DNA of 64,000 nt, taken from NCBI GenBank assembly GCA_035480035.1, contig DATIID010000001.1:265323-329322 (forward strand). The letters are read 5' to 3'. Made by a program: the position numbers and the translations under genes. The notes beneath the pieces are model-generated. The model did no database searches and was not told the DNA's origin. It worked only from the letters and a program-made list of their open reading frames with translations. This DNA comes from Candidatus Saccharimonadales bacterium. Lineage in GTDB: Bacteria > Patescibacteriota > Saccharimonadia > Saccharimonadales > OMJO01. Below, piece by piece: positions 1 through 64,000 of the stretch (positions are counted from its first letter, which is position 1; every line of letters begins with the position of its first letter).

Positions 1-1062
1 AGGAACTTGGATAGGTTGGAATCGTCTCTCCAAGGCAGCATCTTTTTCGATGTGTTTAGTGTATTCAGCGGTTGTTGTCGCGCCAATCATCTGGATTTTT
101 CCACGAGCTAAGGCAGGTTTAAGGATATTTCCGGCATCCATGGCGCCTTCAGCCGCACCAGCACCGACTATCAAGTGAAGCTCATCAATAAAAATAATAG
201 ACTTGTTGTTACCTTCGAGTTCAGCCATGACCTTTTTCAGTCGTTCTTCAAATTCACCTCGATACTTAGTTCCGGCAATCATGCCAGCTAGATCAAGCAT
301 AATTATACGTTTATCTATCAAGCTATCCGGCACATCGTCGTTAACAATCCTCTGAGCTAAACCTTCAACAATAGCCGTTTTACCAACCCCGGGCTCACCA
401 ATTAATACCGGATTATTTTTAGTTCGCCGATTCAAGATTGTAATGACGCGACGGATTTGTGGTTCGCGACCAACCACCGGGTCAAGTTTGCCGTCTTTGG
501 CCATTTGAGTTAAATCAGTACCGAAAAAATCAAGCGCGGTTTTGCGCTGTTTGCCCCTACGCCGTGATGTCCCAATATCGCTGTCACTCTCTTCATATTG
601 TGAGCGATTTAAAAACTGCTCCAACTCATTCATCATCGAGTCAACATTGACGTTCATGTTCAGCAGTAGTTTAGTGGCTTGTGAATTTTTCTGCATTAAA
701 ATGCTGTACAGTATGTGCTCCGTACCACACATATCTTGATTGTATTCCTGAGCTGTTTCATAAGCGTGTCGTAAAGTGTGTTTAGCGGTTTCGCTAAGCC
801 CTTTAGCACCAAGGTTCATAACCAACGTTTTAGGAGTCAAATTTAGGGCCAAACGTGCTCGGTCGAGTGTTACACCGGCGCTTTCCAGAACTTTGGCACC
901 CATACTACTTTCTTGAGCCAGAACACCTAAGAGTAAATGCTCGGTGCCAACGTAGGCGCTGCCAAATTTTTGAGCAATTGCACCAGCGTGCTTTAAACTC
1001 AATTTGGCATTGTCTGTCAAATGATCTAAAAATTCTTGGAAGTCTGCGCTATTTGGAAGCAT
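1..1062 (-). CDS. Clp/Hsp100 AAA+ chaperone ATPase (ClpC/ClpB family), first 354 codons; 3' end runs off the window
   Basis: Not in the ORF track because it is open at the window edge. Own minus-strand translation from ATG 1062-1060 gives [50 protein letters not shown] (Clp_N repeat). Further on come [28 protein letters not shown] (Walker A) and [40 protein letters not shown]...[15 protein letters not shown]. Confidence 0.9.
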
Positions 1063-1107
1063 AAGTTTATTATCCCACTCTTTCTGGCGTTTTAATACGC
1101 TACCTCC

Positions 1108-1137
1108 ATAATAATCCAGCTGGCACTCACAAGTCAA
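1108..1137 (-). promoter_or_regulatory. candidate sigma70-type promoter of the clp gene, embedded in the CIRCE element
   Basis: On the minus strand, -35 TTGACT (fwd 1137-1132) lies inside the CIRCE spacer, followed by an 18-nt spacer and -10 TATTAT (fwd 1113-1108). Confidence 0.5.
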
Positions 1138-1146
1138 GAGTGCTAA
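1120..1146 (-). promoter_or_regulatory. CIRCE-like inverted repeat (putative HrcA operator)
   Basis: Minus strand reads TTAGCACTC-ttgacttgt-GAGTGCCAG, against the CIRCE consensus TTAGCACTC-N9-GAGTGCTAA. The left arm matches 9/9, the spacer is exactly 9 nt, and the right arm matches 7/9. It lies 58 nt upstream of the clp ATG. Confidence 0.7.
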
Positions 1147-1216
1147 TTTAACAAATGCCTCACCTTAGAAGTCATCAATATAGCTCTGATTGATCGATTA
1201 GCTCGATTACCAAGAG

Positions 1217-2374
1217 CTATTTATCCTTTTCGATGCCGTGTTCCTCAATCGCTTCGAGAAGGCTGGATTCGAGTTGTTCCTTTTTCTTAAGTTTTGGTGC
1301 TGGTTTGGTTTCTTCAGCCGGGGCTTCAACTTGGCTCTTCTCAGAAGTAATATCTAAGTCGTAGCCAGTTAACTTACTAGCTAAACGAACATTTTGGCCA
1401 CTTTTGCCAATAGCAATGCTAAGCTGATCTTCAGGTACTACTACCTGGGCTTTCTTATTAGCTTCGTCAATGTTAACGGCTGTGACCTTTGTTGGGCTTA
1501 AAGCATTAATAATGTATTGGGTGGTGTTATCGTCCCAGACGACAATATCAATTTTTTCCTGTTCACCAACTTCACTCATAACCGCATTAACGCGTGTGCC
1601 GTGGCCGCCAACAAAAGTACCAACCGGGTCAACACCTGGGACTGTACTATGAACGGCAATTTTACTACGAACACCGGCTTCGCGGGCAATGTCCTTAATT
1701 TCGACAGCGCCATTCTCCATTTCTGGTACTTCAGCCTTAAACAACCATTCAATGAATTCTTTGCTGCCCCGCGATACCACAAGTTGCGGACCACGAAAAC
1801 CACGTTCTACATCTTTTAAGTAAACTTTGAGCCTTTGACCAGGATAGTAGCGCTCACTTTGAATCTGCTCGCTCATTGGCATAATACCTTGGGCTTTGCC
1901 GAGATCAACCCTAACCAAACGGCCTTCTACACGGGCCACGATGCCATTAATCACCGTACCAATTTTGTCCTCATATTCGGTCATAATGATTTCACGCTCG
2001 GCTTCACGCAGACGTTGTAAGATCACCTGTTTAGCCGTCTGAGCCGCAACTCGACCAAAGTTTTCAATGGCTTCATGGACTTCAAGCATGTCACCGATTT
2101 TGGCGTTCTTTTTCATAACTTGGGCATTAGCTAAACTAATCTCAAAGTGCTCATCACCAACGGTTTCGACCACCTCTTTAGTTACATAAGCGTCAACGTC
2201 GCCACTGTTTAGGTTAATATTAACCCTAACTTCTTGCTCGCGGTCGCCATAATCACGGCGGTAAGCCGCGGCTAACGCCTGCTCCACCACTTCCTGAACT
2301 GTCTCTTCAGGTAAATTCTTTTCTTCGGCAATGGTTTTGACGGCCAAAGCTAATTGTTTGACATCGAGTTCCAT
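1217..2374 (-). CDS. nusA: transcription termination/antitermination factor NusA
   Basis: 385-aa ORF with the NusA N-terminal domain (MELDVKQLALAVKTIAEEKNLPEETV), an S1 segment (GTVINGIVARVEGRLVRVDLG) and a KH segment (IAIGKSGQNVRLASKLTGYDLDI). SD AAGAGGA lies 5 nt upstream. Confidence 0.95.
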   Translation of the reverse strand: MELDVKQLALAVKTIAEEKNLPEETVQEVVEQALAAAYRRDYGDREQEVRVNINLNSGDVDAYVTKEVVETVGDEHFEISLANAQVMKKNAKIGDMLEVHEAIENFGRVAAQTAKQVILQRLREAEREIIMTEYEDKIGTVINGIVARVEGRLVRVDLGKAQGIMPMSEQIQSERYYPGQRLKVYLKDVERGFRGPQLVVSRGSKEFIEWLFKAEVPEMENGAVEIKDIAREAGVRSKIAVHSTVPGVDPVGTFVGGHGTRVNAVMSEVGEQEKIDIVVWDDNTTQYIINALSPTKVTAVNIDEANKKAQVVVPEDQLSIAIGKSGQNVRLASKLTGYDLDITSEKSQVEAPAEETKPAPKLKKKEQLESSLLEAIEEHGIEKDK

Positions 2375-2392
2375 GGGTTTCCTCTTTTCTAG

Positions 2393-2418
2393 TAAAAAAT
2401 CCGACCTGCTGGCCGGAT
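2393..2418 (-). terminator. intrinsic-terminator-like stem-loop plus U-run inside the nusA 5' leader (possible attenuator)
   Basis: Minus-strand RNA is AUCCGGCC-AGCA-GGUCGGAU, an 8-bp stem with one G.U pair, followed by UUUUU. It sits between the predicted promoter and the nusA SD. Confidence 0.5.
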
Positions 2419-2429
2419 CAATACCATTA

Positions 2430-2458
2430 ATATTAGCGCTTTAATCCTGAAATGTCAA
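2430..2458 (-). promoter_or_regulatory. near-consensus sigma70-type promoter for nusA
   Basis: On the minus strand: TTGACA (fwd 2458-2453), 17-nt spacer, TAATAT (fwd 2435-2430). Confidence 0.65.
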
Positions 2459-2486
2459 ACCACACCTTCGTGATAGAATGATTGAC

Positions 2487-5096
2487 ATGGCAAAGGGCGT
2501 CCCCCGGTTAATTAAACAATTTAAGCCAAACCATTACATTTTGGATTTGACTCTCGATAAAGCCAATCAAAAGTTTAGTGGCAGTGTAATTATTGCTGGG
2601 CATAAAGTTGGACGACCATCCAACCGTCTGACTTTTCATCAAAGCCATTTAAAAATTACGGCCTGTCAGATAACACATCACGACAAATCGGGTGATCAAA
2701 TCATCAAGATTGATAGAATTAATCATCATAAAAAATTTGATGAAGTACGACTACACTCTAATAAACCCTTCTACGGTGGCCAATACATAATTCGACTTGA
2801 TTTTATTGGCAAAATTACTCGCTCCATGAACGGGCTTTATCCATGCTTTTACGAAGACGACGGCACCAAAAAAGAATTGCTTGGCACCCAGTTTGAAAGC
2901 CACCATGCCCGCGAAGTTTTCCCATGTATTGATGAGCCCGAGGCGAAATCGACATTTGATTTAACCTTAAATAGCCCAGCTGACGAACTGGCGATTTCTA
3001 ATATGCCGATCAAAAATCAACAAACCACTCAAAGTGGTTTAATAACCGAGTTTGAGCAGACCCCGCACATGTCAACTTATTTATTAGCCTTTGTTGTTGG
3101 CGAACTTAGTTACAAAGAAGCTAAGACTAAGCAAGGCGTGGTGGTGCGAACTTATGCCACCAAACATAACATCGAATTTACCGAGTTTGCACTCGAGATC
3201 GCGGTCAAAATGTTGGACTTTTATAACGACTATTTTGGGATTAACTACCCATTGCCAAAGTGTGATTTAGCCGCTTTGCCTGATTTCGCGGCCGGCGCTA
3301 TGGAAAATTGGGGGCTTATAACCTTTCGCGAACATGCTCTATTGGTTGATCCGGCCAATACCAGCGTCGGCAGTAAACAATACGTCGCCATGGTGGTGGC
3401 TCACGAACTAGCTCATCAGTGGTTTGGCAACTTAGTGACTATGCGGTGGTGGACCGATTTATGGCTTAATGAAGGATTCGCAAGTTGGATTGAGTACTTG
3501 GCGGTTGACCATCTTTTCCCGGAGTGGCAGATGTGGACTCAGTTTATGGTCGAAGAGCAACAACCTGCTCTTAAAATGGATGCTCTTGAACACACCCATC
3601 CAATTGTTATGGATATCAATGACCCAAACGAAATCCGCTCAATTTTTGATGCAATTAGCTATAACAAGGGTAGTAGTGTTATCCAAATGCTACATGAATA
3701 CTTGGGCAAAGACGTATTTCGTGACGGCCTAAGACATTATCTACAAACCCACAAGTATAACAATACTAATACAATTGATTTGTGGTCAGCTTTGGAAACC
3801 ATTTCCGGTAAGCCAGTTAAGCAATTTATGAATAGCTGGACGGATCGAGCCGGTTATCCAATTATTAAAGCCAACATCAGTGAGCAGACCATCACATTAA
3901 GCCAAGAACGGTTTTATTCCAACCCCACTCACAGCGACGAAGCATCGGAAACCTGGCCAATCCCATTATTATCCGGGCATAGTCAAGTGCCAGAACAATT
4001 AGATAAAACCCATTTTGACTTTGAAATAAAAGACAGCGGCAATCTTAAATTTAATCAAGGTAGTAGTGGTTTTTATCGAGTCGTATATAACGCCACACAC
4101 CTTAATCGGCTTGGCGAGCTAATCCATCGGGGTAAGATTGGGCCAGTTGATCGATTGGGTATTTTAAGCGATAGTTTTGAAGCCGCCAAGGCCGGCTACA
4201 TTGCGACCATTGATGCCTTAGCACTATTAGAAAAGTTTGAGCATGAGGATAATTCGGCGGTTTGGGAAGTGATGGCCGCCAATCTTGGTGGCATCCGTAT
4301 GGTCATGGACAATGATAAGCTTCGTGAAGCAATGAAGCCCTACACCCGCCAACTTGTCGAAACCCAATTGAGCCGGTTGGGCTGGCAAACTAAATCTGAT
4401 GAGTCACATTTTGATCGTCTACTGCGTCCAACTATCCTTGGTTTGGCTTCTGTCAGTGATGAAACTAAAGTGGTCGAACGGGCTTTGAAATTATTTAAGA
4501 CCATGCATCAGCCAGAAGATATTTCGGCCGACCTGCGCCAAACCCCAAGCCGAAGTCAATTTAGAAGCGGTACTATTGATCCAGATCTTCGCGGCGTGGT
4601 CTATGGTACGGTTGCTAGAATTGGTGATAAAACTGATTTTAATAAGTTACTCGATATGCATAATGCTACCCAATCAGCAGAAGAACGTTTAAACCTAACG
4701 GCCGCCTTAACCGGCTTTAAACAACCAGCACTAATTAAGCAGGCCCTGGATTTAATAAAAACCGACACTGTTCGTTTGCAAGATATTACTTATTGGGTAG
4801 CCTATAGCTTCATGAATCGACATGCTAAATTATCAACCTGGGATTGGATGGTCGAAAATTGGGATTGGTTAAAACAAAATATGGGCTCTGATATGTCATT
4901 TTACCGCTTTCCAATTTATTCAGCACGATCGTTCAGCGACCTGACTTTCCTTAAAACTTATAAACAGTTTTTTGCTAAACATAACCAACCAGGTATGGAT
5001 CGTTCAATTAATCAAGGTATTGAGATCATTGAATGGCAGGCAGCTTGGAAAGAGCGCGATCTTAAGCTGATTAAAGCTTACTTCAAGGTTAAATAA
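2487..5096 (+). CDS. pepN: M1-family aminopeptidase N
   Basis: GAMENWG motif and the HELAHQWFGNLVTMRWWTDLWLNEGFA zinc site (HEXXH-18-E). The track ORF starts at 2478, but an extended -10 (TGaTAGAAT, 2471-2479) overlaps that ATG. ATG 2487 (MAKGV...) is therefore preferred; the start is uncertain by 9 nt. Confidence 0.93.
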   Translation: MAKGVPRLIKQFKPNHYILDLTLDKANQKFSGSVIIAGHKVGRPSNRLTFHQSHLKITACQITHHDKSGDQIIKIDRINHHKKFDEVRLHSNKPFYGGQYIIRLDFIGKITRSMNGLYPCFYEDDGTKKELLGTQFESHHAREVFPCIDEPEAKSTFDLTLNSPADELAISNMPIKNQQTTQSGLITEFEQTPHMSTYLLAFVVGELSYKEAKTKQGVVVRTYATKHNIEFTEFALEIAVKMLDFYNDYFGINYPLPKCDLAALPDFAAGAMENWGLITFREHALLVDPANTSVGSKQYVAMVVAHELAHQWFGNLVTMRWWTDLWLNEGFASWIEYLAVDHLFPEWQMWTQFMVEEQQPALKMDALEHTHPIVMDINDPNEIRSIFDAISYNKGSSVIQMLHEYLGKDVFRDGLRHYLQTHKYNNTNTIDLWSALETISGKPVKQFMNSWTDRAGYPIIKANISEQTITLSQERFYSNPTHSDEASETWPIPLLSGHSQVPEQLDKTHFDFEIKDSGNLKFNQGSSGFYRVVYNATHLNRLGELIHRGKIGPVDRLGILSDSFEAAKAGYIATIDALALLEKFEHEDNSAVWEVMAANLGGIRMVMDNDKLREAMKPYTRQLVETQLSRLGWQTKSDESHFDRLLRPTILGLASVSDETKVVERALKLFKTMHQPEDISADLRQTPSRSQFRSGTIDPDLRGVVYGTVARIGDKTDFNKLLDMHNATQSAEERLNLTAALTGFKQPALIKQALDLIKTDTVRLQDITYWVAYSFMNRHAKLSTWDWMVENWDWLKQNMGSDMSFYRFPIYSARSFSDLTFLKTYKQFFAKHNQPGMDRSINQGIEIIEWQAAWKERDLKLIKAYFKVK

Positions 5097-5430
5097 CCTC
5101 GATGAAGTTAATTGAATCAAAGTCCTGGCCACTAATTTCAATAGCCGATAGCACGTATTCGCCAGCCCAGTGGTGATGATTAACCCATAGTTCAGCCGAG
5201 TAGTTCATTTTGGCTTGCTTTTTAGTAGTTATGTAATCGAGGCCAAGGCCCTGACGATTGCCAGAGCGATATTTGACTTCAATGAAATGTATGGTCTGGT
5301 TTTTCTGAGCAATAATATCAATCTCACAATAGCGAGTTTTCCAATTTAGATCCAAGATCTGATAGCCAAGTTTTTTGAGATAGTCTGCCGCATATTTTTC
5401 GGCGTTGTGGCCGGCTGTATAATTAGTCAT
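5089..5430 (-). CDS. YraN-family (UPF0102) endonuclease-like protein
   Basis: 113 aa; GHNAEKYAADYLKKLGYQILDLNWKTRYCEIDIIAQKNQTIHFIEVKYRS matches the YraN pattern G..E..A..L...G......N......EID.I.......FVEVK.R. Confidence 0.8.
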   Translation of the reverse strand: MTNYTAGHNAEKYAADYLKKLGYQILDLNWKTRYCEIDIIAQKNQTIHFIEVKYRSGNRQGLGLDYITTKKQAKMNYSAELWVNHHHWAGEYVLSAIEISGQDFDSINFIEVI

Positions 5431-5992
5431 AGGTCAGGGCTTTTATCGGTTTATAGCTCAGCCGGTGGATAACACACGGTCCGAATTGCTTCAGTCGTTC
5501 CAAGTGTAGCTGCGTGCCATAGCCAACGTGTTGATCAAAGCCGTAATTCGGAAAAAGTTTGGCTTGATCATACATATGTTGATCGCGTAAAACTTTGGCG
5601 TAAATGCTGGCAGCACTGACAATCGGATGAAAGACGTCTGCATCAACAACCGCCTCAACATTTATATATTCACGTGGACAATAATTAATATGGCCATCAA
5701 TAATAATCTTTGAGTCAGGCTGAGCTTGGAGTTTGGCCAAAGCCCGTTTAACGCCTAATCTCATCGCCAGAGTGAGGCCTCTTTCATCAACCTCCGTCGA
5801 ACTAACCCAACCTTCACCGATTTGACAAGTCGTCTTGATTTGATCAAATAACCTCGTCCGCTGATTTCGACTGAGTAATTTAGAATCTTTTAAACCAACG
5901 GGTAGATTCAATCTAGCTTGGGCGGCTACAATTAACAGTGGACCAGCCCAACTACCACGTCCTACCTCATCAATACCAATGACCCTAATCAT
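5423..5992 (-). CDS. rnhB: ribonuclease HII
   Basis: 189 aa; N-terminal IGIDEVGRGSWAGPLLIVAA catalytic motif. There is an 8-nt overlap with the downstream yraN-like gene. Confidence 0.9.
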   Translation of the reverse strand: MIRVIGIDEVGRGSWAGPLLIVAAQARLNLPVGLKDSKLLSRNQRTRLFDQIKTTCQIGEGWVSSTEVDERGLTLAMRLGVKRALAKLQAQPDSKIIIDGHINYCPREYINVEAVVDADVFHPIVSAASIYAKVLRDQHMYDQAKLFPNYGFDQHVGYGTQLHLERLKQFGPCVIHRLSYKPIKALTYD

Positions 5993-6024
5993 CTAAGATC
6001 ATCTTATCAGAAATTAATAATTAA

Positions 6025-6564
6025 CTATTCTTCTTCAGCTGCATCTTTAGTAGTATCGCGGGCTTTAAGCGCCGCTTCAACTTTAGCATCAGCTTTGGCT
6101 TGGGTTTCGGCTTCTTTGGCGGCCTTAGCTTCGGCTTCTTTGGCGACTTGTTCATGCAGTTTTTCTTCTTCAGCTTCAGCATGTTCATCATGAATTTCAT
6201 TAACAGCCGCTACATCAAAACCAATGCCGGTTAAACGTGCAGATTTGCCGGTCAGTTTACGCATGTAGGTCAAATAGTTACGACGAACCTTACTGCGCTT
6301 GGTAACTTCAACCTTCAGAATCAGTGGGCTATGGAGTAAAAAGCTTTTCTCAACTCCGACACCGCTAGCTACCCGTCGAACGGTAATCCGACTCGAGGGG
6401 CTATTCTTTTTATCGGTTCGAATAACTAAACCTTGAAAAATCTGAACCCGCTCTTTGTTGCCTTCACGGATCTTTTGGTGGACTTTAACCACATCGCCAG
6501 AGCGCACATCAACCACTTGGCGTTTCTTATACTTTTCTTCAATTTGTTGAATTACCGAAGGCAT
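6025..6564 (-). CDS. rplS: 50S ribosomal protein L19 with a long Ala/Glu/Lys-rich C-terminal extension
   Basis: L19 core (VVDVRSGDVVKVHQKIREGNKERVQIFQGLVIRTDKK...RRVASGVGVEKSFLLHSPLI...VRRNYLTYMR) followed by about 65 extra low-complexity residues. Confidence 0.93.
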   Translation of the reverse strand: MPSVIQQIEEKYKKRQVVDVRSGDVVKVHQKIREGNKERVQIFQGLVIRTDKKNSPSSRITVRRVASGVGVEKSFLLHSPLILKVEVTKRSKVRRNYLTYMRKLTGKSARLTGIGFDVAAVNEIHDEHAEAEEEKLHEQVAKEAEAKAAKEAETQAKADAKVEAALKARDTTKDAAEEE

Positions 6565-6665
6565 AACCGATAAACTCTACCTGATTTAATTTCTTTCGTC
6601 AATTATACCATATCTGTTGTAAGAATGAAACACTCTGTAGCGGTCAAACCATTTACAATAAAACT

Positions 6666-7799
6666 ATGCAAGATTTTGCTAGTAAGGCCTTAACCGACCA
6701 TCAAAAGTTACGTGGCAAGTTAGCAATTAAGTTAAAAGACAATCTCGATACCCAAGACAAATTGAGTACTTATTACACGCCCGGTGTGGCCGCCGTGTCG
6801 AGTTATGTCGCCGAACATCCGCTCGAAGCCCGAGATTACACATGGATAAATAATAGCGTAGCTGTTGTCAGTGACGGTTCAGCCGTTTTGGGTTTAGGTA
6901 ATATCGGCCCACTTGGTGCCTTACCTGTCATGGAAGGCAAAGCGATGTTATTTAAGCATTTTGCTGACATTGACGCCGTCCCAATTGTGCTTAATGTTCA
7001 TACTGCTAATGAAATCGTAGCTACCGTTAAAGCGATCGCGCCTGGCTTTGGCGGGATTAATCTAGAAGACATTGCTGCGCCACTCTGTTTTGAAGTTGAA
7101 GACCGACTTAAGGCCGAGCTAGATATCCCAGTTATGCACGACGACCAACACGGTACGGCTGTCGTAGTGCTCGCCGGTCTAATAAATGCTGCTAAAGTCA
7201 CAAAGCGTAAATTAAGTAATGCTCGAGTGGTAATTGTTGGCTCCGGGGCCGCCGGTACAGCTGTAACTAAACTACTCTATCAATATGCCCAACCTAAAAT
7301 TATTGCTGTTGATTCGCGGGGCATTATAAATCATGAGCGTAAAGACTTGAACGAAGATAAGACCAGGCTGCTTGATTATTTATATGATGCTAAAACCGGC
7401 TCTCTTGAGGATGCCATGACTGGTGCCGACATTTTTATTGGTGTATCCAGGGCTAATTTAGTCACTGGCGCCATGGTTGAGTCCATGGCTAAAAAGCCGG
7501 TCATTTTTGCGATGGCCAATCCAATACCAGAAATCATGCCAGATGCCGCCAAAATAGCCGGCGCGGCTATAGTCGCGACTGGTCGAAGCGATTTTCCAAA
7601 TCAAGTTAATAATTCCTTGGCGTTTCCGGGCATTTTTCGTGGAGCGCTCGATAACCATATCACTCACATTACCGACGAGCACAAAATTGCCGCCGCTGAA
7701 GCTATTGCTGGACTCGTTAGACAGCCGACAGCCGACAAGATTATTCCAAGTGTGCTCGAAAAGCGCCTGGTCCCGACTGTCGCTAAAGTAATTACTTAA
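6666..7799 (+). CDS. NAD(P)-dependent malic enzyme (short form, no PTA-like domain)
   Basis: 377 aa; motifs [64 protein letters not shown] and VGSGAAGTA. Confidence 0.9.
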
Positions 7800-8062
7800 G
7801 CAATATTTTTATTGCTGGAGTTTAGTAAATCGTTTCTTTCTTTTTCTGTTAGGCCGGCCCATATGCCAAACCCGTCCGATGCCTCAAAGCATTGACGCGC
7901 AACAATACAGCCAGCGCAGATCCGTTTAGCTTTGGCTTCGCGGGCGACCTTGTCGTCATGCAGTTCAGTCCGACCATTTTCCGGACCATAAAATACTTCA
8001 GTTAGTTCTTGATTAAAACACGAACCATCTTTTATCCAGCTCCTGTCAGTTGTCGGTCTCAT
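7796..8062 (-). CDS. WhiB-like (Wbl) Fe-S transcriptional regulator
   Basis: 88 aa with four Cys in Wbl spacing (C15; C49-x2-C52-x5-C58 in RICAGCIVARQC), followed by the GIWAGLTEKER turn motif. Confidence 0.8.
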   Translation of the reverse strand: MRPTTDRSWIKDGSCFNQELTEVFYGPENGRTELHDDKVAREAKAKRICAGCIVARQCFEASDGFGIWAGLTEKERNDLLNSSNKNIA

Positions 8063-8099
8063 AGCGTACCTTAAATATATAACTTCTGCTCAGATTTCA

Positions 8100-9704
8100 C
8101 TAGCCAACCACGCGGAAGACTTCGTCGAGCGTGGTTAAGCCTTGGCAGGCCTTAAGAATTCCATCCTGCATAATGGTACTCATACCACTTTTGATAGCTG
8201 CAGCTTCAATGTCTTGAGTCGACAATATAGTATTAGCTTGCTCGAGCAACTTGCGAATTTCGCCGGTCATTAAAAACTGCTCCCGGACGGCCATTTGACC
8301 ACTAAAACCAAACGGGTTGTCCTCGGACTTACCGGGCACATAGAATTGTGTGCTGTTAAGGTCAGGCCTCTCCATGCCTTCAGGTAAAGTGTCAATTACT
8401 GATTGAACTCTTTTTATAGTGGCTTCCTCGGGTTGATAAGTTTGCTTTGTTTTATCATCCAAGCGCCGGACTAAACGCTGGGCCATAACCAAGCGAATGG
8501 CTGAAACAAATAGCGGGTTAGTGCCAATCACGTCCATCATTCTAGTCAAGGCGGCAGAGGCCGATGAGGCGTGAAAAGTTGACAACACCAAGTGTCCAGT
8601 TAAAGAAGCCTGAAGTGCAGTGCGAGCTGTGTCAGTATCACGGATCTCACCAACCATAATAATATCCGGATCAAGCCGGAGTACGGCTCGAAGTTCTTCG
8701 GCAAAACTAATCTTGGTGGTATTAAGACCAGTTACCGACACTTGAGTGATGCCTGGGAATTGATACTCAACCGGATCTTCAATTGTAATAATTTTGCGGT
8801 TTTCGTTATTTAAGGTGTTGAGCATTGAGTAAAGAGTGGTCGTTTTCCCAGATCCGGTTGGTCCGACAATCAGCACCAGACCACTAGGTTTAGTAATAAT
8901 ATCGTCGACCACAGCGCGTTCCCTTACCGACAAACCAAGTTTATCGAGGTTGTACATAGTTTGGTCGAGATTGAATAAACGCATAACGATATCCATGCCG
9001 TTAATGCTGGGCACGGTTTCTAAACGTAAATTAATATCAACCTCTGAACCATCAAGCATCTTTACTTTGGTTGACATGTGACCCTGTTGAGGTTGTGTTG
9101 CGTAAGTTGATATATTGCCGCCACTGGCAATGGCTGAGATCACAATGTGATATTTAGCTGGTGTTATTTTGGCGATTGGGTGCAAAACCCCGTCAATTCG
9201 AAAACGAATCCGAACATGATCGCGCTGACATTCCATGTGAATATCAGAAGCATTCAAACGGTGAGCTTGTTCAACCAAATAGGCTAAAACGTCGTCAGCC
9301 TTAACTTGCTCTAAGGTTGCAGATACTGTCTTAAGTAAATCCGGACTGTCAGTTTGAGATAATGCAATATCCTGATAAACCACCTCTTTGGGTGGATCAT
9401 ATAGCTTCATGTATTCGCGGTAACCAGTGTCCGAAATTAATGCGAAGCTAACACGCTGATCTTGAAAACGCTGACGTAGCGACATAAGTGTCTGTTGGGA
9501 CGTAGTGTTAGTAATCCCAAAGTTAATGTTATGTTCATCAGCGGTGATTGGTATGATGCGTAAATCGTATAACTCACGCACCGACAGGAGTTGTTTATAC
9601 AGTTGTTTGTTGGGAACTGTTGACGTATCAACATAATCTAGGCCAAGTATTTCGGCCCGTCTTTGAGTCGACCTCTCCTCATCTAAGCGAGCGTTTTGAG
9701 ACAT
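8100..9704 (-). CDS. pilB: type IV pilus / type II secretion ATPase (GspE/PilB family)
   Basis: 534 aa with a T2SSE N-terminal domain, Walker A GPTGSGKTTT, IIMVGEIRD (Walker B/Asp box region) and GHLVLSTFH (His box). Confidence 0.9.
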   Translation of the reverse strand: MSQNARLDEERSTQRRAEILGLDYVDTSTVPNKQLYKQLLSVRELYDLRIIPITADEHNINFGITNTTSQQTLMSLRQRFQDQRVSFALISDTGYREYMKLYDPPKEVVYQDIALSQTDSPDLLKTVSATLEQVKADDVLAYLVEQAHRLNASDIHMECQRDHVRIRFRIDGVLHPIAKITPAKYHIVISAIASGGNISTYATQPQQGHMSTKVKMLDGSEVDINLRLETVPSINGMDIVMRLFNLDQTMYNLDKLGLSVRERAVVDDIITKPSGLVLIVGPTGSGKTTTLYSMLNTLNNENRKIITIEDPVEYQFPGITQVSVTGLNTTKISFAEELRAVLRLDPDIIMVGEIRDTDTARTALQASLTGHLVLSTFHASSASAALTRMMDVIGTNPLFVSAIRLVMAQRLVRRLDDKTKQTYQPEEATIKRVQSVIDTLPEGMERPDLNSTQFYVPGKSEDNPFGFSGQMAVREQFLMTGEIRKLLEQANTILSTQDIEAAAIKSGMSTIMQDGILKACQGLTTLDEVFRVVG

Positions 9705-9762
9705 AAAGCTTATTATAAAGCATAAGCATCGCCATCTGGAAGTATTCTGCTACTATCAAGTT

Positions 9763-10269
9763 ATGAATCGCCAAATTGTCTTAATTGTCCATAATTTGCG
9801 CAGTTGCCATAATGTCGGTGCGATATTTAGAACAGCCGACGGTTTAGGCATCAATCACCTTTATTTAACCGGTTATACACCATATCCGATTTCCAAAACT
9901 GATCAGCGATTACCGCACCTTCGTCATCAAATCAATCAAAAAATCCATAAGACGGCATTGGGCGCCGAAAATACAATTAAATGGTCGCATATTGAAATAA
10001 TTGACACCGTTATCGATAAGCTACGTCGACAAAACTTCGCTATTATCTCACTTGAGCAAGCTAAAAAGTCAACTAATTTAGTAACCTATCAACCGCCTAA
10101 CAAGATTGCAGTCATAATTGGTCGCGAGATCGGGGGTATCGAGCCAACCATCCTCGAACAAACAGATGTGACTTTAGAAATACCAATGTTTGGTCAAAAG
10201 GAGTCATTTAACGTTGTCGAAGCCGCGACTATGGCACTTTACCACTTTCGCTTCTATACCCAAAACTGA
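9763..10269 (+). CDS. SpoU/TrmH-family RNA 2'-O-methyltransferase
   Basis: 168 aa; motifs NVGAIFRTADGLGINHLYL, IGREIGGI and IPMFGQKESFNVVEAATMALYH. Confidence 0.85.
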   Translation: MNRQIVLIVHNLRSCHNVGAIFRTADGLGINHLYLTGYTPYPISKTDQRLPHLRHQINQKIHKTALGAENTIKWSHIEIIDTVIDKLRRQNFAIISLEQAKKSTNLVTYQPPNKIAVIIGREIGGIEPTILEQTDVTLEIPMFGQKESFNVVEAATMALYHFRFYTQN

Positions 10270-10290
10270 CAAATATGTTATTATTCGGTT

Positions 10291-11331
10291 ATGCCCGTTA
10301 AAACACCGCGGCGACATTATTCTAGTGCACCTCGGCATCACAAACACACAAAAGTTTACCTAAAAACCTACTGGCCATATTTACCAATGCTACTAATTGT
10401 AGTTATCGGTTTGGTATTAGGCACGCCACGACCACTCACCCATCCACCAACCAACAAACATGGTGTTCTAGCTTATGCTACTAATACCAGCGTCAGTGGA
10501 CTGCTTCAAGCTACCAATAATCAGCGTAACGCCAATGGGGCAGCAAGTCTGAGCTTAAATTCACAGCTGGACTCGGCCGCTCAAACCAAAGCCAATGATA
10601 TGGTTAATCGTAACTACTGGTCCCACAATACACCAGATGGTCAAGAGCCATGGGTATTTATTCAAAATGCTGGCTATCAATATACCAAAGCAGGCGAAAA
10701 TTTGGCTTATGGTTTTACGACCAGCGATGATACTATCACTGGCTGGATGAACAGTCCATCACATAAAGCCAATCTACTTGACACGGCTTTCAAGGATGTC
10801 GGTTTTGGTATTGCTAATGGCAATAATTTCAATAATTCAGGTCCGGAAACTGTGGTAGTAGCGATGTATGGTCAACCCAAAGTGCTAGGTGAAAATACAG
10901 CTCCGGCTTCAAACCCAACATCTCAATCGTCAACTAGTCATGCCGCTGCTTCAGCACCATCAACAAGCCCAGCCCCTAAAACCACTAGTCCATCAACAAG
11001 TTCTAATAAATCGACCAGTGACGTAGCCAAACCAAAGAATACCAATTTACCCAAGACAACTGATTTGACTGCCAACACTGAACCAGCCAGCCAGCAAATT
11101 ACTCGAATCCAAACCTGGACGCAAGGACGATTGCCGTGGTTAGTACTAGCTGCCAGTAGTCTAGGCGGAATGGCGGCATTAGTTCTATTATTACGACACG
11201 GGCTTGGCTTAAAGCGATTACTTCGGGGGAGCGAACGTTTTATTTTGCACCACCCGCTACTCGATACAGTATTAGTCACTATGATAATGACCAGCTATGT
11301 TTTAACCAGAACTAGCGGTGTTATTCGTTGA
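10291..11331 (+). CDS. CAP/SCP (PR-1-like) domain protein, membrane-anchored, with an S/T/P-rich linker
   Basis: 346 aa with an N-terminal TM and a CAP-domain core (NYWSHNTPDGQEPW...GENLAYGF...GWMNSPSHKANLL). A Ser/Thr/Pro-rich stretch and C-terminal hydrophobic segments follow. Confidence 0.75.
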   Translation: MPVKTPRRHYSSAPRHHKHTKVYLKTYWPYLPMLLIVVIGLVLGTPRPLTHPPTNKHGVLAYATNTSVSGLLQATNNQRNANGAASLSLNSQLDSAAQTKANDMVNRNYWSHNTPDGQEPWVFIQNAGYQYTKAGENLAYGFTTSDDTITGWMNSPSHKANLLDTAFKDVGFGIANGNNFNNSGPETVVVAMYGQPKVLGENTAPASNPTSQSSTSHAAASAPSTSPAPKTTSPSTSSNKSTSDVAKPKNTNLPKTTDLTANTEPASQQITRIQTWTQGRLPWLVLAASSLGGMAALVLLLRHGLGLKRLLRGSERFILHHPLLDTVLVTMIMTSYVLTRTSGVIR

Positions 11332-14300
11332 TTAAGTTGATAGCTTAACGTTTTGGGCACCGATTAATTTAGAGAAGACTTCGATTGATTCGGTCGCCAC
11401 ATCGACCCGCGCCGGCAGACGAATTATTTGCTTATCATCGTCACTACCGAGAACTAATACTACTTCGGTATCACCCTGGTTTTCATCAATCAAAGTTTTG
11501 AGTGATAATAGCATTTGTTGATCATCACCTCGATGTAAGCGTAAAAACAAGCGTTTGGCCAACTGAGCCGAGCTAGTACCAACGGTTGATTTTGATGAAT
11601 TGATAGGCTCAATTAAGCCGGTTTTGGGTTTTTTAGTTGATGGTTGATAGTCAGCGGCTTCTTCTGGAGTAATCTCTATGACTTGATCGACTAATACTTT
11701 CGGTTCAATTGATACTCCACCATTTCGATCACGGACAGTAACCTTACCGGTGGCAACAATCACTTTATCACGCTGCCAAGTTGCAACTGTGTCTTTATAA
11801 ATACTTGGGAAAATAACTAACTCAATCTCGTTAAATTGATCGGCTAGTCGGACAAAGGCCATTTTTTGGCCGTTTTTCGTCGTGATTTCACGAATGTCAA
11901 CAATTGAACCACCAACTGTGACAGTTTTGGCATCATGGCTAGCTTCGATCACACTAATAGGCGTTGTTTTATCGGTCAGTAAGGCTTGAAAAGCGTCTAG
12001 GGGTTGTTGCGACAAGTAAATACCGAGTAGTTCGCGTTCCCACATTAACTGTTGGCGTTGACTGTAAACTGTTGGAGGTTTGTCGAGAGCCAACTTCGGT
12101 TTCGTTGATTGGTCATCATCGATTTGACCAAATAAATCAGTTTGGCCACTACTGGCCTGTTTTTGCTGGCGGTTAGCATACGCCAAAATTACATCTAAAT
12201 TGTGGATTAGTTGACTACGCTCACCAAATCGGTCAAACGCCCCTGCTCGAACTAAGCTTTCAATTGCTTTACGATTAACAATTCTGATATTTACCCGTGA
12301 GAAAAAATCTTCCAGACTATCAAAATGACCTTCATCGCGAGCACGCAAAATCTCGGTCACTGCGTTGGCGCCAACATTCTTAACGGCCGCCAAACCAAAT
12401 CGAATTTGCTTGGTTTTTGGGACCACCGCAAACTCAATAAACGATTCGTTGACATCAGGTTGCAAGACACCTATGCCTAATTGTTTGCACTCGGTGATCT
12501 CGATTGCCAGGCGATCGGTATTGTCGTAATCACTGGTCATTAACGATGCCATAAAAGCTGCTGGGTAGTGGGCTTTTAGGTAGGCAGTTTGATAAGAGGT
12601 TAAAGCGTAGCAGGCTGCATGGGCTTTTGGAAATGCATAAGCCGCAAAAGCTTCCAACTGTTTCCAAAATTTCTCCATTTGAGGCCGATTTGCATTTGAA
12701 GTTTTTATTGCACCATCTATAAATTCATCCTTTAATTTGGCTAGTACTTCGGGTATTTTTTTGGCAACTCCTTTTCTAAGAGTGTCCGCCTGCCCCCCAG
12801 AAAAACCAGCCAAGTCCTTGGAAATCTGCATGACCTGCTCTTGGTAAACAATAACACCATAAGTGTTTTTCAAAGCCGGCTCCATAGCCGGATGTATGTA
12901 CTCTATTTTTTTAGTACCATGCTTACGAGCAATAAAATCCTCAATCCACTGCATCGGTCCGGGCCGGTATAATGCACCCATGGCTACCAGATCATCAAAC
13001 TCAGTCGGCTTAAGTTCTTTGAGATAGCGTTTCATACCGGCAGATTCAAACTGAAAAACGCCTGTGGTATCACCACGTTGTAAAAGTTCATATGTTTTTT
13101 TGTCATCCAGATTGATGGTGTTGATATCGACATCTCGTGCGTAAACTTTCTTAACAATCCGTAGGGCATTCTTAATAATCGTTAAGTTTGATAGCCCCAA
13201 AAAGTCAATTTTAAGCAAACCAAGATCTTCAATTGGACCCATCGAATATTGTGTTGCAATAACGCCCTTTTGAGCTCGTTCCAATGGCACAAATTTAACA
13301 ATGTCATCCGGAGCAATTACTACACCAGCAGCGTGAACACCGTGGCTGCGAATTGTACCCTCAAGTTGTGTCGCTAAATCAAACACTTGCTTGGCAGAAT
13401 CAGTATTATTATATTCAGTCTTTAATTCTTGACTGTCGGCTAATGACTTGGATAGTGGTATATGTCGTCCCTGAATTGGCGGTGGAATTAGCTTGGCCCA
13501 GCGGTCAGCCTCAGCGTAGGGTACTTGTAAGACCCGAGCCACATCGCGAACGGCATTGCGAGCCGCCATTCGGCCAAAGGTTACAATGTTAGCGACATGA
13601 TCATCACCATATTTATCAACACAATATTGAATTACTTCATTGCGACGACTATCTTGAATATCAATATCGATATCTGGCATAGAGATACGATCGGGATTCA
13701 AAAATCGTTCAAACAACAAGTCGTATTCGAGTGGATCGAGTTCGGTAATCCTAAGAGCATACGAAACGATTGAGCCGGCCGCTGACCCACGGCCCGGGCC
13801 GAATACAATGCCTTCATGTTTGCCCCAGTTGATGAAATCGGCAATGATTAAAAAATAGCCATTAAAGCCCATGCTGTTGATAACTCCAAGTTCGTATTCG
13901 GCACGTTCGAGAATATTTTTAGCAACTTGTTTTTTAGCCTGGCTAATAGTCATTTTCGCAGTTTTGGTGTTTGCAGTTTTGCCATAACGCCAAGCTAGAC
14001 CCTGGTAAACTAATTTCTCAAGGTATGTTTTTTCAGTTTCACCTGTCGGTACAGAGAATTGCGGGATTAGGATTTTACCAAGTTCTAATTCAATACTACA
14101 GCGGTCTGAAATAATTTTCGTGTTTGTAATTATGTCAGGGTGATCCTTTCCCCAACGCTTAATAATTTGTTTTGGATCAGTTAAGTGAAGTTCAAAATTT
14201 GCCAAACTCATGCGTTTCTCGTCGCTTAGAAATGAACCAGTTTGAACGCACAACAATACCTCATGGGCTTGTTGATCGGCTTTATTAAGATAATGAGCAT

Positions 14301-14958
14301 CACTTGTCAGAACAATCTCAATACCTAATTCTTTGGCGAGTTTAAATGTTTGATTAGTGACTTCAACCTGCTCTGACCAGCTACTAGGGTGGTCCACATG
14401 ACCATGATCTTGAACTTCTAAATAATAGCGATCCCCAAAAATTTGTTGGTACCACATGGCGATTTCTTTAGCTTGGTCATATTGCCCAAGACGTAGGGCA
14501 TCGCCAACTTCACCGCCGATACAGCCACTTAAAATAATCAAACCTTGGTTATACTTTTTTAACAAATCATGGTCGATACGCGGTTTATAATAAAAGCCTT
14601 CTAGATTGGCAATGGTACTAAGCCGCATTAAGTTCTGATAACCGGTCAGATTCATTGCCAAAATTATTAAGTGATAGTTGTTTTTGTCTTTAGCGGGATC
14701 TTTATCAGTAAGCTGACGCGCAGCCATATAGGCTTCCATGCCGAACAAGGGCTTAACACCACCCTTCGTAGCTTCTTTATAAAACTCAATTAGTCCTGAT
14801 AATGTCCCATGATCAGTCACTGCAACGGACGACATGCCAAAGTTTTTTATTTGTTCAACCATGGCTGGTATCTTCGTCAGGCCATCCAGCAAACTATATT
14901 GCGTATGGTTGTGCAAATGCACAAAGTCAGCCGGTTTTAAACTGGTTTTTGCTGGCAC
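11332..14958 (-). CDS. dnaE: DNA polymerase III alpha subunit
   Basis: 1208 aa with a PHP domain (FVHLHNHTQYSLLDG) and polymerase core motifs throughout. GTG start with a GAGGG SD. The stop abuts the stop of the convergent CAP gene with a 0-nt gap. Confidence 0.95.
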   Translation of the reverse strand: MPAKTSLKPADFVHLHNHTQYSLLDGLTKIPAMVEQIKNFGMSSVAVTDHGTLSGLIEFYKEATKGGVKPLFGMEAYMAARQLTDKDPAKDKNNYHLIILAMNLTGYQNLMRLSTIANLEGFYYKPRIDHDLLKKYNQGLIILSGCIGGEVGDALRLGQYDQAKEIAMWYQQIFGDRYYLEVQDHGHVDHPSSWSEQVEVTNQTFKLAKELGIEIVLTSDAHYLNKADQQAHEVLLCVQTGSFLSDEKRMSLANFELHLTDPKQIIKRWGKDHPDIITNTKIISDRCSIELELGKILIPQFSVPTGETEKTYLEKLVYQGLAWRYGKTANTKTAKMTISQAKKQVAKNILERAEYELGVINSMGFNGYFLIIADFINWGKHEGIVFGPGRGSAAGSIVSYALRITELDPLEYDLLFERFLNPDRISMPDIDIDIQDSRRNEVIQYCVDKYGDDHVANIVTFGRMAARNAVRDVARVLQVPYAEADRWAKLIPPPIQGRHIPLSKSLADSQELKTEYNNTDSAKQVFDLATQLEGTIRSHGVHAAGVVIAPDDIVKFVPLERAQKGVIATQYSMGPIEDLGLLKIDFLGLSNLTIIKNALRIVKKVYARDVDINTINLDDKKTYELLQRGDTTGVFQFESAGMKRYLKELKPTEFDDLVAMGALYRPGPMQWIEDFIARKHGTKKIEYIHPAMEPALKNTYGVIVYQEQVMQISKDLAGFSGGQADTLRKGVAKKIPEVLAKLKDEFIDGAIKTSNANRPQMEKFWKQLEAFAAYAFPKAHAACYALTSYQTAYLKAHYPAAFMASLMTSDYDNTDRLAIEITECKQLGIGVLQPDVNESFIEFAVVPKTKQIRFGLAAVKNVGANAVTEILRARDEGHFDSLEDFFSRVNIRIVNRKAIESLVRAGAFDRFGERSQLIHNLDVILAYANRQQKQASSGQTDLFGQIDDDQSTKPKLALDKPPTVYSQRQQLMWERELLGIYLSQQPLDAFQALLTDKTTPISVIEASHDAKTVTVGGSIVDIREITTKNGQKMAFVRLADQFNEIELVIFPSIYKDTVATWQRDKVIVATGKVTVRDRNGGVSIEPKVLVDQVIEITPEEAADYQPSTKKPKTGLIEPINSSKSTVGTSSAQLAKRLFLRLHRGDDQQMLLSLKTLIDENQGDTEVVLVLGSDDDKQIIRLPARVDVATESIEVFSKLIGAQNVKLST

Positions 14959-14981
14959 GCTTTTACCCTCAACATTAATTA

Positions 14982-14996
14982 CGACTAAGTTAGTCG
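14982..14996 (-). promoter_or_regulatory. perfect 15-bp palindrome in the dnaE leader (operator or 5' hairpin)
   Basis: CGACTAA-G-TTAGTCG lies between a TATAAT box (fwd 15012-15007, minus strand) and the dnaE GTG. Confidence 0.35.
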
Positions 14997-15035
14997 ACTC
15001 GGTTTAATTATACACTGCTGGAGATATTTATTTGG

Positions 15036-15437
15036 CTACTTAGCTACAAATTTTTTCAAATGCTTGACCGCTTTTGCGGCCTCTTTGACAGCATTATGCA
15101 GATCACGATCTTCTGCGTCGCCTTCATGTACCGCGCTCAGGATTTGCTTGGCTTTTTCTTTGCTGACTTTAGCTTTTTTAATAGCATTAGTTAACTCGCG
15201 TTTAGCAGTAAGTGATAATTTTTTAGTCTGCGCGCTACTTTTGGCAATGAGTTCACCTAGCTCATGATGCAACGATTTAAGTTGTTTTTCAGCGTCAGAT
15301 TTGGCTTTAGCCGCTTTTTGTTTGATATCTTTACGGGTTTCCTTGCCACTTTTAGGAGCCGTCAAAATACCGGCTACATAACCGGCCGCTGCGGCTACAA
15401 CTCCGCCAATGGCTAATTGTTTTGTAGTTTTACGCAT
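15036..15437 (-). CDS. YtxH-domain protein
   Basis: A TM helix is followed by GILTAPKSGKETRKDIK (YtxH signature) and a Lys/Ala-rich coiled region. Three tandem ATGs lie directly after SD AAGGAGG (fwd 15450-15444). I chose the third; the track start at 15518 looks like an upstream extension. Confidence 0.7.
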   Translation of the reverse strand: MRKTTKQLAIGGVVAAAAGYVAGILTAPKSGKETRKDIKQKAAKAKSDAEKQLKSLHHELGELIAKSSAQTKKLSLTAKRELTNAIKKAKVSKEKAKQILSAVHEGDAEDRDLHNAVKEAAKAVKHLKKFVAK

Positions 15438-15720
15438 CATCATCCTCCTTATACTTAGACCGTTTTGATTGCTTCTTTTGGAAAACTGATTCAGCGATGC
15501 CTGACATGAACCGACCAATCGCCAAGGGACCGGCTGATTTTTGAAAGAAATCGCTCACAGCCTCTGCTTTATCAGCAATACTTTCGGCTTTGGCCGCAAT
15601 ACGCTTAAGATGGTTTAAAACTTGGATTACTTTAATGACTGCCACAATTGCTAACACTAAGAAAATCGCTAGGGTTGAAGCTAGGATGATAACCAAAATT
15701 CTCTCTGATGTGTTCATCAT
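15430..15720 (-). CDS. small N-terminally anchored membrane protein (DUF948-like architecture)
   Basis: A TM helix (ILVIILASTLAIFLVLAIVAVI) is followed by an amphipathic helix. It overlaps the downstream YtxH gene, a pairing known from Firmicutes. Start trimmed to MMNTSER, next to a TATACT box at fwd 15730-15725. Confidence 0.55.
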   Translation of the reverse strand: MMNTSERILVIILASTLAIFLVLAIVAVIKVIQVLNHLKRIAAKAESIADKAEAVSDFFQKSAGPLAIGRFMSGIAESVFQKKQSKRSKYKEDDDA

Positions 15721-15816
15721 TTTTAGTATACAGTACTTGTAAATTACAATCACTAATTTAAAACACTATAAATAAACACTTGCAAGATTATCTATCAAGC
15801 GTACAATGCTGTCACA

Positions 15817-16563
15817 ATGGAATTTCCGGATTACAACGATATTTTAGATGAACAACCCAGATTCGACAGGTTGGCTAAACCATTCCAAGCCAACCTGCCC
15901 TATCACAACGAGGCTCACGGCCATGAGGCTAGTCAATCGACCGTTGACCAGGTTGTAAAGTGTCGTGAAAATGGTGTCGATATCAACCTGTGGCCACTTT
16001 ATTTTGGCATGCGGGGTCATGACTTGGGTATCGATATGGACCCCCAAACTATGGGTTTTGATGAGCCAGAAGACTATTCTGCTTATTTGACTGGTCAAGT
16101 TTTGAAAGAACTACAACTAGCGGATGAGACTATTGAACAGGCCCAGGAAATTATCCTAATCACTAACCCGCAGCAAGAGCCGGTGACCTTAGTCCACAAA
16201 ATTGCCCGCCGAGCCGATGTTATTAATATTGGTGGCGAATTTGCGCCATTTGTTGTTAAATCGGGTCTATTGTGGCAAGAACACCGACAACTTAGTCAAG
16301 ACAATAAAAGTTATGGTGAGTGGGCTAGTGGCGCATGCAAATTTCTAACAGATCAGATTTTGGCGCCGGATTTGGCATTGGGTGATTTTGACCGAGACGA
16401 TAGTGGCCAATCTTTTTTCCAACGCCGTGCGCGGCAAAATGTCGCCAGACTAGGCGGTTTACTATCTAAGATTTCAGATGTTTTCGAATCAGTTCCTGAG
16501 CCAACTGAGGGTTTGCCTTACCCTGACTTTGCTGCATTACTTGACCAACAAGGAATCCGATAG
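15817..16563 (+). CDS. hypothetical protein, possible HD-domain phosphohydrolase
   Basis: 248 aa; PYHNEAHGHE, then about 35 aa, then RGHDLGIDMD resembles the H...HD...D metal site. Promoter TTGCAA-16-TACAAT ends 9 nt before the ATG. The last 98 nt overlap convergent gatB. Confidence 0.5.
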   Translation: MEFPDYNDILDEQPRFDRLAKPFQANLPYHNEAHGHEASQSTVDQVVKCRENGVDINLWPLYFGMRGHDLGIDMDPQTMGFDEPEDYSAYLTGQVLKELQLADETIEQAQEIILITNPQQEPVTLVHKIARRADVINIGGEFAPFVVKSGLLWQEHRQLSQDNKSYGEWASGACKFLTDQILAPDLALGDFDRDDSGQSFFQRRARQNVARLGGLLSKISDVFESVPEPTEGLPYPDFAALLDQQGIR

Positions 16564-17914
16564 CTTTCATTTCACCATTAAGGACATCCTCGGCTGCCTT
16601 AGGGTTATCAGCAATGACCCGTTTGACTATCTCGGTGATCTCATCGATATCGGAAACTTGAATAAGGTTAAGCTCTTCAGCGATTTTATCGGGATTCTTC
16701 AAGCTTAAGTTCATTCTTATCCATATTTCCTTCCCAGCGGTTGAACTGAGTTGATTGCTAGCTAACATTTCAGACAATTTTATTGCCTGTTTAACCGATG
16801 CTTTGAAAGGTGTTAACTCAGCTCTACCTTGTATTAATTTATCAAAACTATTAACAGCCAAATTTGCTATTCGTTTGGCGTGATCAACCCCGTAGCTGTC
16901 AATTATAGTTTTAATGCGCAGAGATTTATCAGGTGATAAAAGAAGAATCTCTGTCGTGGTATTGTCAATACCTGCTTTACGAAATAGAGTTCGATAATCA
17001 TTTGGCATTGTTGGTATATCTTTTTCAATATTTTTAAGATAGTCATCGTCTAAAACTATTGGTGGGACATCTGGTTCGGGCATATAACGGTAATCATGGG
17101 CGTCTTCTTTGCTGCGCTGCGATACTGTTTTTTGTTTAGCTTCGTCCCAACCACGAGTTTCTTGAACTATTTTTTCACCTTTTTCCAGCAATTCAGTCTG
17201 TCGTTTAATTTCATACTCGACCGCTTTTTCGACAGAACGAAAACTGTTCAGGTTTTTGGTTTCGGTACGGGTACCTAATTTGTCGTTAGGGCTGATGCTG
17301 ACGTTTACATCAAAGCGCATGTTGCCGTAATACAAGTTAGCATAACTAACGTCGGCATAACGCATAAGTAGATAGAGTTCCTTAACATACGCTTTAGCTT
17401 CGGCGGCTGAATGCATGTCTGGTTCACTGACAATCTCAAGCAGTGGTGTACCAGCTCGATTTAAATCAACTAAGCTATAGTCTTTGCCGGCTGGATGGGT
17501 ACTTTTACCAGCGTCTTCTTCAAGGTGAGCCCTGGTAATCCGGACGATTTTAGGTTTGCCGTCAACGAAGGTTTCAACTTTTCCGCCAACAATAATTGGT
17601 TGATCATACTGAGTAATCTGGTAGCCCTTTGGTAAATCAGGATAAAAATAATGTTTGCGATCAAATTTACTAAAATGCTGTGGTTTAGTATTAAGTGCCA
17701 GGGCCGCCCGGCTAGCCAAATGAATCGCTTCACGATTTAAAACCGGTAAAGCTCCGGGCATACCTAAACAAATATAGCTGATTAACGTATTCGGGGGGGC
17801 CTCACGAGCATCGTTGCCAACCGCTGCAAATAATTTAGTTTTAGTTTTCAGTTGAACATGACATTCAATGCCAATTGTTGGCTGATAGGTCTTAAACTTC
17901 TTTGGATTGGCCAT
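16466..17914 (-). CDS. gatB: Asp/Glu-tRNA amidotransferase subunit B
   Basis: 482 aa; YQPTIGIECHVQLKTKTKLF N-terminus, and the GatB core and YqeY-like tail are recognisable. Confidence 0.95.
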   Translation of the reverse strand: MANPKKFKTYQPTIGIECHVQLKTKTKLFAAVGNDAREAPPNTLISYICLGMPGALPVLNREAIHLASRAALALNTKPQHFSKFDRKHYFYPDLPKGYQITQYDQPIIVGGKVETFVDGKPKIVRITRAHLEEDAGKSTHPAGKDYSLVDLNRAGTPLLEIVSEPDMHSAAEAKAYVKELYLLMRYADVSYANLYYGNMRFDVNVSISPNDKLGTRTETKNLNSFRSVEKAVEYEIKRQTELLEKGEKIVQETRGWDEAKQKTVSQRSKEDAHDYRYMPEPDVPPIVLDDDYLKNIEKDIPTMPNDYRTLFRKAGIDNTTTEILLLSPDKSLRIKTIIDSYGVDHAKRIANLAVNSFDKLIQGRAELTPFKASVKQAIKLSEMLASNQLSSTAGKEIWIRMNLSLKNPDKIAEELNLIQVSDIDEITEIVKRVIADNPKAAEDVLNGEMKAIGFLVGQVMQQSQGKANPQLAQELIRKHLKS

Positions 17915-18323
17915 TGGGCAACGCTCCTAGATCTTTAAGGGCTTGGCGATAAGCCACTAATGCCGCCTTTACATCAACCTCTTTTAATCTAACATCGTTG
18001 TCAATCAGAACTTTTTTGCACAAATTATGAGCAAACCAAATGCCGTCATTGTTGGTCAGAGTACGTTGGGCTGAAACCAAGCGTTCGCCCATGCTTTTAC
18101 CTTTGAATCGGCGACGGCGAAGAGCCGAATCGAGCAACTTGTCAGCATCAGTTAGCGCCATTGGCCAGGTGGCTTTGTCCCGACAAAAGGCCTGCAGCTT
18201 TTTCCATTTGGCTACATATTGATTAATGTCTAGCTTGCGCGGTTTTTTCCTAAATACCACAAAGCTAGCAACAATAGCGGCGAGTAGAATTACGACAATA
18301 GTAACGATTGTGCCGACTTTCAT
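17892..18323 (-). CDS. hypothetical N-terminally anchored membrane protein inserted between gatA and gatB
   Basis: 143 aa with one TM (VGTIVTIVVILLAAIVASFVVF) followed by a basic helical domain. ATGA overlap with the gatA stop and a 23-nt overlap with the gatB start. Confidence 0.65.
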   Translation of the reverse strand: MKVGTIVTIVVILLAAIVASFVVFRKKPRKLDINQYVAKWKKLQAFCRDKATWPMALTDADKLLDSALRRRRFKGKSMGERLVSAQRTLTNNDGIWFAHNLCKKVLIDNDVRLKEVDVKAALVAYRQALKDLGALPNGQSKEV

Positions 18324-19756
18324 AATAAGTTCTCCACTTCGTTGGCTAGTGCCAATAACTGTTGGTCATGTTTCTGGGGAGCCATAATTTGTAAACCGAT
18401 TGGTAGTCCATTGCTGGTACCCGCCGGAATGGAAATAGCTGGATTGCCAACTAGATTAGCGGCCACCGTCATGACATCAGTAAGATACATTTTTAATGGA
18501 TCGTTGATGTTTTGACCAATTTTAAAAGCAGTGGTTGGTGCAACCGGACCAATTAAAAAATCAACCTGTTTAAACGTATCGTTAAACTCTTCAATTAACT
18601 TAGTTCGAACAGTTTGAGCCTTTTTATAGTAAGCATCATAATAGCCACTACTCAAGACGTAAGTGCCAATCATAATCCGTCGTTTAGCCTCATTACCAAA
18701 TCCCTCGCTACGGCTCCAAACATAACTTTCATCTAAAGTCGATGCTTTAGGATGACTGAATCCATAGCGTTGACCGTCATAGCGGCTTAAATTACTGCTG
18801 ACCTCAGCGGGACAAATAATGTAGTAGCAAGCTAAAGCTAGAGGTAGTGATGGCAGACTGACTTCGCTAATGTTGGCACCGGCGGCTTTGAGTTTATTAG
18901 CGGCCGATAATATTTTAGTTTTGACATCTGAATCGATACCTTCATTTAAATATTCTTTGATAACGCCAATCTTCAGATTTTTTATACTTTTTTTCAGACT
19001 AGTGTACGATTTTTGCCGTTCAATCGTGGTGCTATCGAGTTCATCACGACCAGCGATTACGTCAAGTATCAAAGCGGCATCGCTAACTGTTCGGGTCAAT
19101 GGCCCAATTACGTCAGTGCTGCTGGCCATAGCTACCACGCCACTTCGTGAAACCAGGCCATAGGTCGGTTTGTAGCCAACTGCGCCAGTAAACGAAGCTG
19201 GCAAGCGAATTGACCCACCAGTATCTGTACCAAGCGCGAAAGGCACCATATCCAAAATCACCGCTGCCGCCGAACCGCCAGACGAGCCGCCTGGCACCCG
19301 CGAACGATCATGTGGGTTTTTAGTAACTTTAAAGTCGCTGTTTTCGGTGCTAGTACCATGAGCAAAAGCATCGAGGTTAGCTTTAGCGATACAGATTGCA
19401 CCTTCAGCCTCCAGTAGCTCTATGGCTGTAGCCTGATATGGCGCATTAAACCCTTTCAAGATATTGCTGGCCGCTGTGGTCTCGGCGCCAAATGCCAAAA
19501 AATTGTCTTTGGCGATAAATGGTACGCCAGCTAAACGCCCGGCTGACTTGCCGTTAGCCACTAGTTTGTCAACTGCCTCAGCGCGTTGGAGTGCCCGTTT
19601 TTCTGTAGTATCAATAACGGCATCAAACTGACTGTTCTGCTCAATTGCTTCAAGGGCTTGCTTAACTTGCGATAAGGCAGATACCTGACCACTTTGGACA
19701 CTATTAGCAATATCTTCGATTGATGGCCATTGGCTGGTCTTTATTAATTGGCTCAA
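18320..19756 (-). CDS. gatA: Glu-tRNA(Gln) amidotransferase subunit A
   Basis: 478 aa with the amidase signature (GGSSGGSAAAV...GTDTGGSIRLPASF). Confidence 0.95.
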   Translation of the reverse strand: MSQLIKTSQWPSIEDIANSVQSGQVSALSQVKQALEAIEQNSQFDAVIDTTEKRALQRAEAVDKLVANGKSAGRLAGVPFIAKDNFLAFGAETTAASNILKGFNAPYQATAIELLEAEGAICIAKANLDAFAHGTSTENSDFKVTKNPHDRSRVPGGSSGGSAAAVILDMVPFALGTDTGGSIRLPASFTGAVGYKPTYGLVSRSGVVAMASSTDVIGPLTRTVSDAALILDVIAGRDELDSTTIERQKSYTSLKKSIKNLKIGVIKEYLNEGIDSDVKTKILSAANKLKAAGANISEVSLPSLPLALACYYIICPAEVSSNLSRYDGQRYGFSHPKASTLDESYVWSRSEGFGNEAKRRIMIGTYVLSSGYYDAYYKKAQTVRTKLIEEFNDTFKQVDFLIGPVAPTTAFKIGQNINDPLKMYLTDVMTVAANLVGNPAISIPAGTSNGLPIGLQIMAPQKHDQQLLALANEVENLL

Positions 19757-20046
19757 GTCAACATCCTTTTAACTTTTATCTGGCCGTCTTTAACAGCTGG
19801 AGCGTTTTCGAGCAATTCTTCTGGTGATACACCGTAATCTTTAATTTCATCATCGCGCATCACATTTGTCAGTCCACTAACCTGTGAAGTTGGTTCATAA
19901 CCAGTTAAATTAACTGTTTGAAGCAGTTCAACGTAGCCTAAAATAGCACTGATTTCAGTCTGAAAGCGTTTTGCTTCATCATCAGTTAAATGAAGTCTTG
20001 CTAAAGCCGCCAATTTCAAAATATCGTCGTGGGTTAACCTAGCCAT
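19753..20046 (-). CDS. gatC: Asp/Glu-tRNA amidotransferase subunit C
   Basis: 97 aa; LAALARLHLTDDE... is GatC-like, with a 4-nt overlap with gatA. Confidence 0.9.
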   Translation of the reverse strand: MARLTHDDILKLAALARLHLTDDEAKRFQTEISAILGYVELLQTVNLTGYEPTSQVSGLTNVMRDDEIKDYGVSPEELLENAPAVKDGQIKVKRMLT

Positions 20047-20141
20047 TTCCCTCTAGTATAACAGAGACCACTCGTCAGTGTCTTTACAAAATCTATAAAT
20101 AGGTGCACCATAATAGTTGATAAACTAATCTAAATATAAAT

Positions 20142-21110
20142 ATGTCAACCTTAATGGCCGAACCGAGCCTATACCGACACCCTCAACTAGAAATTGAGGG
20201 TGTTTTTGATATAAATCAGAATGAAGAATCGCAGCCACGTCTAGCGCATGGCCAGGTTGACGTTGGTCGAGTGCCAATCAGTTATACAGCCGGATTGCCA
20301 GAACAACGTATTTATGATGGTTGGGCAAGCTTTGAACCAGGTTTCGGCGGACTTAAAAGCACTTCTCGACCATTAAGGAATGCTCTTAGCGAGCTAGGAC
20401 TGATCACTGTTACTTATGGTCCGGCTCGTAACGATAACGATAATCCATGGACCCGTTTAACCCGTTCCCAAGATACACACATCCAGACAATAGAAGCTAT
20501 AGCGAACGACATATCCAAAAACCCGGCAATCAAAAGGACTGCGCCTGATTATAAAACAATTGACTTCGACAGACAGGTACTGATTCCGCATTCGATGGGC
20601 GGTTTAGCTGCTGTACCTTACGCCGAAAAACAAATTAATAACGACAATCATAACACTTCCATTGATGCCATTATTAGTTTAAGTTCGGCCGGTTATGGCT
20701 CGCCTAGTTTTAAGCAAATAGCACATGCCATACCGCTTGGGGTAGGCCGGGCCATTCGCGATGAATTAGTACCTGGACTAAAAAACACAGACATAGCAAT
20801 TAACCCTACTAATCTGGCTAGGATAATCCACTACTATGGCCGAAATCCAGGACGAACGATTGGTGAGGCTTTATCTTGCTTAACTCAAGATGTTCGACCG
20901 GCCGTTAAAAGATTGGGTGAACAAGGTGTTAAGACCGCTTTTATAGCCTTTGAAAATGACATTTTAATTCCACCTAATGAGCAAATTAGTGATGTAGTTG
21001 ACCTTTATCACGTGATGCCTGATTCTGGTCATTCTGCGCCACAATTTGAACCTAAACGTGTTGCCAATATGATTGTTGACAGCTTGCATCAACTTGAATT
21101 AACAACCTAA
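20142..21110 (+). CDS. alpha/beta-hydrolase-fold protein
   Basis: 322 aa with a nucleophile elbow (IPHSMGGLA, the GxSxG class) and a late His (DSGHSAP). Substrate unknown. Confidence 0.6.
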   Translation: MSTLMAEPSLYRHPQLEIEGVFDINQNEESQPRLAHGQVDVGRVPISYTAGLPEQRIYDGWASFEPGFGGLKSTSRPLRNALSELGLITVTYGPARNDNDNPWTRLTRSQDTHIQTIEAIANDISKNPAIKRTAPDYKTIDFDRQVLIPHSMGGLAAVPYAEKQINNDNHNTSIDAIISLSSAGYGSPSFKQIAHAIPLGVGRAIRDELVPGLKNTDIAINPTNLARIIHYYGRNPGRTIGEALSCLTQDVRPAVKRLGEQGVKTAFIAFENDILIPPNEQISDVVDLYHVMPDSGHSAPQFEPKRVANMIVDSLHQLELTT

Positions 21111-21117
21111 TCGCTAC

Positions 21118-23082
21118 TTAAAGTTTAGCCTTAATATCAGAAATTATGTCACGCAGTTCGGCGGCTTGTTCAAATTGTAAATTGGCAGAGGCTAAATCCA
21201 TCTGTGATGTCAAATCTTTGATCAGCTGAGGATACTCATCTTTGGGAATTTTCTTAAGATTTAGTTTGGCGGTTTTAGCTTCCTCGGGTAAATCTGGTCG
21301 CATGCCCTTTTCAACTGCTTTGCTGATGCCTTTGGGTTTAATGCCGTGTTGTTTATTGTAGTCGGATTGAATTTTACGTCGGCGATTTGTTTCATCAATG
21401 GCTCGGCGCATACTGCCAGTAATTACATCAGCATACATTATGACTCGGCCGTTGACATGACGAGCGGCTCGGCCAATAGTTTGAATTAAGGCTTGAGTAC
21501 TCCGTAAAAAACCTTCTTTATCAGCATCTAAAATAGTTACTAGACTAACTTCTGGTAAATCCAAACCTTCTCGAAGTAAATTAATGCCGACCACCACATC
21601 ATAGACGCCCAATCGTAAGTCACGTAAGATGTCAGTTCGATCAAGCGTGTCCACGTCACTGTGCAGATAAGTTACTTTGATGTTTATTTCCTTTAGATAA
21701 TCTGTAAGGTCTTCAGCCATGCGCTTGGTTAATGTGGTTACCAGAACTCGTTGACGTTTTTCAACAGTTGTTCGAATTTCAGCAATCAGATCGTCAATTT
21801 GACCGTCAACTGGACGAACTTCAATTTCTGGATCAATTAGCCCAGTTGGGCGAATCACTTGCTCGGCTGGTTGGAGGCTGCGGCTTAGCTCATACTCCGC
21901 CGGCGTAGCACTGACGTAAACAACCTGGTTAATATGCTTCTCAAACTCGGTAAATGTCAACGGCCGGTTATCCAGAGCACTTGGCAAGCGAAAACCATAC
22001 TCCACCAATGCTTCTTTGCGCGCCCGATCACCGTTATACATACCACGTACTTGCGGAATCGTCATATGCGATTCATCAATCAACATCAGGTAATCATCCG
22101 AAAAATAGTCGAGTAGTGTGGCCGGTTGTTCACCCGGCTCACGATTAGTTAAATAACGGCTGTAGTTTTCAATCCCTTTAACAAAACCGGTTTCGGCCAT
22201 CATTTCTAGATCGAATTTAGTCCGTTCCTGAATCCGCTGGGCTTCAATTAATTTGCCGTGTTTTTTAAAAAAGCGCGTGCGTTCATCAAGTTCGGTTTCA
22301 ATTTGGCCTAAAGCTAGTTTTAGTTTGTCTTCGGGTGTGACGTAGTGGCTGCTTGGAAAAACTTTCAATTTATCAGGTTTGGCTAGAATTTCGCCGGTCA
22401 ATGGGTCAAGCTGAGTGATTCTTTCAATTTCATCGCCAAAAAATTCCACCCGGTAAGCCACTTCCTCACCAGCCGGAAATATATCGACTACGTCACCGCG
22501 CACTCGAAAGACACCACGATGAAAGTCTAAGTCGTTACGTTGGTACTGAATATCGGTTAGTTGCCGGAGTAGCTTATCGCGAACTCGGCGTTCACCTTTT
22601 TTTAGACTGATCGCTAAATTGCCATAGTCTTCGACAGAGCCAATACCGTAGATACAGCTGACACTGGCCACGATAATGACATCGCGCCGGGTTAACAGCG
22701 AGTCTGTTGCGGCGTGGCGCAAACGATCAATTTCTTCATTAATCTGGCTGTCTTTTTCGATGTAAGTATCACTTCTGGCAATGTAGGCTTCGGGCTGATA
22801 GTAATCAAAATAGCTGACGAAGTAATGGACTGCGTTGTTTGGGAAATATTGCTTGAATTCACTGTATAGTTGAGCCGCCAAGGTCTTGTTGTGGCTAAGT
22901 ACTAAGGTTGGACGCTGGGTATTTTGAATTAAATTAGCCATTGTGAAGGTTTTACCCGACCCGGTCACACCAAGCAAAACTTGTTCATGGGCTTTATTAA
23001 CTAGACCGTCCGTCAATTGTTTGATAGCAGTCGGTTGATCGCCCGTCGGTTTATATCCACTCTTAAGCTGGAACTTAGCCAT
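21118..23082 (-). CDS. uvrB: excinuclease ABC subunit B
   Basis: 654 aa; [10 protein letters not shown] Walker A, helicase motifs, and a C-terminal UVR domain (FEQAAELRD). Confidence 0.95.
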
Positions 23083-23108
23083 CCTTATATTGTAGCAAGC
23101 TAACTAGA

Positions 23109-23849
23109 CTACTTAATGACAAGTGTTTTAAGGGCATCTTCAATATAAGGTGTTTGATCCTTTTCACCGTTTAGAATGTCATGTACAGCATAAATGTGTA
23201 CGCTCCCCGAACCTACAAAGTATGTATATTCTTTAGTGCCGAACGGTATGTCCATCATTGGCGTTTTTTCTTTTTGAACAAAGTAATACTTTTTCACAGT
23301 TAAACCTCCGGCGGTTTTAAAGTCAGTTTGTTTTACTCCACGTAAATCTGCATTAGTTGGTCCCTGTGAGACTGTGTCTAGCAAAAATGGTATGTTTGTA
23401 AAGTCCTTACCGCCTATCGTTTCTTCAACCTTTGCTTTAGTACCCTTTTTATAAACAATATCGTTTGCACTGGAAGTAAATAGATTTTTTACATCTGTAT
23501 TAGTTGTTAAGTCCCAGCCATCAGGAATTCTAATGCTATATTTGGCTGAATTAAAAAGATACCAGTTAGCTGTTTCGTCTGATGTGTCAGTAAATTTTTG
23601 GCCGTTTTTAGTCGCACAGATTTCAGGAAAAGTTTCTTGTATTTTGCTACCAACGGCTTTCTTGCATTCATCAAAATTTGTAATTTTTGTGGTTTGAGCA
23701 TAGCTATTTTGGTTAGCTTTATTAAGTGAATCATCAGTTGATTGTTTGCTGTGCCAGACATACCAGCCAGTAGCGCCAATCATACTGACAATAATCAAGA
23801 TTAATATTGTTTCTATTGTTCCAATTCCACTCTCATTGAGTTTTTTCAT
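23109..23849 (-). CDS. hypothetical exported protein with an atypical prepilin-like N-terminus
   Basis: 246 aa. MKKLNESG|IGTIETILILIIVSMIG has Gly at -1, Glu at +5 and a hydrophobic helix, as in class III (prepilin) signals. The mature part is unknown (contains IPDGW). SD AAGGGGGA. Confidence 0.5.
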   Translation of the reverse strand: MKKLNESGIGTIETILILIIVSMIGATGWYVWHSKQSTDDSLNKANQNSYAQTTKITNFDECKKAVGSKIQETFPEICATKNGQKFTDTSDETANWYLFNSAKYSIRIPDGWDLTTNTDVKNLFTSSANDIVYKKGTKAKVEETIGGKDFTNIPFLLDTVSQGPTNADLRGVKQTDFKTAGGLTVKKYYFVQKEKTPMMDIPFGTKEYTYFVGSGSVHIYAVHDILNGEKDQTPYIEDALKTLVIK

Positions 23850-23867
23850 TTAATTCCCCCTTCATTA

Positions 23868-24509
23868 CTATCCACTGTGGCCACTGGTGCCTTTAATAGG
23901 CCGGCCATACTCATCGGTTTTGTCATCGTCTAAGTACCACGAGGCCGCCAAAGCTTTGGTATCGATGTCTTTATTATCGTTATTCAGACGGTTGATAATC
24001 AACCTAACTAGTTCTTCAGGATCATCATTATAAATCAAATTCTTCTGGTTAACGGGTTCTAGTCGCTGCATTAGCTCTTTGATAATATCAGCTGCGCCTT
24101 GGCTGCCAGTCAAAATACCACAAATAGTATTGCTCTCTAGCGCTGTGGTAAATTCATGCAAGCTGCCCATTCGGCCACCAATAGTAATCACAGCATCACT
24201 AGAAAGTACCAAGTGGGTATCTCGACCGACATAATGCATGCCCGTAAAATTAATAAAGTCATAAATCCCAATCGGCAGCCGATATTTGAAAACATGCTCG
24301 CGTAGTGATGACGCCGGCGAAAAGCCAATACTCATGCCACCAGCCGCTTTGGCTGCCCGGGCAGCATAATATGGCAGACCAACCGTGGCACCAGTAGTGA
24401 CAATATGGCCGGCTTTGGCAATTGATTGACCAATTTGTTCGGCTAACTTTTTGTCTAGCTCGACGGTTTTACCGGCCGCCGCACCGGATACACAAATAGC
24501 ATAATTCAT
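23868..24509 (-). CDS. LOG/SLOG-superfamily Rossmann protein (TIGR00725-like)
   Basis: 213 aa; ICVSGAAAG, TTGATVGLPYYAARAA and ITIGGRMGSLHEF (the GGxGTxxE-type motif), plus a C-terminal extension of about 45 aa. ATGA overlap with the upstream ORF. Confidence 0.6.
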   Translation of the reverse strand: MNYAICVSGAAAGKTVELDKKLAEQIGQSIAKAGHIVTTGATVGLPYYAARAAKAAGGMSIGFSPASSLREHVFKYRLPIGIYDFINFTGMHYVGRDTHLVLSSDAVITIGGRMGSLHEFTTALESNTICGILTGSQGAADIIKELMQRLEPVNQKNLIYNDDPEELVRLIINRLNNDNKDIDTKALAASWYLDDDKTDEYGRPIKGTSGHSG

Positions 24510-25771
24510 CCAAAAATCTCCTGGGCAATCATCGATACTGACCGAGATTCATTGTCCAACTGTTTCAATACTTGGGCTTCCAACGCCGGGTGGCTAAGGT
24601 AACGCATTTGCAACTCATTCCAAAGACTGTGGCGCATATAATGACAGCTTTGCTGACCATAGGGCACATTATTAAGGTAGTTGACGGCATTATCCATCAA
24701 GTTAAAGCTAATTGGTCGGTCTTCAACCATCAAACCAACGTAGTCCATCTCATGCCAATACATCAGTGCTGGTTCTAGACGATACAAAACTTCCTCGGCC
24801 TTGCGCCAAGCTAAATCACTAGCTTCAAGATATGGTTCAAACAAACCGTGATTGGCTGATTTAGATTGGTGAGCTAAATGTCGCTGAACAACCCGCCAAT
24901 GGACGGTATGCCGGCCGACCTTTAGTTTTCCGGTGTCGTCATCGGCAATTAATTTAACTACCATATCACCAAAGTTTGGTTCAATTTGTTTGAGTTTCAA
25001 AAATGCACCATATAATCTAATTTCGTTAATATAATACAAAATTATAGTCATTAGCATCATTGGTAGGCCTTTAAGTTGATCGACTGGTAATGGCAAAATC
25101 AATATTGAGCCTAGTTCTTTGGAGTGAATCAAATTATGGTGTGATTTACGAACATAGTCGCCCGTGATTGCTTGCCATCGTCCACCAGCTGGTTGAATAA
25201 ACTCAATTGGCCTAGCTTCAAAATCAGCCGGTTGGAGTTTTTTATAAGTTTTTATAAATTTACTCAGCCATTCTTCCGATTCTAAAATCCTAATTAGTCC
25301 GAATAACAGACCCATAGATTCGCGTTTCAACATCGAATCAATTGACCGATATTTCAATTTTTTCATAGTTTGCTGCGGTGGATTATTGGTTAATAAACGC
25401 TTAGCCACACTGTGTTTTAACGCCCAGGTTTGTTTGGGGATATTTAACCTTTCAATAACTAGCCGAATTTTAGTTATAACTTCTTCAACTTTGGCTAAAT
25501 CACTGAGACCAATATGTTTACTTAAAAATTGATTATGCAGGCCAACTAAATTCATCAAAGCGTAATAAAGCTCTTCGCTTGATGACTGGGTAGGATCTAA
25601 TTCTAAAGCTATAACGTGCCGATTGATTTTGGTGGCAATTTCAGCAGTTAAGCGAACATCGATACTTTGATTGCCACTGGCCTTTTCCAATTCAGTTACA
25701 TTAATTGAAAACCATGGCTCATTGGCCCCCAAAAGTTCCGACAAAGACTTCGACATAGTTACCATAAGCAT
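24506..25771 (-). CDS. hypothetical protein (421 aa), no motif recognised
   Basis: Long ORF on the same strand, translationally coupled to the LOG-like gene. The start is ambiguous: ATGs at 25771, 25765 and 25756. Confidence 0.6.
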   Translation of the reverse strand: MLMVTMSKSLSELLGANEPWFSINVTELEKASGNQSIDVRLTAEIATKINRHVIALELDPTQSSSEELYYALMNLVGLHNQFLSKHIGLSDLAKVEEVITKIRLVIERLNIPKQTWALKHSVAKRLLTNNPPQQTMKKLKYRSIDSMLKRESMGLLFGLIRILESEEWLSKFIKTYKKLQPADFEARPIEFIQPAGGRWQAITGDYVRKSHHNLIHSKELGSILILPLPVDQLKGLPMMLMTIILYYINEIRLYGAFLKLKQIEPNFGDMVVKLIADDDTGKLKVGRHTVHWRVVQRHLAHQSKSANHGLFEPYLEASDLAWRKAEEVLYRLEPALMYWHEMDYVGLMVEDRPISFNLMDNAVNYLNNVPYGQQSCHYMRHSLWNELQMRYLSHPALEAQVLKQLDNESRSVSMIAQEIFG

Positions 25772-25830
25772 AACATTTATCGGTGGTTCTATAAAAGGTG
25801 TGGTTGTTAATTTTTGACTAATGTGGTGTA

Positions 25831-26493
25831 ATGCGTCCTAATATGATTGAATATCGGGAGCTTGCTGACGCGGTCACATACGGCAGAGTGTTAGCAAATG
25901 GCGGGGTTATAGGCAGTTTGATAACGGCGCCACCTAATGATGAGTATTCTTGGGGCCGAGCCTGGAGTTATGGTGCGGCATGTACTGGCGATGTTGTCGA
26001 TGGTTGGCTCGCCCGTCGTGATTCGCGCGGCACTAATGACCATGGCGCGATGCTCGATCAAACTATGGACAAAGTGGCTTCATATGCCACAGAGGGAACT
26101 ATTGCCATTAAACACCGTGATCCTGTGGCTGGCGTTTCAGTAGCCGTTGATCTTATGCGCGATAGGATAGTTAATGGTAAACGCCGAGAAATAATCGCCG
26201 TTAATAAACTTTTGGACGAACAAGGTAAACCAGAAATTGCCCTGAAGGCTCGCAAATTAGGTAAAATAAAAACTTTGGCAAAATCAGTTACAAACGGTTT
26301 CGCTATGTCGCCGCTTGGTGAAAAATATCCGAATACTATCCGCCTAATGCGAGTTGGTTGCATGGCTTTAACGGTTGCCAGTGGTGTTGATTTCGTCAAA
26401 AAAGCCGATCAGGCTTTAGTCGAGTTTTATGCAGATCAAAACGGTTCGGGTTTATACCAAGAGGGTGCCTTTTCCAATAACTCGCTAAGCTGA
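25831..26493 (+). CDS. CDP-alcohol phosphatidyltransferase-family homolog with unusually polar helices
   Basis: 220 aa; D54-x2-DG-x2-AR-x9-G-x3-D-x3-D80 (GDVVDGWLARRDSRGTNDHGAMLDQTMD). Further PgsA-like landmarks are MRDRIV and GKIKT. The expected TM segments contain many charged or polar residues. Confidence 0.6.
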   Translation: MRPNMIEYRELADAVTYGRVLANGGVIGSLITAPPNDEYSWGRAWSYGAACTGDVVDGWLARRDSRGTNDHGAMLDQTMDKVASYATEGTIAIKHRDPVAGVSVAVDLMRDRIVNGKRREIIAVNKLLDEQGKPEIALKARKLGKIKTLAKSVTNGFAMSPLGEKYPNTIRLMRVGCMALTVASGVDFVKKADQALVEFYADQNGSGLYQEGAFSNNSLS

Positions 26494-27449
26494 TTTTCGG
26501 TTAGCAAGCCATCTTGAGCGCCGACCTTCTGAACAACGTTCATAGAGTTAATGGGTGCCCACTGTAGTGCCCCTTCGATATTACTGCCTTTAACCAAAGC
26601 CGCCACAAAAGTGCTGGCAAAAGCATCGCCAGCGCCAGTCCGTTCAAAAGGTGGCGCCGGATCAGGATAAGGTGGCATTTTATAGCGGTTTTGGCTATCA
26701 CTGGCATAAGCCCCGTCAGGACCGTCAGTTATTACCGCAATTTTTGTCCCTAGCTCATGCATTCGGTTGAGCAGATCATGGACATCTTGGTGATCACCGC
26801 CCGTCACATTAGCGGCTTCTTCACGGTTTAATATCAGGACTTCGGTTTGTTTATATAGCCGATGGAGCTTTTGGACACCAGCTTGCATCTGAAAAGTGCC
26901 GGGCTGAAAGGCCAACTTAACTTCTGGGTTGTCTTCTAGCCAATCAGCGATATGATCATGGTATTTTTCAAGAGAATTTTTACTGATTGAACTGAAGTAA
27001 ACCCATTTCGGAATATCAATCGAGCGAAACCTTGGCCAATGGTAATCATATTCTTCGTGCTTTATCAAAATTGTTCGCTCTTCTTTGTACCACAAAACAT
27101 AGTGGTAATTACTGACCTTGCCGGGATTAATGTGGATGAAACGTGAGTCGACGTCATTCTTTTCTAACGCGTTGATAATGTCACGCCCGAATTGGTCACC
27201 GCCAACATTTGACACTAAACCACTATTCAGGCCTAACCTCGCAAAGCTAACTGAGGCATTGGCAGCGTTGCCGACACCTTCAATGATTTGAGCATGGTCA
27301 TATGGTACTTTAGTGGCAAATGGTACAGACAGCCAATCACCATCTTCATTGTGATAAACATGAGCATTGTCATCGAGCAGTTTAATAAAAGCATCGGTTA
27401 CCACATCACCAATACTCAGGACATCAATTTGTGAATTATGACTCATCAC
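26436..27449 (-). CDS. PfkB-family carbohydrate kinase (possibly a phosphofructokinase-type enzyme, given the aldolase neighbour)
   Basis: 337 aa; N-terminal LSIGDVVTD and the C-terminal GAGDAFASTFVAAL anion-hole motif. Confidence 0.8.
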   Translation of the reverse strand: MMSHNSQIDVLSIGDVVTDAFIKLLDDNAHVYHNEDGDWLSVPFATKVPYDHAQIIEGVGNAANASVSFARLGLNSGLVSNVGGDQFGRDIINALEKNDVDSRFIHINPGKVSNYHYVLWYKEERTILIKHEEYDYHWPRFRSIDIPKWVYFSSISKNSLEKYHDHIADWLEDNPEVKLAFQPGTFQMQAGVQKLHRLYKQTEVLILNREEAANVTGGDHQDVHDLLNRMHELGTKIAVITDGPDGAYASDSQNRYKMPPYPDPAPPFERTGAGDAFASTFVAALVKGSNIEGALQWAPINSMNVVQKVGAQDGLLTENQLSELLEKAPSWYKPEPF

Positions 27450-27510
27450 CCACCGCTAAATTTACTACTTATGCTATTGTCGCATGGAATGTTTAAACGG
27501 CCAACTGGCA

Positions 27511-28476
27511 TTAATTGAAAGCTTCCTGGTCAACCGGTTTGTCAGTTGGCACTGGTTTCGAGCTAGGTGTTACGGCTTTGCCGGCTGAATTGAACATATC
27601 AATTTTACTCTCCACGACTTTTTGAACAGCAGTAATAACCTTGTCCATTAATTTGACGACAGCATACTCGTCTGGATTATCTTTCAAAACTTGTTCGAGA
27701 GTCGTACGATAAGCTTTGCGAAGGTCGGTGTTGATATTTATTTTGGAGACGCCAATTTTAACGGCATCTTCAAAATAGTGTCCGGGCGTACCACTGCCAC
27801 CATGCAAGCTGATATTACAATCAATCGATGCCCGAATTTGTTTAAGTAACTCTAAATCAAGTATTTTTGGGACTGGGTACGCGCCGTGCAAATTACCAAT
27901 TGCGGCGGCATACGTATCAATCCCGGTTGCTTCGACAAATTCCTGAGCACCATCGGGTGTACTAAAAGTTTTTTTAATTTCGTTATAATCAAAAGCTTTG
28001 GTAAAAACATTAGAGCCACCACCGAAGTAATGGGGTTCACTTTCAACCATGGCGCCAGTTTTTTTAGCGGCATCCACAATTTGTCTAGTTTTTTCGATAA
28101 TTTGGTGCTCGGTGGCATCATGGTCAGCTTGGGAGATATCGATGTGGATGAGCTCATAGCCGGCTTCGATGCCAGCAATCGCCGCTTCGACAGATGGTGA
28201 ATGGTCGAGATTAATGTAAATTTCCACACCGACATCACGCTTGTAGTTATCAACCATATCACGGATATTGTCTAGCCCCATAGCCTCAACCTCACCCTGA
28301 CTGACTTCAACTAGCACTGGAGCTTGCTTATCGCGGGCCGCCCGTACAACGGCTACTAAAGTTTCTTGGTTGTCCAGATTAAAAGCGCCCAATGCAAAAT
28401 GTTCAGTCCGCGCCCGCGCCATCAGCGCTCGCGCTCGGTCGCAATTATACCTAATTTGACTTAGTGATATCGACAA
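27511..28476 (-). CDS. fba: class II fructose/tagatose-bisphosphate aldolase
   Basis: 321 aa; motifs FALGAFNLDN, NLDHS, ISLHGGSGTP and KININTD. Confidence 0.88.
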   Translation of the reverse strand: MSISLSQIRYNCDRARALMARARTEHFALGAFNLDNQETLVAVVRAARDKQAPVLVEVSQGEVEAMGLDNIRDMVDNYKRDVGVEIYINLDHSPSVEAAIAGIEAGYELIHIDISQADHDATEHQIIEKTRQIVDAAKKTGAMVESEPHYFGGGSNVFTKAFDYNEIKKTFSTPDGAQEFVEATGIDTYAAAIGNLHGAYPVPKILDLELLKQIRASIDCNISLHGGSGTPGHYFEDAVKIGVSKININTDLRKAYRTTLEQVLKDNPDEYAVVKLMDKVITAVQKVVESKIDMFNSAGKAVTPSSKPVPTDKPVDQEAFN

Positions 28477-28531
28477 ACTTAGCCTTTCAGATTGCTTATG
28501 CTTTTCAGCATATCATATAATAAAAACAGCG

Positions 28532-29149
28532 ATGCTAAATCGAAACAAATTGCTGGCCATTGTAAGTTGGCTATTACCATCTGGTAGTGGCGTGATTATT
28601 TACTTTTTAACCAGCGTTTTAACGCTGTCACTTAGTAATGCTAATTATTTCCGTAGTTTTTTTGACTTACCACAAAATTTTCATTTTAAAAATGCCTTGC
28701 TCGATTCTATTAACAATTTAGTCCAACGCTTTGTTGGTGATCATATCGCCCGCTCGGCGATTGTGGCCTTATTTTGGGCACTGGTTGGCTTATTGGTCTA
28801 CATGGTCATCTGGGTTATGATCAACTACTCTGACGAGATCGGTAATGATCTGGCGGTGACAAAATATATGCACCCCCGTAACAGCGATACTCGTTCACCG
28901 CTACGTGGTTTAATTGTTAGGATTGCTTTTCAAGTAATAGCTTTAATTATCTTGATAATTTACTTAAATATGGTGATAAACGTTATTATTCCTCGAATTG
29001 GTAATCTTTATCGTCAATCAATTCACCAGTGGCCGAGTTTACAATCTGTCGGACATGGTAGCTTGGGACTACTCTGTGAATTTGTAGCCTTGCATTTAAT
29101 TATTCTGCTGGCGCGCTTATTAACACTTCGAAAAAGAATATTTGGCTAA
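28532..29149 (+). CDS. hypothetical polytopic membrane protein
   Basis: 205 aa with about 4 hydrophobic helices. A TATAAT box (28516-28521) lies 10 nt before the ATG. Confidence 0.55.
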   Translation: MLNRNKLLAIVSWLLPSGSGVIIYFLTSVLTLSLSNANYFRSFFDLPQNFHFKNALLDSINNLVQRFVGDHIARSAIVALFWALVGLLVYMVIWVMINYSDEIGNDLAVTKYMHPRNSDTRSPLRGLIVRIAFQVIALIILIIYLNMVINVIIPRIGNLYRQSIHQWPSLQSVGHGSLGLLCEFVALHLIILLARLLTLRKRIFG

Positions 29150-30129
29150 TTTTTCGAACTGTCGAGCATATCTTCAACAGTAGAAACAATGTGTTTAGCA
29201 TTAAGTCCAAAGTGATCAAGTAGTTCTTCTGGCTTACCCGATTCACCAAAATGATCTTTCATGCCCATACGAATTAATGGTGTAGGCTGATGTTCACTAA
29301 GCAGTTCGGCAACTGCTCCACCCAAACCGCCAGCCATTTGACCTTCTTCAATCGTGATAGCTTTACCAGTTTTTTGAACACTTTTTAATATTGTCACGCC
29401 ATCAAGCGGTTTAATGGTTGGACAATGGATAACTTCAGCTTCAATGCCTTTTTTAAATAGCATCTCAGCTGCTAGCAGCGCTTGATAAGTCATTGTGCCA
29501 GTGGCAATCAAACTTATTTCACTACCAGGTGAGTAGACGTAGGCTTGGCCAATTTCAAACGGTGTTTTATCAGTTGTAATAACTGGTGTGGCTTCTCGGG
29601 CCAAGCGCATGTAGTTTGGTTTATTATTAGTCGCCATGGCTAAGGTCGCGCGCTCGGCTTCCAAGCTATCACCAGGAGCAATTACCACCATATTTGGCAA
29701 AACCCGCATCAAGGCAATGTCCTCAAGCATTTGGTGAGTGGCGCCATCCGGACCAACCGACACTCCGGCATGTGAACCAATAATCTTAACCGGTCGATCG
29801 TTAAGGCAAATGGTGGTTCTGATTTGTTCCCAGTTGCGGCCAGGGCTAAAAGCGGCGTAACTTGATACAAACGGAATCTTACCGACCGCAGCCAGTCCTG
29901 AGCCAACCGTGACTAAGTTTTGTTCAGCTACTCCAATTTCAATAAAACGATCCGGAAAAGCTTCTTTAAACAAATGCATTTGGGTTGATTCAGTCAAATC
30001 AGCGCAGGCCGCCACGACATTGTCGTTAATCTGGCCGGCTTTCAATAAGCCTCGGCCAAAACCTTTGCGAATTGGCTCACTGACTAAATCTTTAGCTGTT
30101 ACATCATCAACTAAATAATACTCACTCAT
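29146..30129 (-). CDS. transketolase, C-terminal (pyrimidine-binding) subunit
   Basis: 327 aa; EIGVAEQNLV and typical Pyr/C-terminal transketolase domains. Overlaps the N-terminal subunit gene by 8 nt. Confidence 0.9.
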   Translation of the reverse strand: MSEYYLVDDVTAKDLVSEPIRKGFGRGLLKAGQINDNVVAACADLTESTQMHLFKEAFPDRFIEIGVAEQNLVTVGSGLAAVGKIPFVSSYAAFSPGRNWEQIRTTICLNDRPVKIIGSHAGVSVGPDGATHQMLEDIALMRVLPNMVVIAPGDSLEAERATLAMATNNKPNYMRLAREATPVITTDKTPFEIGQAYVYSPGSEISLIATGTMTYQALLAAEMLFKKGIEAEVIHCPTIKPLDGVTILKSVQKTGKAITIEEGQMAGGLGGAVAELLSEHQPTPLIRMGMKDHFGESGKPEELLDHFGLNAKHIVSTVEDMLDSSKN

Positions 30130-30979
30130 GTTCGCTCCGGATCTTACCTTCCAGCGTTCTCAGCTCATGGAGGGCTTTTTTAGCCTCTTCGTGATTGGGT
30201 GGCGCGCCGTGCCAATGAAAATCATACTCCATAAAATCAACGCCTTTACCGGGCACTGTGTGCGCTAAAATCATAATTGGTTTTTCAACTACCGCCCGGC
30301 CCATCGCACAAGCATCAATAACCGCTTCAACGTTGTTGCCGTCAATTTCTATAACATGCCAGCCAAAACTTTCCCATTTGCTCTTCAAATCTTCCAGCGG
30401 CATGACAACCTCAGTCGGGCCATCAATTTGAATATTATTACGATCGGTAATGGCAATAATATTGTTAAGCTTGTATTTACTGGCTAGCATGGCCGCTTCC
30501 CAAACATTGCCTTCGTCTTGCTCGCCGTCACTCATAATTACATAAACCCAACGATGCATATCTTTGTTCATGCGCATAGCCAGAGCCACACCGCAAGCTT
30601 GACTTAAACCGGATCCAAGTGGACCACTTGTAGTTTCTAAACCAGGTAAGCGCAATCTTTCGGGGTGTCCTTGCAAACGCGAGCCAAACTGTCGAAGAGT
30701 CATTAGCTCTTTGCGATCAAAGTAACCGGCGTTCGCCATGGTGGCATATCTCACCGGTACGCAGTGTCCATTGCTAAGGAGCAGGATATCGCGCTGATCC
30801 CAATCTGGTTTCTTGGGATCGTGTTTGAGAATTTCAAAATATAAGGCCGTAAATATGTCAGCTAGTCCCAGTGGCCCCGCACTATGACCACTACCTGCAT
30901 GTTCAAGCATTTTGATAATATCTTCACGGATAGTTGTAGCAACGATTTCGAGTTCTTGAATAGTCAATTGTTTTTTCAT
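30122..30979 (-). CDS. transketolase, N-terminal (TPP-binding) subunit
   Basis: 285 aa; motifs GSGHSAGPLG, LSNGH and IMSDGEQDEGNVWEA. Confidence 0.9.
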   Translation of the reverse strand: MKKQLTIQELEIVATTIREDIIKMLEHAGSGHSAGPLGLADIFTALYFEILKHDPKKPDWDQRDILLLSNGHCVPVRYATMANAGYFDRKELMTLRQFGSRLQGHPERLRLPGLETTSGPLGSGLSQACGVALAMRMNKDMHRWVYVIMSDGEQDEGNVWEAAMLASKYKLNNIIAITDRNNIQIDGPTEVVMPLEDLKSKWESFGWHVIEIDGNNVEAVIDACAMGRAVVEKPIMILAHTVPGKGVDFMEYDFHWHGAPPNHEEAKKALHELRTLEGKIRSEHE

Positions 30980-31614
30980 TTGTATCTTGTAACTAACTCT
31001 TCTAGTTTAGCATAAGCCGAGGTCGGATCATCGGCTTTTTGAATAAAACCGCCGACATTTAAAACATCAACACCGCCGCTTAGCAAAGCATTAACGTTGT
31101 GTTCGTTAATCCCGCCGTCCCAGCCAATTTCAAGTTCGGGTTTGAGGTGTTTAAGCTCGGTTATTTTCCGCAACAGACTTAGATCAGCCTTGCCGCCAAA
31201 CCGGCCTAAGTCACCAGAAAAAATTAAAACATGGTCAATTAAATCTAACCCCGATTGAATAGTCGAGACTGGTGTGTTGGCTAGTAGAGCAACACCGACT
31301 TTTATGCCCGCTGCATGTAATTGATCGGCAAAATTCTGAAAATCACCATGTGTCTCGGCATGAACTATGGCCAAATGTGGTTGATGTTGCAAAATTACAT
31401 TAAGTGTTTGGTCGGGTCGGCGAAACATGAGATGTACGTCAGCTGTTACACCAGCTGGCCACCAAATTTGATCGAGTCCAGGCGATTTAGTTGGCGTTAA
31501 CTGACCATCCATAAAATCCAAATGGATACGCTTGGTAAAATGGGCAATTCGTTCAATCTGTTGACGATATTCATCTGTTGTCGTAGCGGTTACGGTTGGA
31601 CAAATAACGGCCAT
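30976..31614 (-). CDS. rpe: ribulose-phosphate 3-epimerase-family TIM-barrel protein
   Basis: 212 aa; the IHLDFMDGQLTP metal/substrate motif and its position in the pentose-phosphate block. More divergent than canonical Rpe. Confidence 0.7.
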   Translation of the reverse strand: MAVICPTVTATTTDEYRQQIERIAHFTKRIHLDFMDGQLTPTKSPGLDQIWWPAGVTADVHLMFRRPDQTLNVILQHQPHLAIVHAETHGDFQNFADQLHAAGIKVGVALLANTPVSTIQSGLDLIDHVLIFSGDLGRFGGKADLSLLRKITELKHLKPELEIGWDGGINEHNVNALLSGGVDVLNVGGFIQKADDPTSAYAKLEELVTRYK

Positions 31615-32057
31615 TACAGCTCATCCAATTCCTTTAAACGGCGAACAAAGCGTGGCGCCGCTTCAAATTTAGTGTTAAGCCAAACGTCAACAATTTGTTT
31701 AAGCTGGTTGTTTTCCAGGTCATCGGCCGGCAAGCACAAAATATTACTGTCGTCATCATTCCGTGATAATTTGGCAGCTTCACGATTGTAACCGAGGACT
31801 GCTCGAATGCCTTTGTGGCGATTGGCGGCCATACACATACCCTGGCCACTACCACACAACAAAATACCGCGAGCGTCCTTATCGTCGCTAGCTAACACAT
31901 CAGTTACTACTTGTTTGGCAAACACTGGGAAATCATCATCTGGATCAAGTCTTTGATCACCGTCGTCCAGAACTGGGTAACCACTATCTTTCAGAAATTT
32001 AACCAACGGCTGTTTGAGCTGATAACCACGATGGTCAGTACCAACGTAAATTTTCAT
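31614..32057 (-). CDS. rpiB: ribose-5-phosphate isomerase B
   Basis: 147 aa; GTDHRGYQLK and LLCGSGQGMCMAANRHKGIRA. Confidence 0.9.
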   Translation of the reverse strand: MKIYVGTDHRGYQLKQPLVKFLKDSGYPVLDDGDQRLDPDDDFPVFAKQVVTDVLASDDKDARGILLCGSGQGMCMAANRHKGIRAVLGYNREAAKLSRNDDDSNILCLPADDLENNQLKQIVDVWLNTKFEAAPRFVRRLKELDEL

Positions 32058-32060
32058 AAT

Positions 32061-33098
32061 TTAATCGGCCTTGGGTTTGGTCGGTGGGTTATGAATTAGC
32101 CGGCCAGCATCAGCGACCAGTTCAACCAAACGGTTACTGTAACCCCATTCATTGTCATACCACACCACCACTTTAGCCAGTGTCCCATCAACGACGTTAG
32201 TAAGTAGCAGATCAATAATACCGGAATGGCTGTTGCCAACATAGTCTTTACTGACCAAGGGTTCGTCGGATATATCAAGAATACCCTGGAAATATGGCTC
32301 TTTAACGGCTTTTTTAAATACCTCGTTAATTTCATCAACTGTGGCCTTATGTTCCAATACCATAGTTATATCACTCAGACTAACTACTGGGCTGGGTACA
32401 CGCACACTCATGCCGTCAAACTTGCCCTTTAGTTGTGGCAAAGCTAATGTCACGGCAATGGCTGCACCGGTAGTCGTTGGCACGATGTTTTCAGCCGCCG
32501 CTCGGGTTTCACGCATATCCTTGGCTGGACCATCCTGCAAGGCCTGGCTAGCCGTATAGCTGTGCACAGTTGTCAGCATAGCTCGGGTAACGCCCAAGGC
32601 TTCATCCATGATGGCCATAACTGCGGCGACTGAGTTGGTTGTGCAACTAGCGTTACTAATAATATCGCCGGCTTTAGCGAGTGCATCTTCATTGGCGCCA
32701 ATTACCAGCGTTTCAATGTCAGCACTCTTGGTCGGCGCCGAAATCACCACTTTTTTAGCGCCAGCCTTCAGGTGTTGAGCGGCATCTTCGCTTTTGGTAA
32801 AACGTCCGGTCGATTCAATAACGACATCGACACCTAATTTACCCCAAGGCAGTTTAGTTGGATCTTTTTCAGCAGTAACAGGGATTCTAAGTCCTTCAAC
32901 AATAAGGTTGCTGTCGTCAAAACCAACCTGTCGATTGTAGGCACCATAGTTACTGTCGTGTTTTAACAAATAAGCCAGGGTTTTGGTGTCAGTTAAGTCG
33001 TTGATGGCGACAATATCTAAATCAGCCCGGTCAAAGGCAATCTTAAAAGCATTTCGACCAATTCGGCCAAAACCATTGATAGCAATGTTGGTTTTCAT
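32061..33098 (-). CDS. gap: type I glyceraldehyde-3-phosphate dehydrogenase
   Basis: 345 aa; INGFGRIGRN, the ASCTTNS active site, and WYDNEWGYS. Confidence 0.95.
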   Translation of the reverse strand: MKTNIAINGFGRIGRNAFKIAFDRADLDIVAINDLTDTKTLAYLLKHDSNYGAYNRQVGFDDSNLIVEGLRIPVTAEKDPTKLPWGKLGVDVVIESTGRFTKSEDAAQHLKAGAKKVVISAPTKSADIETLVIGANEDALAKAGDIISNASCTTNSVAAVMAIMDEALGVTRAMLTTVHSYTASQALQDGPAKDMRETRAAAENIVPTTTGAAIAVTLALPQLKGKFDGMSVRVPSPVVSLSDITMVLEHKATVDEINEVFKKAVKEPYFQGILDISDEPLVSKDYVGNSHSGIIDLLLTNVVDGTLAKVVVWYDNEWGYSNRLVELVADAGRLIHNPPTKPKAD

Positions 33099-33174
33099 CT
33101 GTTAGTTACCCCCAATTTAGCATTAGCAGTTCACTTGCTATTGTACGGGGTTCAGATATGTAGCGCAATATGGC

Positions 33175-33702
33175 TTATTTTTTGAAACGGTCAATGCACT
33201 CGTTGATGATCTTTTTTGCATCATCCGGGCCACCCCAGCCGAGAACCTTGGTAGTACCAGGTTTTTTTAGGTCTTTGTAGTGATTGAAATGATGTTCAAT
33301 TTTCTGCTTCCACCTGGGGTGGATGTTGTCCAATGAATCAATGGCGTCGCCGGTATTACGATCATCAGACGGCACGCAAACAATTTTATGATCCATTTCA
33401 CCGTCGTCTTCAAAATTTAAGACACCCAGGATTTTGGCTTTAACGTTAACGCCAGTTGGGATTGGATCGTTTGTTAGTACTAAGGTATCGAGTTCATCGC
33501 CATCTTCGTCGAGAGTTTGTGGGATAAAACCATAGTTGCAAGGCTTGGCAAAAATACTCGGCTCCACACGATCCAATTCAAAGATCGCCAAGTCGCGTCG
33601 CCATTCAATCTTCAGCGTTGACCATTTGGGAATCTCGATAACGGTATTGATTACTCCGCCGTTAACATCACCCGGAGTTAAGACCTTGTTAAAGTCAGCC
33701 AT
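33175..33702 (-). CDS. ppa: inorganic pyrophosphatase (family I)
   Basis: 175 aa; VIEIPKWS...KIEW and DGDELDTLVL acidic metal-site motifs. Confidence 0.9.
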   Translation of the reverse strand: MADFNKVLTPGDVNGGVINTVIEIPKWSTLKIEWRRDLAIFELDRVEPSIFAKPCNYGFIPQTLDEDGDELDTLVLTNDPIPTGVNVKAKILGVLNFEDDGEMDHKIVCVPSDDRNTGDAIDSLDNIHPRWKQKIEHHFNHYKDLKKPGTTKVLGWGGPDDAKKIINECIDRFKK

Positions 33703-33754
33703 AAGGTTCTCCTTATCTAATTTACTCGGATATATTGTACACTAAAGTTTGATT

Positions 33755-34435
33755 ATGAAAGTTATTGGCCACCGCGGAGCCGCCAGTTTAGCACCCGAAA
33801 ACAGTTTAGCTAGTCTTCAGGCTGCAATTAACGCCGGAGTTGATGCAATCGAGTTCGATGTCCGCGTTACGGCTGATCACCAGTTGGTTTTAAGTCATGA
33901 TAACTCGCTCCAACGGTTGTTTGGTATTAATCAGAAAATATCAAGTTGCAGCCTTGAACAACTTAAAACATTCAAAAGTTTAGCCGGTGAGCCATTGGCC
34001 ACTTTAGATCAAGCTTTAATATTAGCGGCCGAGACCAACTTGGTTATCGAAGGTAAAGACCATGGCTGGGCAGAGCCGTTAGCTAAAACTTTAAAAAATC
34101 ACCCCAATATTAAAAATATAACAGTAATCTCATTTAATTATCTTGAACTACACCAATTCAATGAATTGTATCCTGCAACCCGTTGTTTTGGCTTAAGTCA
34201 CCATAGCCCTTTGCATGTTATCAACGCCGCACGGAAATATAAATTTGCTGGCATTGATATTTTTTATCTAATGTTAAACCCCCTAGTCTATTATTTGGCT
34301 CGGCGTCATAAACTGGAAATCATTGTCTATAACGTTAATCAGCCCTGGTTAGCCAAATTGATTAAGCACTTCTATCCGGAAGTGTCGATTACCACGGATG
34401 TCCCACAAAAATTACAGCTTTTAAGATCTCGTTAA
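33755..34435 (+). CDS. glycerophosphodiester phosphodiesterase-family protein
   Basis: VIGHRGA...APENSL...IEFDV motifs. The track starts at TTG 33749; I prefer ATG 33755. Confidence 0.8.
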   Translation: MKVIGHRGAASLAPENSLASLQAAINAGVDAIEFDVRVTADHQLVLSHDNSLQRLFGINQKISSCSLEQLKTFKSLAGEPLATLDQALILAAETNLVIEGKDHGWAEPLAKTLKNHPNIKNITVISFNYLELHQFNELYPATRCFGLSHHSPLHVINAARKYKFAGIDIFYLMLNPLVYYLARRHKLEIIVYNVNQPWLAKLIKHFYPEVSITTDVPQKLQLLRSR

Positions 34436-34458
34436 GCTTGTCGGCTATAATTGCCTTT

Positions 34459-35148
34459 ATGAAGGTTATATTTGATCGACTCGAACCACTAACGTCATCC
34501 ATTAACACCTTTTGGTTTAAACCGAATAAACCAGTTGATTATCAAGCTGGTCAATTTACAGAGATAAAATTGCCTCACAACCATGTTGATGACCGTGGTG
34601 ACAAGCGTTGGTTTACAATTTCCGCCTCCCCAACTGACCACTTAATTTCGATAACTACCAAATTTTCAGAACCCAGCAGTTCGTTCAAGCAACAATTAAT
34701 CAAACTTCTACCAGGTACACCACTTCATTTAGCTGACCCGATGGGTGATTTCGTGTTGCCAAAAGATAAGTCAATCCCTTTAGTTTTTGTAGCTGGTGGT
34801 ATGGGCATTACACCAATGCATAGCATGGTCAAATTTCTAACCGACCAGAAGCTCAAGCGTAAAATTCAGCTCATCTATGCCACCCAAACTCCAACAGACC
34901 AATTGTGGCTTAATTTGTTTGAAGCTTATTGTTCAAAGGTTACCCTGTTAAGTCGTCAAGAAGACGGCGATAAAGCTAATTTAACTGCCGATCAAATCCT
35001 CCAGCTAACTAAACCAACAGATTCGTCCCGTATTTATCTTTCAGGGCCAGAGCCGATGATTGAAAATCTTGTTGAACAATTTGATAAATTAAAGATAGAT
35101 TCTAATCGACTGGTGACAGATTATTTCCCCGGTTATCTGCCAATCTAA
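34459..35148 (+). CDS. FNR-like FAD/NAD(P)-binding oxidoreductase
   Basis: GQFTEIKL, RWFTISASP (the RxYS-type FAD motif) and VFVAGGMGITP (NAD motif). A TATAAT box (34446-34451) 7 nt before ATG 34459 argues against the TTG start at 34438 in the track. Confidence 0.75.
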   Translation: MKVIFDRLEPLTSSINTFWFKPNKPVDYQAGQFTEIKLPHNHVDDRGDKRWFTISASPTDHLISITTKFSEPSSSFKQQLIKLLPGTPLHLADPMGDFVLPKDKSIPLVFVAGGMGITPMHSMVKFLTDQKLKRKIQLIYATQTPTDQLWLNLFEAYCSKVTLLSRQEDGDKANLTADQILQLTKPTDSSRIYLSGPEPMIENLVEQFDKLKIDSNRLVTDYFPGYLPI

Positions 35149-35627
35149 ACTTGTGACGACTCGCTCAGTTTATCGGCCACTCGGTTATAAAAAGATAAGT
35201 AATTGTCAGGTATTGGCTTCATTAAGTGGCTGACTGCTGTGTTGAGCTTGGGCTTCACTAAGCGTAATAATGCCCGGCCTTTAACCGTGGTTTGTAATAG
35301 GTGTTGGCGTCGATCGTGACGATTAGTTTTCTGAACAATCAACTGTTGACTGACTAATCGGCTAGTTAGCGAAGTAATCTGGGGCAAGTTAACTCCCAAT
35401 ATTTTAGCGGCTTGCTTCATGCTCAAATTTCCTTTTTGCTGATTAATGATATCCAGCAGTAGCCACTCGGTTAATGAAATATGGTTTGATTTTAAAACTT
35501 TTTCAATTGTCGAACGCAGTTTTCGATCTATCCGAGTGTGCCGTAAATATATTTCAAAAACCGTTGATTTATTGTATTTCTTAGTTTGATCGGTCGATTT
35601 AATTTTTACGTCAATGACTTTAGCCAT
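35145..35627 (-). CDS. MarR-family transcriptional regulator
   Basis: 160 aa; winged-HTH segment MKQAAKILGVNLPQITSLTSRLVSQQLIVQKTNRHDRRQHLLQTTVKG. Overlaps the trxB stop by 8 nt. Confidence 0.8.
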   Translation of the reverse strand: MAKVIDVKIKSTDQTKKYNKSTVFEIYLRHTRIDRKLRSTIEKVLKSNHISLTEWLLLDIINQQKGNLSMKQAAKILGVNLPQITSLTSRLVSQQLIVQKTNRHDRRQHLLQTTVKGRALLRLVKPKLNTAVSHLMKPIPDNYLSFYNRVADKLSESSQV

Positions 35628-36582
35628 TGGGATGCGCTTCTAAGTATTTACGAATCATCATTGCGGCAGTGGCGCCTTCACCAGCCGCGCTAGCAATTTG
35701 CATAGTTGCACCGCTTCGGACATCACCGGCCGCAAACACCCCAGACATTGATGTTTCAAGTAGCTCATTAGTTTTAATCATCCCGACTTGATCGAGCTCG
35801 ATTGGGCTGCCCTTAAGGAATTGGGTATTAGGCATTAGGCCAATAAACACAAATACCCCATCAGTCTCAAATTCAACTTTCTTACCAGTTGTCGCATCTG
35901 TACCGACAACTTTATTGACCTTACTCCCTTCTTTATTTGGATCACCGACAATTTCATCAGTGGTAGTGTTTAAGTGAATCGTGACCTTGTCAGCGTGCTT
36001 GGCCAGATCTTGTTGCAATATATCGGAAGCACGCATTTTTGGACCACGCACTAATAGATCAATGTGTGAAGCAAATTTGGTTAAAAACAAGGTTTCCTGA
36101 GCCGCTGAATTGCCACCACCAACAATAACTAAACGCTTATCTCTGTAAAAAGCACCGTCGCAGGTGGCACAATAGTGGACACCACGGGCGTAATACTCCA
36201 TTTCGCCCGGAACACCAAGTTTCTTGTAATCACTACCAGTGGCGATTAATACGGCCTTAGCCTTGATTGGGCCATCAGTAGTCTCAACTTCCTTATAATC
36301 ACCTTCGTCGGTTATTTTCATCACTTCGCCGAGTCGAATTTCGGCACCGAAACGTTCAGCTTGTTTTTGTAAACTATCAGCTAATTCCAAACCAGCTACG
36401 CCGTTAGGAAAGCCCGGATAATTATCAACCAGATCGGTAATCGCTGCTAAGCCGCCAATCACCCCTTTTTCATACAAAACAGTCTCAATATCCTCTCGCG
36501 TCGTATAAATCGCGGCGCTTAGTGATGCTGGGCCGGCGCCAACCATCACCACATCATAAATTTTATCTTTGTCCTCTGCCAT
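35620..36582 (-). CDS. trxB: thioredoxin-disulfide reductase
   Basis: 320 aa; GAGPASLSAA, the CATCDG redox centre, GGGNSA, and GDVRSG near the C-terminus. Confidence 0.93.
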   Translation of the reverse strand: MAEDKDKIYDVVMVGAGPASLSAAIYTTREDIETVLYEKGVIGGLAAITDLVDNYPGFPNGVAGLELADSLQKQAERFGAEIRLGEVMKITDEGDYKEVETTDGPIKAKAVLIATGSDYKKLGVPGEMEYYARGVHYCATCDGAFYRDKRLVIVGGGNSAAQETLFLTKFASHIDLLVRGPKMRASDILQQDLAKHADKVTIHLNTTTDEIVGDPNKEGSKVNKVVGTDATTGKKVEFETDGVFVFIGLMPNTQFLKGSPIELDQVGMIKTNELLETSMSGVFAAGDVRSGATMQIASAAGEGATAAMMIRKYLEAHPNG

Positions 36583-36700
36583 AAATCTCCTTCATTATAC
36601 TGCAACTTTTTATTAGTAAGAGCAGCAACGGTCCAGCCCACAGGGCTGGATTTGAATTTATTTCAAAAGTTGCGATGAGAAACCCTGAAAGGGTGATTCA

Positions 36701-36949
36701 TTACGCTATTGCCGGGGCAAGTTTGGCCAAGTTATAGCCAACCACCACCTCTCGACTATCATCTCCTTTGGTCACGACTGTAACTGGTACCGCAAACTGG
36801 CCGCTCATTTCATAAGCTTCCTTTTGACGGTCAGGATTAGTTTCAACATTCACCTCATCATAGTTGAAACCCTTAGCCTGTAACCAACGCTTAACCATTG
36901 GACAGTAAGCGCAAGTATTAGTCGTGTAAATTGTTATATTTTTAACCAT
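36701..36949 (-). CDS. glutaredoxin-like protein (NrdH/YruB class)
   Basis: 82 aa; ITIYTTNTCAYCPMVKRWL with a CxxC motif, and a VPV motif downstream. Confidence 0.8.
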   Translation of the reverse strand: MVKNITIYTTNTCAYCPMVKRWLQAKGFNYDEVNVETNPDRQKEAYEMSGQFAVPVTVVTKGDDSREVVVGYNLAKLAPAIA

Positions 36950-36994
36950 TTTAGCCCCTTGTTTTATATTTTTAACTGTGTTGCTGGGTATATT

Positions 36995-37032
36995 GTATAT
37001 AGCGCTTAAGATTTAGTCAATACGCTATATAT
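36995..37032 (-). promoter_or_regulatory. inverted repeat bracketing the glutaredoxin-gene promoter (operator candidate)
   Basis: Arms GTATATAGCG (36995-37004) and CGCTATATAT (37023-37032) match 9/10. On the minus strand they enclose TTGACT (fwd 37020-37015), a 17-nt spacer and TACAAT (fwd 36997-36992). Confidence 0.45.
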
Positions 37033-37045
37033 TGTGTTTTTTACG

Positions 37046-37591
37046 TTATTGACCGATTTTAACTAATTCAACATCGAAGACTAAATCGGAGTTTGGTGGG
37101 ATACTTCCTTGACCCGAGCTGCCATAAGCCAAAGCAGCTGGAATTAACAAACGTCGCTTGCCACCAACCTTCATACCAGGTATACCCTGAGACCAGCCAG
37201 CAATAACCCCACTTAATGGGAAGGTTGCTGTTTGACCACTATCAAATGAACTTTCAAAAATCACACCACTAGAAGCCAGTGCTCCAGTGTAGTTGACGGT
37301 AATGGTGTCACTTGGTTTAGCTTCATCTCCAGTGCCGACTACTTGATCAATTTTTTGCAAACTATCAACCTTTGCAACAGGGTTAAAGTTTTGTAGTTGA
37401 GTGCCTTTTAGCATTTTCGTCTCCTTTGATTTATTAGTTGTGTTCGATGCCGTTGCAGTTTTACTGACTGACTTGTTAGCCTGGTTGTCTTTTACGATTT
37501 GCCAAATAACGGCAGCGCTGAAGCCCAGCGAAGTCGCCAGAAACAATACTGCGAAAAGTAAGGCAAAGACTCGTTCGTGTATGCGTGCCAT
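37046..37591 (-). CDS. membrane-anchored FKBP-type peptidyl-prolyl isomerase
   Basis: 181 aa with an N-terminal TM and an FKBP core (VNYTGAL..G..FESSFD...GVIAGWSQGIPGMKVGGKRRLLIPAALAYG). Confidence 0.88.
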   Translation of the reverse strand: MARIHERVFALLFAVLFLATSLGFSAAVIWQIVKDNQANKSVSKTATASNTTNKSKETKMLKGTQLQNFNPVAKVDSLQKIDQVVGTGDEAKPSDTITVNYTGALASSGVIFESSFDSGQTATFPLSGVIAGWSQGIPGMKVGGKRRLLIPAALAYGSSGQGSIPPNSDLVFDVELVKIGQ

Positions 37592-37635
37592 CTATGTTTT
37601 AAACCTCAATACTTAACTTAGTATAATGGTTCAAT

Positions 37636-38088
37636 TCAAACTCGGCTAGTCGTTAATTCAATTGGCTTAATTGGCCAGCCGTTCTGATGGGCGTTTAAGA
37701 TGGTTTGTTTGAGATTCGGCGATACAAAGTTGGCATTTGGCAGATCATCTAACCACATCCAACCAGGTTGATGAAGATTCTGGCCAAGTTGATTCAGTTG
37801 ATTTTCCTCTGAATTTTGGTGTAGCTTCGGTTCGCCGCTACGGTAATCACATAGGTATATGTATTGATCGCCATATGGTTCACCAGCATGCTCGATAATC
37901 ACTAGCTTAGGGTTGGTAAATGTTAAAGTGGTTTCTTCGCTAATTTCTCGAGCCAGAGCTTGTTCAGGTGATTCACCACGCTCAATGTTGCCACCAGGTA
38001 AAGTATCATAGTGCTCGCCAAATTTGTTACGATGCATGACTAATAATCGATCATCTTTAATGATAATGGCTCTGGCGGCTTGTCGCAT
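37636..38088 (-). CDS. NUDIX hydrolase
   Basis: 150 aa; Nudix box GGNIERGESPEQALAREISEETTL. Confidence 0.85.
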   Translation of the reverse strand: MRQAARAIIIKDDRLLVMHRNKFGEHYDTLPGGNIERGESPEQALAREISEETTLTFTNPKLVIIEHAGEPYGDQYIYLCDYRSGEPKLHQNSEENQLNQLGQNLHQPGWMWLDDLPNANFVSPNLKQTILNAHQNGWPIKPIELTTSRV

Positions 38089-38105
38089 TATCTAAGCTTA
38101 ACTCC

Positions 38106-39884
38106 TCAATCCGAGATTTCAAACGCTTTAAGTTTTTTCTTAGTTGCTTCAGTGTGGCCTTGCTGAAGTTTAAGCAACTGGCTATAAATACCGCCGCTCT
38201 CGGCCAGTTCTTTGGGTGAACCAACTTCATTGACCTGACCATTTTGTAAGGTAATGATTTGGTCGACATGCTGAATCGTACTCAATCGGTGAGCAATGAT
38301 AATGGTCGTCCGGCCTTTCATCAATCGCTCCAAGGCTTCCTGAACCATGGCTTCACTTTTGCTATCAAGACTACTTGTGGCTTCATCGAGCACTAAAATC
38401 GGTGCATCTTTAAGAAGAGCTCTGGCGATAGCAATCCGCTGTTTCTGACCGCCGCTTAACTTTAATCCCCGTTCGCCTATTTCAGTATCGTAGCCTTTGT
38501 CAAATTTACTAATAAACTCGTCAGCGTTAGCTGCTTTAGCCGCCTCAATAATATCGCGCTCACTGGCTTTGGGATTAGCATAAGCAATGTTCTCGCGGAC
38601 TGAGCCGCTAAAAAGCGCTGGATCTTGAAACACTACGCCAATCTGAGCCCGCAAGCTAGCCTGAGTAACTTCAGAAATATCTTGCCCGTCAATCAAAATT
38701 TGACCTTGGCTTGGTTCATATAGGCGCATTAACAAATTAGTAATAGTAGTTTTGCCTTCACCGCTCTCACCTACCAGTGCTACTTTGCTGTCTGGTTTAA
38801 CTGCAAAAGTTAGCGCTTTAAGCACTTCATTATCGCCATAGCTAAAAGTTATATTCTCGTAAATAACTTCGCCAGCAGTAATTTTAAGTGGTTCAGCATT
38901 TGGTGCGTCAGTAATTTCTGGCTGCTGGGCCATGACTTCAAAATAATCTTTGCTATTGGCAATAGCTCGCTGAGTGCGGTCAACTAAGAAACTAATACTA
39001 AATATTGGGATACGAATTAACATGGCGTACTGGATTAGCAATACCATTACACCTAATGTGTATCGGCCGCGGGCGGCTTCAATAAAAATAAACATAAAGA
39101 CTGCAAAGAAAATAACGGCCAAGACCGAACGGCGCCAGACGTCTTGCTTATGCCAATACTCACTTTGCGGTTTAGTCGTATCAACCGCTTTTCGCATTTG
39201 CTTATTGAAGAACCTAAGTTCTCGAGCTTCCTGGATAAAACTTTTTACGACTTTAATTTGTAAGATACTTTCAGCGAATCGACCACTACCTACATCTAGG
39301 TCTTCATTTATCTTTTTCTGGTAACGCTGCCATTTATTACTGGTTTTGGCAGTCATCCATATAAAAACCGGGTAAAGTGCCAGCAGCATTAAGGCTACCG
39401 GCCACGAGTAGTAAGCCACGATTATAAGCGTAAAAACAGTGCTGAAAATAAACTGCAGAAAATTATTGGTAAACATTTGCACAAAATCGCCGATATCTTG
39501 AATACCGCGGTTCATGCGATTAATAATCGTACCAGTAAGTTCTTGGTCAAAGTAGGCCTGGGGTAGGCTCATTAGATGCTCATAGTAACGCACGCTCATA
39601 AATTGTTTAAGTTTAATCGCTAAAATGTCACCAATATAACCGCTGATGTTGCTGAATATGGTTTGGCCGATGTCTGTGATAAAAATCAAAGCCGCAAAAA
39701 TCGCTACTATCGTCACATTGGCATGCCCACCTTGCAAGGACTTGGTAATTTGATCAATTGCGCCTTTAGTAAATAGCGGCTGTAACTGACTCATCGCCGC
39801 TAACAAAATAGTAAAAATCGAGATGATGATGTAATAACGCCATAAATTCTTAGTAAAAGTAATAATCCGCCAAATATATTTCAT
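38106..39884 (-). CDS. ABC exporter, fused permease/ATPase (MsbA/MdlB type)
   Basis: 592 aa with a six-helix TMD, Walker A GESGEGKTT, signature LSGGQKQR, and Walker B ILVLDEATS. Confidence 0.9.
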   Translation of the reverse strand: MKYIWRIITFTKNLWRYYIIISIFTILLAAMSQLQPLFTKGAIDQITKSLQGGHANVTIVAIFAALIFITDIGQTIFSNISGYIGDILAIKLKQFMSVRYYEHLMSLPQAYFDQELTGTIINRMNRGIQDIGDFVQMFTNNFLQFIFSTVFTLIIVAYYSWPVALMLLALYPVFIWMTAKTSNKWQRYQKKINEDLDVGSGRFAESILQIKVVKSFIQEARELRFFNKQMRKAVDTTKPQSEYWHKQDVWRRSVLAVIFFAVFMFIFIEAARGRYTLGVMVLLIQYAMLIRIPIFSISFLVDRTQRAIANSKDYFEVMAQQPEITDAPNAEPLKITAGEVIYENITFSYGDNEVLKALTFAVKPDSKVALVGESGEGKTTITNLLMRLYEPSQGQILIDGQDISEVTQASLRAQIGVVFQDPALFSGSVRENIAYANPKASERDIIEAAKAANADEFISKFDKGYDTEIGERGLKLSGGQKQRIAIARALLKDAPILVLDEATSSLDSKSEAMVQEALERLMKGRTTIIIAHRLSTIQHVDQIITLQNGQVNEVGSPKELAESGGIYSQLLKLQQGHTEATKKKLKAFEISD

Positions 39885-39941
39885 TACTAAAAGCTTAACA
39901 TGTTAATCGTTTCATTGAAAGAGTTAGTGCCACCAGTATTG

Positions 39942-42500
39942 TTATACCCTTTCAGCGTCAATGGCTATAAGTTTGTTGGTTAGGGCGTCAATGTAGTTAT
40001 TAACCTCAGCTGTGGTCAGGGTTTTATCGTAATTTGATAACCACAATCGCCAAGTAACATTTTTGTGTTTGGTATCTGTGTCGGATTGATAAATTCTGGG
40101 TAACCCGAGCTCCGACCAAATATTGTTGGGCAATAGCTCCACCAATTGTCCAGTCAAATAATTATAGAGTTCGGCATAAGTTGTCGAAACTGGTACTTTA
40201 AGCGTGATATCTTGAACGACTTTTGGGAAACGCGGCATTGGCATGTAGCTTTGGTTAGCACTGGTCAACTTAAGCAGTGTGTTGACGTCAAATTCAAAGC
40301 CAGCGCTAAACAATGGTAACTTTAAGTTCTGGCGGATTTTGGTACTAAATTCACCGATTTCACCGATAAAATCACCGTCAACTGTTTTAACAATTGCCGT
40401 ACGAGCCTTATCAAATGGCGCAATTGCTGCCTGGCTAATGGCTGCTTTCGGTTGGTGTTGGCTAGCCGGTTCAAACACTGTATTAATACCCAAATAATTT
40501 AGTAAATAGTTAGCATAACTAACGACTGCATAATAAGCCACTCCTTGATATTTCCGTGTGGCGGTTTTATCATCAGCCGCAAAAACTAAGGCTAGCCGCT
40601 GATCTTCGGCTGGCAAACCATCTTTTCCCAAAAAAGTTTTACTGTGAACTGGATTTATTTCAAATATCGCAAACTCATTGTCTTCACCGCGCACTCGGTC
40701 ACTACGAAGATTTGGCTGGACTTTTTCCAACAAACTGGGTAGTAAACTCAAGCGATAATACTGCAAATCCGGACTTAAGGCATTGCTAAGTTTAAAAGCA
40801 TCTTCTGGATTCTGGCCGGACTTTTCAAGTAGGTCACTGTGAACAAATGTGTAAGTTAATAATTCATTAGCGCCGGCCTCAGCCAATAATGATCGTAGGC
40901 TGTTTTTGAACGACAACATATCCTGTGGTCGAGCTGGTTGGATTGATCGAGTTGGTAGAATTAGTGGTAAATGGTCATAGCCGTACAGTCGGCCAACTTC
41001 TTCAACAATGTCTTCAGGGATTTCAATATCTGTTCGCCAAAACGGCGCTTGAATATGTAGCCGAGATTTATCGGCTGGTACAGTTTTAATCTTAAACTCG
41101 ACATTTTCAAGTAATTTAGCAATCTCTTTCAACGTTAATTTTGTACCTAAACGATCGTTGATAAAGCTAGCACTAACTGCCACTGGGGTGTTAAAGGCGT
41201 GGCGCGGATAAGATTCAACAGGATGACCAATTGGCTTGGCGTCATTACACAGTTCACTTATCATTTGTACTGTCTTATACAAAACTGGTGCACATTGCTC
41301 TGGCGATTGATTCTTAGTGAAGCGTGTAACGGCATCTGTAAATAAACCGTGAGCCATACTGGTACGCCGAATGTTGTACATATCAAAGTTGGCGCATTCA
41401 ATAATAATTCTTTTGGTTTGGTTATCGATTTCAGAGTTATCACCACCCATTACCCCACCCAGCGCAATTGGTTTATCTTGGTCGCAAATCAGAATCGCAT
41501 CGGCCCTTGGTTCAATAGTTTTACCACCTAACAGCTTTATGGTCTCGCCCTTTTTAGGATTTCTGACAACTATCTTGGCGCGGCCATTTTGGGCTACTTT
41601 ATCAAAATCAAAAGCGTGCAATGGTTGGCCAGTCATTAGCATAATGTAGTTAGTAATGTCCACGATGTTATTGATCGGCCTAACGCCAATACGGTTCAAA
41701 TAGGTTTGTAACCAAATTGGGCTGGGTTTAACTTCAACATCATCAATCGCAATTGCCATATAGCGGCGACAAAGCTTGGGTATTTCATTTGTAATAGTCA
41801 GTGATTTAATTTGGTCACTCTTAAACGAATCAAAACTATTTTCTTTAACGTACCAACTGGGCGATCTAAATGTTTTATGATTAATGCCGCTGACTTCACG
41901 TGCCACACCGAGCTGTCCAAAACAATCCGGCCGATGCGTAAACATTTTATTCTCAATATCAATGATATGGTCGTCTAAGCCATACAATCTTTTGAATGTT
42001 GTGCCCGGTTTGGCTAAATCCTTGCCGACTTCAATTGGATCAATTACTAAAATACCGTCGTGATTATCGCTTAGATCCAGTTCGTTGGCGCTAGCTAACA
42101 TACCATTGCTGGTCTCACCGCGAATGTTTCGAGCTTCTAGTACTAATGGATCTTTGTCGAGCGTCGCCGGTACTGTTACTCCAGGTGGCAACCAAGCTAC
42201 CAGTTGTCCGGCCTGCACATTTGGTGCGCCGCAAACAACTTGGACTAAACCCTTCGAATCACGTTTAACACCTTTGGTGGTTTTATTATCATCTATGAGA
42301 CAAACACTTAATTTATCAGCATCTGGATGTTTAATGCAGCTAACGACTTTAGCCACTACTATGCCATCGTAACGCTCGCCCAAGTTTACAACATCTTCGA
42401 CTTCACCCAATTGAGAGCCAATTTTCTCCACCAACTTATCTGAAACCACATTCAGTCCCGCCCCGCCGAACTGTTTCATCCATTCAACGCTAACTTTCAT
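39942..42500 (-). CDS. pheT: phenylalanine-tRNA ligase beta subunit
   Basis: 852 aa with tRNA-binding, B3/4, B5 and anticodon-binding-like domains. 4-nt overlap with pheS. Confidence 0.93.
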   Translation of the reverse strand: MKVSVEWMKQFGGAGLNVVSDKLVEKIGSQLGEVEDVVNLGERYDGIVVAKVVSCIKHPDADKLSVCLIDDNKTTKGVKRDSKGLVQVVCGAPNVQAGQLVAWLPPGVTVPATLDKDPLVLEARNIRGETSNGMLASANELDLSDNHDGILVIDPIEVGKDLAKPGTTFKRLYGLDDHIIDIENKMFTHRPDCFGQLGVAREVSGINHKTFRSPSWYVKENSFDSFKSDQIKSLTITNEIPKLCRRYMAIAIDDVEVKPSPIWLQTYLNRIGVRPINNIVDITNYIMLMTGQPLHAFDFDKVAQNGRAKIVVRNPKKGETIKLLGGKTIEPRADAILICDQDKPIALGGVMGGDNSEIDNQTKRIIIECANFDMYNIRRTSMAHGLFTDAVTRFTKNQSPEQCAPVLYKTVQMISELCNDAKPIGHPVESYPRHAFNTPVAVSASFINDRLGTKLTLKEIAKLLENVEFKIKTVPADKSRLHIQAPFWRTDIEIPEDIVEEVGRLYGYDHLPLILPTRSIQPARPQDMLSFKNSLRSLLAEAGANELLTYTFVHSDLLEKSGQNPEDAFKLSNALSPDLQYYRLSLLPSLLEKVQPNLRSDRVRGEDNEFAIFEINPVHSKTFLGKDGLPAEDQRLALVFAADDKTATRKYQGVAYYAVVSYANYLLNYLGINTVFEPASQHQPKAAISQAAIAPFDKARTAIVKTVDGDFIGEIGEFSTKIRQNLKLPLFSAGFEFDVNTLLKLTSANQSYMPMPRFPKVVQDITLKVPVSTTYAELYNYLTGQLVELLPNNIWSELGLPRIYQSDTDTKHKNVTWRLWLSNYDKTLTTAEVNNYIDALTNKLIAIDAERV

Positions 42501-43534
42501 TTAAACTGCCTCAGAAATTCCAGTTTGCCGCTTTCAAAATGCCGCACATCTTCAATGTTGTACTTCATCATCACCAATCGATCTACTCCACCACCCCAGG
42601 CAAAACCAGTGTATTTTGCAGGATCAATACCAGCCATTTTTAGAACATTTGGATGAATCATGCCGCAGCCGAGAAGTTCAATCCATCCGGTGTAGCCACA
42701 AACGTTACAACCCTTTTTCTGACAAAATGGACAGCTCATAGCAAATTCAAAGCTTGGTTCGGTAAACGGAAAATAAAACGGTTGAGTTTTAATATCCAAT
42801 TCTTGTTGATAGTACTCGCTCAGGAAGGTTTTTAATGTTGCTAATAGATGGCCGACATTCATGCCGTGATCAACATATATCCCTTCATGCTGATAAAAAG
42901 TATGCTCATGCCGCGGGTCAAGGTCTTCGTTGCGAAACACTCGATCCGGAATCAACACTGCAATTGGTCTATTATTATCCAAATTATCTTTGTATTTTTT
43001 AATAACTCGGTTTTGCATCGTGCTGGTATGAGCTGGAGCAATCAAGCCTTCAGTTGTTACAAACGTATCGTAGTCGTCGCGAGCGGGATGATCTTTTGGG
43101 AAATTCAAACTGTCAAACATGTGATAGTCATCATCAATCTGTCTTGACGGCTCGATATTGAACCCCATTCGTAAAAAAATATTAGAAATTATCTGTATTT
43201 CCTTCATTAATGGATGAATGCTACCCTGGTCACTTGATAAGAGTCGCGGCAGTTTGTCAGGGTTCACATTCATATCCACGGGGGCAGTTACATCAATGGG
43301 TGGTAGCTTTTGGGTTGTTGAATGTTGTTGGGCAACCAAATCTTCTAGTTCAGCCTTGAGCTCGTTAATTTCCTTGCCGAAAGCCGCACGCTGATCAATT
43401 GGCAACGTTGGAATTTCGGCATATAAAGCTCTTAGTTCCGGTGAACGTAGCACGCTGTGTTTATCGACGGAGTTGGCCAGCTGTTTTTTGAGCAACAGGC
43501 TAACTTCAGCCACTCGCTTATTCTTATAGCTCAT
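42497..43534 (-). CDS. pheS: phenylalanine-tRNA ligase alpha subunit
   Basis: 345 aa with class II motifs (HPARDDYDTF, FRNEDLDPRHEHTFYQHEG, GFAWGGGVDRL). Confidence 0.95.
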   Translation of the reverse strand: MSYKNKRVAEVSLLLKKQLANSVDKHSVLRSPELRALYAEIPTLPIDQRAAFGKEINELKAELEDLVAQQHSTTQKLPPIDVTAPVDMNVNPDKLPRLLSSDQGSIHPLMKEIQIISNIFLRMGFNIEPSRQIDDDYHMFDSLNFPKDHPARDDYDTFVTTEGLIAPAHTSTMQNRVIKKYKDNLDNNRPIAVLIPDRVFRNEDLDPRHEHTFYQHEGIYVDHGMNVGHLLATLKTFLSEYYQQELDIKTQPFYFPFTEPSFEFAMSCPFCQKKGCNVCGYTGWIELLGCGMIHPNVLKMAGIDPAKYTGFAWGGGVDRLVMMKYNIEDVRHFESGKLEFLRQFK

Positions 43535-43652
43535 CTTAGGTTTATTATAACAAAGTTTGCCCTTGTTAACTTCTCAAGATCTGTGCCAAATTTGACAACA
43601 ACACAACTTTGCTCGAAAGGCTATAATATCGATGAACACATAGGAGTGGCTT

Positions 43653-45068
43653 TTGGGCGAGCAGTTGGAACGTGAAATACATGACGAATGCGCCGTAGTT
43701 GGCGTCACATCTATTGACTTACCTGCTTCGTATTTAACTTTTCAAGCCCTGTCGACTCTACAAACCCGTGGTGAGGAAGCCTCGGGGATGGCGACTTTTG
43801 ATAATAAACTTAATGTCCATAAAAAACTTGGACGTGTCGATGGTGTATACACTCCAAAAGTACTAAGAAAAAGATTAACTGGCACAACCAGTGTTGGGCA
43901 TAATCGATACTCTACATCTGGTAGCCCCAAAAAACATATTTCACCAATCGAAGACCAAGCCCTAGCCTATGCTTATGTTGAAAATGGCAATAACCCAGAG
44001 CCCGAGCAACAAAACAAGGAGTTAGAAAGCCGTGGGCTGAACCCGCATGATCTTAATGACTCAGAGGGCAAAGCACATCTGATTGCCAGTGAAGTGCGTA
44101 ATGGCTACGACTTACCGTATGCTGTTGAGCGTCTTTATCCAAGACTCGGAGGTGCTACCATGAGCATTGCAATGCATGGCGATATGGAGGTAGCCTTTAA
44201 GGATCCGCATGGCATTAGGCCGGGTGTGCTAGGTCGTCTACCGGATGGTGGTTTGATGGTTGCTTCCGAAACCTCAGCGTTAGATACAGTCGGAGCTGAA
44301 GTTATACGCGAAATTGAGGCCGGTGAAATGGTCGTTATGCACGGTCGTGATTATGAATTTAAGCAGCTTAGCGAAAAGTTAAAACGCAGACTCGATGTAT
44401 TCGAATTACTCTACTTTTCTTCACCCGATAGTATCCAATTCAACCAAACGATTGCTGATATGCGAACCAGGTTAGGTGAACAATTGGCGATTGAACATCC
44501 GATTGATAGCGATATAGTCATCCCCGTACCAAGCTCAGGCTTACTCGCCGGAGAAGGTTATGCCGATAGTTTGGGGATACCCAGACCGACGGCAATTATG
44601 AAAAACCGTTACATTGACCGCACTTTCATTTTACCGGAACAACTAAGAGATAAAGCACTATTAAACAAAAGCCGTCCCATAGCTAGTCGCGTAAAGGGCA
44701 AGCGTGTAACCGCTGTGGACGATACTAAAGTTCGTGGCAGCACTATGAAAGTTTTGGTTGAAAAGCTTATGGACGCCGGGGCTGCTGAAGTTAATGTACT
44801 AATTGCTTCACCGCCAGTTGTCTATCCCGATTTTTACGGTATCGACACTAAATCACAGGACGAATTAATTGCCGCCAATATGAATCGAGAAGAAATCAGA
44901 CAACATCTAGGCGCCCATTCACTCAATTACTTATCAATGAATGGCATGATCAAAGCTCTAGGTGTGCCTGCAGACCAATTAAACCTATCCTGCTTCACGG
45001 GCGAGTATCCGATTGATATCGGACGACGGAAATCAGAAATTCAAACACCTAAAAGCCGAGTCGAATAG
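43653..45068 (+). CDS. purF: amidophosphoribosyltransferase-like protein (Ntn glutamine amidotransferase plus PRTase)
   Basis: 471 aa. TTG start 6 nt after AGGAG. A short propeptide precedes CAVVGV (Ntn Cys). Also VGHNRYSTSG, the PRPP loop VTAVDDTKVRGSTM, and CFTGEYP. Confidence 0.8.
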   Translation: MGEQLEREIHDECAVVGVTSIDLPASYLTFQALSTLQTRGEEASGMATFDNKLNVHKKLGRVDGVYTPKVLRKRLTGTTSVGHNRYSTSGSPKKHISPIEDQALAYAYVENGNNPEPEQQNKELESRGLNPHDLNDSEGKAHLIASEVRNGYDLPYAVERLYPRLGGATMSIAMHGDMEVAFKDPHGIRPGVLGRLPDGGLMVASETSALDTVGAEVIREIEAGEMVVMHGRDYEFKQLSEKLKRRLDVFELLYFSSPDSIQFNQTIADMRTRLGEQLAIEHPIDSDIVIPVPSSGLLAGEGYADSLGIPRPTAIMKNRYIDRTFILPEQLRDKALLNKSRPIASRVKGKRVTAVDDTKVRGSTMKVLVEKLMDAGAAEVNVLIASPPVVYPDFYGIDTKSQDELIAANMNREEIRQHLGAHSLNYLSMNGMIKALGVPADQLNLSCFTGEYPIDIGRRKSEIQTPKSRVE

Positions 45069-45082
45069 GTTAAGATAAAGTT

Positions 45083-45580
45083 ATGGCAAATTTTTCATTT
45101 GATGTAGTCAGCGATTATGATGTCGCTGAAATGAACAATGTATTCGATCAGGCTCAGCGTGAAATGACCAATCGTTATGACTTTAAAAACACCCCGGCGC
45201 AATTGGAGTGGTTGAACAATGACAAAACTGGGTTGAAAGTTACTGGAAACAGCGATTGGCAAATCGATGCAATTCTGGACATTGTTCGCAAAAAGCTAGC
45301 TGCTCGTAATCAAAGTCAGAAAGTTTTAGATACTAGCACCCAAGCTGTTACAGCAAACCTTAAAACCACTAAAGAAGTAACCTTCAAAAAAGGGCTCGAC
45401 CAAGAAAAAGCTAAGAAAATTACAAGCTTAATTCGTGACAAATTTCCAAAAGTTAAAACTCAAATTCAAGGTACTGAAGTCCGGGTCACGAGCGGCAGCA
45501 AAGATGATCTACAAGCTGTCATGCAACTGTTAAAAGCCCAAGACTTTGATTTTCCAATTAGTTTTGCAAACTATCGATAG
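45083..45580 (+). CDS. yajQ: YajQ-family (UPF0234) nucleotide-binding protein
   Basis: 165 aa; the MANFSFDVVSDYDVAEMNNVFDQAQREMTNRYDFK N-terminus is typical of YajQ. Confidence 0.85.
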   Translation: MANFSFDVVSDYDVAEMNNVFDQAQREMTNRYDFKNTPAQLEWLNNDKTGLKVTGNSDWQIDAILDIVRKKLAARNQSQKVLDTSTQAVTANLKTTKEVTFKKGLDQEKAKKITSLIRDKFPKVKTQIQGTEVRVTSGSKDDLQAVMQLLKAQDFDFPISFANYR

Positions 45581-45586
45581 GCTGCT

Positions 45587-46531
45587 TTAGCAAGCTTGCG
45601 CCCATCGTTCCGCTAATAGGTCCGGGCGAGCTGATCGATACCATTCCTGTGCACCACCGACTAACATAGCACCCAGTTCCTGTCTCAGGGGTAATTCAGT
45701 AGCAATATTCTCAGAGTCAATACCCCCGCATGACAAAATGGGTATTCGCTCGTCAGCTACAGCTCTGGCAATTTTTAACCATTCTCGTGCAATCGGAGCA
45801 ACTACCGGCCCACTCATACCGCCCTTACCTCCCGCACATTTAATCTCTGGGAATGGTTGCGCACCAATTGTGTTAATACCTGTAAAAAAATCAACATAAG
45901 GGCTTGTGGCAATTATAAGATCTGTTACGCCCGCCTCATCAACCTGGTCTTCTAAGGAGGTAACGTGAGGAGAATCTTTAGCTCCTAGACAAACTTCTTC
46001 TCCTACCCTATTCCTACTCGCACTCATAACTTCTGCGCTGACTTCAGGATTATTGCAGGTAGGCGGATGAAAGCTCCCGTCTTCCTTGAGACCATTCGGG
46101 CAACTCAAGTTTACTTCAACTGCAGTGGGATTTTGAGCCATGGCTTCTTCCACCAACATTGGAATTACTTTAGTGGGAGTTTCATGCGGTAAGTTAGTAA
46201 CTTGTATAATCGTTTTAATTCCTCTGTCGGACAATCTTTTGATTGGTTCACTGAGTTTTCTCATCCCTTCAAGTCCACTGCCCGGCAAGCCCCGGGCGTT
46301 ACCGGCCATCTTTTTATCCGAATAGTAAACAAAATCTATTGGGTCTTTATTAGTGGCGTTACCCGCCCAGTTAGGTTGGGTCCAACCACCACTAGTTAAA
46401 GCAGGTACAACCAAAGGATCTTTTATATCCATAAACGGTTCAAAATGAGCAGCTTCCTTTAAAACTCCCGCTGCAATAAAGAAAGGTACTCCTGCTCCCG
46501 GATATAAAGGATGATTTTCAAAGTTTGCCAT
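45587..46531 (-). CDS. dihydroorotate-dehydrogenase-family (class 1-like) flavin TIM-barrel protein
   Basis: VEVNLSCPN motif, GGKGGMSGPVVAPIA, and ILSCGGIDS...GAMLVGGAQ. The track ORF (to 46627) is trimmed to ATG 46531, which has AGGAG 8 nt upstream and avoids overlap with the divergent gene. Confidence 0.7.
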   Translation of the reverse strand: MANFENHPLYPGAGVPFFIAAGVLKEAAHFEPFMDIKDPLVVPALTSGGWTQPNWAGNATNKDPIDFVYYSDKKMAGNARGLPGSGLEGMRKLSEPIKRLSDRGIKTIIQVTNLPHETPTKVIPMLVEEAMAQNPTAVEVNLSCPNGLKEDGSFHPPTCNNPEVSAEVMSASRNRVGEEVCLGAKDSPHVTSLEDQVDEAGVTDLIIATSPYVDFFTGINTIGAQPFPEIKCAGGKGGMSGPVVAPIAREWLKIARAVADERIPILSCGGIDSENIATELPLRQELGAMLVGGAQEWYRSARPDLLAERWAQAC

Positions 46532-46606
46532 GTTTCGTACTCCTGCCCACCTTTTATTTATTGCCAACAAGGCTATTATGTGGTTCACTATAATAAATGT
46601 AAACCC

Positions 46607-46625
46607 GACGACAATGATTGTCGTC
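46607..46625. promoter_or_regulatory. perfect 19-bp palindrome in the DHOD-like/TrmB divergent region (operator candidate)
   Basis: GACGACAAT-G-ATTGTCGTC. It overlaps a possible -35 (TTGTCG) of the minus-strand promoter and lies just upstream of the TrmB-family start. Confidence 0.55.
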
Positions 46626-46634
46626 ACTAAGCAA

Positions 46635-47444
46635 ATGACAGAGCTAATTCGTCTAAAAAAGCGTTTAGAAAAATTTGGGCTTAGTCCAAAGCAAGCCGAA
46701 ATTTATGTCTACTTAATCCAATCCGGCAATTCTAGAATTAGTGAAATTGTTAGGAATCTTAAAATTCCACGTAGTTCAGTTTACGAAAATTTAAAGGGAC
46801 TCAAACAACAAGGTTTAGTTGAAGAACTAATCGAAAACAATTACCGAACTATCCAAGCCTATAGCATCGGCTTATTAAAAGACCACCTTGATGAACAAAT
46901 GACTAAACTAGAGACCCAAATTGGCGAACTCAATAATTTAGAAAAGGTGATGGAAGTAATACCGGGCATTAAACCATCACCACCTGTCAGAATTCGCTAT
47001 TATGAAGGTAAATCTGGCGCCCAGCAACTGTTCTGGAATTCACTGAAAGCAAAAGACACTCTTTATGTCTACAGCGAATGGGGACGCGGCCGGTTTGTTG
47101 GCATTAAATTTTATAAAAACTTCGTAACTGAGTCGTATCGGCGAAATATCAAAGAGCACGTGCTGACAAATCCTTTGCCTCGGATAGCCCAGTCAATGAA
47201 AGAACATACTGGTTCGCCCTTATCAAGAACAGATTTAACCAACATTAGATTCATTGATGAAGCCAAAATTCGCTTCAGGGGCGAGACTTTAATATATGAC
47301 AATATTTATGCTCAGATTTATTTAAAACATAACCTAATAAGTGGCTTTGAAATTGAGAGTCCAGACTTTACTCAAACTCAACGGGCAATTTTCGAAGGCT
47401 TGTGGGAACCGGCCGGGCCTGTATTACTATCGGGTTTGATTTAA
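46635..47444 (+). CDS. TrmB-family transcriptional regulator
   Basis: N-terminal wHTH (LEKFGLSPKQAEIYVYLIQSGNSRISEIVRNLKIPRSSVYENLKGLKQQGLVEE) plus a C-terminal TrmB-type domain. The track start at 46530 is trimmed; ATG 46614 is an alternative. Confidence 0.75.
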   Translation: MTELIRLKKRLEKFGLSPKQAEIYVYLIQSGNSRISEIVRNLKIPRSSVYENLKGLKQQGLVEELIENNYRTIQAYSIGLLKDHLDEQMTKLETQIGELNNLEKVMEVIPGIKPSPPVRIRYYEGKSGAQQLFWNSLKAKDTLYVYSEWGRGRFVGIKFYKNFVTESYRRNIKEHVLTNPLPRIAQSMKEHTGSPLSRTDLTNIRFIDEAKIRFRGETLIYDNIYAQIYLKHNLISGFEIESPDFTQTQRAIFEGLWEPAGPVLLSGLI

Positions 47445-48610
47445 ATTACCTCATAGTTACCAGTAACAACACGGCGTAAGGGGTTAACGACTTCGCCCTT
47501 CTCGTAGACAACTTGTCCGCTCAGGGTCATTTCTTGAACGATACCAACCGCCATCATACCCAAATAGGGTGTCCAGCCACTCAGTGACCTAACCTGCTCA
47601 AATTCATCATCAATACGGTAAGTCTTCATGTCCCAAATCACTCTCGAATCGTCTCCGCTTTTTAAATGTAGTCGGTCAGCCGGGTGAGTTGAATAAGCCT
47701 CTTCCAAGCGCTCCAAAGGTAAGTTACCTAGACGAACTTGCCAAAGCATAACTTTAGAGCCCAACTCCAAACCTGGCACTCCGCAGCAACGCATACTATG
47801 TTCATTCGACGAACAAGCTGGATTAGCTTCAACAGCAACCATTTTGGCGTCATAAGTGTGTGGTGCGTGATCGGTTTCCAAATCCATGATTCGTCCGTTA
47901 ACGAAAGCTTGAAAAAGCTCATAGGCGTCATCGGCATGAACTAGAGGTGGCTGCATATCGGCAAAAGAACTACGAGTTTGACGATCTCGATCAGTTAGCA
48001 GCATGGTGTGCGGGCAAATACTGGCCTCGACATCCCAGCCTCTGGTTTTAGCTTCTTTAACCGCTAATACTTGATCCATTTTATTAACATGAGCTAGTTG
48101 AACTCTGAGTTCACGATCACCGGCGGCATGACCAATAAAATCTCTGTAATTATCTTCTCCGGAATGAAAAACCACTAATTTGTCTGGATTGACCAGTCGA
48201 ATCCGGTCTAGAACCTCATCGAACTCTTGTGCCTCATAGTCTGTTGTTCTATTAATGTTTGTGGTCGGCCCACCATATGCTTTGGCTAACAGTGCTTTGT
48301 CGAGTGCCCGCTCGATTTCGCCAACATTATCATATTCAGGCTGGATTCCAAGTGCCGCACCATAGTTCACAACTGATGTTTGTCTAGCACGATGCCTTTT
48401 AACATCTATAAATGCTTCCGTACTAGTCGGATCGGGCGCATTATTGGGCATGTCGTTGATGGTACCTACCCCACCATCAGCAGCTGCCTCTGTAGCTGTC
48501 TCGATTGTTTCGGCTGGGTTGTTACCAGGTTCACGACAATGCACGTGCATATCAACAAACGGCTTCAATTCGACAAGTCCATCGCTTAACATGACATCCT
48601 CATTATCCAT
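47441..48610 (-). CDS. dihydroorotase/dihydropyrimidinase-type cyclic amidohydrolase
   Basis: 389 aa; FVDMHVHCREPG metal motif, and later HxH/Asp ligand candidates (FHSGED, DHAPH). Confidence 0.7.
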   Translation of the reverse strand: MDNEDVMLSDGLVELKPFVDMHVHCREPGNNPAETIETATEAAADGGVGTINDMPNNAPDPTSTEAFIDVKRHRARQTSVVNYGAALGIQPEYDNVGEIERALDKALLAKAYGGPTTNINRTTDYEAQEFDEVLDRIRLVNPDKLVVFHSGEDNYRDFIGHAAGDRELRVQLAHVNKMDQVLAVKEAKTRGWDVEASICPHTMLLTDRDRQTRSSFADMQPPLVHADDAYELFQAFVNGRIMDLETDHAPHTYDAKMVAVEANPACSSNEHSMRCCGVPGLELGSKVMLWQVRLGNLPLERLEEAYSTHPADRLHLKSGDDSRVIWDMKTYRIDDEFEQVRSLSGWTPYLGMMAVGIVQEMTLSGQVVYEKGEVVNPLRRVVTGNYEVI

Positions 48611-48677
48611 AGATTAGCGGTGGTGCCGGTGAGAATGCAAGCATAAGCCTAGTCAGCCCTAATGTATACTTAGGCTT

Positions 48678-49994
48678 ATGGATGAACCGGCAGATTTGGT
48701 TAAACAAGCTAGATCGGTCTTAGAATTAAACGACCAAGGTTCGTTTACCATACCAGCCGAGGGACTTTACCCACACCAGTGGTTGTGGGACAGTTGTTTT
48801 ATTGCTATCGGCATACGCAATTATGACGTCGAGCGAGCCAAAGGTGAAATTCTGAGTTTATTAAGGGGCCAGTGGTCCAATGGTATGTTGCCGCACATGA
48901 TTTTGGGACCCAATCATGGTTTTGTACGCAATAGTATCTGGCGAAGCTGGTTAAATCCTAACTCGCCAGATGACTTAGTTACCAGCGGCATTACCCAACC
49001 GCCACTGTTGGCTGAAGCGGTTGTTCAAATCGGACGCAAAATGAAAATGCCCGAGCGACGTAGTTGGTACCAGTTAGTTTTCCCAGCCTTAGTTGCTCAT
49101 CACGAGTGGTTATACCGTGAACGCGACCCGCACCAAGAAGGTTTGATTCTACAAATTCACCCCTGGGAAACTGGTCTTGATAACACACCCCCGTGGATGA
49201 ATGAAATTCACAATCATTCATTGCCGCTTTGGATACGTATGGTCGAAAAATCTCACTTGGCACCTTTGCTAAATCTATTCAGACGCGACACCCATCGAAT
49301 TCCGGCTGAACAGCGACTCAATATAATTGATGCCTTGGTGCTTTACTCAACTCAGCGACGTTTGCGTCGTAAGAATTATGAAATTGACAAAATTTTAGCC
49401 CATTCGCTATTCGCCGTTGAAGACTTGACGTTTAATTGTATTTTGATTCGAGCCAATCAACATTTAATTACTATTGCTAAAACTATTCGTAAACAATTGC
49501 CCGAAGAGCTGCTAGCTAACATTAAAAAAACCGAGGATAAATTAGAGCAACTGTGGGACCCTTATTCCAACCAATATTATTCACGCAATTTTGTTACTCA
49601 TAAACTGCTTAAAGAATCGACCATCGCTACATTGCTGCCTTTATATGCTGGTACGGTTAGCGAAAAGCAAGCCAAACAACTCGTTAAATTACTCGAAAAC
49701 CAAAATATATTTGGGCCAGCGTATCCCGTGCCGTCAGTACCAATTAATTCAACTTGGTTTAAACCAACTGGTTACTGGCAAGGACCAACCTGGCTCAATA
49801 CTAATTGGTTAATTATTGACGGCTTAAAGCGCTACGGTTTTGATGAACATGCCGAAGCTTTAATCGAAACTTCTTTAGAAATGGTCAACCAGGCCGGTTT
49901 TTTTGAATATTTTAACCCCTTAACTGGTGACCCGGCGGGTGCGCATAATTTTTCATGGACCGCCGCTCTGGCAATTGATTTGATTAAACAATAG
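48678..49994 (+). CDS. (alpha/alpha)6-barrel glycoside hydrolase, GH63-like (glucosyl/mannosylglycerate-hydrolase type)
   Basis: 438 aa; YPHQWLWDSCFIAIG, HPWETGLDNTPPW and GPTWLNTNWL motifs. Confidence 0.65.
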   Translation: MDEPADLVKQARSVLELNDQGSFTIPAEGLYPHQWLWDSCFIAIGIRNYDVERAKGEILSLLRGQWSNGMLPHMILGPNHGFVRNSIWRSWLNPNSPDDLVTSGITQPPLLAEAVVQIGRKMKMPERRSWYQLVFPALVAHHEWLYRERDPHQEGLILQIHPWETGLDNTPPWMNEIHNHSLPLWIRMVEKSHLAPLLNLFRRDTHRIPAEQRLNIIDALVLYSTQRRLRRKNYEIDKILAHSLFAVEDLTFNCILIRANQHLITIAKTIRKQLPEELLANIKKTEDKLEQLWDPYSNQYYSRNFVTHKLLKESTIATLLPLYAGTVSEKQAKQLVKLLENQNIFGPAYPVPSVPINSTWFKPTGYWQGPTWLNTNWLIIDGLKRYGFDEHAEALIETSLEMVNQAGFFEYFNPLTGDPAGAHNFSWTAALAIDLIKQ

Positions 49995-50052
49995 TTGTAA
50001 TTTTTGCCAAACTTCTGGCGTAACAATAGTTGTTGGTTTTTAATAGAACCCG

Positions 50053-50559
50053 ATGCTGAGGGAATTTTATCACGAAGATGATGGCAAATATTGGCCAGAC
50101 CACGAAGAAATAAAGCAAATGTCTATTAAGGTTGGTGAGTTGATTGCAGAATCAGAATTATCAGTAGTAAATTTGGTAGCAGTTACTCGTGGGGGCCTTA
50201 TCCCGACCGGGTATATTTCACGGTTGCTTCACTGGAGTCAGACTGAAACCATGGATATGAATAGCTACCGTCGAAATGAAGACGGTACCGAGTCGCCCAG
50301 CATAATAAGGATTACCAAACGTCCGATTCTTAATAACCCAGATGGTACTGGAACTCTATTTATTGACGACGTATCTGACAAAGGTGGAACCGTCAGACGC
50401 TTAAAGACCGATTATCCTAATAGTAAAGTTGCCGTAATTTATAGCAAGCTATCGGCGGACGATCCTAATTTTTTAGCTGATTACGTTGGTGAATATACTG
50501 AAAGGCCCGATGCCTGGATCAATTTTCCTTGGGAAGTTAAAACTAAACAGTCTAGCTAA
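50053..50559 (+). CDS. purine phosphoribosyltransferase, Gpt-like
   Basis: 168 aa; AVTRGGLIPTGYISRLL, the PRPP motif LFIDDVSDKGGT, and C-terminal WINFPWE resembling E. coli Gpt. Confidence 0.7.
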   Translation: MLREFYHEDDGKYWPDHEEIKQMSIKVGELIAESELSVVNLVAVTRGGLIPTGYISRLLHWSQTETMDMNSYRRNEDGTESPSIIRITKRPILNNPDGTGTLFIDDVSDKGGTVRRLKTDYPNSKVAVIYSKLSADDPNFLADYVGEYTERPDAWINFPWEVKTKQSS

Positions 50560-51628
50560 GCTCGTCGTCGTTTTGTGGTTTTTCAAGTAATAAGGGTTCC
50601 ATCGAGGGTGTAGTATTGGCAATTTTAACAACATCTTTGTCAACCCGGCCTAACTCCTTTTGAGTGGAATTAAAATGTCCGACAGTTGCGCCTAGGCTGT
50701 TACCAAGGCGTTTAAAATAACCGTCAACATTATGTAAATGCTTGCCGAGTTGTTCAACGTTTTTACGAATTACCTCAGTGTCCTTTTGAATTTCAAAACT
50801 TTTCAAACCTTGTGACACAATTTGTAGTAAAGCTAATAACGTACTTGGCCCAACTACCGAGACCCGTTTTTCGACGGCCGCATATTGCATTAGGTCGCGG
50901 CCATTTACGCCGGTATCGCCAACTTTATTGGCTAGTAAGTCAAAATAAATGGCTTCGCTTGGGATAAACATAAATGCTTGTTCTAATGTCCCCTTTTTCG
51001 GCTGAATATACTTGGCGGTTTCATCAATCCTTTTTTTTAGATCTTCTTTGAAGGCCTTTTCCAGTCTCGGTCGATCTTCACTTTTTGCTTCCCTAAGTCG
51101 ATTGTAGTTTTCCAAACTAAACTTACTATCAATTGGTAATAATTTGCCGTCCAGTTTGACCACGGCGTCAACTATTAAACCGTCTCCCATTCGATACTGC
51201 AGTTCGTAAGTGCCGGTTGGAAGCATGTTTTGCAGAATTTGTTCTAAATAAAATTCCCCCAGAACACCTCGCTGCTTTGGATTAGACAAAACATTTTGCA
51301 GTACCTTAAGTTCGCCAGCAATGTCGCCGACTTGTTGATTAGTTTTTTCTAATTGTGTCAATTTAGTTGTCACATCTTTGATAATCGTGGCGCTCGTTTC
51401 GAATTGTTTAAGCATTTGAGCATTACTTTTATCTAGACGTGCAGTCAAATGGCTTTGCAAACCGTCTTTTAAATCGGCCATGCCTTGATTTAAGGTTGTC
51501 AGATTTTGATTAAGTAGCAAAGCATCTTTGGTGTCGGCAGGTGAATTTGATTTCTTTAAGACATAAAAAATGAACAAGGCGTTTGATACCCCGAGTAGAA
51601 TAACTAAGCCAATGATTACCCCTAACAT
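50552..51628 (-). CDS. rmuC: DNA recombination protein RmuC
   Basis: 358 aa with an N-terminal TM, a coiled coil, and the RmuC core (RGVLGEFYLEQIL...DAVVKLDGKLLPIDSKF). Confidence 0.85.
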   Translation of the reverse strand: MLGVIIGLVILLGVSNALFIFYVLKKSNSPADTKDALLLNQNLTTLNQGMADLKDGLQSHLTARLDKSNAQMLKQFETSATIIKDVTTKLTQLEKTNQQVGDIAGELKVLQNVLSNPKQRGVLGEFYLEQILQNMLPTGTYELQYRMGDGLIVDAVVKLDGKLLPIDSKFSLENYNRLREAKSEDRPRLEKAFKEDLKKRIDETAKYIQPKKGTLEQAFMFIPSEAIYFDLLANKVGDTGVNGRDLMQYAAVEKRVSVVGPSTLLALLQIVSQGLKSFEIQKDTEVIRKNVEQLGKHLHNVDGYFKRLGNSLGATVGHFNSTQKELGRVDKDVVKIANTTPSMEPLLLEKPQNDDELS

Positions 51629-51664
51629 AACTTAATTGTACCAGTTATAACACCTCTAAACTAA

Positions 51665-52390
51665 CTAGATAAAGCGGGTTACTAAAAACATAAAAATTAC
51701 ACCAAGGATGGTCATGCCAATAGTACTATAAGAAGAATGTTCGCTGTGGGCCTCGGGTAAAATTTCGCTGGCACCAATATACAGCAAAAAGCCCGCAAAA
51801 AAGCCTAGATACACAACTAGTGATCGATCAGAAATGTGTATGAGTAGCGTGCTAAGAGCTCCCAACACGGGAGTAATAGCGTCGACAAACAACAGTTTAA
51901 GCGTACGTGAACGGTTGTTTTTATGCACCAACATTAAGGTTACGGTATTAAGCCCATCACTAAAGTCATGGGCGATTACGGCTACAGCAACTGCTATTCC
52001 AAGGGTGCTAGAAATTTGAAAACCGAGACCGATACCAACACCGTCTAGAAAGCTATGCCCAGATAAAGCTAGAGCTGAAGCTATGCCAACTTGGGGGTGA
52101 TGATGTCGGCCGTAATCTTGCTCTTGGGCGTGGTGGATTAAAATTGTTTTTTCGATAATATGAAAGGCCAGGAAGCCAACGACTAAGGCTATCATCGGTA
52201 TAGTCGTGCTCATTTTAAGTTTTTGCGTTGAGCTAAAGATTTCAGGTAATAAATCAAAAGCAATTACCCCTAAAATAACTCCAGCGGTATATCCAAGTAC
52301 CCGGTGTAAACGATCGCGATGTCGAAGCGCCAATAACCCACCGCTCAGTGTCGAAACGAAGGTAGCCGAAGCTAGGATTACTGGTAACAT
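51665..52390 (-). CDS. ZIP-family divalent metal transporter (ZupT-like)
   Basis: 241 aa, polytopic; HSFLDGVGIG and IAHDFSDGLN motifs. Confidence 0.85.
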   Translation of the reverse strand: MLPVILASATFVSTLSGGLLALRHRDRLHRVLGYTAGVILGVIAFDLLPEIFSSTQKLKMSTTIPMIALVVGFLAFHIIEKTILIHHAQEQDYGRHHHPQVGIASALALSGHSFLDGVGIGLGFQISSTLGIAVAVAVIAHDFSDGLNTVTLMLVHKNNRSRTLKLLFVDAITPVLGALSTLLIHISDRSLVVYLGFFAGFLLYIGASEILPEAHSEHSSYSTIGMTILGVIFMFLVTRFI

Positions 52391-52398
52391 TTAGTTAA

Positions 52399-52450
52399 AT
52401 TATACAAATCAGTATTATTTTTGCAAATTTGTCGCAAATTCTGTTAAAAT
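52399..52450. promoter_or_regulatory. back-to-back divergent promoters sharing one palindromic -35 (TTGCAA), plus operator-like palindromes
   Basis: Plus strand: TTGCAA (52421-52426), 18 nt, TAAAAT (52445-52450), 6 nt, ATG 52457. Minus strand: the same TTGCAA, 16 nt, TATAAT (fwd 52404-52399), 8 nt, ATG 52390. Palindromes TTTGCAAA (52420-52427) and AATTTG-tcg-CAAATT (52426-52440). Confidence 0.5.
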
Positions 52451-52456
52451 TGCAAA

Positions 52457-52888
52457 ATGCCGGAAGCCACCCAAGATAAACTGCGACTAACTTTACGAAG
52501 CCGACATGCCAGCTTAACCCGACGACGATTAGAGGTATTTAAAGCCTTTGGTGGCCACACTCCCCTGTCAATGAATCAGCTGGTCAAATTATTGCCCGAT
52601 ATGGACCGTGCCACTGTTTATAGAACAACTAAGCTGTTTGAAGAATTAGGTATTATTGATCGAGTCTTGCTTGGTTGGAAATATAAATTAGAGCTTAGTG
52701 ATAGTTTTAGTCCGCATCACCACCATCTAAGTTGTAACAATTGTGGCAGAGTAAATATTTTGGCGGAAGATAATCAGCTAGAAGCTTACATTAAAAGTTT
52801 GAGTCACCGAGCTGGGTTTCAAGCAATCGATCATCAATTAGAAATTAATGGTCTCTGCCCGGCCTGCCAAAAACTTAGCAAAGTTTAG
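52457..52888 (+). CDS. Fur-family metalloregulator (Zur-like by context)
   Basis: 143 aa; wHTH (MNQLVKLLPDMDRATVYRTTKLFEELGII), HHHLSCNNCGRV and CPAC metal sites. Divergent from the ZIP transporter. Confidence 0.85.
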   Translation: MPEATQDKLRLTLRSRHASLTRRRLEVFKAFGGHTPLSMNQLVKLLPDMDRATVYRTTKLFEELGIIDRVLLGWKYKLELSDSFSPHHHHLSCNNCGRVNILAEDNQLEAYIKSLSHRAGFQAIDHQLEINGLCPACQKLSKV

Positions 52889-52905
52889 GAAAGGAGCAGG
52901 AGCGG

Positions 52906-53036
52906 TTCCGCGACTAGCGGAAGACGAATTTATTTCGTCAGCGACGATGAGGGAAACCTGGGTTTCCTTCATATCTTAATTTAAGGACCCCGGGGCAACA
53001 CCCGGGGTCAGCGGAAGCCTCACACTTCCAGTTTTT
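52906..53036 (+). other. cluster of five consecutive stem-loops in a convergent intergenic spacer (structured 3' UTR, sRNA or terminator array)
   Basis: - H1: UUCCGC-GACUA-GCGGAA (52906-52922).
- H2: GACGAA-UUUAU-UUCGUC (52923-52939).
- H3: an 11-bp stem (52947-52972).
- H4: GACCCCGGG-GCAACA-CCCGGGGUC (52986-53009).
- H5: GGAAG-CCUCACA-CUUCC followed by U5 (53013-53036). Confidence 0.45.
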
Positions 53037-53077
53037 AGCATAGGCCTTTTACGACTTACCGACAAGTCTTGAAGATT

Positions 53078-53680
53078 TTATTTAAGATGTTTTGACCATT
53101 TCACTAAACTTGGTCGAGTCAGCAAGAATAACTGTAAAACCATAAAACCAAGACAGAAACCGCCAACCACATCAAGTGGCGCATGGACGCCCAAGTAAAT
53201 GCGCGACAAACCAACTAAACCAATCCAGACAAAAGCTAAATAACGATGATTTTTCGGCGTAAAATGATACAAAAGTAACGCTACAGCGGTAATTGCGGCA
53301 GTGTGGCCAGATGGAAAGCCATAGCCACTGACCATCGGCTCACGAGCGTGGACATAAGGTAGCAATGAATAGGGTCGTGGTCGAGCCACCAGTCGCTTGG
53401 CAATTTCGACGACCACATAAGTTGATAGTCCAACAATCATCACCTGCACCGCTAAACTTCGGCGTTTTTTATAGAACAAATAGGTCGTCACAATGGCAAT
53501 CATCCATGAACTGCCAGCTTGGGTAATGAATAGCATTAGTGGCTTAAGTGCTGACGGCCAACTATAAATATGATCAAATAAATTTATTTCCCAAACCGTC
53601 ATGACACCACGATGAGCCACCATGGCTGTCCAAACAAATAACAGAAAAGTTATTATTAGCATTAGGTGTTTATTTTTCAT
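53078..53680 (-). CDS. PAP2-family lipid phosphatase (undecaprenyl-diphosphatase/PgpB type)
   Basis: 200 aa, polytopic; KRLVARPRP, FPSGH and SRIYLGVHAPLDV (the three PAP2 motifs). Confidence 0.88.
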   Translation of the reverse strand: MKNKHLMLIITFLLFVWTAMVAHRGVMTVWEINLFDHIYSWPSALKPLMLFITQAGSSWMIAIVTTYLFYKKRRSLAVQVMIVGLSTYVVVEIAKRLVARPRPYSLLPYVHAREPMVSGYGFPSGHTAAITAVALLLYHFTPKNHRYLAFVWIGLVGLSRIYLGVHAPLDVVGGFCLGFMVLQLFLLTRPSLVKWSKHLK

Positions 53681-53713
53681 AAGCAGTAATAATTATAGCC
53701 TAAACTGATTGGG

Positions 53714-54958
53714 TTAGCTCTGTGATAGCTGTTTGGCTAAATGCACAAACACTCCGTTTGTCCAACCAAAACCAGTTTGATTCGGATAAACGCCATCCCC
53801 CGGTGACTTGGACCAGTTAACGACATTGTATTTTTCCATAAATTGATTGTGCTTATTAAACCAGTTCAAATTAGTCGTCAGCCATTTTTTACTAATTCGG
53901 TCAGCGGCATCGGTGTAGCCATATCGACGTAAACCCTCAACGACAATAAAGTGCAGCGGCGCCCAACCGTTCGGATAAGCCCATTGAGTCTTCAGCGACC
54001 CAAACATGGTCATGTCAATCAGTGGACGAGTGGTCGTCGTTAAACCACCGGCTCGTTCAAATTTAGCCAAATTAGTGACCAGTTTGTCGGCCTGCTCTGG
54101 TGTCACCATACCAGCCCACATCGGATAAAAGCCAGCCAATGACCAGACAGTGCCCAGTTCTTTCTTTTGATAATTGTAGTCAAAGTAAAAACCACGCAGT
54201 TTACCCCACATTAGTTCATTCATGGCTGCCTGACGATCCGCTGCTAAGGCGCGCCAAGCTTCAGCTTGCTTATGACTGCCAGCAATTAAAGAACAGCGAG
54301 CAAAATCAACTTCATATTTATACAGCAAAGCGTTCAGGTCGACCGGTAAATAATCCAGGCATTTACGCTCAAACCGAGGCGTCATGTCCCAGCCACTCTC
54401 GGCTTCGGCTAAGTCATGAAGTACATTGACATCATAGTAGCGGCTCAAGTTATGATGCACACGGTGCCAAACCGGATGTTGGTCACTCATCCAAACTTGT
54501 TCATATTCTTGGCGCGCGATGTTCATATAATCAATTAACCACTGATCACTTTTATCAAAGGTTTCATAAATATAGAAAATAATGGTGGTTAAGATCGGTG
54601 GTTGCGAACGACCAGTAAAGTAAGTTCGACTGGCGTTTGGAATAGTACCAAAACGCTTAAACAACAGGATTAAATTCTCCAGCATACCTATAACTAGCGC
54701 CTCATGTGACTTATCGCTTAAGCCAAGCGCCGTAAAATAAGTGTCCCAGTAGTACTGAGCTTCGTGAGCATAGTTTTCGTGTTCATCATCTGATGGCACG
54801 ATATAAGGATATGGCAAGCCAATTAGTGAGTTACGATCAGTTTTGTTTTCGCGAATTAGTTTTGGCCAATAGTCATCAATATAATCAAGAGCCTGATTGA
54901 GTAATTCTTCATCAATTTTATGGTGCTGATTATCTTTTTTGTTTAATCGAACCCTCAT
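53714..54958 (-). CDS. alpha,alpha-trehalase (GH37)
   Basis: 414 aa; YYWDTYF, GRSQPP, AESGWDMTPRF and QWAYPNGWAPLH motifs. Confidence 0.85.
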   Translation of the reverse strand: MRVRLNKKDNQHHKIDEELLNQALDYIDDYWPKLIRENKTDRNSLIGLPYPYIVPSDDEHENYAHEAQYYWDTYFTALGLSDKSHEALVIGMLENLILLFKRFGTIPNASRTYFTGRSQPPILTTIIFYIYETFDKSDQWLIDYMNIARQEYEQVWMSDQHPVWHRVHHNLSRYYDVNVLHDLAEAESGWDMTPRFERKCLDYLPVDLNALLYKYEVDFARCSLIAGSHKQAEAWRALAADRQAAMNELMWGKLRGFYFDYNYQKKELGTVWSLAGFYPMWAGMVTPEQADKLVTNLAKFERAGGLTTTTRPLIDMTMFGSLKTQWAYPNGWAPLHFIVVEGLRRYGYTDAADRISKKWLTTNLNWFNKHNQFMEKYNVVNWSKSPGDGVYPNQTGFGWTNGVFVHLAKQLSQS

Positions 54959-55008
54959 GCTTTTATTCTATAACTCCACCTGTTAATACGAAACCCCAAC
55001 GGACCTAC

Positions 55009-55037
55009 AAAAAAGAACCCTTTCGGGTTCTTCTTTG
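55009..55037 (-). terminator. rho-independent terminator downstream of the SDR gene
   Basis: Minus strand reads GAACCC-GAAA-GGGTTC followed by TTTTTT. The stem is extendable to 8 bp. Confidence 0.8.
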
Positions 55038-55148
55038 TTCACTCTAGTCCTATTGCTAGAACCATCGCTAGTCACCTCACGATGACAATTACCACTATAA
55101 ACCGCTATTTAAGCCTTGTCAAATACTTTTTTATATTTCATAAAATGC

Positions 55149-56618
55149 TTAAGTTTTGGCTGTGGATAAGTCAATTATTGGTTCAAAACTGGAATTAGCC
55201 AGTAAGACTTGGTCAGTTCGATGATGATCGGCGTCAGCAGTTTGGCTAGGTTGTCGGGCAATTCGTTTGGCAGTTCGATCAATTACTTCTGTTGGTACTG
55301 CTTTTAAGCGTGCATCGAGTAGCGACCAAGACAAGTCATCCAAATCAGTTTTTAACTGTTGGGGCGTAGCGCTCTGTTGATTGTTATATAAACGATCGAC
55401 ATATTTTCGTAACTCTGTTGCATCGCCAAAGCCAAGTGAAAACGTGTCAATTTGAGGTGTTGCCTTAGCTGAATTGGAGTCGTGGGCTTCCAAACCACTA
55501 ATCAGTGGGCTAACCTCACCAGCTAGCATTGGGTCGTAAAGATGGGGATAAGGCGTTTCTTCGTAACCCGGCTCATAACCACTGAAGTAAATCGGTGAGC
55601 GACCCCGAGTTTTGGCTAGAGCACCGACGGCTATATCGGTTAAATTGACAGGATAATCCAAGTTGTTGAGTGCTAGCATATTAAATTTTGATGGTTCAGC
55701 CTCTAGACTGGCAGCCAATAATAACTGGGCTGATTCACGCGATGACTGCAAATAAAATAAAATATCGGGTCCGTGCAGCCGGATGGGTGCTTCATCATCG
55801 ATCCAACCATGTAATTTTCGGCCAAACACTGAGTTATCGGCAACATGAGTAAAACGGGCTGACGAGATTAATGTATCGCCTTCTTGGGCAGCCGTTGACA
55901 TCAACCATTCACTAGCTTTTTTGGAGGCTGCATATGTATCAGGTGAATGAGGTCGTAAGGCTTTACCAGTCGATGCGTGGACGATTTGCGGAACACTCGC
56001 CTGCTTGGCCGCTTCAATAATGTTATTCGTACCCAATATATTGGTAGTTAGTGTCTCAGGAATTTGCTGCTCAGCAATACTTGGATGTTTTTGGGCAGCA
56101 AGATGATAAATAATATCCGGCTGAGTTTGCTCAATTACTGCTTTAACAGCTTCACCGTCAGATATGTCAGCATGCCAATACTCGGCCTGAATTGTTGGAT
56201 CGGCGACCGGTGTTTTGCCGCGCGTCAAACTGATTAGACGACCTGGGTTATAGCGTTCTAGTTCATGCATTAAAGCCGTGCCAATTTGCCCAGTACCACC
56301 AGTGACTAGGATAGTTTTGCCTTGATGTTTAGTTCGAACAGCTTGCTCGTCAAGATCAATGTGACGTTCACCAATTGTTCGATAACGGTCGTACTCATTG
56401 ACGGCATGGGCTCCAGTTACGCTTACCAACCGATCCGTTAAATTGCGAAGATAATCATGCTCGAGCGGGCTTAACTCTTCTTGACTAGGCATTACCTCGA
56501 GCATTCGATCAATGATTTGACCACGATTAACCAGTTCAGCGCTATCAACTATCGGCTCAGCATTCAGATCAATAGACACTGGCTCCATAGCAAGTCTTGG
56601 TGAGGCTTCCACATTCAT
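55149..56618 (-). CDS. extended-SDR nucleotide-sugar epimerase/dehydratase (CapD/WbpM-like core) with unique N- and C-terminal extensions
   Basis: 489 aa; TILVTGGTGQIG Rossmann motif, a YAASKKA catalytic YxxxK, and about 100 aa N-terminal and about 140 aa C-terminal regions without recognised motifs. Promoter TTGACC-17-TAAAAT ends 11 nt before the ATG. Confidence 0.75.
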   Translation of the reverse strand: MNVEASPRLAMEPVSIDLNAEPIVDSAELVNRGQIIDRMLEVMPSQEELSPLEHDYLRNLTDRLVSVTGAHAVNEYDRYRTIGERHIDLDEQAVRTKHQGKTILVTGGTGQIGTALMHELERYNPGRLISLTRGKTPVADPTIQAEYWHADISDGEAVKAVIEQTQPDIIYHLAAQKHPSIAEQQIPETLTTNILGTNNIIEAAKQASVPQIVHASTGKALRPHSPDTYAASKKASEWLMSTAAQEGDTLISSARFTHVADNSVFGRKLHGWIDDEAPIRLHGPDILFYLQSSRESAQLLLAASLEAEPSKFNMLALNNLDYPVNLTDIAVGALAKTRGRSPIYFSGYEPGYEETPYPHLYDPMLAGEVSPLISGLEAHDSNSAKATPQIDTFSLGFGDATELRKYVDRLYNNQQSATPQQLKTDLDDLSWSLLDARLKAVPTEVIDRTAKRIARQPSQTADADHHRTDQVLLANSSFEPIIDLSTAKT

Positions 56619-56691
56619 TATTAAGTAGTATTTTACCTTATTTGTGCCAGTTGGTCAATATTCTAGTTTGATAGCTTTTTAGATAATGTAC

Positions 56692-56720
56692 TGGACAAAA
56701 TCGCTCATTGGTAGTATATT
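56692..56720 (+). promoter_or_regulatory. sigma70-type promoter of the LPXTG mini-gene
   Basis: TGGACA (56692-56697), 17-nt spacer, TATATT (56715-56720). The leader carries palindrome TGCGAA-T-TTCGCA (56734-56746) and SD GGAGAG. Confidence 0.6.
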
Positions 56721-56771
56721 AACTTAAAAGGGTTGCGAATTTCGCAGCTTATTTATTTAAGGAGAGATTAA

Positions 56772-56963
56772 ATGTACGGAAAAGTCGCAGGTACTTCAAC
56801 AGTTATCACCGGTGCAGCTGGTGTTAAATTATTGCCTAACACTGGCGGCACCCGCGTTATGTTTATCGTATCAGTTACTTTGTTAACTGTCGGTGTGGTA
56901 ATGTTTGCCTTATCAGCTTTCGGCGCCTTAAAGCGTCGGGTTTACAATTTTTTGTATTCTTAA
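56772..56963 (+). CDS. 63-aa protein consisting essentially of an LPXTG sortase sorting signal
   Basis: MYGKVAGTSTVITGAAGVKL-LPNTG-GTRVMFIVSVTLLTVGVVMFALSAFGAL-KRRVYNFLYS is motif, hydrophobic helix and basic tail. It has its own promoter, a strong SD and a strong terminator, but no N-terminal signal peptide. Confidence 0.7.
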   Translation: MYGKVAGTSTVITGAAGVKLLPNTGGTRVMFIVSVTLLTVGVVMFALSAFGALKRRVYNFLYS

Positions 56964-56971
56964 ATCTAAAT

Positions 56972-57022
56972 AAAAAAAACTTAGCCCAACTGTTCGACAC
57001 GATCAAGTTGGGCTATTTTATT
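56972..57022. terminator. bidirectional rho-independent terminator
   Basis: An A8 run (56972-56979) precedes the 10-bp stem TAGCCCAACT (56982-56991) / AGTTGGGCTA (57006-57015), which is followed by TTTTATT. Confidence 0.8.
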
Positions 57023-57159
57023 ACCTTGACGGCTAAGAAGGTTATATAAACCTGATACAGTAAATAAACCACGGTGATTACAAACAAACTGCCACCACCC
57101 AAGCGTTTAGCAAACCGTTTGAGACGTGGTTTTAGTTGCGTTGGTAGCTCGTAGTTCAT
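57013..57159 (-). CDS. 48-aa single-TM protein, translationally coupled to the GT2 synthase (not in the ORF track)
   Basis: Own translation: MNYELPTQLKPRLKRFAKRLGGGSLFVITVVYLLYQVYITFLAVKVIK*. The ATG overlaps the GT2 TGA (ATGA, 57156-57159), and the stop lies in the terminator stem. Confidence 0.55.
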   Translation of the reverse strand: MNYELPTQLKPRLKRFAKRLGGGSLFVITVVYLLYQVYITFLAVKVIK

Positions 57160-58457
57160 ATAGCTACATCCTTCAAGGCATTGGCATCAAGTGCAAAACG
57201 ACGACCTTCGGTGCCCCAACCAACAGTGTGGCTTTTGAAACGCTTTAAGATGATAATTTCGATAAATGCCCAGATAAAAATGCCCATCTCAACCCACCTC
57301 AGAAAGTAGTAGTACGGTAAGGCTTTAAGAATTGATAGACGTTTAGTCACAGTCGACGAAAAGATAGCCAGAACTGATACAACTAAGAAATCAGCTGCTA
57401 AAACACCTAACAATATCTCCCAACGACCGGTTTTATAGATCAGATAAGGCACAACTATACCCATTTCAATGACATAGGTTAAGAATTGGAACAAGACGTA
57501 GCCAATACTTAGATCTATCAACTGCAAACGTTGGCCAATCTTATAATTACGAATGCATTGGAAGAAACCGCGTTGCCACCTCAAAGTTTGTTTACAAAAA
57601 TCGCGTAGCGTTTGCGGATCCTGGGTATAATTAACTGCTTGAGTAATGAACATAATACGGCCCAGTTTCTTGCGGTGAATCTGCAGCGTCAGGTCAAAAT
57701 CTTCGGTGATGGTACCAGTCAAAAAGTCTAGTTTGCTCAAAATATCAGTCCGAAAACAGGTGGTTGGTCCAGGCAAAACCGCAATCATGCCAAACCATGA
57801 CTGCCAACGCCGGATAACTTGCTGGCCGTAAGTGTAAGAAAAAGCCCGGTAGTTGGCAATCCAGTTGCCGCGCAAACTCTGGACAAAGCCAACAGCTGCC
57901 ACATATTTACCTTCTTTTAGAGCAGCTCGATAGATATTAAAATAATTTTCACCAAAGACGCTGTCAGCATCGCTAACATGTAGCCATTGATAACGTTTTT
58001 CAAAGTCAAAATGTTTAATGGCATGATAAATCGCCTTGGCTTTACCGCTACGCTCCACTGTTAACACGTTACTTTCACCGAGCATTGCGACAGCCTGAAA
58101 CCATGTGGCATCAGTCGAGGCATCATCGACAACGTAAATATCGGCTTTGTCCATCCCGGCATTTATGGCCGTTTGAATGGTAGTTTGGATGATTAACTCT
58201 TCGTTATGGCCAGGCAGTAATAGTGCTAATTTACGTTTTTCGGGTTGAGTTGGCTTGTTGAAGCCGACAAAGGTAGCTAACCGTTTAATCCAGCCATTAT
58301 TATCAAAGTTACGAACCGAACGCAGTGGCGGCAACGAATAGTTATGCCTGGGTAAATCGGCTTGACCACGGCTTGAAACATACCTTTCATCAGGTACAGA
58401 GAAATCATTGCGACGCCGAATTGCAACCGGTTCGCGCACCTCATAGCCACTATCCAT
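57156..58457 (-). CDS. processive family-2 glycosyltransferase (PgaC/IcaA/chitin-synthase-like)
   Basis: 433 aa; VVDDASTD, the HVSDADS (DxD) motif, TEDFDLT, and KQTLRWQRG (the QxxRW motif), plus C-terminal TM helices. A TATAAT box lies 7 nt before the ATG. Confidence 0.85.
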   Translation of the reverse strand: MDSGYEVREPVAIRRRNDFSVPDERYVSSRGQADLPRHNYSLPPLRSVRNFDNNGWIKRLATFVGFNKPTQPEKRKLALLLPGHNEELIIQTTIQTAINAGMDKADIYVVDDASTDATWFQAVAMLGESNVLTVERSGKAKAIYHAIKHFDFEKRYQWLHVSDADSVFGENYFNIYRAALKEGKYVAAVGFVQSLRGNWIANYRAFSYTYGQQVIRRWQSWFGMIAVLPGPTTCFRTDILSKLDFLTGTITEDFDLTLQIHRKKLGRIMFITQAVNYTQDPQTLRDFCKQTLRWQRGFFQCIRNYKIGQRLQLIDLSIGYVLFQFLTYVIEMGIVVPYLIYKTGRWEILLGVLAADFLVVSVLAIFSSTVTKRLSILKALPYYYFLRWVEMGIFIWAFIEIIILKRFKSHTVGWGTEGRRFALDANALKDVAI

Positions 58458-58513
58458 GAAGCTTATTATACCGTTTTTTTACTTATTTAGCAACTTTGTA
58501 CTGTGGTAATTAT

Positions 58514-59092
58514 CTAAACCAGATATTTATGGAGGATCTGGAGTATTCGATCATGGTGAGTTGAGTAAAAAACCAGATTAAAAACTAGTAATAAGGGGAA
58601 AACGCCAAACGTTTCTACAATATGCCCGGTGGTCAGTCGCAATGATTTAAGTGGTGGAAAGCCAAATTTAATTGGGATGGGTAGCAGCCACGGTACACCT
58701 TGTTTGGTAAAGCTGTCCATTACCAGATGAGATAAGGCGCCGATCATAAATGCCCACCAAACCAAACCAATATCAATACCATGCATTATTGGATGGAGCC
58801 AGACTAACAGCCAATGAGCACCGTAACCGACTAATGCCAAACCAAACAACGAATGGGTAATAAACCGGTGTCCACCCAGTAATTTGTCAATAAATTTGCC
58901 GAAGAAACCACCGACCGGTAGGTTGCGCCAAAAAGGCGCGGTTGGCTGGTCAATATCCGGTGTAATACCGCCAATCAAATTGGCAAGCACCGCTGCAATT
59001 AGAGTTGTCAGGGTAATTAGCTGTTCCGGTCGAACAACAAAAACCACTCCCAGCGCTGTTACGGCAGCTAAATCATGAGTTCGAGCAGTCAT
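58514..59092 (-). CDS. YdjM/DUF457-type membrane-bound metal-dependent hydrolase
   Basis: 192 aa, polytopic; THDLAA, ITPDIDQP, HRFITHS and SHLVMDSFTKQGVPWLLP motifs. Confidence 0.7.
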   Translation of the reverse strand: MTARTHDLAAVTALGVVFVVRPEQLITLTTLIAAVLANLIGGITPDIDQPTAPFWRNLPVGGFFGKFIDKLLGGHRFITHSLFGLALVGYGAHWLLVWLHPIMHGIDIGLVWWAFMIGALSHLVMDSFTKQGVPWLLPIPIKFGFPPLKSLRLTTGHIVETFGVFPLLLVFNLVFYSTHHDRILQILHKYLV

Positions 59093-59097
59093 GTCTA

Positions 59098-59733
59098 TTA
59101 GAGGCTTGTAACACTTTTTTGCGTGCTGTCTGACAGCGTATAAGTCAAAGTAAATTTAGTACACTCGTTACCGGGTGTGTTGTCGCATGCCGAGCCATCA
59201 TCTTTGATGGGCGCATAGCCATACTGAGTTGTGGTCGAGGAAGCCAGGAATTGGTTCGACGTACCGTCAGGGTCTTTTGTTGCTTCTTTGTCTAATCCCT
59301 TGAGGTTGGCAGCTATCCAGGCAGCGTCATTCATGTTAGCGAAGGTTGGGTACATCGCATTGTTAGCATTGAAAGTCTCTAGGTGACTGGCCACGGCTTT
59401 GATGTCGGTTTCTCGCTCTGTGTCTTTAGCGTTAGCAGCTATTAGGTCACCAGAGCTAGTATCAGTCGCTGTATTCGCGGCCGATTGTAAATCTTGAATT
59501 TTTTTATCATCGTCCGATAGCTGTTTATTAAGTTTGGTAATAGTGCCGTTTAGGTCATTAACTTTGGACTGTTGCATGAACCAAACACCACCTATGGCCG
59601 CCGCAATTAACACCACGACGAGCACGATCATGATTAGTTTCTTCTTGGATTTGGGCGGTGCCGGGTAGCCACCAGGTGGCGGGAAACCATCAGACGCATA
59701 GCCGTATTGTTGAAAGTTTTTTTGTGGGTTCAT
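59098..59733 (-). CDS. bitopic membrane protein with a pilin/pseudopilin-head-like ectodomain (paralog A)
   Basis: A P/G/Y-rich N-terminus, one TM and a coiled linker are followed by ERETDIKAVASHLETFNANNAMYP...KDP...YGY...C-x7-C-TKFTLTYTL. Start moved to ATG 59733 (GAGGT SD, TATAAT at fwd 59755-59750); the track GTG at 59748 is too close to the -10. Confidence 0.65.
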   Translation of the reverse strand: MNPQKNFQQYGYASDGFPPPGGYPAPPKSKKKLIMIVLVVVLIAAAIGGVWFMQQSKVNDLNGTITKLNKQLSDDDKKIQDLQSAANTATDTSSGDLIAANAKDTERETDIKAVASHLETFNANNAMYPTFANMNDAAWIAANLKGLDKEATKDPDGTSNQFLASSTTTQYGYAPIKDDGSACDNTPGNECTKFTLTYTLSDSTQKSVTSL

Positions 59734-59833
59734 TTTTACCTCTAGCACGATTATACCTTAAGCACTATAATTGCGTAACAATTTGCTATAGCCGTCAGTT
59801 ATCGTTGATGTTAGAGTAGTCCTAGGAACTATC

Positions 59834-60646
59834 ATGGATCAAGATGATTCACCTCTAGGCGGACCTTTGGAATTACCCGGCGAAGAATCGCCGTCGACTC
59901 ACCCTGTTAATAAATCACCACGCCGCTTTAACCCGAAAATATTAATCATTATTCTATTAGTCATTGTCGGCTTAGCTGGAGTTGGTTTTGGCGCTTATAA
60001 ACTCATGCATAAGTCGAAACCGAAAAATACTACTCCTACTTCGACAAGTTCTAACTCCACCACCACTTCTCAAGAGCCAACAGTCACCGATGTACCGACC
60101 GTAACCGGCACCAAGGACTATAAAAATACTAGTCTGGGTGTCGAGCTGACCTATCCGGATGGCTGGCAAATCACCGTCAGCGACAAGGCATCTGACGGCA
60201 TCAAACTAGAATCCCCAACCTTTAATTATGAAACCACCGATGTCGGTATCGTATCGGGGAATTTTCGAGTCTATATTCGAGCTGGGGCACGTCCAGTCGA
60301 TAGCAAGTACATCGGTCGCGGCGTGGCCATAACAAGCTCACAGCCTTTAACCTACACCTCGCCATTAGCCACCCAGCGCAAAACTACTAATTTATCACTG
60401 TTTGGTCTCGACACACCCGACCAGTTCGCCTTTTTCTTGATTGCCGGTAATTTCAACCTGAAAAAGGGCGACACGTTGGGCCCAAACTACGGTAAAGAAC
60501 CAGAAACTATTTTAGTCACCGGCGGTTATTCAGCCAAAGAGTTAAAAGATGATTTTCAAACTAACCAAGTACCGTTAAGTAGTTATAGTAGTACTAATGC
60601 TTACAAACAAGCCATCGATATCGTTAAATCTTTGAAACTTCAGTAA
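59834..60646 (+). CDS. hypothetical bitopic surface protein
   Basis: 270 aa with an acidic N-terminus, a TM (ILIIILLVIVGLAGVGFGAY), an S/T-rich linker, and a beta-rich ectodomain containing YPDGW. Confidence 0.6.
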   Translation: MDQDDSPLGGPLELPGEESPSTHPVNKSPRRFNPKILIIILLVIVGLAGVGFGAYKLMHKSKPKNTTPTSTSSNSTTTSQEPTVTDVPTVTGTKDYKNTSLGVELTYPDGWQITVSDKASDGIKLESPTFNYETTDVGIVSGNFRVYIRAGARPVDSKYIGRGVAITSSQPLTYTSPLATQRKTTNLSLFGLDTPDQFAFFLIAGNFNLKKGDTLGPNYGKEPETILVTGGYSAKELKDDFQTNQVPLSSYSSTNAYKQAIDIVKSLKLQ

Positions 60647-60665
60647 TTATGGTATAATATAGTTT

Positions 60666-60911
60666 ATGAATAGTTTTGAAAGACCCCTAGATTTGGTTGA
60701 AGAGCTCTTCCCCAGTGAAGAATCAATTGATAGCATACGAGAATCAAAGCCCGGTTTTATCACCCCAGAAACTCATCCTCACGCTACACCTAGTGAGATT
60801 AGACGTAGTTATGAGACTGACACTTATGAAACCGGACCAGATACAGTGCCGACGGTGGACGATCTAGTTTTAGTTTCTAAAATCGGTCGTTTTATTCGAC
60901 GACAAAAATAA
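60666..60911 (+). CDS. small acidic hypothetical protein (81 aa)
   Basis: An extended -10 (TGgTATAAT, 60650-60658) lies 7 nt before the ATG. There is no TM or signal peptide, and the tail is basic (RFIRRQK). Confidence 0.5.
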   Translation: MNSFERPLDLVEELFPSEESIDSIRESKPGFITPETHPHATPSEIRRSYETDTYETGPDTVPTVDDLVLVSKIGRFIRRQK

Positions 60912-61141
60912 TGGAAAACATCAATAACAATCAAGGCGAAGATAATGTATTAGACCGGGTTTTCGGTGGCGAGCCAGAAGTCAGCGAAGAAGCATTAGAC
61001 AATTATTGCCGTAATAAAAATCCTTATGTCGCCTCCGCCAGGTCATTTTCGGCTCGCAATAATGCTACCGCCAATGCAGATACAGCTACAGATACCGATA
61101 TTAACCCTTTGATCGACGACTACCTAGACGATTTAGTTTAA
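60911..61141 (+). CDS. small acidic hypothetical protein (76 aa)
   Basis: The start overlaps the upstream stop (TAATG). Asp/Glu/Asn-rich, with no TM. Confidence 0.5.
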   Translation: MENINNNQGEDNVLDRVFGGEPEVSEEALDNYCRNKNPYVASARSFSARNNATANADTATDTDINPLIDDYLDDLV

Positions 61142-61146
61142 CTTTA

Positions 61147-61812
61147 TTACCTTGTGCTAGTACTGTCGGCCGGCGCTGAAGTTGGATTACTCTTAACACT
61201 TTTCTGAGTGCCGTTTTCTAGAGTGTACGTTAGGGTGAATGTCACACAGGCGTTAGTGTCGCCATTGTCGCAATCTTGACCGCTTGAATTCAGCGGACGA
61301 TAGCCGTATTGGCCTTTGACTGAGGTTTCGGCAAAATCGTAACCAGATCCAGATGGATCGCGTGTCAATTCTTTTTGCAGACCCGGCATGCTATTAGATA
61401 TCCATGTGGGATCGTTTAAATCAGCGAGTGCTGGATAGTAGGTGTTATTTTGGTAGAAAAGTTCAAGTAAAGTATCGATTGACTTTATATCTGTTACGCG
61501 CTCAGAATCCCGACCAGCAGCTGTTGGATCTTTTTGGCTAGTCGGGGTGTTTGAAGCCGCTGGATTTTGATTCCCAGTTGAATTGGATGACGTATTGTTT
61601 TTATTTCCAGACGCTAGTGCCCAAACTACTCCTGCGGCCAAGATCAACAAGAGTACGGCGGCTACGATAATGAATTTTTTTGGAGATCTCGACTTACCCA
61701 TTTGAGAGTAGGCTATCGACGGTTGTGAAGAATCGGGACTAGTTGGTAATGCCTGTCCGCTAGAGTATTGAGACATGTCGTCAATAGGATTCTTGGCTTT
61801 GTTATTAAGCAT
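61147..61812 (-). CDS. bitopic membrane protein with a pilin/pseudopilin-head-like ectodomain (paralog B)
   Basis: 221 aa; same architecture as 59098-59733: SERVTDIKSIDTLLELFYQNNTYYP...RDP...YGY...C-x7-C-VTFTLTYTL...TQKSV. A TAATAT box lies 6 nt before the ATG. Confidence 0.65.
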   Translation of the reverse strand: MLNNKAKNPIDDMSQYSSGQALPTSPDSSQPSIAYSQMGKSRSPKKFIIVAAVLLLILAAGVVWALASGNKNNTSSNSTGNQNPAASNTPTSQKDPTAAGRDSERVTDIKSIDTLLELFYQNNTYYPALADLNDPTWISNSMPGLQKELTRDPSGSGYDFAETSVKGQYGYRPLNSSGQDCDNGDTNACVTFTLTYTLENGTQKSVKSNPTSAPADSTSTR

Positions 61813-61919
61813 ATAAATATATTAATTCTTACGTTAAATAATATATCAATTATGTGGCTATGTTGATATAGCTTAAGTTTTTCAGCTGTTTGTCAGTTTG
61901 ATATTCTATAAACACTATT

Positions 61920-62396
61920 ATGGTAAAAGATGAAGATTTAAATAAGGCAAGTACTGCTCATGATCATGACCATTATCATGGTATGTACGCCCACCACCAT
62001 GGCCACAAGCTTTTGTTAGCCTTGGTAGGTGTTTTAGTTTTATTAATGGTTTTTTGTTTTGGTATGGCGGCTCAGCGGGTTCACCGCGAACCGGCGATGA
62101 CTTTTGGCAAGTTCGGCGGTATTGGTATGACAGGGCCACGTAGTGTACATATGGGTCGAGGCTTCGGCTTTAACAATCCAAACGCAGCGGCGTTGACCGG
62201 CAAAGTGACAGCGGTTAATGGCACTAGTTTTACGCTTGATCAAAACGGCTCCAGTAAAACAATCAAGACTGATGACAAAACCGCCTTTGGCGGCGTTGGC
62301 ATCAACGGCTTGAAGACCAATGACCAAGTCACCATTGTTGGTACTACCAACTCCGACGGCTCCGTCCAAGCTTCTGACGTCAGAGTAATCAATTAG
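61920..62396 (+). CDS. His-rich, membrane-anchored protein with a DUF5666-like beta domain
   Basis: 158 aa; AHDHDHYHGMYAHHHGH, then a TM, then GKVTAVNGTSFTLDQNGSSKTIKTDDKT...NDQVTIVGTTNSDGSVQASDVRV. Confidence 0.6.
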   Translation: MVKDEDLNKASTAHDHDHYHGMYAHHHGHKLLLALVGVLVLLMVFCFGMAAQRVHREPAMTFGKFGGIGMTGPRSVHMGRGFGFNNPNAAALTGKVTAVNGTSFTLDQNGSSKTIKTDDKTAFGGVGINGLKTNDQVTIVGTTNSDGSVQASDVRVIN

Positions 62397-62794
62397 TTAT
62401 TGTATAGAGCTTTTCTCACAGCTATGTGGTTGAGAATACGGACATCGCTCTCAAGCTCGGGGTCTAATCTGATAAGCTGATCCATCTTCTTGTTATTTGG
62501 AGTTTTGGCAGCCATTAAGGCCAACTGGTCATCATCAGAGCATCTAACAAATCTGTATGTAATTTTTTGTTCTAAAATACCGCTTGGTTCAAGTTCAACA
62601 TATCGGCGCGACACCACATACAGGGAATCTTTAGCTAGTGTATACGGCGTAAAATCATAAGCTGCCCCAGGTAATGGGTCACTGCCAATCGATTCTAAAG
62701 ATTTATCCAATACAAGTTTAAGAGCACCGGCCAGCACGAAATCTTCAAATTCATCCATTTCACCATCGATTGATAAACGAGCAGTTTCAGACAT
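62393..62794 (-). CDS. hypothetical protein (133 aa)
   Basis: ORF with a TTAAAT box 7 nt before the ATG. No motif recognised. 4-nt convergent overlap with 61920-62396. Confidence 0.5.
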   Translation of the reverse strand: MSETARLSIDGEMDEFEDFVLAGALKLVLDKSLESIGSDPLPGAAYDFTPYTLAKDSLYVVSRRYVELEPSGILEQKITYRFVRCSDDDQLALMAAKTPNNKKMDQLIRLDPELESDVRILNHIAVRKALYNN

Positions 62795-62832
62795 GCAAGC
62801 AATTTAAACAATTTATATAAAAATTGGCAAGC

Positions 62833-63126
62833 TCAAGCTAGATGGCTTGTTAGCAGTGTTAACAACACCAAAATCCCTATTAACCGTCGAAAGTAATTAA
62901 TCCCGTTATAAACTTCGAGTACTGCCCAAATAATTAGGGCTAATAATGATATGTAACTCAGGCCAGAGCGCAGCCAATTAGTGTGAATAAACCAGTTGCC
63001 CACCATTGTCAGAAACCAGGTACTTAGATAGACGTTGGGTTTTTGCCAAATAACGAAATTGCCATGGCCATCTTCCCAGAATTTCTGGCTGAATGATTGA
63101 TTCTTTGGTCTCCGCTCTCTTACCAT
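62833..63126 (-). CDS. hypothetical small membrane protein (97 aa)
   Basis: Two or three Trp-rich hydrophobic helices. A TATAAT box (fwd 63138-63133) lies 6 nt before the ATG. Confidence 0.55.
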   Translation of the reverse strand: MVRERRPKNQSFSQKFWEDGHGNFVIWQKPNVYLSTWFLTMVGNWFIHTNWLRSGLSYISLLALIIWAVLEVYNGINYFRRLIGILVLLTLLTSHLA

Positions 63127-63186
63127 AAGCCAATTATACTCTTACTATTTAAGGTTTTAATCGTGCTTCTACTCTATAATAGTAGC

Positions 63187-64000
63187 ATGGAACAGAGGCC
63201 TTTAGCGGAGCGGATGCGACCGCAAAAATTGGATGACGTAGTTGGTCAAGAACATTTATTGACCAGTGGTGCGATTATTCGCGAAATTATCAACAAGCAA
63301 CAACCGACCAGTTTGATCTTGTGGGGACCGCCAGGTAGTGGTAAAACTACACTCGCAAGGATTATCGCCAAAGAAACAGGTGCCGAATTCGTCGAGCTTA
63401 GTGCAGTAACGTCCGGTAAAGCAGATGTAACTAAAGTTATCGAACATGCCGAAGGCAATCAAAGGCTTGGTCAGCAGACAATTTTGTTCGTCGACGAAAT
63501 TCACCGTTTTAACAAAGCCCAGCAAGACGCCTTTTTGCCACATGTTGAAAAAGGCACAATTACTCTGATTGGCGCCACAACTGAAAACCCCAGTTTTGAA
63601 ATTATTAATCCCCTGCTCAGCCGTAGCCGAGTACTGGTACTGGAACCGCTTAGTAAAAACGAGATTATCAAAATCATAAAATCTACGGCCAAGGCCGAAA
63701 AAATTCCAGCCAAACTCTTGCCAGCTAAAAGCATCGATCTACTAGCTGAATTATCCGGCGGTGACGCTAGAGTGGCGCTCGGCAACTTAGAATTGGCTCT
63801 ACAACTAACCAAAGGCACAATTACGCCGGAAATTGTCGAAACCGCCGCCCAAAAACGAGTGCCCGGCTATGACAAAAAAGGTGAATACCATTACAACGTC
63901 ATTAGCGCCTTTATCAAAAGCATGCGCGGCAGTGACGCCAACGCTACACTGTATTATTTGGCTAGAATGCTCCAAGCCGGTGAAGACCCTAAATTTATTT
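63187..64000 (+). CDS. rarA: replication-associated recombination protein A (RarA/MgsA), N-terminal 271 codons; runs off the window
   Basis: Not in the ORF track. Own translation: [25 protein letters not shown]...[19 protein letters not shown]...[47 protein letters not shown] box (63175-63180) lies 6 nt before the ATG. Confidence 0.92.

Follow-up and report, generated by a model that had tools for sequence, protein, structure and literature searches.

Actinobacteria and Deinococcus are well known for leaderless expression. In group C of the GeneMarkS-2 classification, as in Actinobacteria, about 25–50% of transcripts are leaderless, and the remaining transcripts and internal genes use Shine-Dalgarno (SD) sites (PMC6028130); this group is frequent in the Actinobacteria (90%) and in Deinococcus-Thermus (97%) (PMC6028130). 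For Deinococcus deserti, work cited in the same paper is reported there to have found 167 of 262 mapped transcripts leaderless, their start codons directly preceded by the -10 box (cited in PMC6028130). In leaderless archaea (group D), the promoter box lies about 26 nt 5′ of the start (PMC6028130). In Bacteroidetes (group B), an A/T-rich, non-SD motif lies near many start codons, and this motif stands before every gene, internal ones included, and cannot be a promoter (PMC6028130). The main text of the GeneMarkS-2 paper makes no mention of the CPR (PMC6028130).

The DNA analysed here (the window; 64,000 nt) comes from a genome of the Saccharibacteria (TM7; CPR/Patescibacteria): searches with its UvrB and PheS led to Saccharibacteria/Saccharimonadales MAGs at 55–83% identity, with gene order kept. 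About 40–50% of transcription units in the window appear to have a -10 box 6–9 nt 5′ of the ATG, and the mRNAs of these units probably begin at the start codon. Leaderless starts in Saccharibacteria would be a known mode in a new lineage; a literature search for such starts in Saccharibacteria or the CPR found no description of them, and the sole Saccharibacteria set of transcription start sites that we found, from N. lyticus TM7x, holds 188 sites that were inferred from RNA-seq coverage and noted to be imprecise (PMC12641261).

The window and its relatives resemble the Actinobacteria (M. tuberculosis, M. smegmatis, Streptomyces and Corynebacterium) in their putative leaderless share and in the use of SD sites elsewhere, but they are Saccharibacteria, members of the CPR with ultrasmall, reduced genomes of 37–55% GC, whereas Actinobacteria are high-GC, and an extended TGn is present in one third of the Saccharibacteria sites. 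Deinococcus deserti, where leaderless transcripts are the majority of those mapped, is alike in having the -10 box directly 5′ of the start codon, although leaderless status was shown there by dRNA-seq and proteogenomics and is predicted here from sequence. Archaeal group D is alike in that internal genes use SD sites and mRNA begins, here probably, at the start codon; however, the box here is a bacterial -10 element, and no archaeal-type signal near -26 was seen before the starts. The A/T-rich motif of the Bacteroidetes is similar in kind, but the motif here is confined to leading genes, with SDs at the internal ones.

Results

Boxed start codons in the window

A sequence-only reading of the window had listed 20 pairs of a -10 box and an ATG, and all 20 are present where they were placed, each with a gap of 6–9 nt. 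Eighteen of these boxes have the sigma-70 signature T(-12) A(-11)...T(-7), and the two weak examples, TAATAG (50041..50055, +) and TATAAA (61907..61922, +), are without the invariant T(-7) and belong to the unclear class. Six leaderless-like genes were absent from that list (51628, 54958, 62794, 5992, 45083 and 39884).

Sites are given here by coordinates, strand, box and gap to the ATG. Sites with an extended -10 precede, among others, genes for an M1-family, PepN-like aminopeptidase (2471..2489, +; TGaTAGAAT, 7 nt) and RNase HII (5990..6009, -; TGaTAAGAT, 8 nt), gatC, which leads gatCAB (20044..20063, -; TGtTATACT, 8 nt), uvrB (23080..23097, -; TGcTACAAT, 6 nt), pheS, which leads pheST (43532..43552, -; TGtTATAAT, 9 nt), the gene at 39884, where the hexamer in the window is weak (39882..39900, -; TGtTAAGCT, 7 nt), the gene at 51628 (51626..51643, -; TGgTACAAT, 6 nt) and an 81-aa ORF (60650..60668, +; TGgTATAAT, 7 nt). 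Three sites have a -35-like hexamer as well: TTGCAA lies 16 nt 5′ of the box of the gene at 15817 (15802..15819, +; TACAAT, 9 nt), TTGCTA 17 nt 5′ of that of a GT2 glycosyltransferase gene at 58457 (58455..58470, -; TATAAT, 7 nt) and TTGCCA 18 nt 5′ of that of the gene at 62794 (62792..62806, -; TAAATT, 6 nt). Further sites precede a malic-enzyme-like gene (6654..6668, +; TACAAT, 6 nt), a flavin-reductase-like gene (34446..34461, +; TATAAT, 7 nt), a glucosylglycerate-hydrolase-like gene (48665..48680, +; TATACT, 7 nt), a trehalase-like gene (54956..54970, -; TAGAAT, 6 nt) and the gene at 61812 (61810..61824, -; TAATAT, 6 nt).

Several sites lie in little intergenic space. The promoter of a YkwD/CAP-domain gene (10276..10293, +; TGtTATTAT, 6 nt) fits in a 21-nt gap behind the preceding gene, and yajQ (45071..45085, +; TAAGAT, 6 nt) stands 14 nt behind its neighbour. 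Divergent leaderless-like pairs are 58–66 bp apart from ATG to ATG: a pilB/GspE-type ATPase gene (9702..9717, -; TATAAT, 7 nt) and the SpoU/TrmH-family RNA methyltransferase gene at 9763 (9748..9765, +; TGcTACTAT, 6 nt), 58 bp; the gene at 63126 (63124..63138, -; TATAAT, 6 nt) and the RarA/MgsA-like ATPase gene at 63187 (63175..63189, +; TATAAT, 6 nt), whose ORF exceeds the window end, 60 bp; and a ZupT-like zinc transporter gene (52388..52404, -; TATAAT, 8 nt) and the Fur/Zur-family regulator gene at 52457 (52442..52459, +; TGtTAAAAT, 6 nt), 66 bp. Divergent genes stand a median of 88 bp apart, versus 192 bp in controls.

A second conserved set (gap, fba, ppa, the glutaredoxin-like gene, the purF-like gene, nusA and dnaE) is predicted to have leaders of about 10–40 nt with an SD. 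TACAAT is followed by 41 nt with a GGGGG SD and the ATG of gap (GAPDH; 33096..33145, -), by 31 nt with AAGGAG and the ATG of the inorganic pyrophosphatase gene (33700..33739, -), and by about 42 nt with AAGGGG and the ATG of the glutaredoxin-like gene (36947..36997, -), while TATAAT is followed by 25 nt with TAGGAG and a TTG start in the purF-like gene (43622..43655, +). The SD-leadered minority named by the sequence-only reading is borne out for gap, the purF-like gene, nusA, dnaE and internal operon genes; the membership of trxB is less clear. Internal operon genes either carry a GGAG-type SD or have a start that overlaps the preceding stop (-1, -4 or -8 nt). That reading had also moved three starts. 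For 2487, the ATG at 2478 of the longer ORF falls within the -10 hexamer, and for 34459, the longest-ORF TTG at 34438 would fall 5′ of the box. The gene at 59733, proposed as leaderless, is instead a short-leader SD gene (59731..59755, -; TATAAT, then 16 nt with AGAGG, then ATG), with an alternative GTG at 59748 just 1 nt past the box.

Positional statistics

With start-blind gene calls, in which the longest ORFs were taken and the motif was ignored, TANNNT has one sharp peak, at a gap of 6 nt, where it precedes 14 of the window's 48 leading genes. At gaps of 6–9 nt it precedes 26 of the 48 leading genes and 1 of the 16 internal genes; the other 4-nt bins hold 3–21 leading genes, falling with distance from 6–9. 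When all ATGs of the window were considered, 29 of 184 with TANNNT at 6–9 nt were the earliest ATG in an ORF of 80 or more codons, versus 50 of 1892 without it (Fisher test, odds ratio 6.9, p = 2.6e-12), and shifted bins in the same test remained at background (6–18).

Curation of the starts gave 52 genes that may lead a unit, of which 27 are leaderless-like, 14 SD-leadered, 5 boxed at gaps of 5, 10 or 11 nt and 6 unclear. The TANNNT background is about 10–14% per 4-nt bin, so that about 5–6 of the 27 could be chance; weak hexamers (for example TAAGCT, TAGAGT and TAATGT) are the likeliest such calls. The putative leaderless class is the largest single one, at about 40–50% of units versus about 27% SD-leadered, and the earlier statement that 'most' operon-leading genes look leaderless was somewhat generous.

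The motif across the lineage

The signal precedes 38% of leading genes in 50 non-redundant Saccharibacteria loci, with TATAAT as consensus, plus an extended -10. In 36 metagenome loci it precedes 103 of 251 leading genes (41%), versus 26 of 632 (4%) in controls of similar GC (Firmicutes, Chloroflexi and others; odds ratio 16, p = 3e-40), and it persists in loci of 37% to 55% GC. Composition was examined at 149 sites from the 50 non-redundant loci, at positions that had played no part in site selection: T(-10) is present in 47%, A(-9) in 70%, A(-8) in 58%, G(-14) in 58% and T(-15) in 46%. A TGn extension is found in 49 of the 149 sites (33%), versus 6% expected, and 31% match the -35 at 4/6 positions or more, versus 18% in shuffles. 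The 8-mers with the strongest intergenic enrichment are built on TACAAT, TATAAT and TATACT, usually preceded by G, and the same hexamers lie about 30–40 nt 5′ of the start in SD-leadered genes. A generic two-hexamer promoter scan found no overall excess over shuffles. Judged by its composition, the motif appears to be a promoter element and not mere AT-richness.

Conservation gene by gene

Orthologues of the leaderless class have a box at 6–9 nt in 76 of 102 cases and an SD in 2 of 102, whereas orthologues of the SD class have the box in 4 of 68 and an SD in 53 of 68; p-values for these orthologue counts ignore phylogenetic relatedness. In alignments, the box and its spacing are kept and all sequence 5′ of -15 has diverged. 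For uvrB, which shows this divergence, the box lies 6–9 nt 5′ of an ATG or GTG in 9/9 orthologues, and for gatC a TGnTATACT or TATAGT box lies 7–11 nt 5′ of the ATG in 8/8. The pheS orthologues have the box at 6–9 nt in 23/35, at 5–11 nt in 31/35 and an SD in 1/35; yajQ keeps the -10 at 6–9 nt in 14/18. Orthologues of these four genes keep the near-ATG box and, as a rule, have no SD. The arrangement is also kept in 13/17 orthologues of the glucosylglycerate-hydrolase-like gene (48678), and the gene at 39884 has a -10 at 6–9 nt in 10/15 and an SD in none. In contrast, orthologues of the SD class, namely gap, fba, ppa and the glutaredoxin-like gene, keep the SD with a -10 box about 30–40 nt upstream: gap has the SD in 9/13 and a box at 6–9 nt in 1/13, ppa has the SD in 7/7, and the glutaredoxin-like gene has the SD in 16/18 and the near box in 0/18.

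Discussion

What the DNA shows is the motif and where it lies, that it is confined to leading genes, that it is conserved gene by gene and that it occurs across the lineage. From these observations we infer where transcription starts and how the mRNAs are translated: very probably, sigma-70-type promoters initiate RNA at the AUG or no more than about 3 nt from it, and the AUG is then translated without an SD. About 40–50% of units would have such promoters, with a strong, often extended -10 (TGnTAYAAT) and a weak -35. The modal gap of 6 nt is the canonical distance from the -10 to +1, so that RNA polymerase would start at, or no more than about 3 nt from, the A of the ATG, and the mRNA would consequently begin with the start codon. 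The ribosome would bind the 5′-terminal AUG with initiator tRNA, without Shine-Dalgarno pairing, and downstream operon genes would rely on an SD or on translational coupling. The leaderless interpretation offered by the sequence-only reading fits every computational test run, be it of position, motif, operon position, starts or conservation.

The hexamer might instead act on RNA, as an A/U-rich, non-SD ribosome binding site or enhancer of the Bacteroidetes (group B) type, in ordinary or short leaders transcribed from further upstream. It is A/T-rich, it lies where a ribosome binding site would, the boxed genes have no SD and some gaps are of 9–13 nt. This is nevertheless unlikely, given that the group B motif precedes all genes, including internal ones (PMC6028130), and the motif here is found at 52% of leading versus 6% of internal genes in the window, the latter with GGAG-type SDs. 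Furthermore, the pattern T(-12) A(-11)...T(-7), which 33% of sites extend by TG at -15/-14, is the signature of contacts between RNA polymerase and DNA and not A/U-richness in general, the same motif lies 30–40 nt 5′ of SD-leadered genes, and divergent pairs 58–66 bp apart have no room for two more upstream promoters.

The promoters could also be real and the true starts lie downstream, the box-adjacent ATG forming no more than the first bases of a leader. Starts were indeed taken from ORFs, and for a few ORFs of the window the start is uncertain (15518, 15753, 25771 and 46530/46627). We consider this very unlikely: in 21 of 25 leaderless candidates no other start codon lies between the in-frame stop and the ATG, and only two in-frame downstream starts with an SD-type 4-mer at 4–12 nt occur among the 25, a conserved internal Met at codon 10 of RarA and a TTG at codon 18 of 51628, and no SD-bearing downstream start is a credible alternative. 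Full-length NCBIfam models align from residues 2–5 of UvrB (residues 3–652 vs model 1–652/653), RNase HII (3–185 vs 3–186/188), YajQ (3–165 vs 3–163/164), GatC, the glucosylglycerate-hydrolase-like protein and others, and among orthologues of uvrB, gatC and pheS the N terminus is conserved from codon 1 onward. Least probable of all is that AT-rich intergenic DNA and a free choice of starts produced the pattern by chance. TANNNT is loose, with its background of 10–14% per bin, three starts had been re-chosen to fit and 2 of the 20 boxes were weak; however, start-blind calls keep the sharp peak at gap 6, the Fisher test is significant with shifted bins at background, controls with equal GC stand at 4%, unselected positions still yield TATAAT and TGn, and orthologous genes keep the arrangement. 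Together these findings effectively refute a chance or compositional origin.

Under the preferred reading, in which transcription would start at or near the AUG, some leaders may be very short. Gaps of 8–11 nt are common (8–9 nt in 62 of the 149 sites), some pheS and gatC orthologues have gaps of 11–13 nt, and gaps of 8–11 nt may give leaders of 1–6 nt rather than none. Base -1 is a pyrimidine in 64% of the 149 sites. Start-codon usage is the same in the leaderless and SD classes, with ATG at about 90% in both.

Position of the -10 box relative to start codons

All 20 pairs of a -10-like hexamer and an ATG that the sequence-only reading had listed were found in the window at their coordinates, with gaps (from the end of the hexamer to the start codon) of 6-9 nt. 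The sigma-70 signature, with T at -12, A at -11 and T at -7, is present in 18 of them, but TAATAG (50041) and TATAAA (61907) are weak boxes in which the invariant last T is missing. To remove the reader's freedom over start codons, we took the 67 longest non-overlapping ORFs and scored the pattern TANNNT by its distance from the start codon in the 48 genes that have 15 nt or more of spacer upstream. In these start-blind calls a single sharp peak emerged at gap 6 (14/48 genes). The hexamer lies at gap 6-9 in 26 of the 48 spaced genes versus one of 16 internal genes (those downstream in an operon); other 4-nt bins held counts of 11-21 beside the peak, dropping to 3-10 past 16 nt. When every ATG in the window was considered, 29 of the 184 with TANNNT at 6-9 nt were the first such codon in an ORF of 80 codons or more, compared with 50 of 1892 without the box (odds ratio 6.9, p = 2.6e-12); with the gap window shifted, the count was 6-18. 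The box stands 6-9 nt before 6% of internal genes in the window and 3-9% in relatives, and 38-59% of internal genes (window and relatives) have an SD 4-mer at 4-11 nt. Their starts are served by a GGAG-type SD or by an overlap of 1, 4 or 8 nt with the stop codon before them.

With curated starts, 52 genes potentially lead a transcription unit and the remaining 15 genes are internal. The leading genes comprise 27 that are leaderless-like (box 6-9 nt before the ATG, no SD), 14 with an SD-containing leader, five with a box at gap 5, 10 or 11, which would have very short leaders at most, and six of unclear class. Because the background is 10-14% per 4-nt bin, 5-6 of the 27 leaderless-like genes may be chance matches. 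The earlier statement that most operon-leading genes look leaderless was somewhat too strong: theirs is the largest single class, but its share is ~40-50% of units. The 27/52 leaderless-like genes lie above a mark of ~25% of units. Three divergent leaderless pairs (9704/9763, 52390/52457 and 63126/63187) have starts only 58-66 bp apart.

Several sequence features agree with the assigned start codons. For 21 of the 25 candidates, no other start codon separates the ATG from the in-frame stop upstream, and only two downstream in-frame starts with an SD-type 4-mer within 4-12 nt were found among the 25, namely the conserved internal Met of RarA (codon 10) and a TTG at codon 18 of the gene starting at 51628. 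The predicted proteins align with NCBIfam models almost from their first residues: UvrB (residues 3-652 against model 1-652/653), GatC (5-92 against 2-88/93), RNase HII (3-185 against 3-186/188), YajQ (3-165 against 3-163/164) and a glucosylglycerate-hydrolase-like protein (4-435 against 5-440/442). The N-termini of orthologues are also conserved. Start-codon usage was uninformative, with ATG at ~90% in both the leaderless-like and the SD class. Of three start corrections proposed earlier, that to 2487 is plausible because the ATG at 2478 falls within the TAGAAT hexamer, and that to 34459 because the TTG at 34438 precedes TATAAT. The third gene, 59733, is not leaderless, as its TATAAT is followed by 16 nt with AGAGG, a short SD leader. 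Longest-ORF calling has probably misplaced the starts at 2478, 34438 and 59748. Elsewhere, two long ORFs on opposite strands, 46530 (+) and 46627 (-), overlap by 98 nt at their 5' ends and have no recognisable -10 or SD signal at either longest-ORF start; at least one start of this pair is mis-assigned.

Conservation gene by gene and across the lineage

The arrangement is retained in orthologues while the surrounding DNA is not. In ten Saccharibacteria genomes, uvrB always has TACAAT, TATACT or TATAAT 6-9 nt before its ATG (once GTG), and all sequence upstream of about -15 has diverged. The gatC orthologues retain TGnTATACT or TATAGT 7-11 nt before the ATG, and pheS has the same arrangement in the great majority of the ~45 metagenome contigs listed. 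Among de-duplicated orthologues, in statistics that ignore relatedness, the leaderless-like genes of the window (uvrB, gatC, pheS, 48678, yajQ and 39884, numbers being start positions) have the box in 76/102 and an SD in 2/102, whereas among SD-class genes (glutaredoxin-like, ppa, gap, fba, FKBP and dnaE) the box is seen in 4/68 and an SD in 53/68. As the flanks turn over around a fixed box, the initiation mode appears to be a conserved property of each gene. The class is not wholly fixed, since trxB orthologues are divided: 4/15 have the box at 6-9 nt and 7/15 an SD. The dnaE gene is SD-leadered in the window (14958) and in most relatives; at position 14197 of the comparison locus L003 its ATG follows TACAAT by 8 nt and lacks an SD, and by this signature it would be a gene that has switched class.

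The nine best relatives of the window's UvrB (71-83% identical) come from Candidatus Saccharibacteria/Saccharimonadales MAGs with gene order kept, and the next UvrB hits (at most 64% identity; Firmicutes, Chloroflexi and others) served as controls. A PheS search brought in 73 metagenome contigs, whose sources are soil, rhizosphere and groundwater; most of them matched over the full length at 55-79% identity. By the same start-blind procedure, TANNNT stands 6-9 nt before 52% of the window's leading genes, 27% of those in the nine Saccharibacteria genome loci and 41% (103/251) of those in 36 non-redundant metagenome loci (452 kb); in pooled related Saccharibacteria loci the signal stands at 38-41%. 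The controls gave 4% (26/632), with SDs predominant (odds ratio 16, p = 3e-40). The median divergent spacer is 88 bp in Saccharibacteria loci versus 192 bp in controls. Because the signal is present in loci of 37% to 55% GC (the window is 43% GC), it is not a by-product of AT-richness.

Two sets of comparison loci deserve separate mention. In three metagenome contigs of 30-35% GC with PheS 42-45% identical (L150, L144 and L151), the box precedes the ATG by 6-9 nt at 13/21 leading genes, on a higher AT-rich background. No SD 4-mer was seen at 4-11 nt at their leading genes, nor at the L150 internal genes listed. They may belong to a related lineage that leans still less on the SD, and hint that some relatives may have gone further and dispensed with it entirely. 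Locus L002 (DATJJV010000050.1) is labelled 'Candidatus Pristimantibacillus sp.', a genus of Paenibacillaceae. Its UvrB, however, is 82% identical to the window's and its gene order is common with Saccharibacteria loci over ~20 kb; mis-binning of the contig or mislabelling of the MAG is the probable cause.

Promoter character of the motif

We pooled 149 sites from 50 non-redundant Saccharibacteria loci, selecting on T, A and T alone. The unselected positions yielded TATAAT (T 47%, A 70%, A 58%), and TATAAT, TATACT and TACAAT were the most frequent hexamers. An extended -10 is evident, with G(-14) in 58%, T(-15) in 46% and TGn in 49/149 sites versus 6% expected. The signal for a TTGACA-like -35 hexamer 16-19 nt before the box is weak (at least 4/6 matches in 31% of sites versus 18% in shuffles; T at -35 in 48%), and the base preceding the start codon is a pyrimidine in 64%. 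An unbiased ranking of 8-mers by intergenic versus coding occurrence was headed by GGTACAAT, GCTATACT, GGTATAAT and their like, and SD words (TAAGGAGA, for example) came next. Furthermore, SD genes (gap, ppa, glutaredoxin-like and purF-like) have the same box 25-42 nt before their start. A generic scan for TTGACA-N16-18-TATAAT found 40 sites in 1-20000 and 46 in 44001-64000, against 40.6 and 41.5 in shuffles, and did not discriminate, although several of its top hits (63133, 58465 and 52399) are leaderless promoters.

A hexamer so close to the start codon could instead act in the RNA, as a non-SD ribosome-binding motif. The TATAAT consensus, the TGn extension and the displacement of the box farther upstream in SD genes argue against this, as they look like contacts of RNA polymerase with DNA. 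A ribosome-binding motif should also precede internal genes, as does the non-SD motif of GeneMarkS-2 group B (PMC6028130). Here, unlike in group B, the motif is confined to leading genes, and internal genes use SDs or stop-codon overlaps. Nor does the pattern match an archaeal-type (group D) architecture: no box lies ~26 nt upstream, and between about -26 and -30 there is almost no information content.

What the sequences show directly is that a promoter-like element exists, where it lies, that it is confined to leading genes and that it has been conserved; a leaderless interpretation of the box/ATG pairs is supported at the level of sequence. We infer that the RNA polymerase holoenzyme would start at the A of the ATG, because gap 6 corresponds to the canonical 7-bp distance from -10 box to TSS, which has been reported across bacteria (PMC12641261). 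The 5'-terminal AUG would then be decoded without SD pairing and would set the N-terminus. Gaps of 8-11 nt may yield leaders of 1-5 nt, which are usually still classed as leaderless. In E. coli, mycobacteria and Deinococcus, leaderless translation proceeds with 70S ribosomes, or with 30S subunits, IF2 and initiator tRNA.

Relation to known systems and implications

The closest counterpart is GeneMarkS-2 group C, in which a Pribnow box lies 6-8 nt from first-gene starts and 25-50% of transcripts are leaderless; its authors find it often in Actinobacteria (90%) and Deinococcus-Thermus (97%) but seldom in other groups (PMC6028130). As in group C, the box is localised before first genes (gap peak 6 nt), internal genes have an SD-type RBS, and a large share of units is leaderless-like, here as judged from sequence. 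This is a known kind of architecture in a new lineage, moderately surprising and not categorically new. The NCBI pipeline runs GeneMarkS-2, and therefore such a classification may exist implicitly in annotations or supplementary tables. A full-text literature search returned no paper tying leaderless expression to Saccharibacteria, TM7, Patescibacteria or CPR; the nearest items were PMC12641178, which comments on YchF, and PMC12641261, a promoter survey that noted the imprecision of its 188 coverage-inferred TM7x TSSs and did not discuss leaders. Those 188 sites are the sole TSS set located for Saccharibacteria, and the other search hits fell within reference lists.

On balance, we lean towards pervasive leaderless expression being a class-wide trait of Saccharibacteria, conserved gene by gene and possibly wider in CPR/Patescibacteria. 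If so, the radiation would be a third large bacterial lineage, after Actinobacteria and Deinococcus-Thermus, with at least 40% of units lacking a 5' UTR. Another leaderless-rich lineage, one that has reduced ribosomes and lives on leaderless-rich Actinobacteria, is relevant to the question whether leaderless initiation is an ancestral state or has arisen repeatedly. The leaderless class includes repair, tRNA-charging and pilus genes, and the SD-leadered class glycolysis and redox genes; these conserved gene classes suggest that the two initiation modes serve different expression regimes.

The practical value lies in start-codon annotation and genetic tools in CPR. Gene finders that rely on the SD place start codons wrongly in leaderless-rich genomes, and nearly every CPR genome is a MAG with automatic annotation, so that errors would reach its N-termini, its predicted signal peptides and its calls of small ORFs. 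Saccharibacteria have recently become genetically tractable; if native expression is directed by a TGnTATAAT box that ends 6-7 nt short of the ATG, this offers a simple design rule, and the box classes would also show which native promoters have a leader.

Other intergenic elements

Besides -10 and SD words, AGCATAAG(C) was the sole strongly intergenic-enriched 8-mer in the 50 Saccharibacteria loci (AGCATAAG: 20 intergenic versus 24 coding occurrences, p = 2e-9). It occurs in the window at 9719-9727, 27468-27475 (-), 28494-28502 (-) and 48640-48648, and in relatives' loci at L085:6441-6480, L145:18490-18530, L005:1009, L102:7434, L106:7635 and L133:15199. Most sites lie beside SD-leadered genes (gap, fba, a pfkB-family kinase and glutaredoxin-like), often 2-9 nt downstream of the -10 box, at the leader start. 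Sometimes they are paired ~23 bp apart, flanking the -10 box (L085 and L145), or the element occurs as ATGCTgaaaAGCAT (window spacer 28476/28532). It is a candidate operator for a regulator, or a candidate 5'-leader element. The word GCATAAGC occurs nine times in the window versus 2.5 expected. At 2.8 per 100 kb in Saccharibacteria loci versus 1.6 in controls (~1.7-fold), its excess is no larger than that of permuted 8-mers, and it is therefore no high-copy repeat; its enrichment is specific to intergenic DNA.

Scans of the whole window for tRNAs and Rfam RNAs found neither. In the leader of nusA (1217-2374), a 9-bp G+C-rich hairpin followed by TTTTTT (2398-2419, -) stands directly before the GAGGA SD and could be an attenuator, or a terminator left by an upstream unit. 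With 11/12 positions matching, TTGACA-17-TATAGT at 55094-55122 (-) is the closest two-hexamer promoter match that the window offers. It is flanked on one side by the stop codon that ends the 55149-56618 gene and on the other by a hairpin terminator (55013-55032), in a region without an Rfam match; it could drive a ~80-nt transcript, or be a chance match. Within the 537-nt 'intergenic' gap at 56619-57155 there is a 63-aa ORF (56772-56963, +) that encodes LPNTG, then a hydrophobic stretch and KRR. Together these form a sortase sorting signal to which hardly any passenger domain is attached, and upstream of the ORF lie a promoter-like site (56692-56720) and a hairpin (56730-56750). Finally, in the divergent leaderless spacer between the ZupT-like and Fur/Zur-family genes (52391-52456), TTGCGACAAATTTGCAA overlaps both promoters and recurs in the orthologous spacers of two relatives' loci, as gcgacaaatttgcaa in L111 and ttgcaaattagtcgcaa in L082, which makes it a candidate Zur box.

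Follow-up and report, generated by a model that had tools for sequence, protein, structure and literature searches.

Introduction

The closest described relatives of the locus analyzed here lie in the LOG and SLOG protein superfamily. One precedent is PpnN of E. coli, in which extra domains govern a LOG core; SLOG domains have a sensing role in Thoeris ThsA and systems related to it. Another branch of the superfamily, comprising the SLOG cluster-4/TIGR00725-like proteins of PF18306, has no known function, so membership in PF18306 tells little by itself. Saccharibacteria and other CPR bacteria rely on scavenged nucleotides and have unexplained gaps in central carbon metabolism. Saccharibacteria can make neither nucleotides de novo nor PRPP, have no canonical PFK, and in most cases are without transaldolase as well (PMC6031116).

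Here, we describe a gene pair that may bear on both of these features. One gene, orf421, is strongly conserved, has no detectable relatives outside its own family, and is translationally coupled to a LOG-type gene at the end of a pentose-phosphate operon. The pair is a candidate for the step that links sugar-phosphate metabolism to the salvage or breakdown of nucleotides. We found no description of it in the literature on TIGR00725, LDcluster4, or LOG proteins of Saccharibacteria/Patescibacteria, which did not include the SLOG paper by Burroughs et al.

Results

Gene layout

The window, meaning the whole stretch of 64,000 nt that was analyzed, comes from a Saccharimonadales bacterium and contains the three minus-strand open reading frames reported in the first-pass annotation, at the same coordinates (Table 1). 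The stop/start overlap between orf421 and the SLOG gene (TTTGGATGAATTAT) and the GGGGG-containing 18-nt spacer ahead of the third gene's ATG can both be seen in the sequence. The quoted motifs were also found, with GRHTVHWRVVQRHLAH at residue 286 and WHEMDYVG at residue 339 of orf421, and ITIGGRMGSLHEF at residue 108 of the SLOG protein. The third ATG of orf421 (M6, window position 25756) is the start used by the homologues and by the NCBI gene call; it is the probable true start, giving a protein of 416 aa. A scan for sigma-70-like promoters and terminators gave no excess over shuffled sequences, and an Rfam scan of 19–35 kb returned no riboswitch that could name a ligand.

Table 1. Genes at and around the orf421 locus, in window positions.
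Feature	Coordinates	Strand	Basis or remark
orf421	25771..24506	-	ORF; 421 aa as called in the first-pass annotation
SLOG cluster-4 (LD4) gene	24509..23868	-	LOG/MCP superfamily; ATGA overlap with orf421, 4 nt
Pilin-like gene, product N-terminally anchored	23849..23109	-	ORF and weak prepilin-type match
PfkB-family sugar or nucleoside kinase	27449..26436	-	PF00294 E=1e-37
Class II fructose/ketose-bisphosphate aldolase (FBA)	28476..27511	-	TIGR01859/TIGR00167 family matches
GAPDH	33098..32061	-	NCBIfam match
RpiB	32057..31614	-	NCBIfam match
Rpe	31614..30976	-	NCBIfam match
Transketolase N half	30979..30122	-	NCBIfam match
Transketolase C half	30129..29146	-	NCBIfam match
uvrB, conserved downstream flank	23082..21118	-	Translation; 72–88% identical among loci
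CDP-alcohol phosphatidyltransferase-family gene	25831..26493	+	PF01066 E=1.5e-8

Operon context and lineage

The orf421–LD4 pair occurs in a single copy, is inherited vertically, and lies at the 3' end of a pentose-phosphate/glycolysis operon in the order GAPDH, RpiB, Rpe, transketolase, FBA, PfkB, orf421, LOG-type gene, followed by UvrB. The upstream gene order is repeated in loci L083, L088, and L001 and in the cultivated Southlakia epibionticum, and FBA belongs to the same block at nearly all loci. PfkB is the usual immediate upstream gene: in 57 of 88 loci it reads in the same direction as orf421 and lies upstream at a distance of under 150 nt. It matched no NCBIfam model at cutoff, and its best partial matches were ribokinase, IolC, and ribose-1-phosphate kinase. 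At L084, PfkB and FBA flank orf421 closely, leaving spacers of 2–3 nt, and at L074 a TrmB sugar regulator has been inserted between orf421 and LD4. In the genome of the window, the CDP-alcohol phosphatidyltransferase-family gene lies between orf421 and PfkB, with an overlap into the 3' end of PfkB. A similar divergent insertion occurs in 7/88 loci (checked with Pfam for L029 and L030 only), and L094–L096 carry at that position a 217-aa opposite-strand gene with no Pfam match. Downstream, uvrB follows in nearly all loci; it is presumably unrelated in function to the pair and marks the strength of synteny in this lineage.

In S. epibionticum, LD4 comes next after PfkB, and the locus has no orf421. 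Because LD4 stays beside PfkB there, the orf421–LD4 pairing is facultative, and orf421 is probably dispensable in some lineages. A second LD4 paralogue in this species adjoins a phosphoribosyltransferase-like gene. By Tn-seq in S. epibionticum, LD4 is non-essential, and growth defects were seen for RpiB, Rpe, FBA, and PfkB.

The orf421 family

The orf421 family is large and confined to Saccharibacteria. A word-index search returned 693 homologues and an exhaustive profile search 916 clusters at 50% identity, all of about 400–430 aa and all unnamed. Mean column identity is 67%, and the motifs quoted in the first-pass annotation coincide with the family-invariant columns H291/W292/R293 and W339. 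The protein had also been called His- and Trp-rich, which is true in direction (His 3.8%, Trp 1.9%), but the enrichment is only mild.

The annotation's remark that orf421 has no recognizable motif held up in much broader searches. There was no Pfam, NCBIfam, or PADLOC match, and sequence-profile searches of the PDB with close (A1) and diverse (A2) alignments found nothing. The AF2 model is of good quality (pLDDT 86, pTM 0.85), and Foldseek with this model against PDB and BFVD gave nothing at E < 0.5. A census of weak Pfam matches in 40 relatives gave scattered noise with nothing recurrent (INTS5_N in 7 members). With no significant sequence-profile or structural match to any described family, well-known housekeeping families included, orf421 apparently has a new fold, as judged from the model.

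The LOG-type partner

LD4 had been described as a "TIGR00725-like" LOG/SLOG protein. The superfamily assignment stands: the protein is a clear member of PF18306 (103.5 bits against a cutoff of 26.3, E=1e-29), with residues 3–168 covering the full model. It is not a member of TIGR00725 itself, since its 65.8 bits are under the cutoff of 106.9. It likewise scored under threshold for PF03641 (17.8 bits against 27) and TIGR00730 (38.6 against 96.35). Foldseek with the AF2 model (pLDDT 89) placed 1rcu (TM1055) best, then the Moco carrier proteins 6y01 and 2iz5-7, then type I/II LOGs, and the modeled fold matches AMP-bound LOG structures. R96 (in GRD) and E119 are invariant in 34–36 orthologues and align with the catalytic Arg and Glu of LOGs; the conserved columns under ITIGGRMGSLHEF are G111/G112/R113/G115/E119. 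The exact PGGxGTxxE and GGGxxGxM motifs are absent from LD4, which has IGGRMGSLHE in place of PGGxGTxxE and TGATVGLP in place of TGGGxGxM. The C-terminal tail is variable, about 25–45 aa long, and modeled with low confidence.

Constancy of the pairing

The first-pass annotation proposed, from one locus, that orf421 and a LOG-like gene are linked. A compilation of gene neighborhoods extends this beyond plain adjacency: a LOG-superfamily gene adjoins orf421 in 83 of 86 informative loci, and no LOG lies within 5 kb in the other 3. The pairing recurs far more than by chance. Among the 83 loci, LD4 is present, co-directional and downstream, in 78, and a canonical LOG in 5. Searches outward from LD4 homologues led back to orf421 upstream, with the 4-nt overlap. 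That exact overlap is found in 26/78 loci and a spacing of -8 to 0 in 53/78.

LD4 and canonical LOGs are interchangeable at this position. The canonical LOGs beside orf421 match PF03641 at E ~1e-33, and L089 and L090 are two further cases beyond the 5. The loci L069 and L043 (divergent, upstream) and L083 (downstream or fused) are nested within LD4-bearing clades, while a deep clade (L085, L088, L089, and L090) has a convergent LOG. PGGxGTxxE and the RK motif are kept by all five canonical LOGs checked (L043, L069, L083, L085, and L088). Adjacency persists through changes of LOG subfamily and orientation in independent clades.

Adjacency alone is weak evidence, because synteny across the class extends to the whole block, even to uvrB and gatCAB, which are unrelated. 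A mirror-tree comparison of orf421 and LD4 gave a partial r of 0.25, indistinguishable from control gene pairs (0.15–0.28), and so shows no special co-evolution of the two. A single orf421::LOG fusion was found (P0247), in one sequence on one contig, SGH_MAG_72_1. An A6 homopolymer lies exactly at its junction, a stop codon interrupts each of the two other frames within 14 codons, and a metagenome scan found no relatives. The fusion may be a frameshift artefact; we downgraded it to "possible" and do not rely on it as Rosetta-stone evidence.

The pilin-like third gene

The third gene had been included in the same unit, which the comparison across loci contradicts. The SLOG gene–uvrB distance is less than 160 nt in 49 of 75 loci, and about a fifth (~15–20 of 75) have in this slot a gene whose product has a hydrophobic segment at its N-terminus. 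Relatives of the window's protein are detectable in only ~8 of 82 loci. Its N-terminus (...ESGIGTIETILILIIVSMIG) fits a prepilin type by eye, with a short leader, Gly, Glu +5, and a hydrophobic helix (...ESG|IGTIETILILIIVSMIG), although its NF007800 score of 20.3 bits (E=3.8e-4) is far under the cutoff of 158. The positional equivalent at L094 has a weak N_methyl match (19.8 against 21.2). The gene is a facultative, variable, and probably unrelated insertion in the SLOG gene–uvrB interval.

Discussion

The explanation that we prefer, tentatively and at slightly less than an even chance, is that orf421 and LD4 make up a Saccharibacteria-specific cassette of two co-translated genes, inherited vertically, at the tail of a non-oxidative pentose-phosphate/lower-glycolysis operon, with the LOG-type protein probably NMP-cleaving and orf421 as its partner. 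The LOG-type protein would bind a nucleoside-5'-phosphate-like ligand and would probably cleave it to base and ribose 5-phosphate. In organisms unable to make their own nucleotides, this release could supply RpiB/Rpe/Tkt/PfkB/FBA with ribose from scavenged nucleotides, or measure its inflow. With less assurance, we suggest that orf421 might be an accessory or regulatory subunit of the LOG-type protein, or an additional enzyme in its pathway. The position of the pair at the end of this operon points to nucleotide-ribose metabolism rather than to a defense system.

Several observations count against this cassette. The nearest solved relatives of LD4 are TM1055, which has no assigned function, and the Moco carriers, which carry ligands and are not hydrolases, and the proposed pathway requires no enzyme beyond those named, which leaves orf421 over. 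The motif differences in LD4, the block-wide synteny, the S. epibionticum locus and its Tn-seq data, the three loci without a LOG gene, the mirror-tree result, and the doubtful fusion weigh in the same direction. A more specific version, in which orf421 is a new-fold enzyme or obligatory subunit that completes, with a LOG-type N-ribohydrolase, the unassigned PfkB-family kinase, and the class II aldolase, a Saccharibacteria-specific route from scavenged nucleosides or nucleotides into central carbon metabolism, we regard as doubtful.

The same data can be read as a sensor–regulator pair, in which LD4 binds a nucleotide or sugar phosphate as a receptor without catalytic activity, and orf421 serves as an output module adjusting the expression or activity of the operon. 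LD4 is structurally nearest to ligand-carrier proteins, and operons often carry their own regulators at their ends. The family's median pI of ~7.9 and the location of the most conserved orf421 motif, LGYRSIDSMLKRE, within a short helix-turn-helix-like stretch also fit. Sub-threshold winged-helix/HTH matches (TFA2_Winged_2, HTH_36, and GntR) occur in a few relatives, but these are isolated (1–2 of 40, E >= 0.007), with none for orf421 of the window, and Foldseek found no DNA-binding domain. Canonical LOGs with intact catalytic motifs replace LD4 in several lineages, and some 420 aa at such high column identity would be unusually constrained for a transcription factor. We consider this pair of roles unlikely. 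The absence of any functional link seems about equally improbable to us. In that case orf421 would be a lineage-specific gene frozen in a highly syntenic block and independent of its neighbors, as would befit the equal synteny of the functionally unrelated uvrB and gatCAB, the occurrence of either gene without the other (LD4 in S. epibionticum, orf421 in the three loci without a LOG gene), and the lack of excess co-evolution signal. However, the stop/start overlap is found in two thirds of loci, and adjacency outlasts changes of LOG subfamily and orientation in independent clades. Moreover, the LD4–uvrB gap gathers insertions (26/75 loci, >280 nt), whereas insertions separate orf421 from LD4 in only 3/78 loci (gaps of 688, 719, and 2571 nt).

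Two other readings start from what is known of related proteins, and both appear to be very improbable. The "conflict or signalling" framing of the first-pass annotation would make the pair a defense module, with the SLOG protein sensing a nucleotide signal and orf421 as a novel effector; SLOG domains do act in this way elsewhere, and orf421 has no known function. Yet PADLOC returned no significant match; the SLOG protein gave only a 50-residue match to PsyrA, of 13.6 bits. The pair is inherited vertically in a single copy and is fixed in a housekeeping metabolic operon across the class. No mobile-element neighbors were seen, and housekeeping-type LOG enzymes can stand in for LD4, which Wang et al. 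flagged as a "core family" and which is non-essential. The PADLOC results and genomic context led us to reject a defense-system reading. Alternatively, LD4 could store or transfer a pterin-phosphate or similar cofactor, with orf421 as the acceptor or insertase, given the sequence similarity of LD4 to the Moco carrier 6y01 and its Foldseek TM-scores of 0.85–0.89 to 6y01 and 2iz5-7. Against this, the conserved neighborhood, which was the part searched, contains no molybdenum-cofactor genes, Moco enzymes are not known from Saccharibacteria, and canonical LOGs substitute for LD4.

If the link between the two genes is true, the cassette would provide a first functional context for the SLOG cluster-4/TIGR00725-like family. 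If they are functionally unrelated, orf421 still defines a well-delimited lineage-specific family of ~900 clusters at 50% identity without a Pfam entry.

Comparison with known systems

Thoeris ThsA (SIR2–SLOG) and similar anti-phage systems have nothing in common with the pair beyond the superfamily to which the nucleotide-binding domain belongs. Unlike those systems, the pair has no defense-model match, known effector domain, mobility, or patchy distribution, and it lies in a housekeeping operon. The Moco carrier proteins of Chlamydomonas (2iz5-7) and Rippkaea (6y01) are closer: they have the same Rossmann-like fold (target-normalized TM 0.83–0.89) and share with LD4 the G-x-G-x-G-[ST]-x-x-E and [AG]-R-[DN] motifs, and 6y01 is also similar in sequence (E=2.6e-8). 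However, they are Moco-binding carriers of phototrophs, whereas LD4 belongs to a sugar-phosphate operon, has no evident Moco context, and is replaceable by true LOGs. TM1055 (1rcu) is the nearest structure (E=1.5e-11, target-normalized TM 0.85, rmsd 2.4 Å). With SLOG cluster-4/TIGR00725-like proteins LD4 has in common that it passes the PF18306 gathering threshold; it differs from TIGR00725 in its score under the cutoff and its variable C-terminal tail.

The accessory domains of PpnN show no similarity to orf421 among the solved structures searched. LD4 fails the PF03641 and TIGR00730 cutoffs and differs in its exact motifs from the LOG phosphoribohydrolases (5zbk, 5wq3, 7w2i, and E. coli PpnN), but it shares their superfamily and fold (E ~1e-8 to 1e-9) and conserves the equivalents of their Arg and Glu. 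In other Saccharibacteria, canonical type-II-like LOGs with PGGxGTxxE take the slot next to orf421.

Results

The three linked minus-strand genes occupy exactly the coordinates assigned in the first-pass annotation, and both the ATGA stop/start overlap of orf421 with the SLOG gene and the 18-nt spacer containing GGGGG before the pilin-like gene are present in the DNA. Because the homologues and the public gene call begin at the third ATG (M6, position 25756), the orf421 product is probably 416 aa long. The best database matches assign the source to a Candidatus Saccharimonadales MAG. The proposal that the pilin-like gene is the third member of this operon did not hold up. Across 75 loci, the slot between the SLOG gene and uvrB is variable; it measures less than 160 nt in 49, and about 15–20 carry a 190–255-aa gene whose N-terminal segment is hydrophobic and in many cases pilin-like. 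The pilin-like gene thus lies outside the unit. At one locus (L041, 6881–8799), three such genes stand in tandem.

Open reading frames of the window at and near the orf421 locus
Feature	Coordinates	Strand	Remarks
orf421	25771..24506	minus	ORF
SLOG protein (LD4), 213 aa	24509..23868	minus	ORF
Protein with pilin-like N-terminus, 246 aa	23849..23109	minus	ORF
uvrB	23082..21118	minus	Next gene after the pilin-like one
CDP-alcohol phosphatidyltransferase-family gene	25831..26493	plus	Parts orf421 from PfkB; 58-nt overlap with PfkB 3' end
205-aa ORF, apparently multi-pass membrane	28532..29149	plus	Between transketolase C half and FBA; end overlaps transketolase stop by 4 nt; no Pfam match
Alpha/beta-hydrolase-like ORF	20142..21110	plus	Between uvrB and gatC; weak Abhydrolase_6 and Hydrolase_4 matches; similar gene in equivalent position in L091 and L092

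The orf421 family is undescribed. As the first reading had suggested, it has no recognizable motif: neither Pfam, NCBIfam, nor PADLOC returned a match, 40 relatives shared no recurrent weak Pfam match, and no PDB sequence was matched with a close or a diverse profile. The AlphaFold model is confident (pLDDT 86, pTM 0.85), with a helical bundle at the N-terminus followed by mixed alpha/beta-hairpin elements, and Foldseek searches of it against PDB and BFVD found nothing (best E 0.5–1.1, TM ~0.1). The remote-homology and structural comparisons therefore reached no known family. A word-index search gave 693 matches, an exhaustive profile search 916 clusters at 50% identity (496 below 1e-30), and a pattern scan 392 species-level genomes. 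Named sources are all Saccharibacteria, Saccharimonadales, or “Patescibacteria,” bar a few that are probably mis-binned and have Saccharibacteria-type flanks. The His- and Trp-containing motifs HWR and FWHxMDYVG are invariant among close relatives; in a diverse alignment, conservation is limited to E29, W292, W339, D360, Y391, K119, S143, and a few acidic residues. One homologue (P0243, 582 aa) carries an extra N-terminal partial self-copy of ~165 aa, comprising the N-terminal bundle motifs and a C-terminal-like hairpin segment, suggestive of either a duplication within the gene or fusion to a piece of a paralogue.

The LOG/SLOG identity of the second gene was borne out. Its product is a clear member of PF18306 (“SLOG cluster4”; Pfam, E=1e-29), and thus a new member of a known, functionally uncharacterized family. 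Its description as TIGR00725-like is apt for superfamily likeness but not for family assignment, as it does not reach the curated thresholds for TIGR00725, TIGR00730, and PF03641. The structures most similar to the LD4 model (pLDDT 89) are those of Thermotoga TM1055 (1rcu) and the Moco carriers (6y01, 2iz5-7), followed by type I and II LOG enzymes, AMP complexes among these; a sequence search ranks the same structures. Among 34–36 orthologues, LD4 is very constrained (column identity averages ~70%). Two invariant residues, R96 (GRD) and E119 (GGRxGSLHE), occupy the positions of the catalytic Arg and Glu in LOG enzymes; the basic residues R77, R113, and H72 are also invariant. From these residues and the fold, we can safely infer a phosphorylated, nucleotide-like ligand; catalysis is not a safe inference. 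LD4 partners fall into two classes: ~187 aa with ~50% identity to the window protein (L001 type), and 200–213 aa with 65–87% identity and a WYLDD...GRP tail (window type), the tail being predicted with low confidence.

We collected 96 loci and took a census of the first 88, of which 86 were informative and 2 end too early. A LOG-type neighbor accompanies orf421 in 83 of the 86: LD4 lies downstream and co-directional in 78, and a canonical LOG (PF03641, E ~1e-33) takes its place in 5. Only 3 have no LOG-type gene within 5 kb, the arrangement that the first-pass annotation had named as telling against a link. The LD4 gene overlaps orf421 by 4 nt in 26 of the 78 and is spaced between -8 and 0 in 53. 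Loci reached from LD4 homologues (L091–L096) all have orf421 upstream with a 4-nt overlap. The canonical LOGs are divergent and upstream (L043, L069), convergent and downstream (L085, L088), or abutting or fused (L083), and all five keep PGGxGTxxE and the RK motif; L089 and L090, outside the census, add two convergent cases. In a neighbor-joining tree of orf421, LD4 clades surround L069, L043, and L083, which implies independent replacements of LD4 with adjacency kept; the LOG-less loci are also nested, pointing to secondary losses. A mirror-tree test of orf421 against LD4 was uninformative. The apparent orf421::LOG fusion (P0247, 658 aa) is a singleton from a single-contig 808-kb MAG. An A6 homopolymer sits at its exact junction (L083, 7239–7244), where a 1-nt indel would restore two separate genes; an assembly frameshift is possible, and the fusion is possible but not established.

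In the window and essentially all loci, orf421 and the LOG-type gene close a conserved cluster at its 3' end: GAPDH, RpiB, Rpe, TktN and TktC (transketolase), FBA (class II aldolase), and a PfkB-family kinase, with uvrB and gatCAB following the pair. PfkB is upstream, co-directional, and within 150 nt in 57 of 88 loci; at divergent locus L084, orf421 lies between PfkB and FBA with spacers of 2–3 nt. The CDP-alcohol phosphatidyltransferase insertion recurs in 7 of 88 loci by tblastn (L008, L011, L016, L029, L030, L070, L076; Pfam confirmation in L029 and L030), so an otherwise continuous operon is broken in a subset of lineages. No Rfam element was found in the region. The PfkB slot holds two very different kinases by lineage, ~70% or ~30% identical to the window's (the split sets L006, L009, L027, L039, L041, L046, and others apart from most loci), which suggests that paralogue displacement may have affected the kinase too. 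At L074, orf421 and LD4 are separated by a 2.6-kb insertion (6323–8788) that contains a sugar-specific regulator of the TrmB family (PF01978, E=1.4e-6).

Discussion

In the cultivated relative Southlakia epibionticum ML1, SEML1_0553 to 0540 encode GAPDH, RpiB, Rpe, Tkt, Tkt, FBA, PfkB, a “LOG family protein,” five small hypotheticals, and UvrB; the LOG family protein is PF18306 and flagged as a core family (Wang et al. 2023, Tables S1, S2, PMC10633639). In these tables, PfkB and LD4 have no ~1.25 kb gene between them, and the locus thus lacks orf421. Membership of LD4 in the sugar-phosphate cluster therefore does not depend on orf421, an optional addition widespread in environmental lineages. 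By Tn-seq, LD4 is non-essential, and Rpe, RpiB, FBA, and PfkB show growth defects (PMC10633639). A second LD4 paralogue, SEML1_0423, adjoins a phosphoribosyltransferase-like gene, SEML1_0424 (PMC10633639, Table S2), a further hint that the PF18306 family works in the metabolism of nucleotides or ribose phosphates.

According to Starr et al. 2018 (PMC6031116), Saccharibacteria can make neither nucleotides de novo nor PRPP, have no canonical 6-phosphofructokinase and usually no transaldolase, and depend on imported nucleotides. Our best-supported model, held tentatively at somewhat short of even chances, is that the LOG-type protein would bind and probably then cleave a nucleoside 5'-phosphate, thereby supplying or gauging ribose 5-phosphate for the enzymes encoded alongside it (RpiB, Rpe, Tkt, PfkB, and FBA), with orf421 as its co-translated partner. 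What we observed is the distribution of the family, the place of the pair in the operon, the coupling of the two genes, the exchange of LD4 for true LOGs, and the conservation of the Arg and Glu; the ligand, catalysis, and any physical interaction we infer. That orf421 is itself an enzyme of new fold that completes a route of nucleotide-ribose catabolism peculiar to Saccharibacteria seems unlikely.

The pair could instead be a ligand sensor and a regulator of the operon, which we consider rather improbable. Frozen synteny, with the two genes functionally unlinked, would account for a conserved gene order, and repeated LD4 replacement with adjacency kept speaks against it; we give it a similarly small share of belief. 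Moco carriers are among the nearest structures to LD4, and a role as carrier of a Moco-like cofactor appears very improbable. A conflict module, one option in the first-pass annotation, is just as remote, being contradicted by the housekeeping-operon context and the PADLOC search.

A literature search found no published description of the orf421–LOG pair. In it, a nucleotide module of LOG type is joined, within central metabolism, by a novel partner specific to the lineage. This is no dramatic surprise, but it offers a well-supported and testable way into how CPR bacteria handle nucleotides and carbon. Among known systems, the window SLOG protein is most like the LOG enzymes in how it would work, yet it lies outside the LOG family.

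Follow-up and report, generated by a model that had tools for sequence, protein, structure and literature searches.

Very small LPXTG-containing membrane peptides predicted in Saccharibacteria are genetically linked to sortase and polysaccharide-synthase genes

The window, by which we mean the whole 64-kb stretch of DNA that was analysed, contains a 63-codon open reading frame (ORF), here called the mini-LPXTG gene, which lies between a divergent CapD-like gene and a convergent operon encoding a processive GT2 polysaccharide synthase and a small membrane ORF (Table 1). An earlier reading of the letters alone (the sequence-only reading) had described the ORF together with a promoter, a Shine–Dalgarno sequence (SD), an LPNTG motif, a leader palindrome and a bidirectional terminator; all were recovered exactly where it had placed them, with the same translation. 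It had also characterized the product as essentially nothing but a sorting signal, which it is: LPNTG, a hydrophobic helix and a basic tail, after ∼20 residues. When the 64-kb window was scanned, no further LPXTG-type C-terminal signal was found. A TAA stop codon directly abuts the ATG at 56772, so that an in-frame upstream extension of the ORF is impossible, and on this side 153 nt of intergenic DNA separate the gene from its CapD-like neighbour.

Table 1. Positions of the mini-LPXTG gene, its signals and its neighbours in the window.
Feature	Position	Strand	Details
CapD-like SDR gene	55149–56618	−	Divergent; Pfam Polysacc_synt_2/Epimerase
Sigma-70-like promoter	56692–56720	+	TGGACA (56692–56697), 17-nt spacer, TATATT (ends 56720); 10/12 consensus match
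Leader stem-loop	56730–56750	+	GGGTTGCGAA-T-TTCGCAGCTT; near predicted 5′ end of leader; includes the palindrome
Shine–Dalgarno GGAGAG	56761–56766	+	5 nt before ATG
Mini-LPXTG gene	56772–56963	+	63 codons, 63 aa
N-terminal segment	residues 1–20		MYGKVAGTSTVITGAAGVKL
LPNTG	56832–56846		Residues 21–25
Hydrophobic helix	56856–56930		∼Residues 29–53
KRR basic tail	from 56931		
Bidirectional intrinsic terminator	56982–57015	.	10–11 bp hairpin; A-run 5′, U-run 3′; common to the convergent GT2 operon
48-aa small membrane ORF	57013–57159	−	ATG overlaps GT2 stop (ATGA)
Processive GT2 polysaccharide synthase	57156–58457	−	Convergent with mini-LPXTG gene; Pfam Glyco_trans_2_3, Glyco_tranf_2_3, Glycos_transf_2

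The view that this is a stand-alone gene with its own expression signals is borne out in orthologs, where promoter, SD and terminator are kept. The −35 and extended −10 elements (TAGTATATT) are identical in two orthologous loci of relatives, L001 and L002, with proteins just 65% identical, and a purine-rich GGAG-like or GAGG-like element precedes the conserved MY/MS start by ∼3–10 nt in 21/21 distinct family members examined. The terminator hairpin has a folding energy of −18.7 kcal/mol (z = −6.0) when read on the plus strand; for the minus strand the values are −18.0 kcal/mol and z = −3.6. The stop codon of the 48-aa ORF falls within its stem, and L001 has a hairpin of unlike sequence at the matching position. 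The leader folds with −12 kcal/mol (z = −3.2). The palindrome noted there, TGCGAA-T-TTCGCA (56734–56746), is correctly located, but its exact sequence is not conserved: where it would align, L001 and L002 have another palindrome, TGAAG-A-CTTCA, instead. A comparison of the leader stem-loop with Rfam gave no match.

Comparison with the nearest ortholog gave a dN/dS of 0.12 overall and of 0.05 for residues 1–26, at a saturated dS (∼1.9), which indicates that the mini-LPXTG gene is under strong purifying selection. It is also annotated by independent gene callers (HSX44831.1, from an assembly with the locus-tag prefix VLF39_, and a called gene in GCA_964572305.1). Because of these gene calls, the dN/dS, the conserved promoter, SD and terminator, and the large and size-uniform family described below, the ORF goes beyond what is expected by chance, and we take it to be a real, translated gene.

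The window gene belongs to a large, uncurated family of ∼55–65-aa ‘mini-LPXTG’ membrane peptides, so far essentially confined to Saccharibacteria (Patescibacteria). An exhaustive HMMER search of all 1.84 billion representatives returned 92 clusters at 50% identity, all but one of them 53–96 aa long; the exception is a 131-aa read-through, and longer members have an internal MY at the family start position. An indexed search yielded at least 621 clusters at 90% identity, the best 120 of which are all 57–65 aa. None of the homologs found by either search forms the tail of a large protein. By the family signature, members start with M[YS]G; a nearly uncharged stretch of 14–30 aa follows, enriched in G, A, V, T and S, and after it come the motif AG[VI]A[VL]-LPNTG-GN, a TM helix and a tail that is basic. 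In an 87-member alignment only M1, L21, P22 and T24 are invariant, and at least 90% of members keep G41, a glycine in the middle of the TM helix; exact LPNTG is present in 60/91. Curated models of the sorting signal score the window protein below threshold (12.7 versus 15.9 bits for TIGR01167; 11.7 versus 20 bits for PF00746), and 12/87 members match TIGR01167 at E < 0.01. A PDB sequence search with the family profile gave no meaningful match. Members are currently annotated merely as ‘hypothetical protein’ or as generic LPXTG proteins.

Charge is distributed unevenly along these peptides. The mean number of Lys plus Arg residues is 0.48 in the segment preceding the motif (the N-segment) versus 3.28 in the tail, and the tail has more than the N-segment in 86/87 members. 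Mean Kyte–Doolittle hydropathy is 0.84 for the N-segment versus 2.51 for the TM helix (best 19-residue window). The contention that a Sec-type signal peptide is absent is in agreement with these values: 20 residues precede the motif in the window protein, their hydropathy is low, and the family usually lacks a basic n-region. From the charge bias and from precedent, the peptide is predicted to adopt an N-out/C-in orientation without a signal peptide.

The polysaccharide-synthase cluster that had been noted beside the gene is a recurrent feature, because the GT2 linkage is found across relatives. GT2 orthologs with 60–68% identity flank the mini-LPXTG gene in L001, L002, L007, L008 and L016, and a GT2 gene adjoins it in every locus with enough sequence. 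The best NCBIfam match of the window GT2 is PgaC_IcaA (TIGR03937), at 75 bits against an equivalog cutoff of 422; since the motifs of the processive enzymes are nevertheless present (DD111, D163AD, E252D and Q290TLRW), we regard it as a related processive GT2. Homologs of the 48-aa ORF (46–53 aa, motif [FV]Y[LI][LF]YQ) are located directly downstream of GT2 in L007, L008 and L016, and another is present in L029, whose contig stops short of any GT2. The 48-aa ORF is called as a gene in GCA_964572305.1, and is a conserved partner of GT2 genes of the window type. A CE4 deacetylase (PF01522) is encoded within ∼4 kb of the mini-LPXTG gene in 13 lineages; in the window, the CapD-like gene takes the position that CE4 holds in many relatives.

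The search for homologous mini-ORFs beside GT2 genes, which the sequence-only reading had proposed, was therefore positive, and most relatives have a sortase gene directly downstream as well. This arrangement, on the same strand and with a gap of ∼20–120 nt, was found in 19/22 informative lineages, all labelled Saccharibacteria or Patescibacteria with the exception of three odd labels. The loci, which stem from soil and peat samples, were collected with a 7-sequence alignment and a restrictive pattern, and the sample is consequently skewed towards members containing LPNTGG; two loci, L024 and L025, were dropped as spurious short matches. In the reverse test, sortases picked by homology alone had a mini-LPXTG gene upstream in 3/3 cases. 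The linked sortases match Pfam PF04203 (Sortase) and have an invariant His, Cys and Arg triad. Against NCBIfam models of classes A–F they score at best 29–57 bits, with cutoffs of 140–166, and one of three sequences tested passed the cutoff of the generic TIGR01076; their PDB matches to classes A, C, D and E are equally weak (E ∼1e−9 to 1e−10). The linked sortase fits no curated class.

The window lineage has kept the mini-LPXTG gene, GT2 and the 48-aa partner ORF. Neither a sortase nor a CE4 gene was found in ∼84 kb, comprising the 64-kb window and 10 kb past either end, and tblastn of three divergent cassette sortases against the window gave chance-level matches only. The best sortase candidates in the window were rejected: one is an FKBP isomerase, another a malic enzyme, and a third is an ORF without a Pfam match. 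None of the best 120 sortase-family matches is on a contig of this genome, and none of four named TPA (third-party annotation) sortases has an accession close to those of this genome. In the window lineage the cassette is reduced. Two other lineages, L001-3 and L030, likewise have the mini-LPXTG gene and GT2 without a sortase, and in all three CE4 is absent as well; these lineages fit a GT2-centred role of the peptide equally well. The strong selection on a gene with no sortase nearby implies one of two things: a sortase encoded at another place in the genome serves the peptide, or the peptide has a sortase-independent role with GT2.

We think it probable that the mini-LPXTG peptide is a dedicated sortase substrate that can do without a signal peptide, with a coupling to the synthesis of exopolysaccharide. 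The peptide would insert N-out/C-in, its N-tail being translocated like that of the Pf3 coat protein (YidC-type), so that LPNTG would come to lie on the membrane's outer face. As gene linkage and motif conservation suggest, a dedicated membrane-anchored sortase, in most lineages the one encoded immediately downstream, would then cut between Thr and Gly, giving an acyl-enzyme with a ∼24-residue N-peptide. Cognate sortases, for example those of L007 or L016, would be expected to cleave the peptide AGVALLPNTGGN, and Ac-TGAAGVALLPNTGGNR could serve as a model substrate for a cassette sortase. In a last and speculative step, the N-peptide would be transferred to an amine acceptor, either a peptidoglycan precursor or the GlcNAc-type polymer, partly de-N-acetylated, that the neighbouring GT2 and CE4 would produce; with either acceptor the peptide would become physically coupled to the exopolysaccharide layer.

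The family consists of a sorting signal and a 14–30-residue uncharged peptide alone, yet has its own sortase within a polysaccharide-synthesis cassette. If the model is true, it would provide a signal-peptide-free route to sortase, and a minimal natural sortase substrate together with a new sortase clade, potentially useful for sortase-based ligation (‘sortagging’). In addition, sortase chemistry would be tied, in a concrete and testable way, to the assembly of exopolysaccharide or the cell envelope in Saccharibacteria, whose epibiotic lifestyle has its basis in their surface biology. We consider it quite unlikely that the system carries out a natural peptide–glycan ligation, in which sortase joins the Thr carboxyl of the ∼24-residue peptide to amines freed by CE4 on a GlcNAc polymer that the adjacent GT2 extrudes, or anchors a glycan-bearing peptide to peptidoglycan. 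Such a reaction would give Saccharibacteria a surface exopolysaccharide that is covalently decorated with peptide or tethered to the wall, and that might help to attach the cells to host bacteria.

The main competitor of the dedicated-substrate model, although an unlikely one, is that the peptide stays in the membrane as an accessory or regulatory subunit that modulates the GT2 synthase or the sortase and is never transferred. It might act as a pseudo-substrate or plug, as a partner resembling SafA, PgaD or IcaD, through docking of its LPNTG, or with cleavage as an on/off switch. Adjacency to GT2 is more universal than adjacency to sortase, three lineages keep the mini-LPXTG gene with GT2 alone, and selection on the gene is strong even where no sortase is nearby; the mid-helix glycine and the conserved tail are suggestive of helix packing with a partner, and in SafA there is already an example of a small TM protein with a genetic link to a sortase that it also binds (PMC9282373). 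Nevertheless, conservation is highest in the cleavage motif, with L, P and T invariant, and in the segment preceding it (dN/dS 0.05 for residues 1–26), the three-part layout matches a sorting signal exactly, and GT2 of the window type already has a conserved 46–53-aa partner ORF of its own. A SafA-like function in particular is opposed by the missing FPW motif and by the opposite gene order and predicted topology. A different topology, which we rate as very unlikely, is a helical hairpin of the M13 procoat kind: the N-segment would be an uncleaved, signal-like first span (N-in), LPNTG would lie in a short loop outside the membrane, and the first span would afterwards be excised by sortase. G, A, V and L are abundant in the N-segment, whose best 12-residue window reaches a Kyte–Doolittle value of 1.43, and about one-third of members have K or R near the N-terminus. 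Most, however, lack a positively charged n-region, and the N-segment, which measures 14–30 aa (the median being 20) and contains 21% Gly as well as 21% Ser plus Thr, falls, on average, far below the hydropathy of the TM helix (0.84 against 2.51).

The suggestion in the sequence-only reading that the peptide might be a polymerisable unit fared poorly. Such a mini-pilin would have its Thr joined to a Lys (for example K4 of YGK) or to the N-terminus of the next peptide, and the window protein and some relatives do start with MYGK, loosely like the YPK pilin motif, and the dedicated sortase calls pilus-specific sortases to mind. We reject polymerisation through lysine because the residue is not conserved: any Lys precedes the motif in only 30/91 members, 38/87 have no charged residue there, and neither K4 nor K19 of the window protein is conserved across the family. 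Moreover, an N-terminal Gly is absent, since members start with MY (67%, with Met expected to be retained) or MS (23%), there is no Ig-like (CnaB/CnaA) domain or room for one, and the models do not place the sortase in class C; we therefore find the mini-pilin extremely improbable. The last alternative, that the gene is a pseudogene remnant in the form of the C-terminal sorting signal of a decayed large LPXTG adhesin, had been discounted from the letters alone and is now effectively refuted, although in draft genomes a short LPXTG ORF is often no more than a fragment and the curated LPXTG models match only weakly. The stop directly before the ATG and the 153 nt to the divergent gene leave no space for a larger gene, and homologs, once over-called starts are trimmed, are ∼55–65 aa with a conserved MY/MS start and SD, none of them the tail of a long protein. 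The low overall dN/dS (0.12) also runs counter to decay.

Sortase substrates of the textbook kind are secreted, and have a signal peptide as well as a passenger domain. The mini-LPXTG peptide shares with the canonical signal (TIGR01167/PF00746) the LPXTG motif, hydrophobic helix and basic C-terminal tail, and in relatives a neighbouring sortase with His, Cys and Arg. In contrast to canonical LPXTG proteins, it has no Sec signal peptide or passenger, the whole protein being the signal and ∼20 residues; the motif context is extended (AG[VI]A[VL]-LPNTG-GN), the TM helix has a conserved glycine, and scores fall below the curated cutoffs. The Pf3 coat protein and M13 procoat are small membrane proteins that insert independently of Sec via YidC. 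They resemble the mini-LPXTG peptide in that the N-tail is short and carries little charge, one TM helix follows and the C-tail is basic, and they offer an example of N-out insertion in which no signal peptide takes part. However, there is no sequence relationship, their origin is phage rather than cellular, and the comparison involves no processing motif.

The polysaccharide module resembles PgaABCD and IcaADBC in its processive GT2 (D, DxD, ED, QxxRW), its tiny membrane partner ORF and, in relatives, its CE4. The Pga and Ica systems, however, have no sortase or LPXTG peptide, and the window GT2 is far below the PgaC/IcaA cutoff. Another parallel for the gene linkage is the PEP-CTERM/exosortase (EpsH) system, which unites a C-terminal signal, a dedicated transpeptidase and exopolysaccharide genes in one locus (PMC1569441). 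The mini-LPXTG loci likewise link sorting signal, sorting enzyme and exopolysaccharide genes, and the window GT2 has weak matches (E ∼5e−9) to the GT2 models associated with XrtG and XrtP. They differ in having a sortase instead of an 8-TM exosortase, LPNTG instead of PEP, and a one-to-one pairing; moreover, PEP-CTERM proteins nearly all have signal peptides, which the mini-LPXTG family lacks. A further difference is that the organisms carrying mini-LPXTG loci are expected to lack an outer membrane.

SafA, a 52-aa sortase-associated membrane protein of Actinobacteria, binds sortase and is not its substrate; it is encoded downstream of srtA, which encodes the housekeeping sortase, and has an N-in/C-out topology and an exoplasmic FPW motif (PMC9282373). 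Like the mini-LPXTG peptide, SafA is very small, spans the membrane once and has a genetic link to sortase, whereas the mini-LPXTG gene is upstream of the sortase gene and its product is predicted to be N-out/C-in, has no FPW and carries a cleavage motif. Searches of the literature for sortases or LPXTG proteins of Saccharibacteria or Patescibacteria, for LPXTG proteins of small size and for sortase in connection with PNAG brought up no description of the mini-LPXTG family. The ‘Pam’ pilus of CPR bacteria, which assembles by donor-strand exchange, was considered and set aside as unrelated.

NCBIfam has curated small sortase-motif proteins in NF058583, ‘LAXTG motif-containing small protein’ (LAXTG_small_WW), and its existence means that such proteins are already recognised as a category. 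The window protein had no match to the NF058583 HMM at E ≤ 1, and one of 87 family members gave a weak one (E = 0.0038); the two families are set apart by this HMM score and by their motifs, LAXTG in NF058583 and LPNTG in the mini-LPXTG family.

The mini-LPXTG gene of the window leads to a cassette of Saccharibacteria in which a mini-LPXTG gene stands with a sortase gene, a processive polysaccharide synthase gene (GT2) and, often, a polysaccharide deacetylase gene (CE4). The cassette is conserved, and the mini-LPXTG family is large and unannotated. The sequence-only reading had described a stand-alone gene that encodes little more than a sorting signal; its observation and core interpretation are borne out for the ORF, its signals, the sorting-signal architecture and the linkage to GT2. 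The 63-aa product it gave is the exact translation of the ORF, and the promoter, GGAGAG, LPNTG and palindrome all lie where it had placed them (Table). The terminator is predicted to be bidirectional, its hairpin folding on the opposite strand too. A TAA stop directly precedes the ATG, and only 153 nt separate the gene from the divergent CapD-like gene, which leaves no room upstream for a hidden longer reading frame. No other LPXTG-type C-terminal signal is found across the 64 kb window. The window belongs to a Candidatus Saccharimonadales MAG. An identical protein, HSX44831.1, is annotated as 'hypothetical protein VLF39_01805', and the gene callers of a second assembly, GCA_964572305.1, call the same ORF.

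Table. Features of the mini-LPXTG locus and its surroundings, in window order
Feature	Position	Strand	Remarks
CapD-like SDR gene	55149..56618	-	
Promoter	56692-56720	+	TGGACA / 17 nt / TATATT
Leader palindrome	56734-56746		
GGAGAG (SD)	56761-56766	+	5 nt before ATG
Mini gene	56772..56963	+	63 aa
LPNTG	56832-56846	+	
Terminator hairpin	56982-57015		-18.7 kcal/mol, z = -6.0; flanked by A and U runs
48-aa ORF	57013..57159	-	ATG overlaps GT2 stop codon (ATGA)
GT2 gene	57156..58457	-	
Membrane-anchored protein, paralog 1	59098..59748	-	~215-220 aa; few kb from GT2
Secreted or anchored protein	59834..60646	+	270 aa; no known domain
Membrane-anchored protein, paralog 2	61147..61812	-	~215-220 aa; few kb from GT2

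The closest ortholog of the mini protein, at locus L001 of a relative, shares 65% amino acid identity with it. Synonymous divergence between the two is saturated (dS ∼1.9), and dN/dS is 0.12 overall and 0.05 for residues 1–26, which comprise the N-segment and the motif. Such strong purifying selection argues for continued use of the motif in the window organism. The promoter hexamers of L001 are identical to those of the window, the terminator is a hairpin of different sequence at the same place, and the leader palindrome is swapped for another, TGAAG-A-CTTCA, at the aligned position; in the two lineages compared, it seems to be the structure of the leader rather than its sequence that is kept. 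The leader stem-loop lies at 56730–56750 in the window, near the predicted 5' end, and its L001 counterpart (∼2860–2880) lies beside a 12-nt insertion.

An initial indexed search returned only two relatives, both of which begin with MYGKV and carry LPNTGG. A three-sequence profile, run with HMMER against all 1.84 billion cluster representatives (E ≤ 1e-3), matched 92 clusters, and all but one of these are 53–96 aa long. The exception, of 131 aa, runs on into an apparent next gene. This protein, P0079, begins with a mini-LPXTG N-terminus followed by a stretch resembling the N-terminal anchor of a sortase (MKKIKPTVLLLIIGLILMLGGG), and probably reflects a frameshift or a misassembly that fused two neighbouring genes. 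Longer members have an internal 'MY' precisely at the family start, indicating that their starts are over-called. A further indexed search, queried with an alignment of 87 members, gave at least 621 clusters (90% identity), of which the best 120 are all 57–65 aa long. Among the family clusters found, none is a large surface protein with the family sequence as its C-terminus, which removes the main scenario that the sequence-only reading had set against itself, namely that the gene is the remnant of a larger protein.

Members start with MY (67%) or MS (23%). The N-segment measures 14–30 aa (median 20), is 73% G+A+V+T+S, and carries no charged residue in 38 of 87 members. It is followed by the extended motif A-G-[VIA]-A-[VLI]-LPNTG-G-N, a hydrophobic helix with a Gly kept in at least 90% of members, and a basic tail; the only invariant alignment columns are M1, L21, P22 and T24. 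At 21 distinct loci, a GGAG-like or GAGG-like SD lies ∼3–10 nt 5' of the conserved start. The loci are labelled Saccharibacteria, Saccharimonadia or Patescibacteria, apart from three odd labels that look like binning or labelling errors and not a broader taxonomic range; the 'Pedobacter' protein is labelled Saccharibacteria in nr. The odd labels are Chlamydiae bacterium, Pedobacter sp. and Candidatus Limnocylindria, and the entries are L007 (CAJCIR010000058.1), P0261 and P0289.

Loci from relatives were collected through the mini protein, by extension of the window contig, or through sortase homology alone, and were compared by tblastn and ORF inspection. The mini gene proved to be tightly and reciprocally linked to a sortase gene. 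The mini gene is followed on its own strand by a sortase gene (∼190–215 aa) in 19 of the 22 informative lineages, with ∼20–120 nt between the two; reciprocally, three of three sortases picked solely by clade similarity adjoin an upstream family member of 55–61 aa, with the motif LPHTG or LPDTG. These sortases, which look catalytically intact, match PF04203; they are anchored by an N-terminal TM segment, and their His/Cys/Arg triad is invariant. They all score far under cutoff with the NCBIfam class models (A–F, GN), show about the same distance to the solved sortases of classes A, C, D and E, and may constitute an unclassified class. The clade comprises at least 223 clusters; the loci with a linked member are L004, L007–L016, L019, L022, L029 and L031–L035. 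A search for mini-ORF homologs beside GT2 genes, which the earlier reading had proposed, found a processive GT2 adjoining at each locus for which enough sequence is available. It is co-directional in L004, L009–L015, L019, L022 and L031, where it starts near the sortase stop or overlaps it, and convergent in L007, L008, L016 and L032–L035. A large extracellular CE4 (PF01522; often with CBM_4_9 or Big_7) lies within ∼4 kb in 13 lineages.

The window holds a reduced version of this cassette, from which the sortase is gone. Its layout is that of L008 and L016 minus the sortase, with the SDR where CE4 often sits. With several cassette sortases and CE4s as tblastn queries, no homolog was found in the window or 10 kb past either end; none of the best 120 sortase-clade matches was placed on contigs of the window genome, and the accessions of four named sortases of the TPA (third-party annotation) set all lie away from HSX44831. 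Two more lineages, the closest relatives (L001–L003) and L030, have a mini gene and GT2 with no sortase beside them, and CE4 is absent from the neighbourhood in all three sortase-less lineages. This co-absence hints that sortase and CE4 act jointly and were lost together, although, as CE4 occurs at a background rate of roughly 70%, the joint loss is suggestive but weak.

We rate the cassette as a putative sortase sorting system with a minimal, signal-peptide-less substrate, coupled to polysaccharide synthesis. The mini gene is conserved and looks expressed, and a positive-inside bias in 86 of 87 members points to an N-out/C-in topology. Pf3 coat protein inserts without a signal peptide by N-tail translocation, and the mini protein might, by analogy, do the same. 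The linked sortase would then cleave at LPNT|G. Speculatively, the peptide could be moved onto peptidoglycan, possibly after glycosylation of its S/T-rich segment, for which a loose precedent exists in Actinomyces GspA, reportedly a glycosylated surface protein that the housekeeping sortase attaches to the wall; or it could be moved onto glucosamine amines made by CE4 on the GT2 polymer. The main rival reading keeps the peptide in the membrane, where it would serve GT2 or the sortase as a partner or regulator. This would fit the GT2 linkage, which is more universal than that of the sortase, the conserved TM glycine, and the retention of the mini gene in the window with no sortase nearby.

The mini protein shares the sequence features of a canonical LPXTG signal, but lacks both the signal peptide and the passenger domain of classical substrates, and scores under the thresholds of curated LPXTG models. 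Small sortase-motif proteins are already a recognized category, as the NCBIfam model NF058583 ('LAXTG motif-containing small protein') exists; the family does not match it. SafA (PMC9282373) is likewise a small membrane protein linked to a sortase, but its gene order, topology and motif are different, and it is not a substrate. The closest conceptual analogue is PEP-CTERM/exosortase (PMC1569441) with the XrtG/XrtP-associated GT2 genes, where sorting signal, sorting enzyme and EPS locus also come together, although the sequences are unrelated. The resemblance to Pga/Ica systems is one of outline only and lies in the GT2, the very small partner ORF and CE4. A literature search for the family or cassette found no paper describing either.

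The 48-aa ORF is placed as PgaD or IcaD is next to its own synthase, and its stop codon falls within the stem of the shared terminator. It belongs to a conserved family (46–53 aa) in which a basic N-terminus is combined with a single TM helix and the motif [FV]Y[LI][LF]YQ. Homologs lie directly 3' of the window-type GT2 in L007, L008 and L016; L029 has another member, on a contig that stops before any GT2. The two paralogous membrane-anchored proteins are 48% identical across their C-terminal 128 residues, and one has a weak T2SSG (pseudopilin) Pfam match. The 270-aa protein may be a further conserved neighbour of the window-type GT2: in L008, a distantly related protein (8517..9347, minus strand; 23% identity, E = 1e-6) is encoded beside this synthase.
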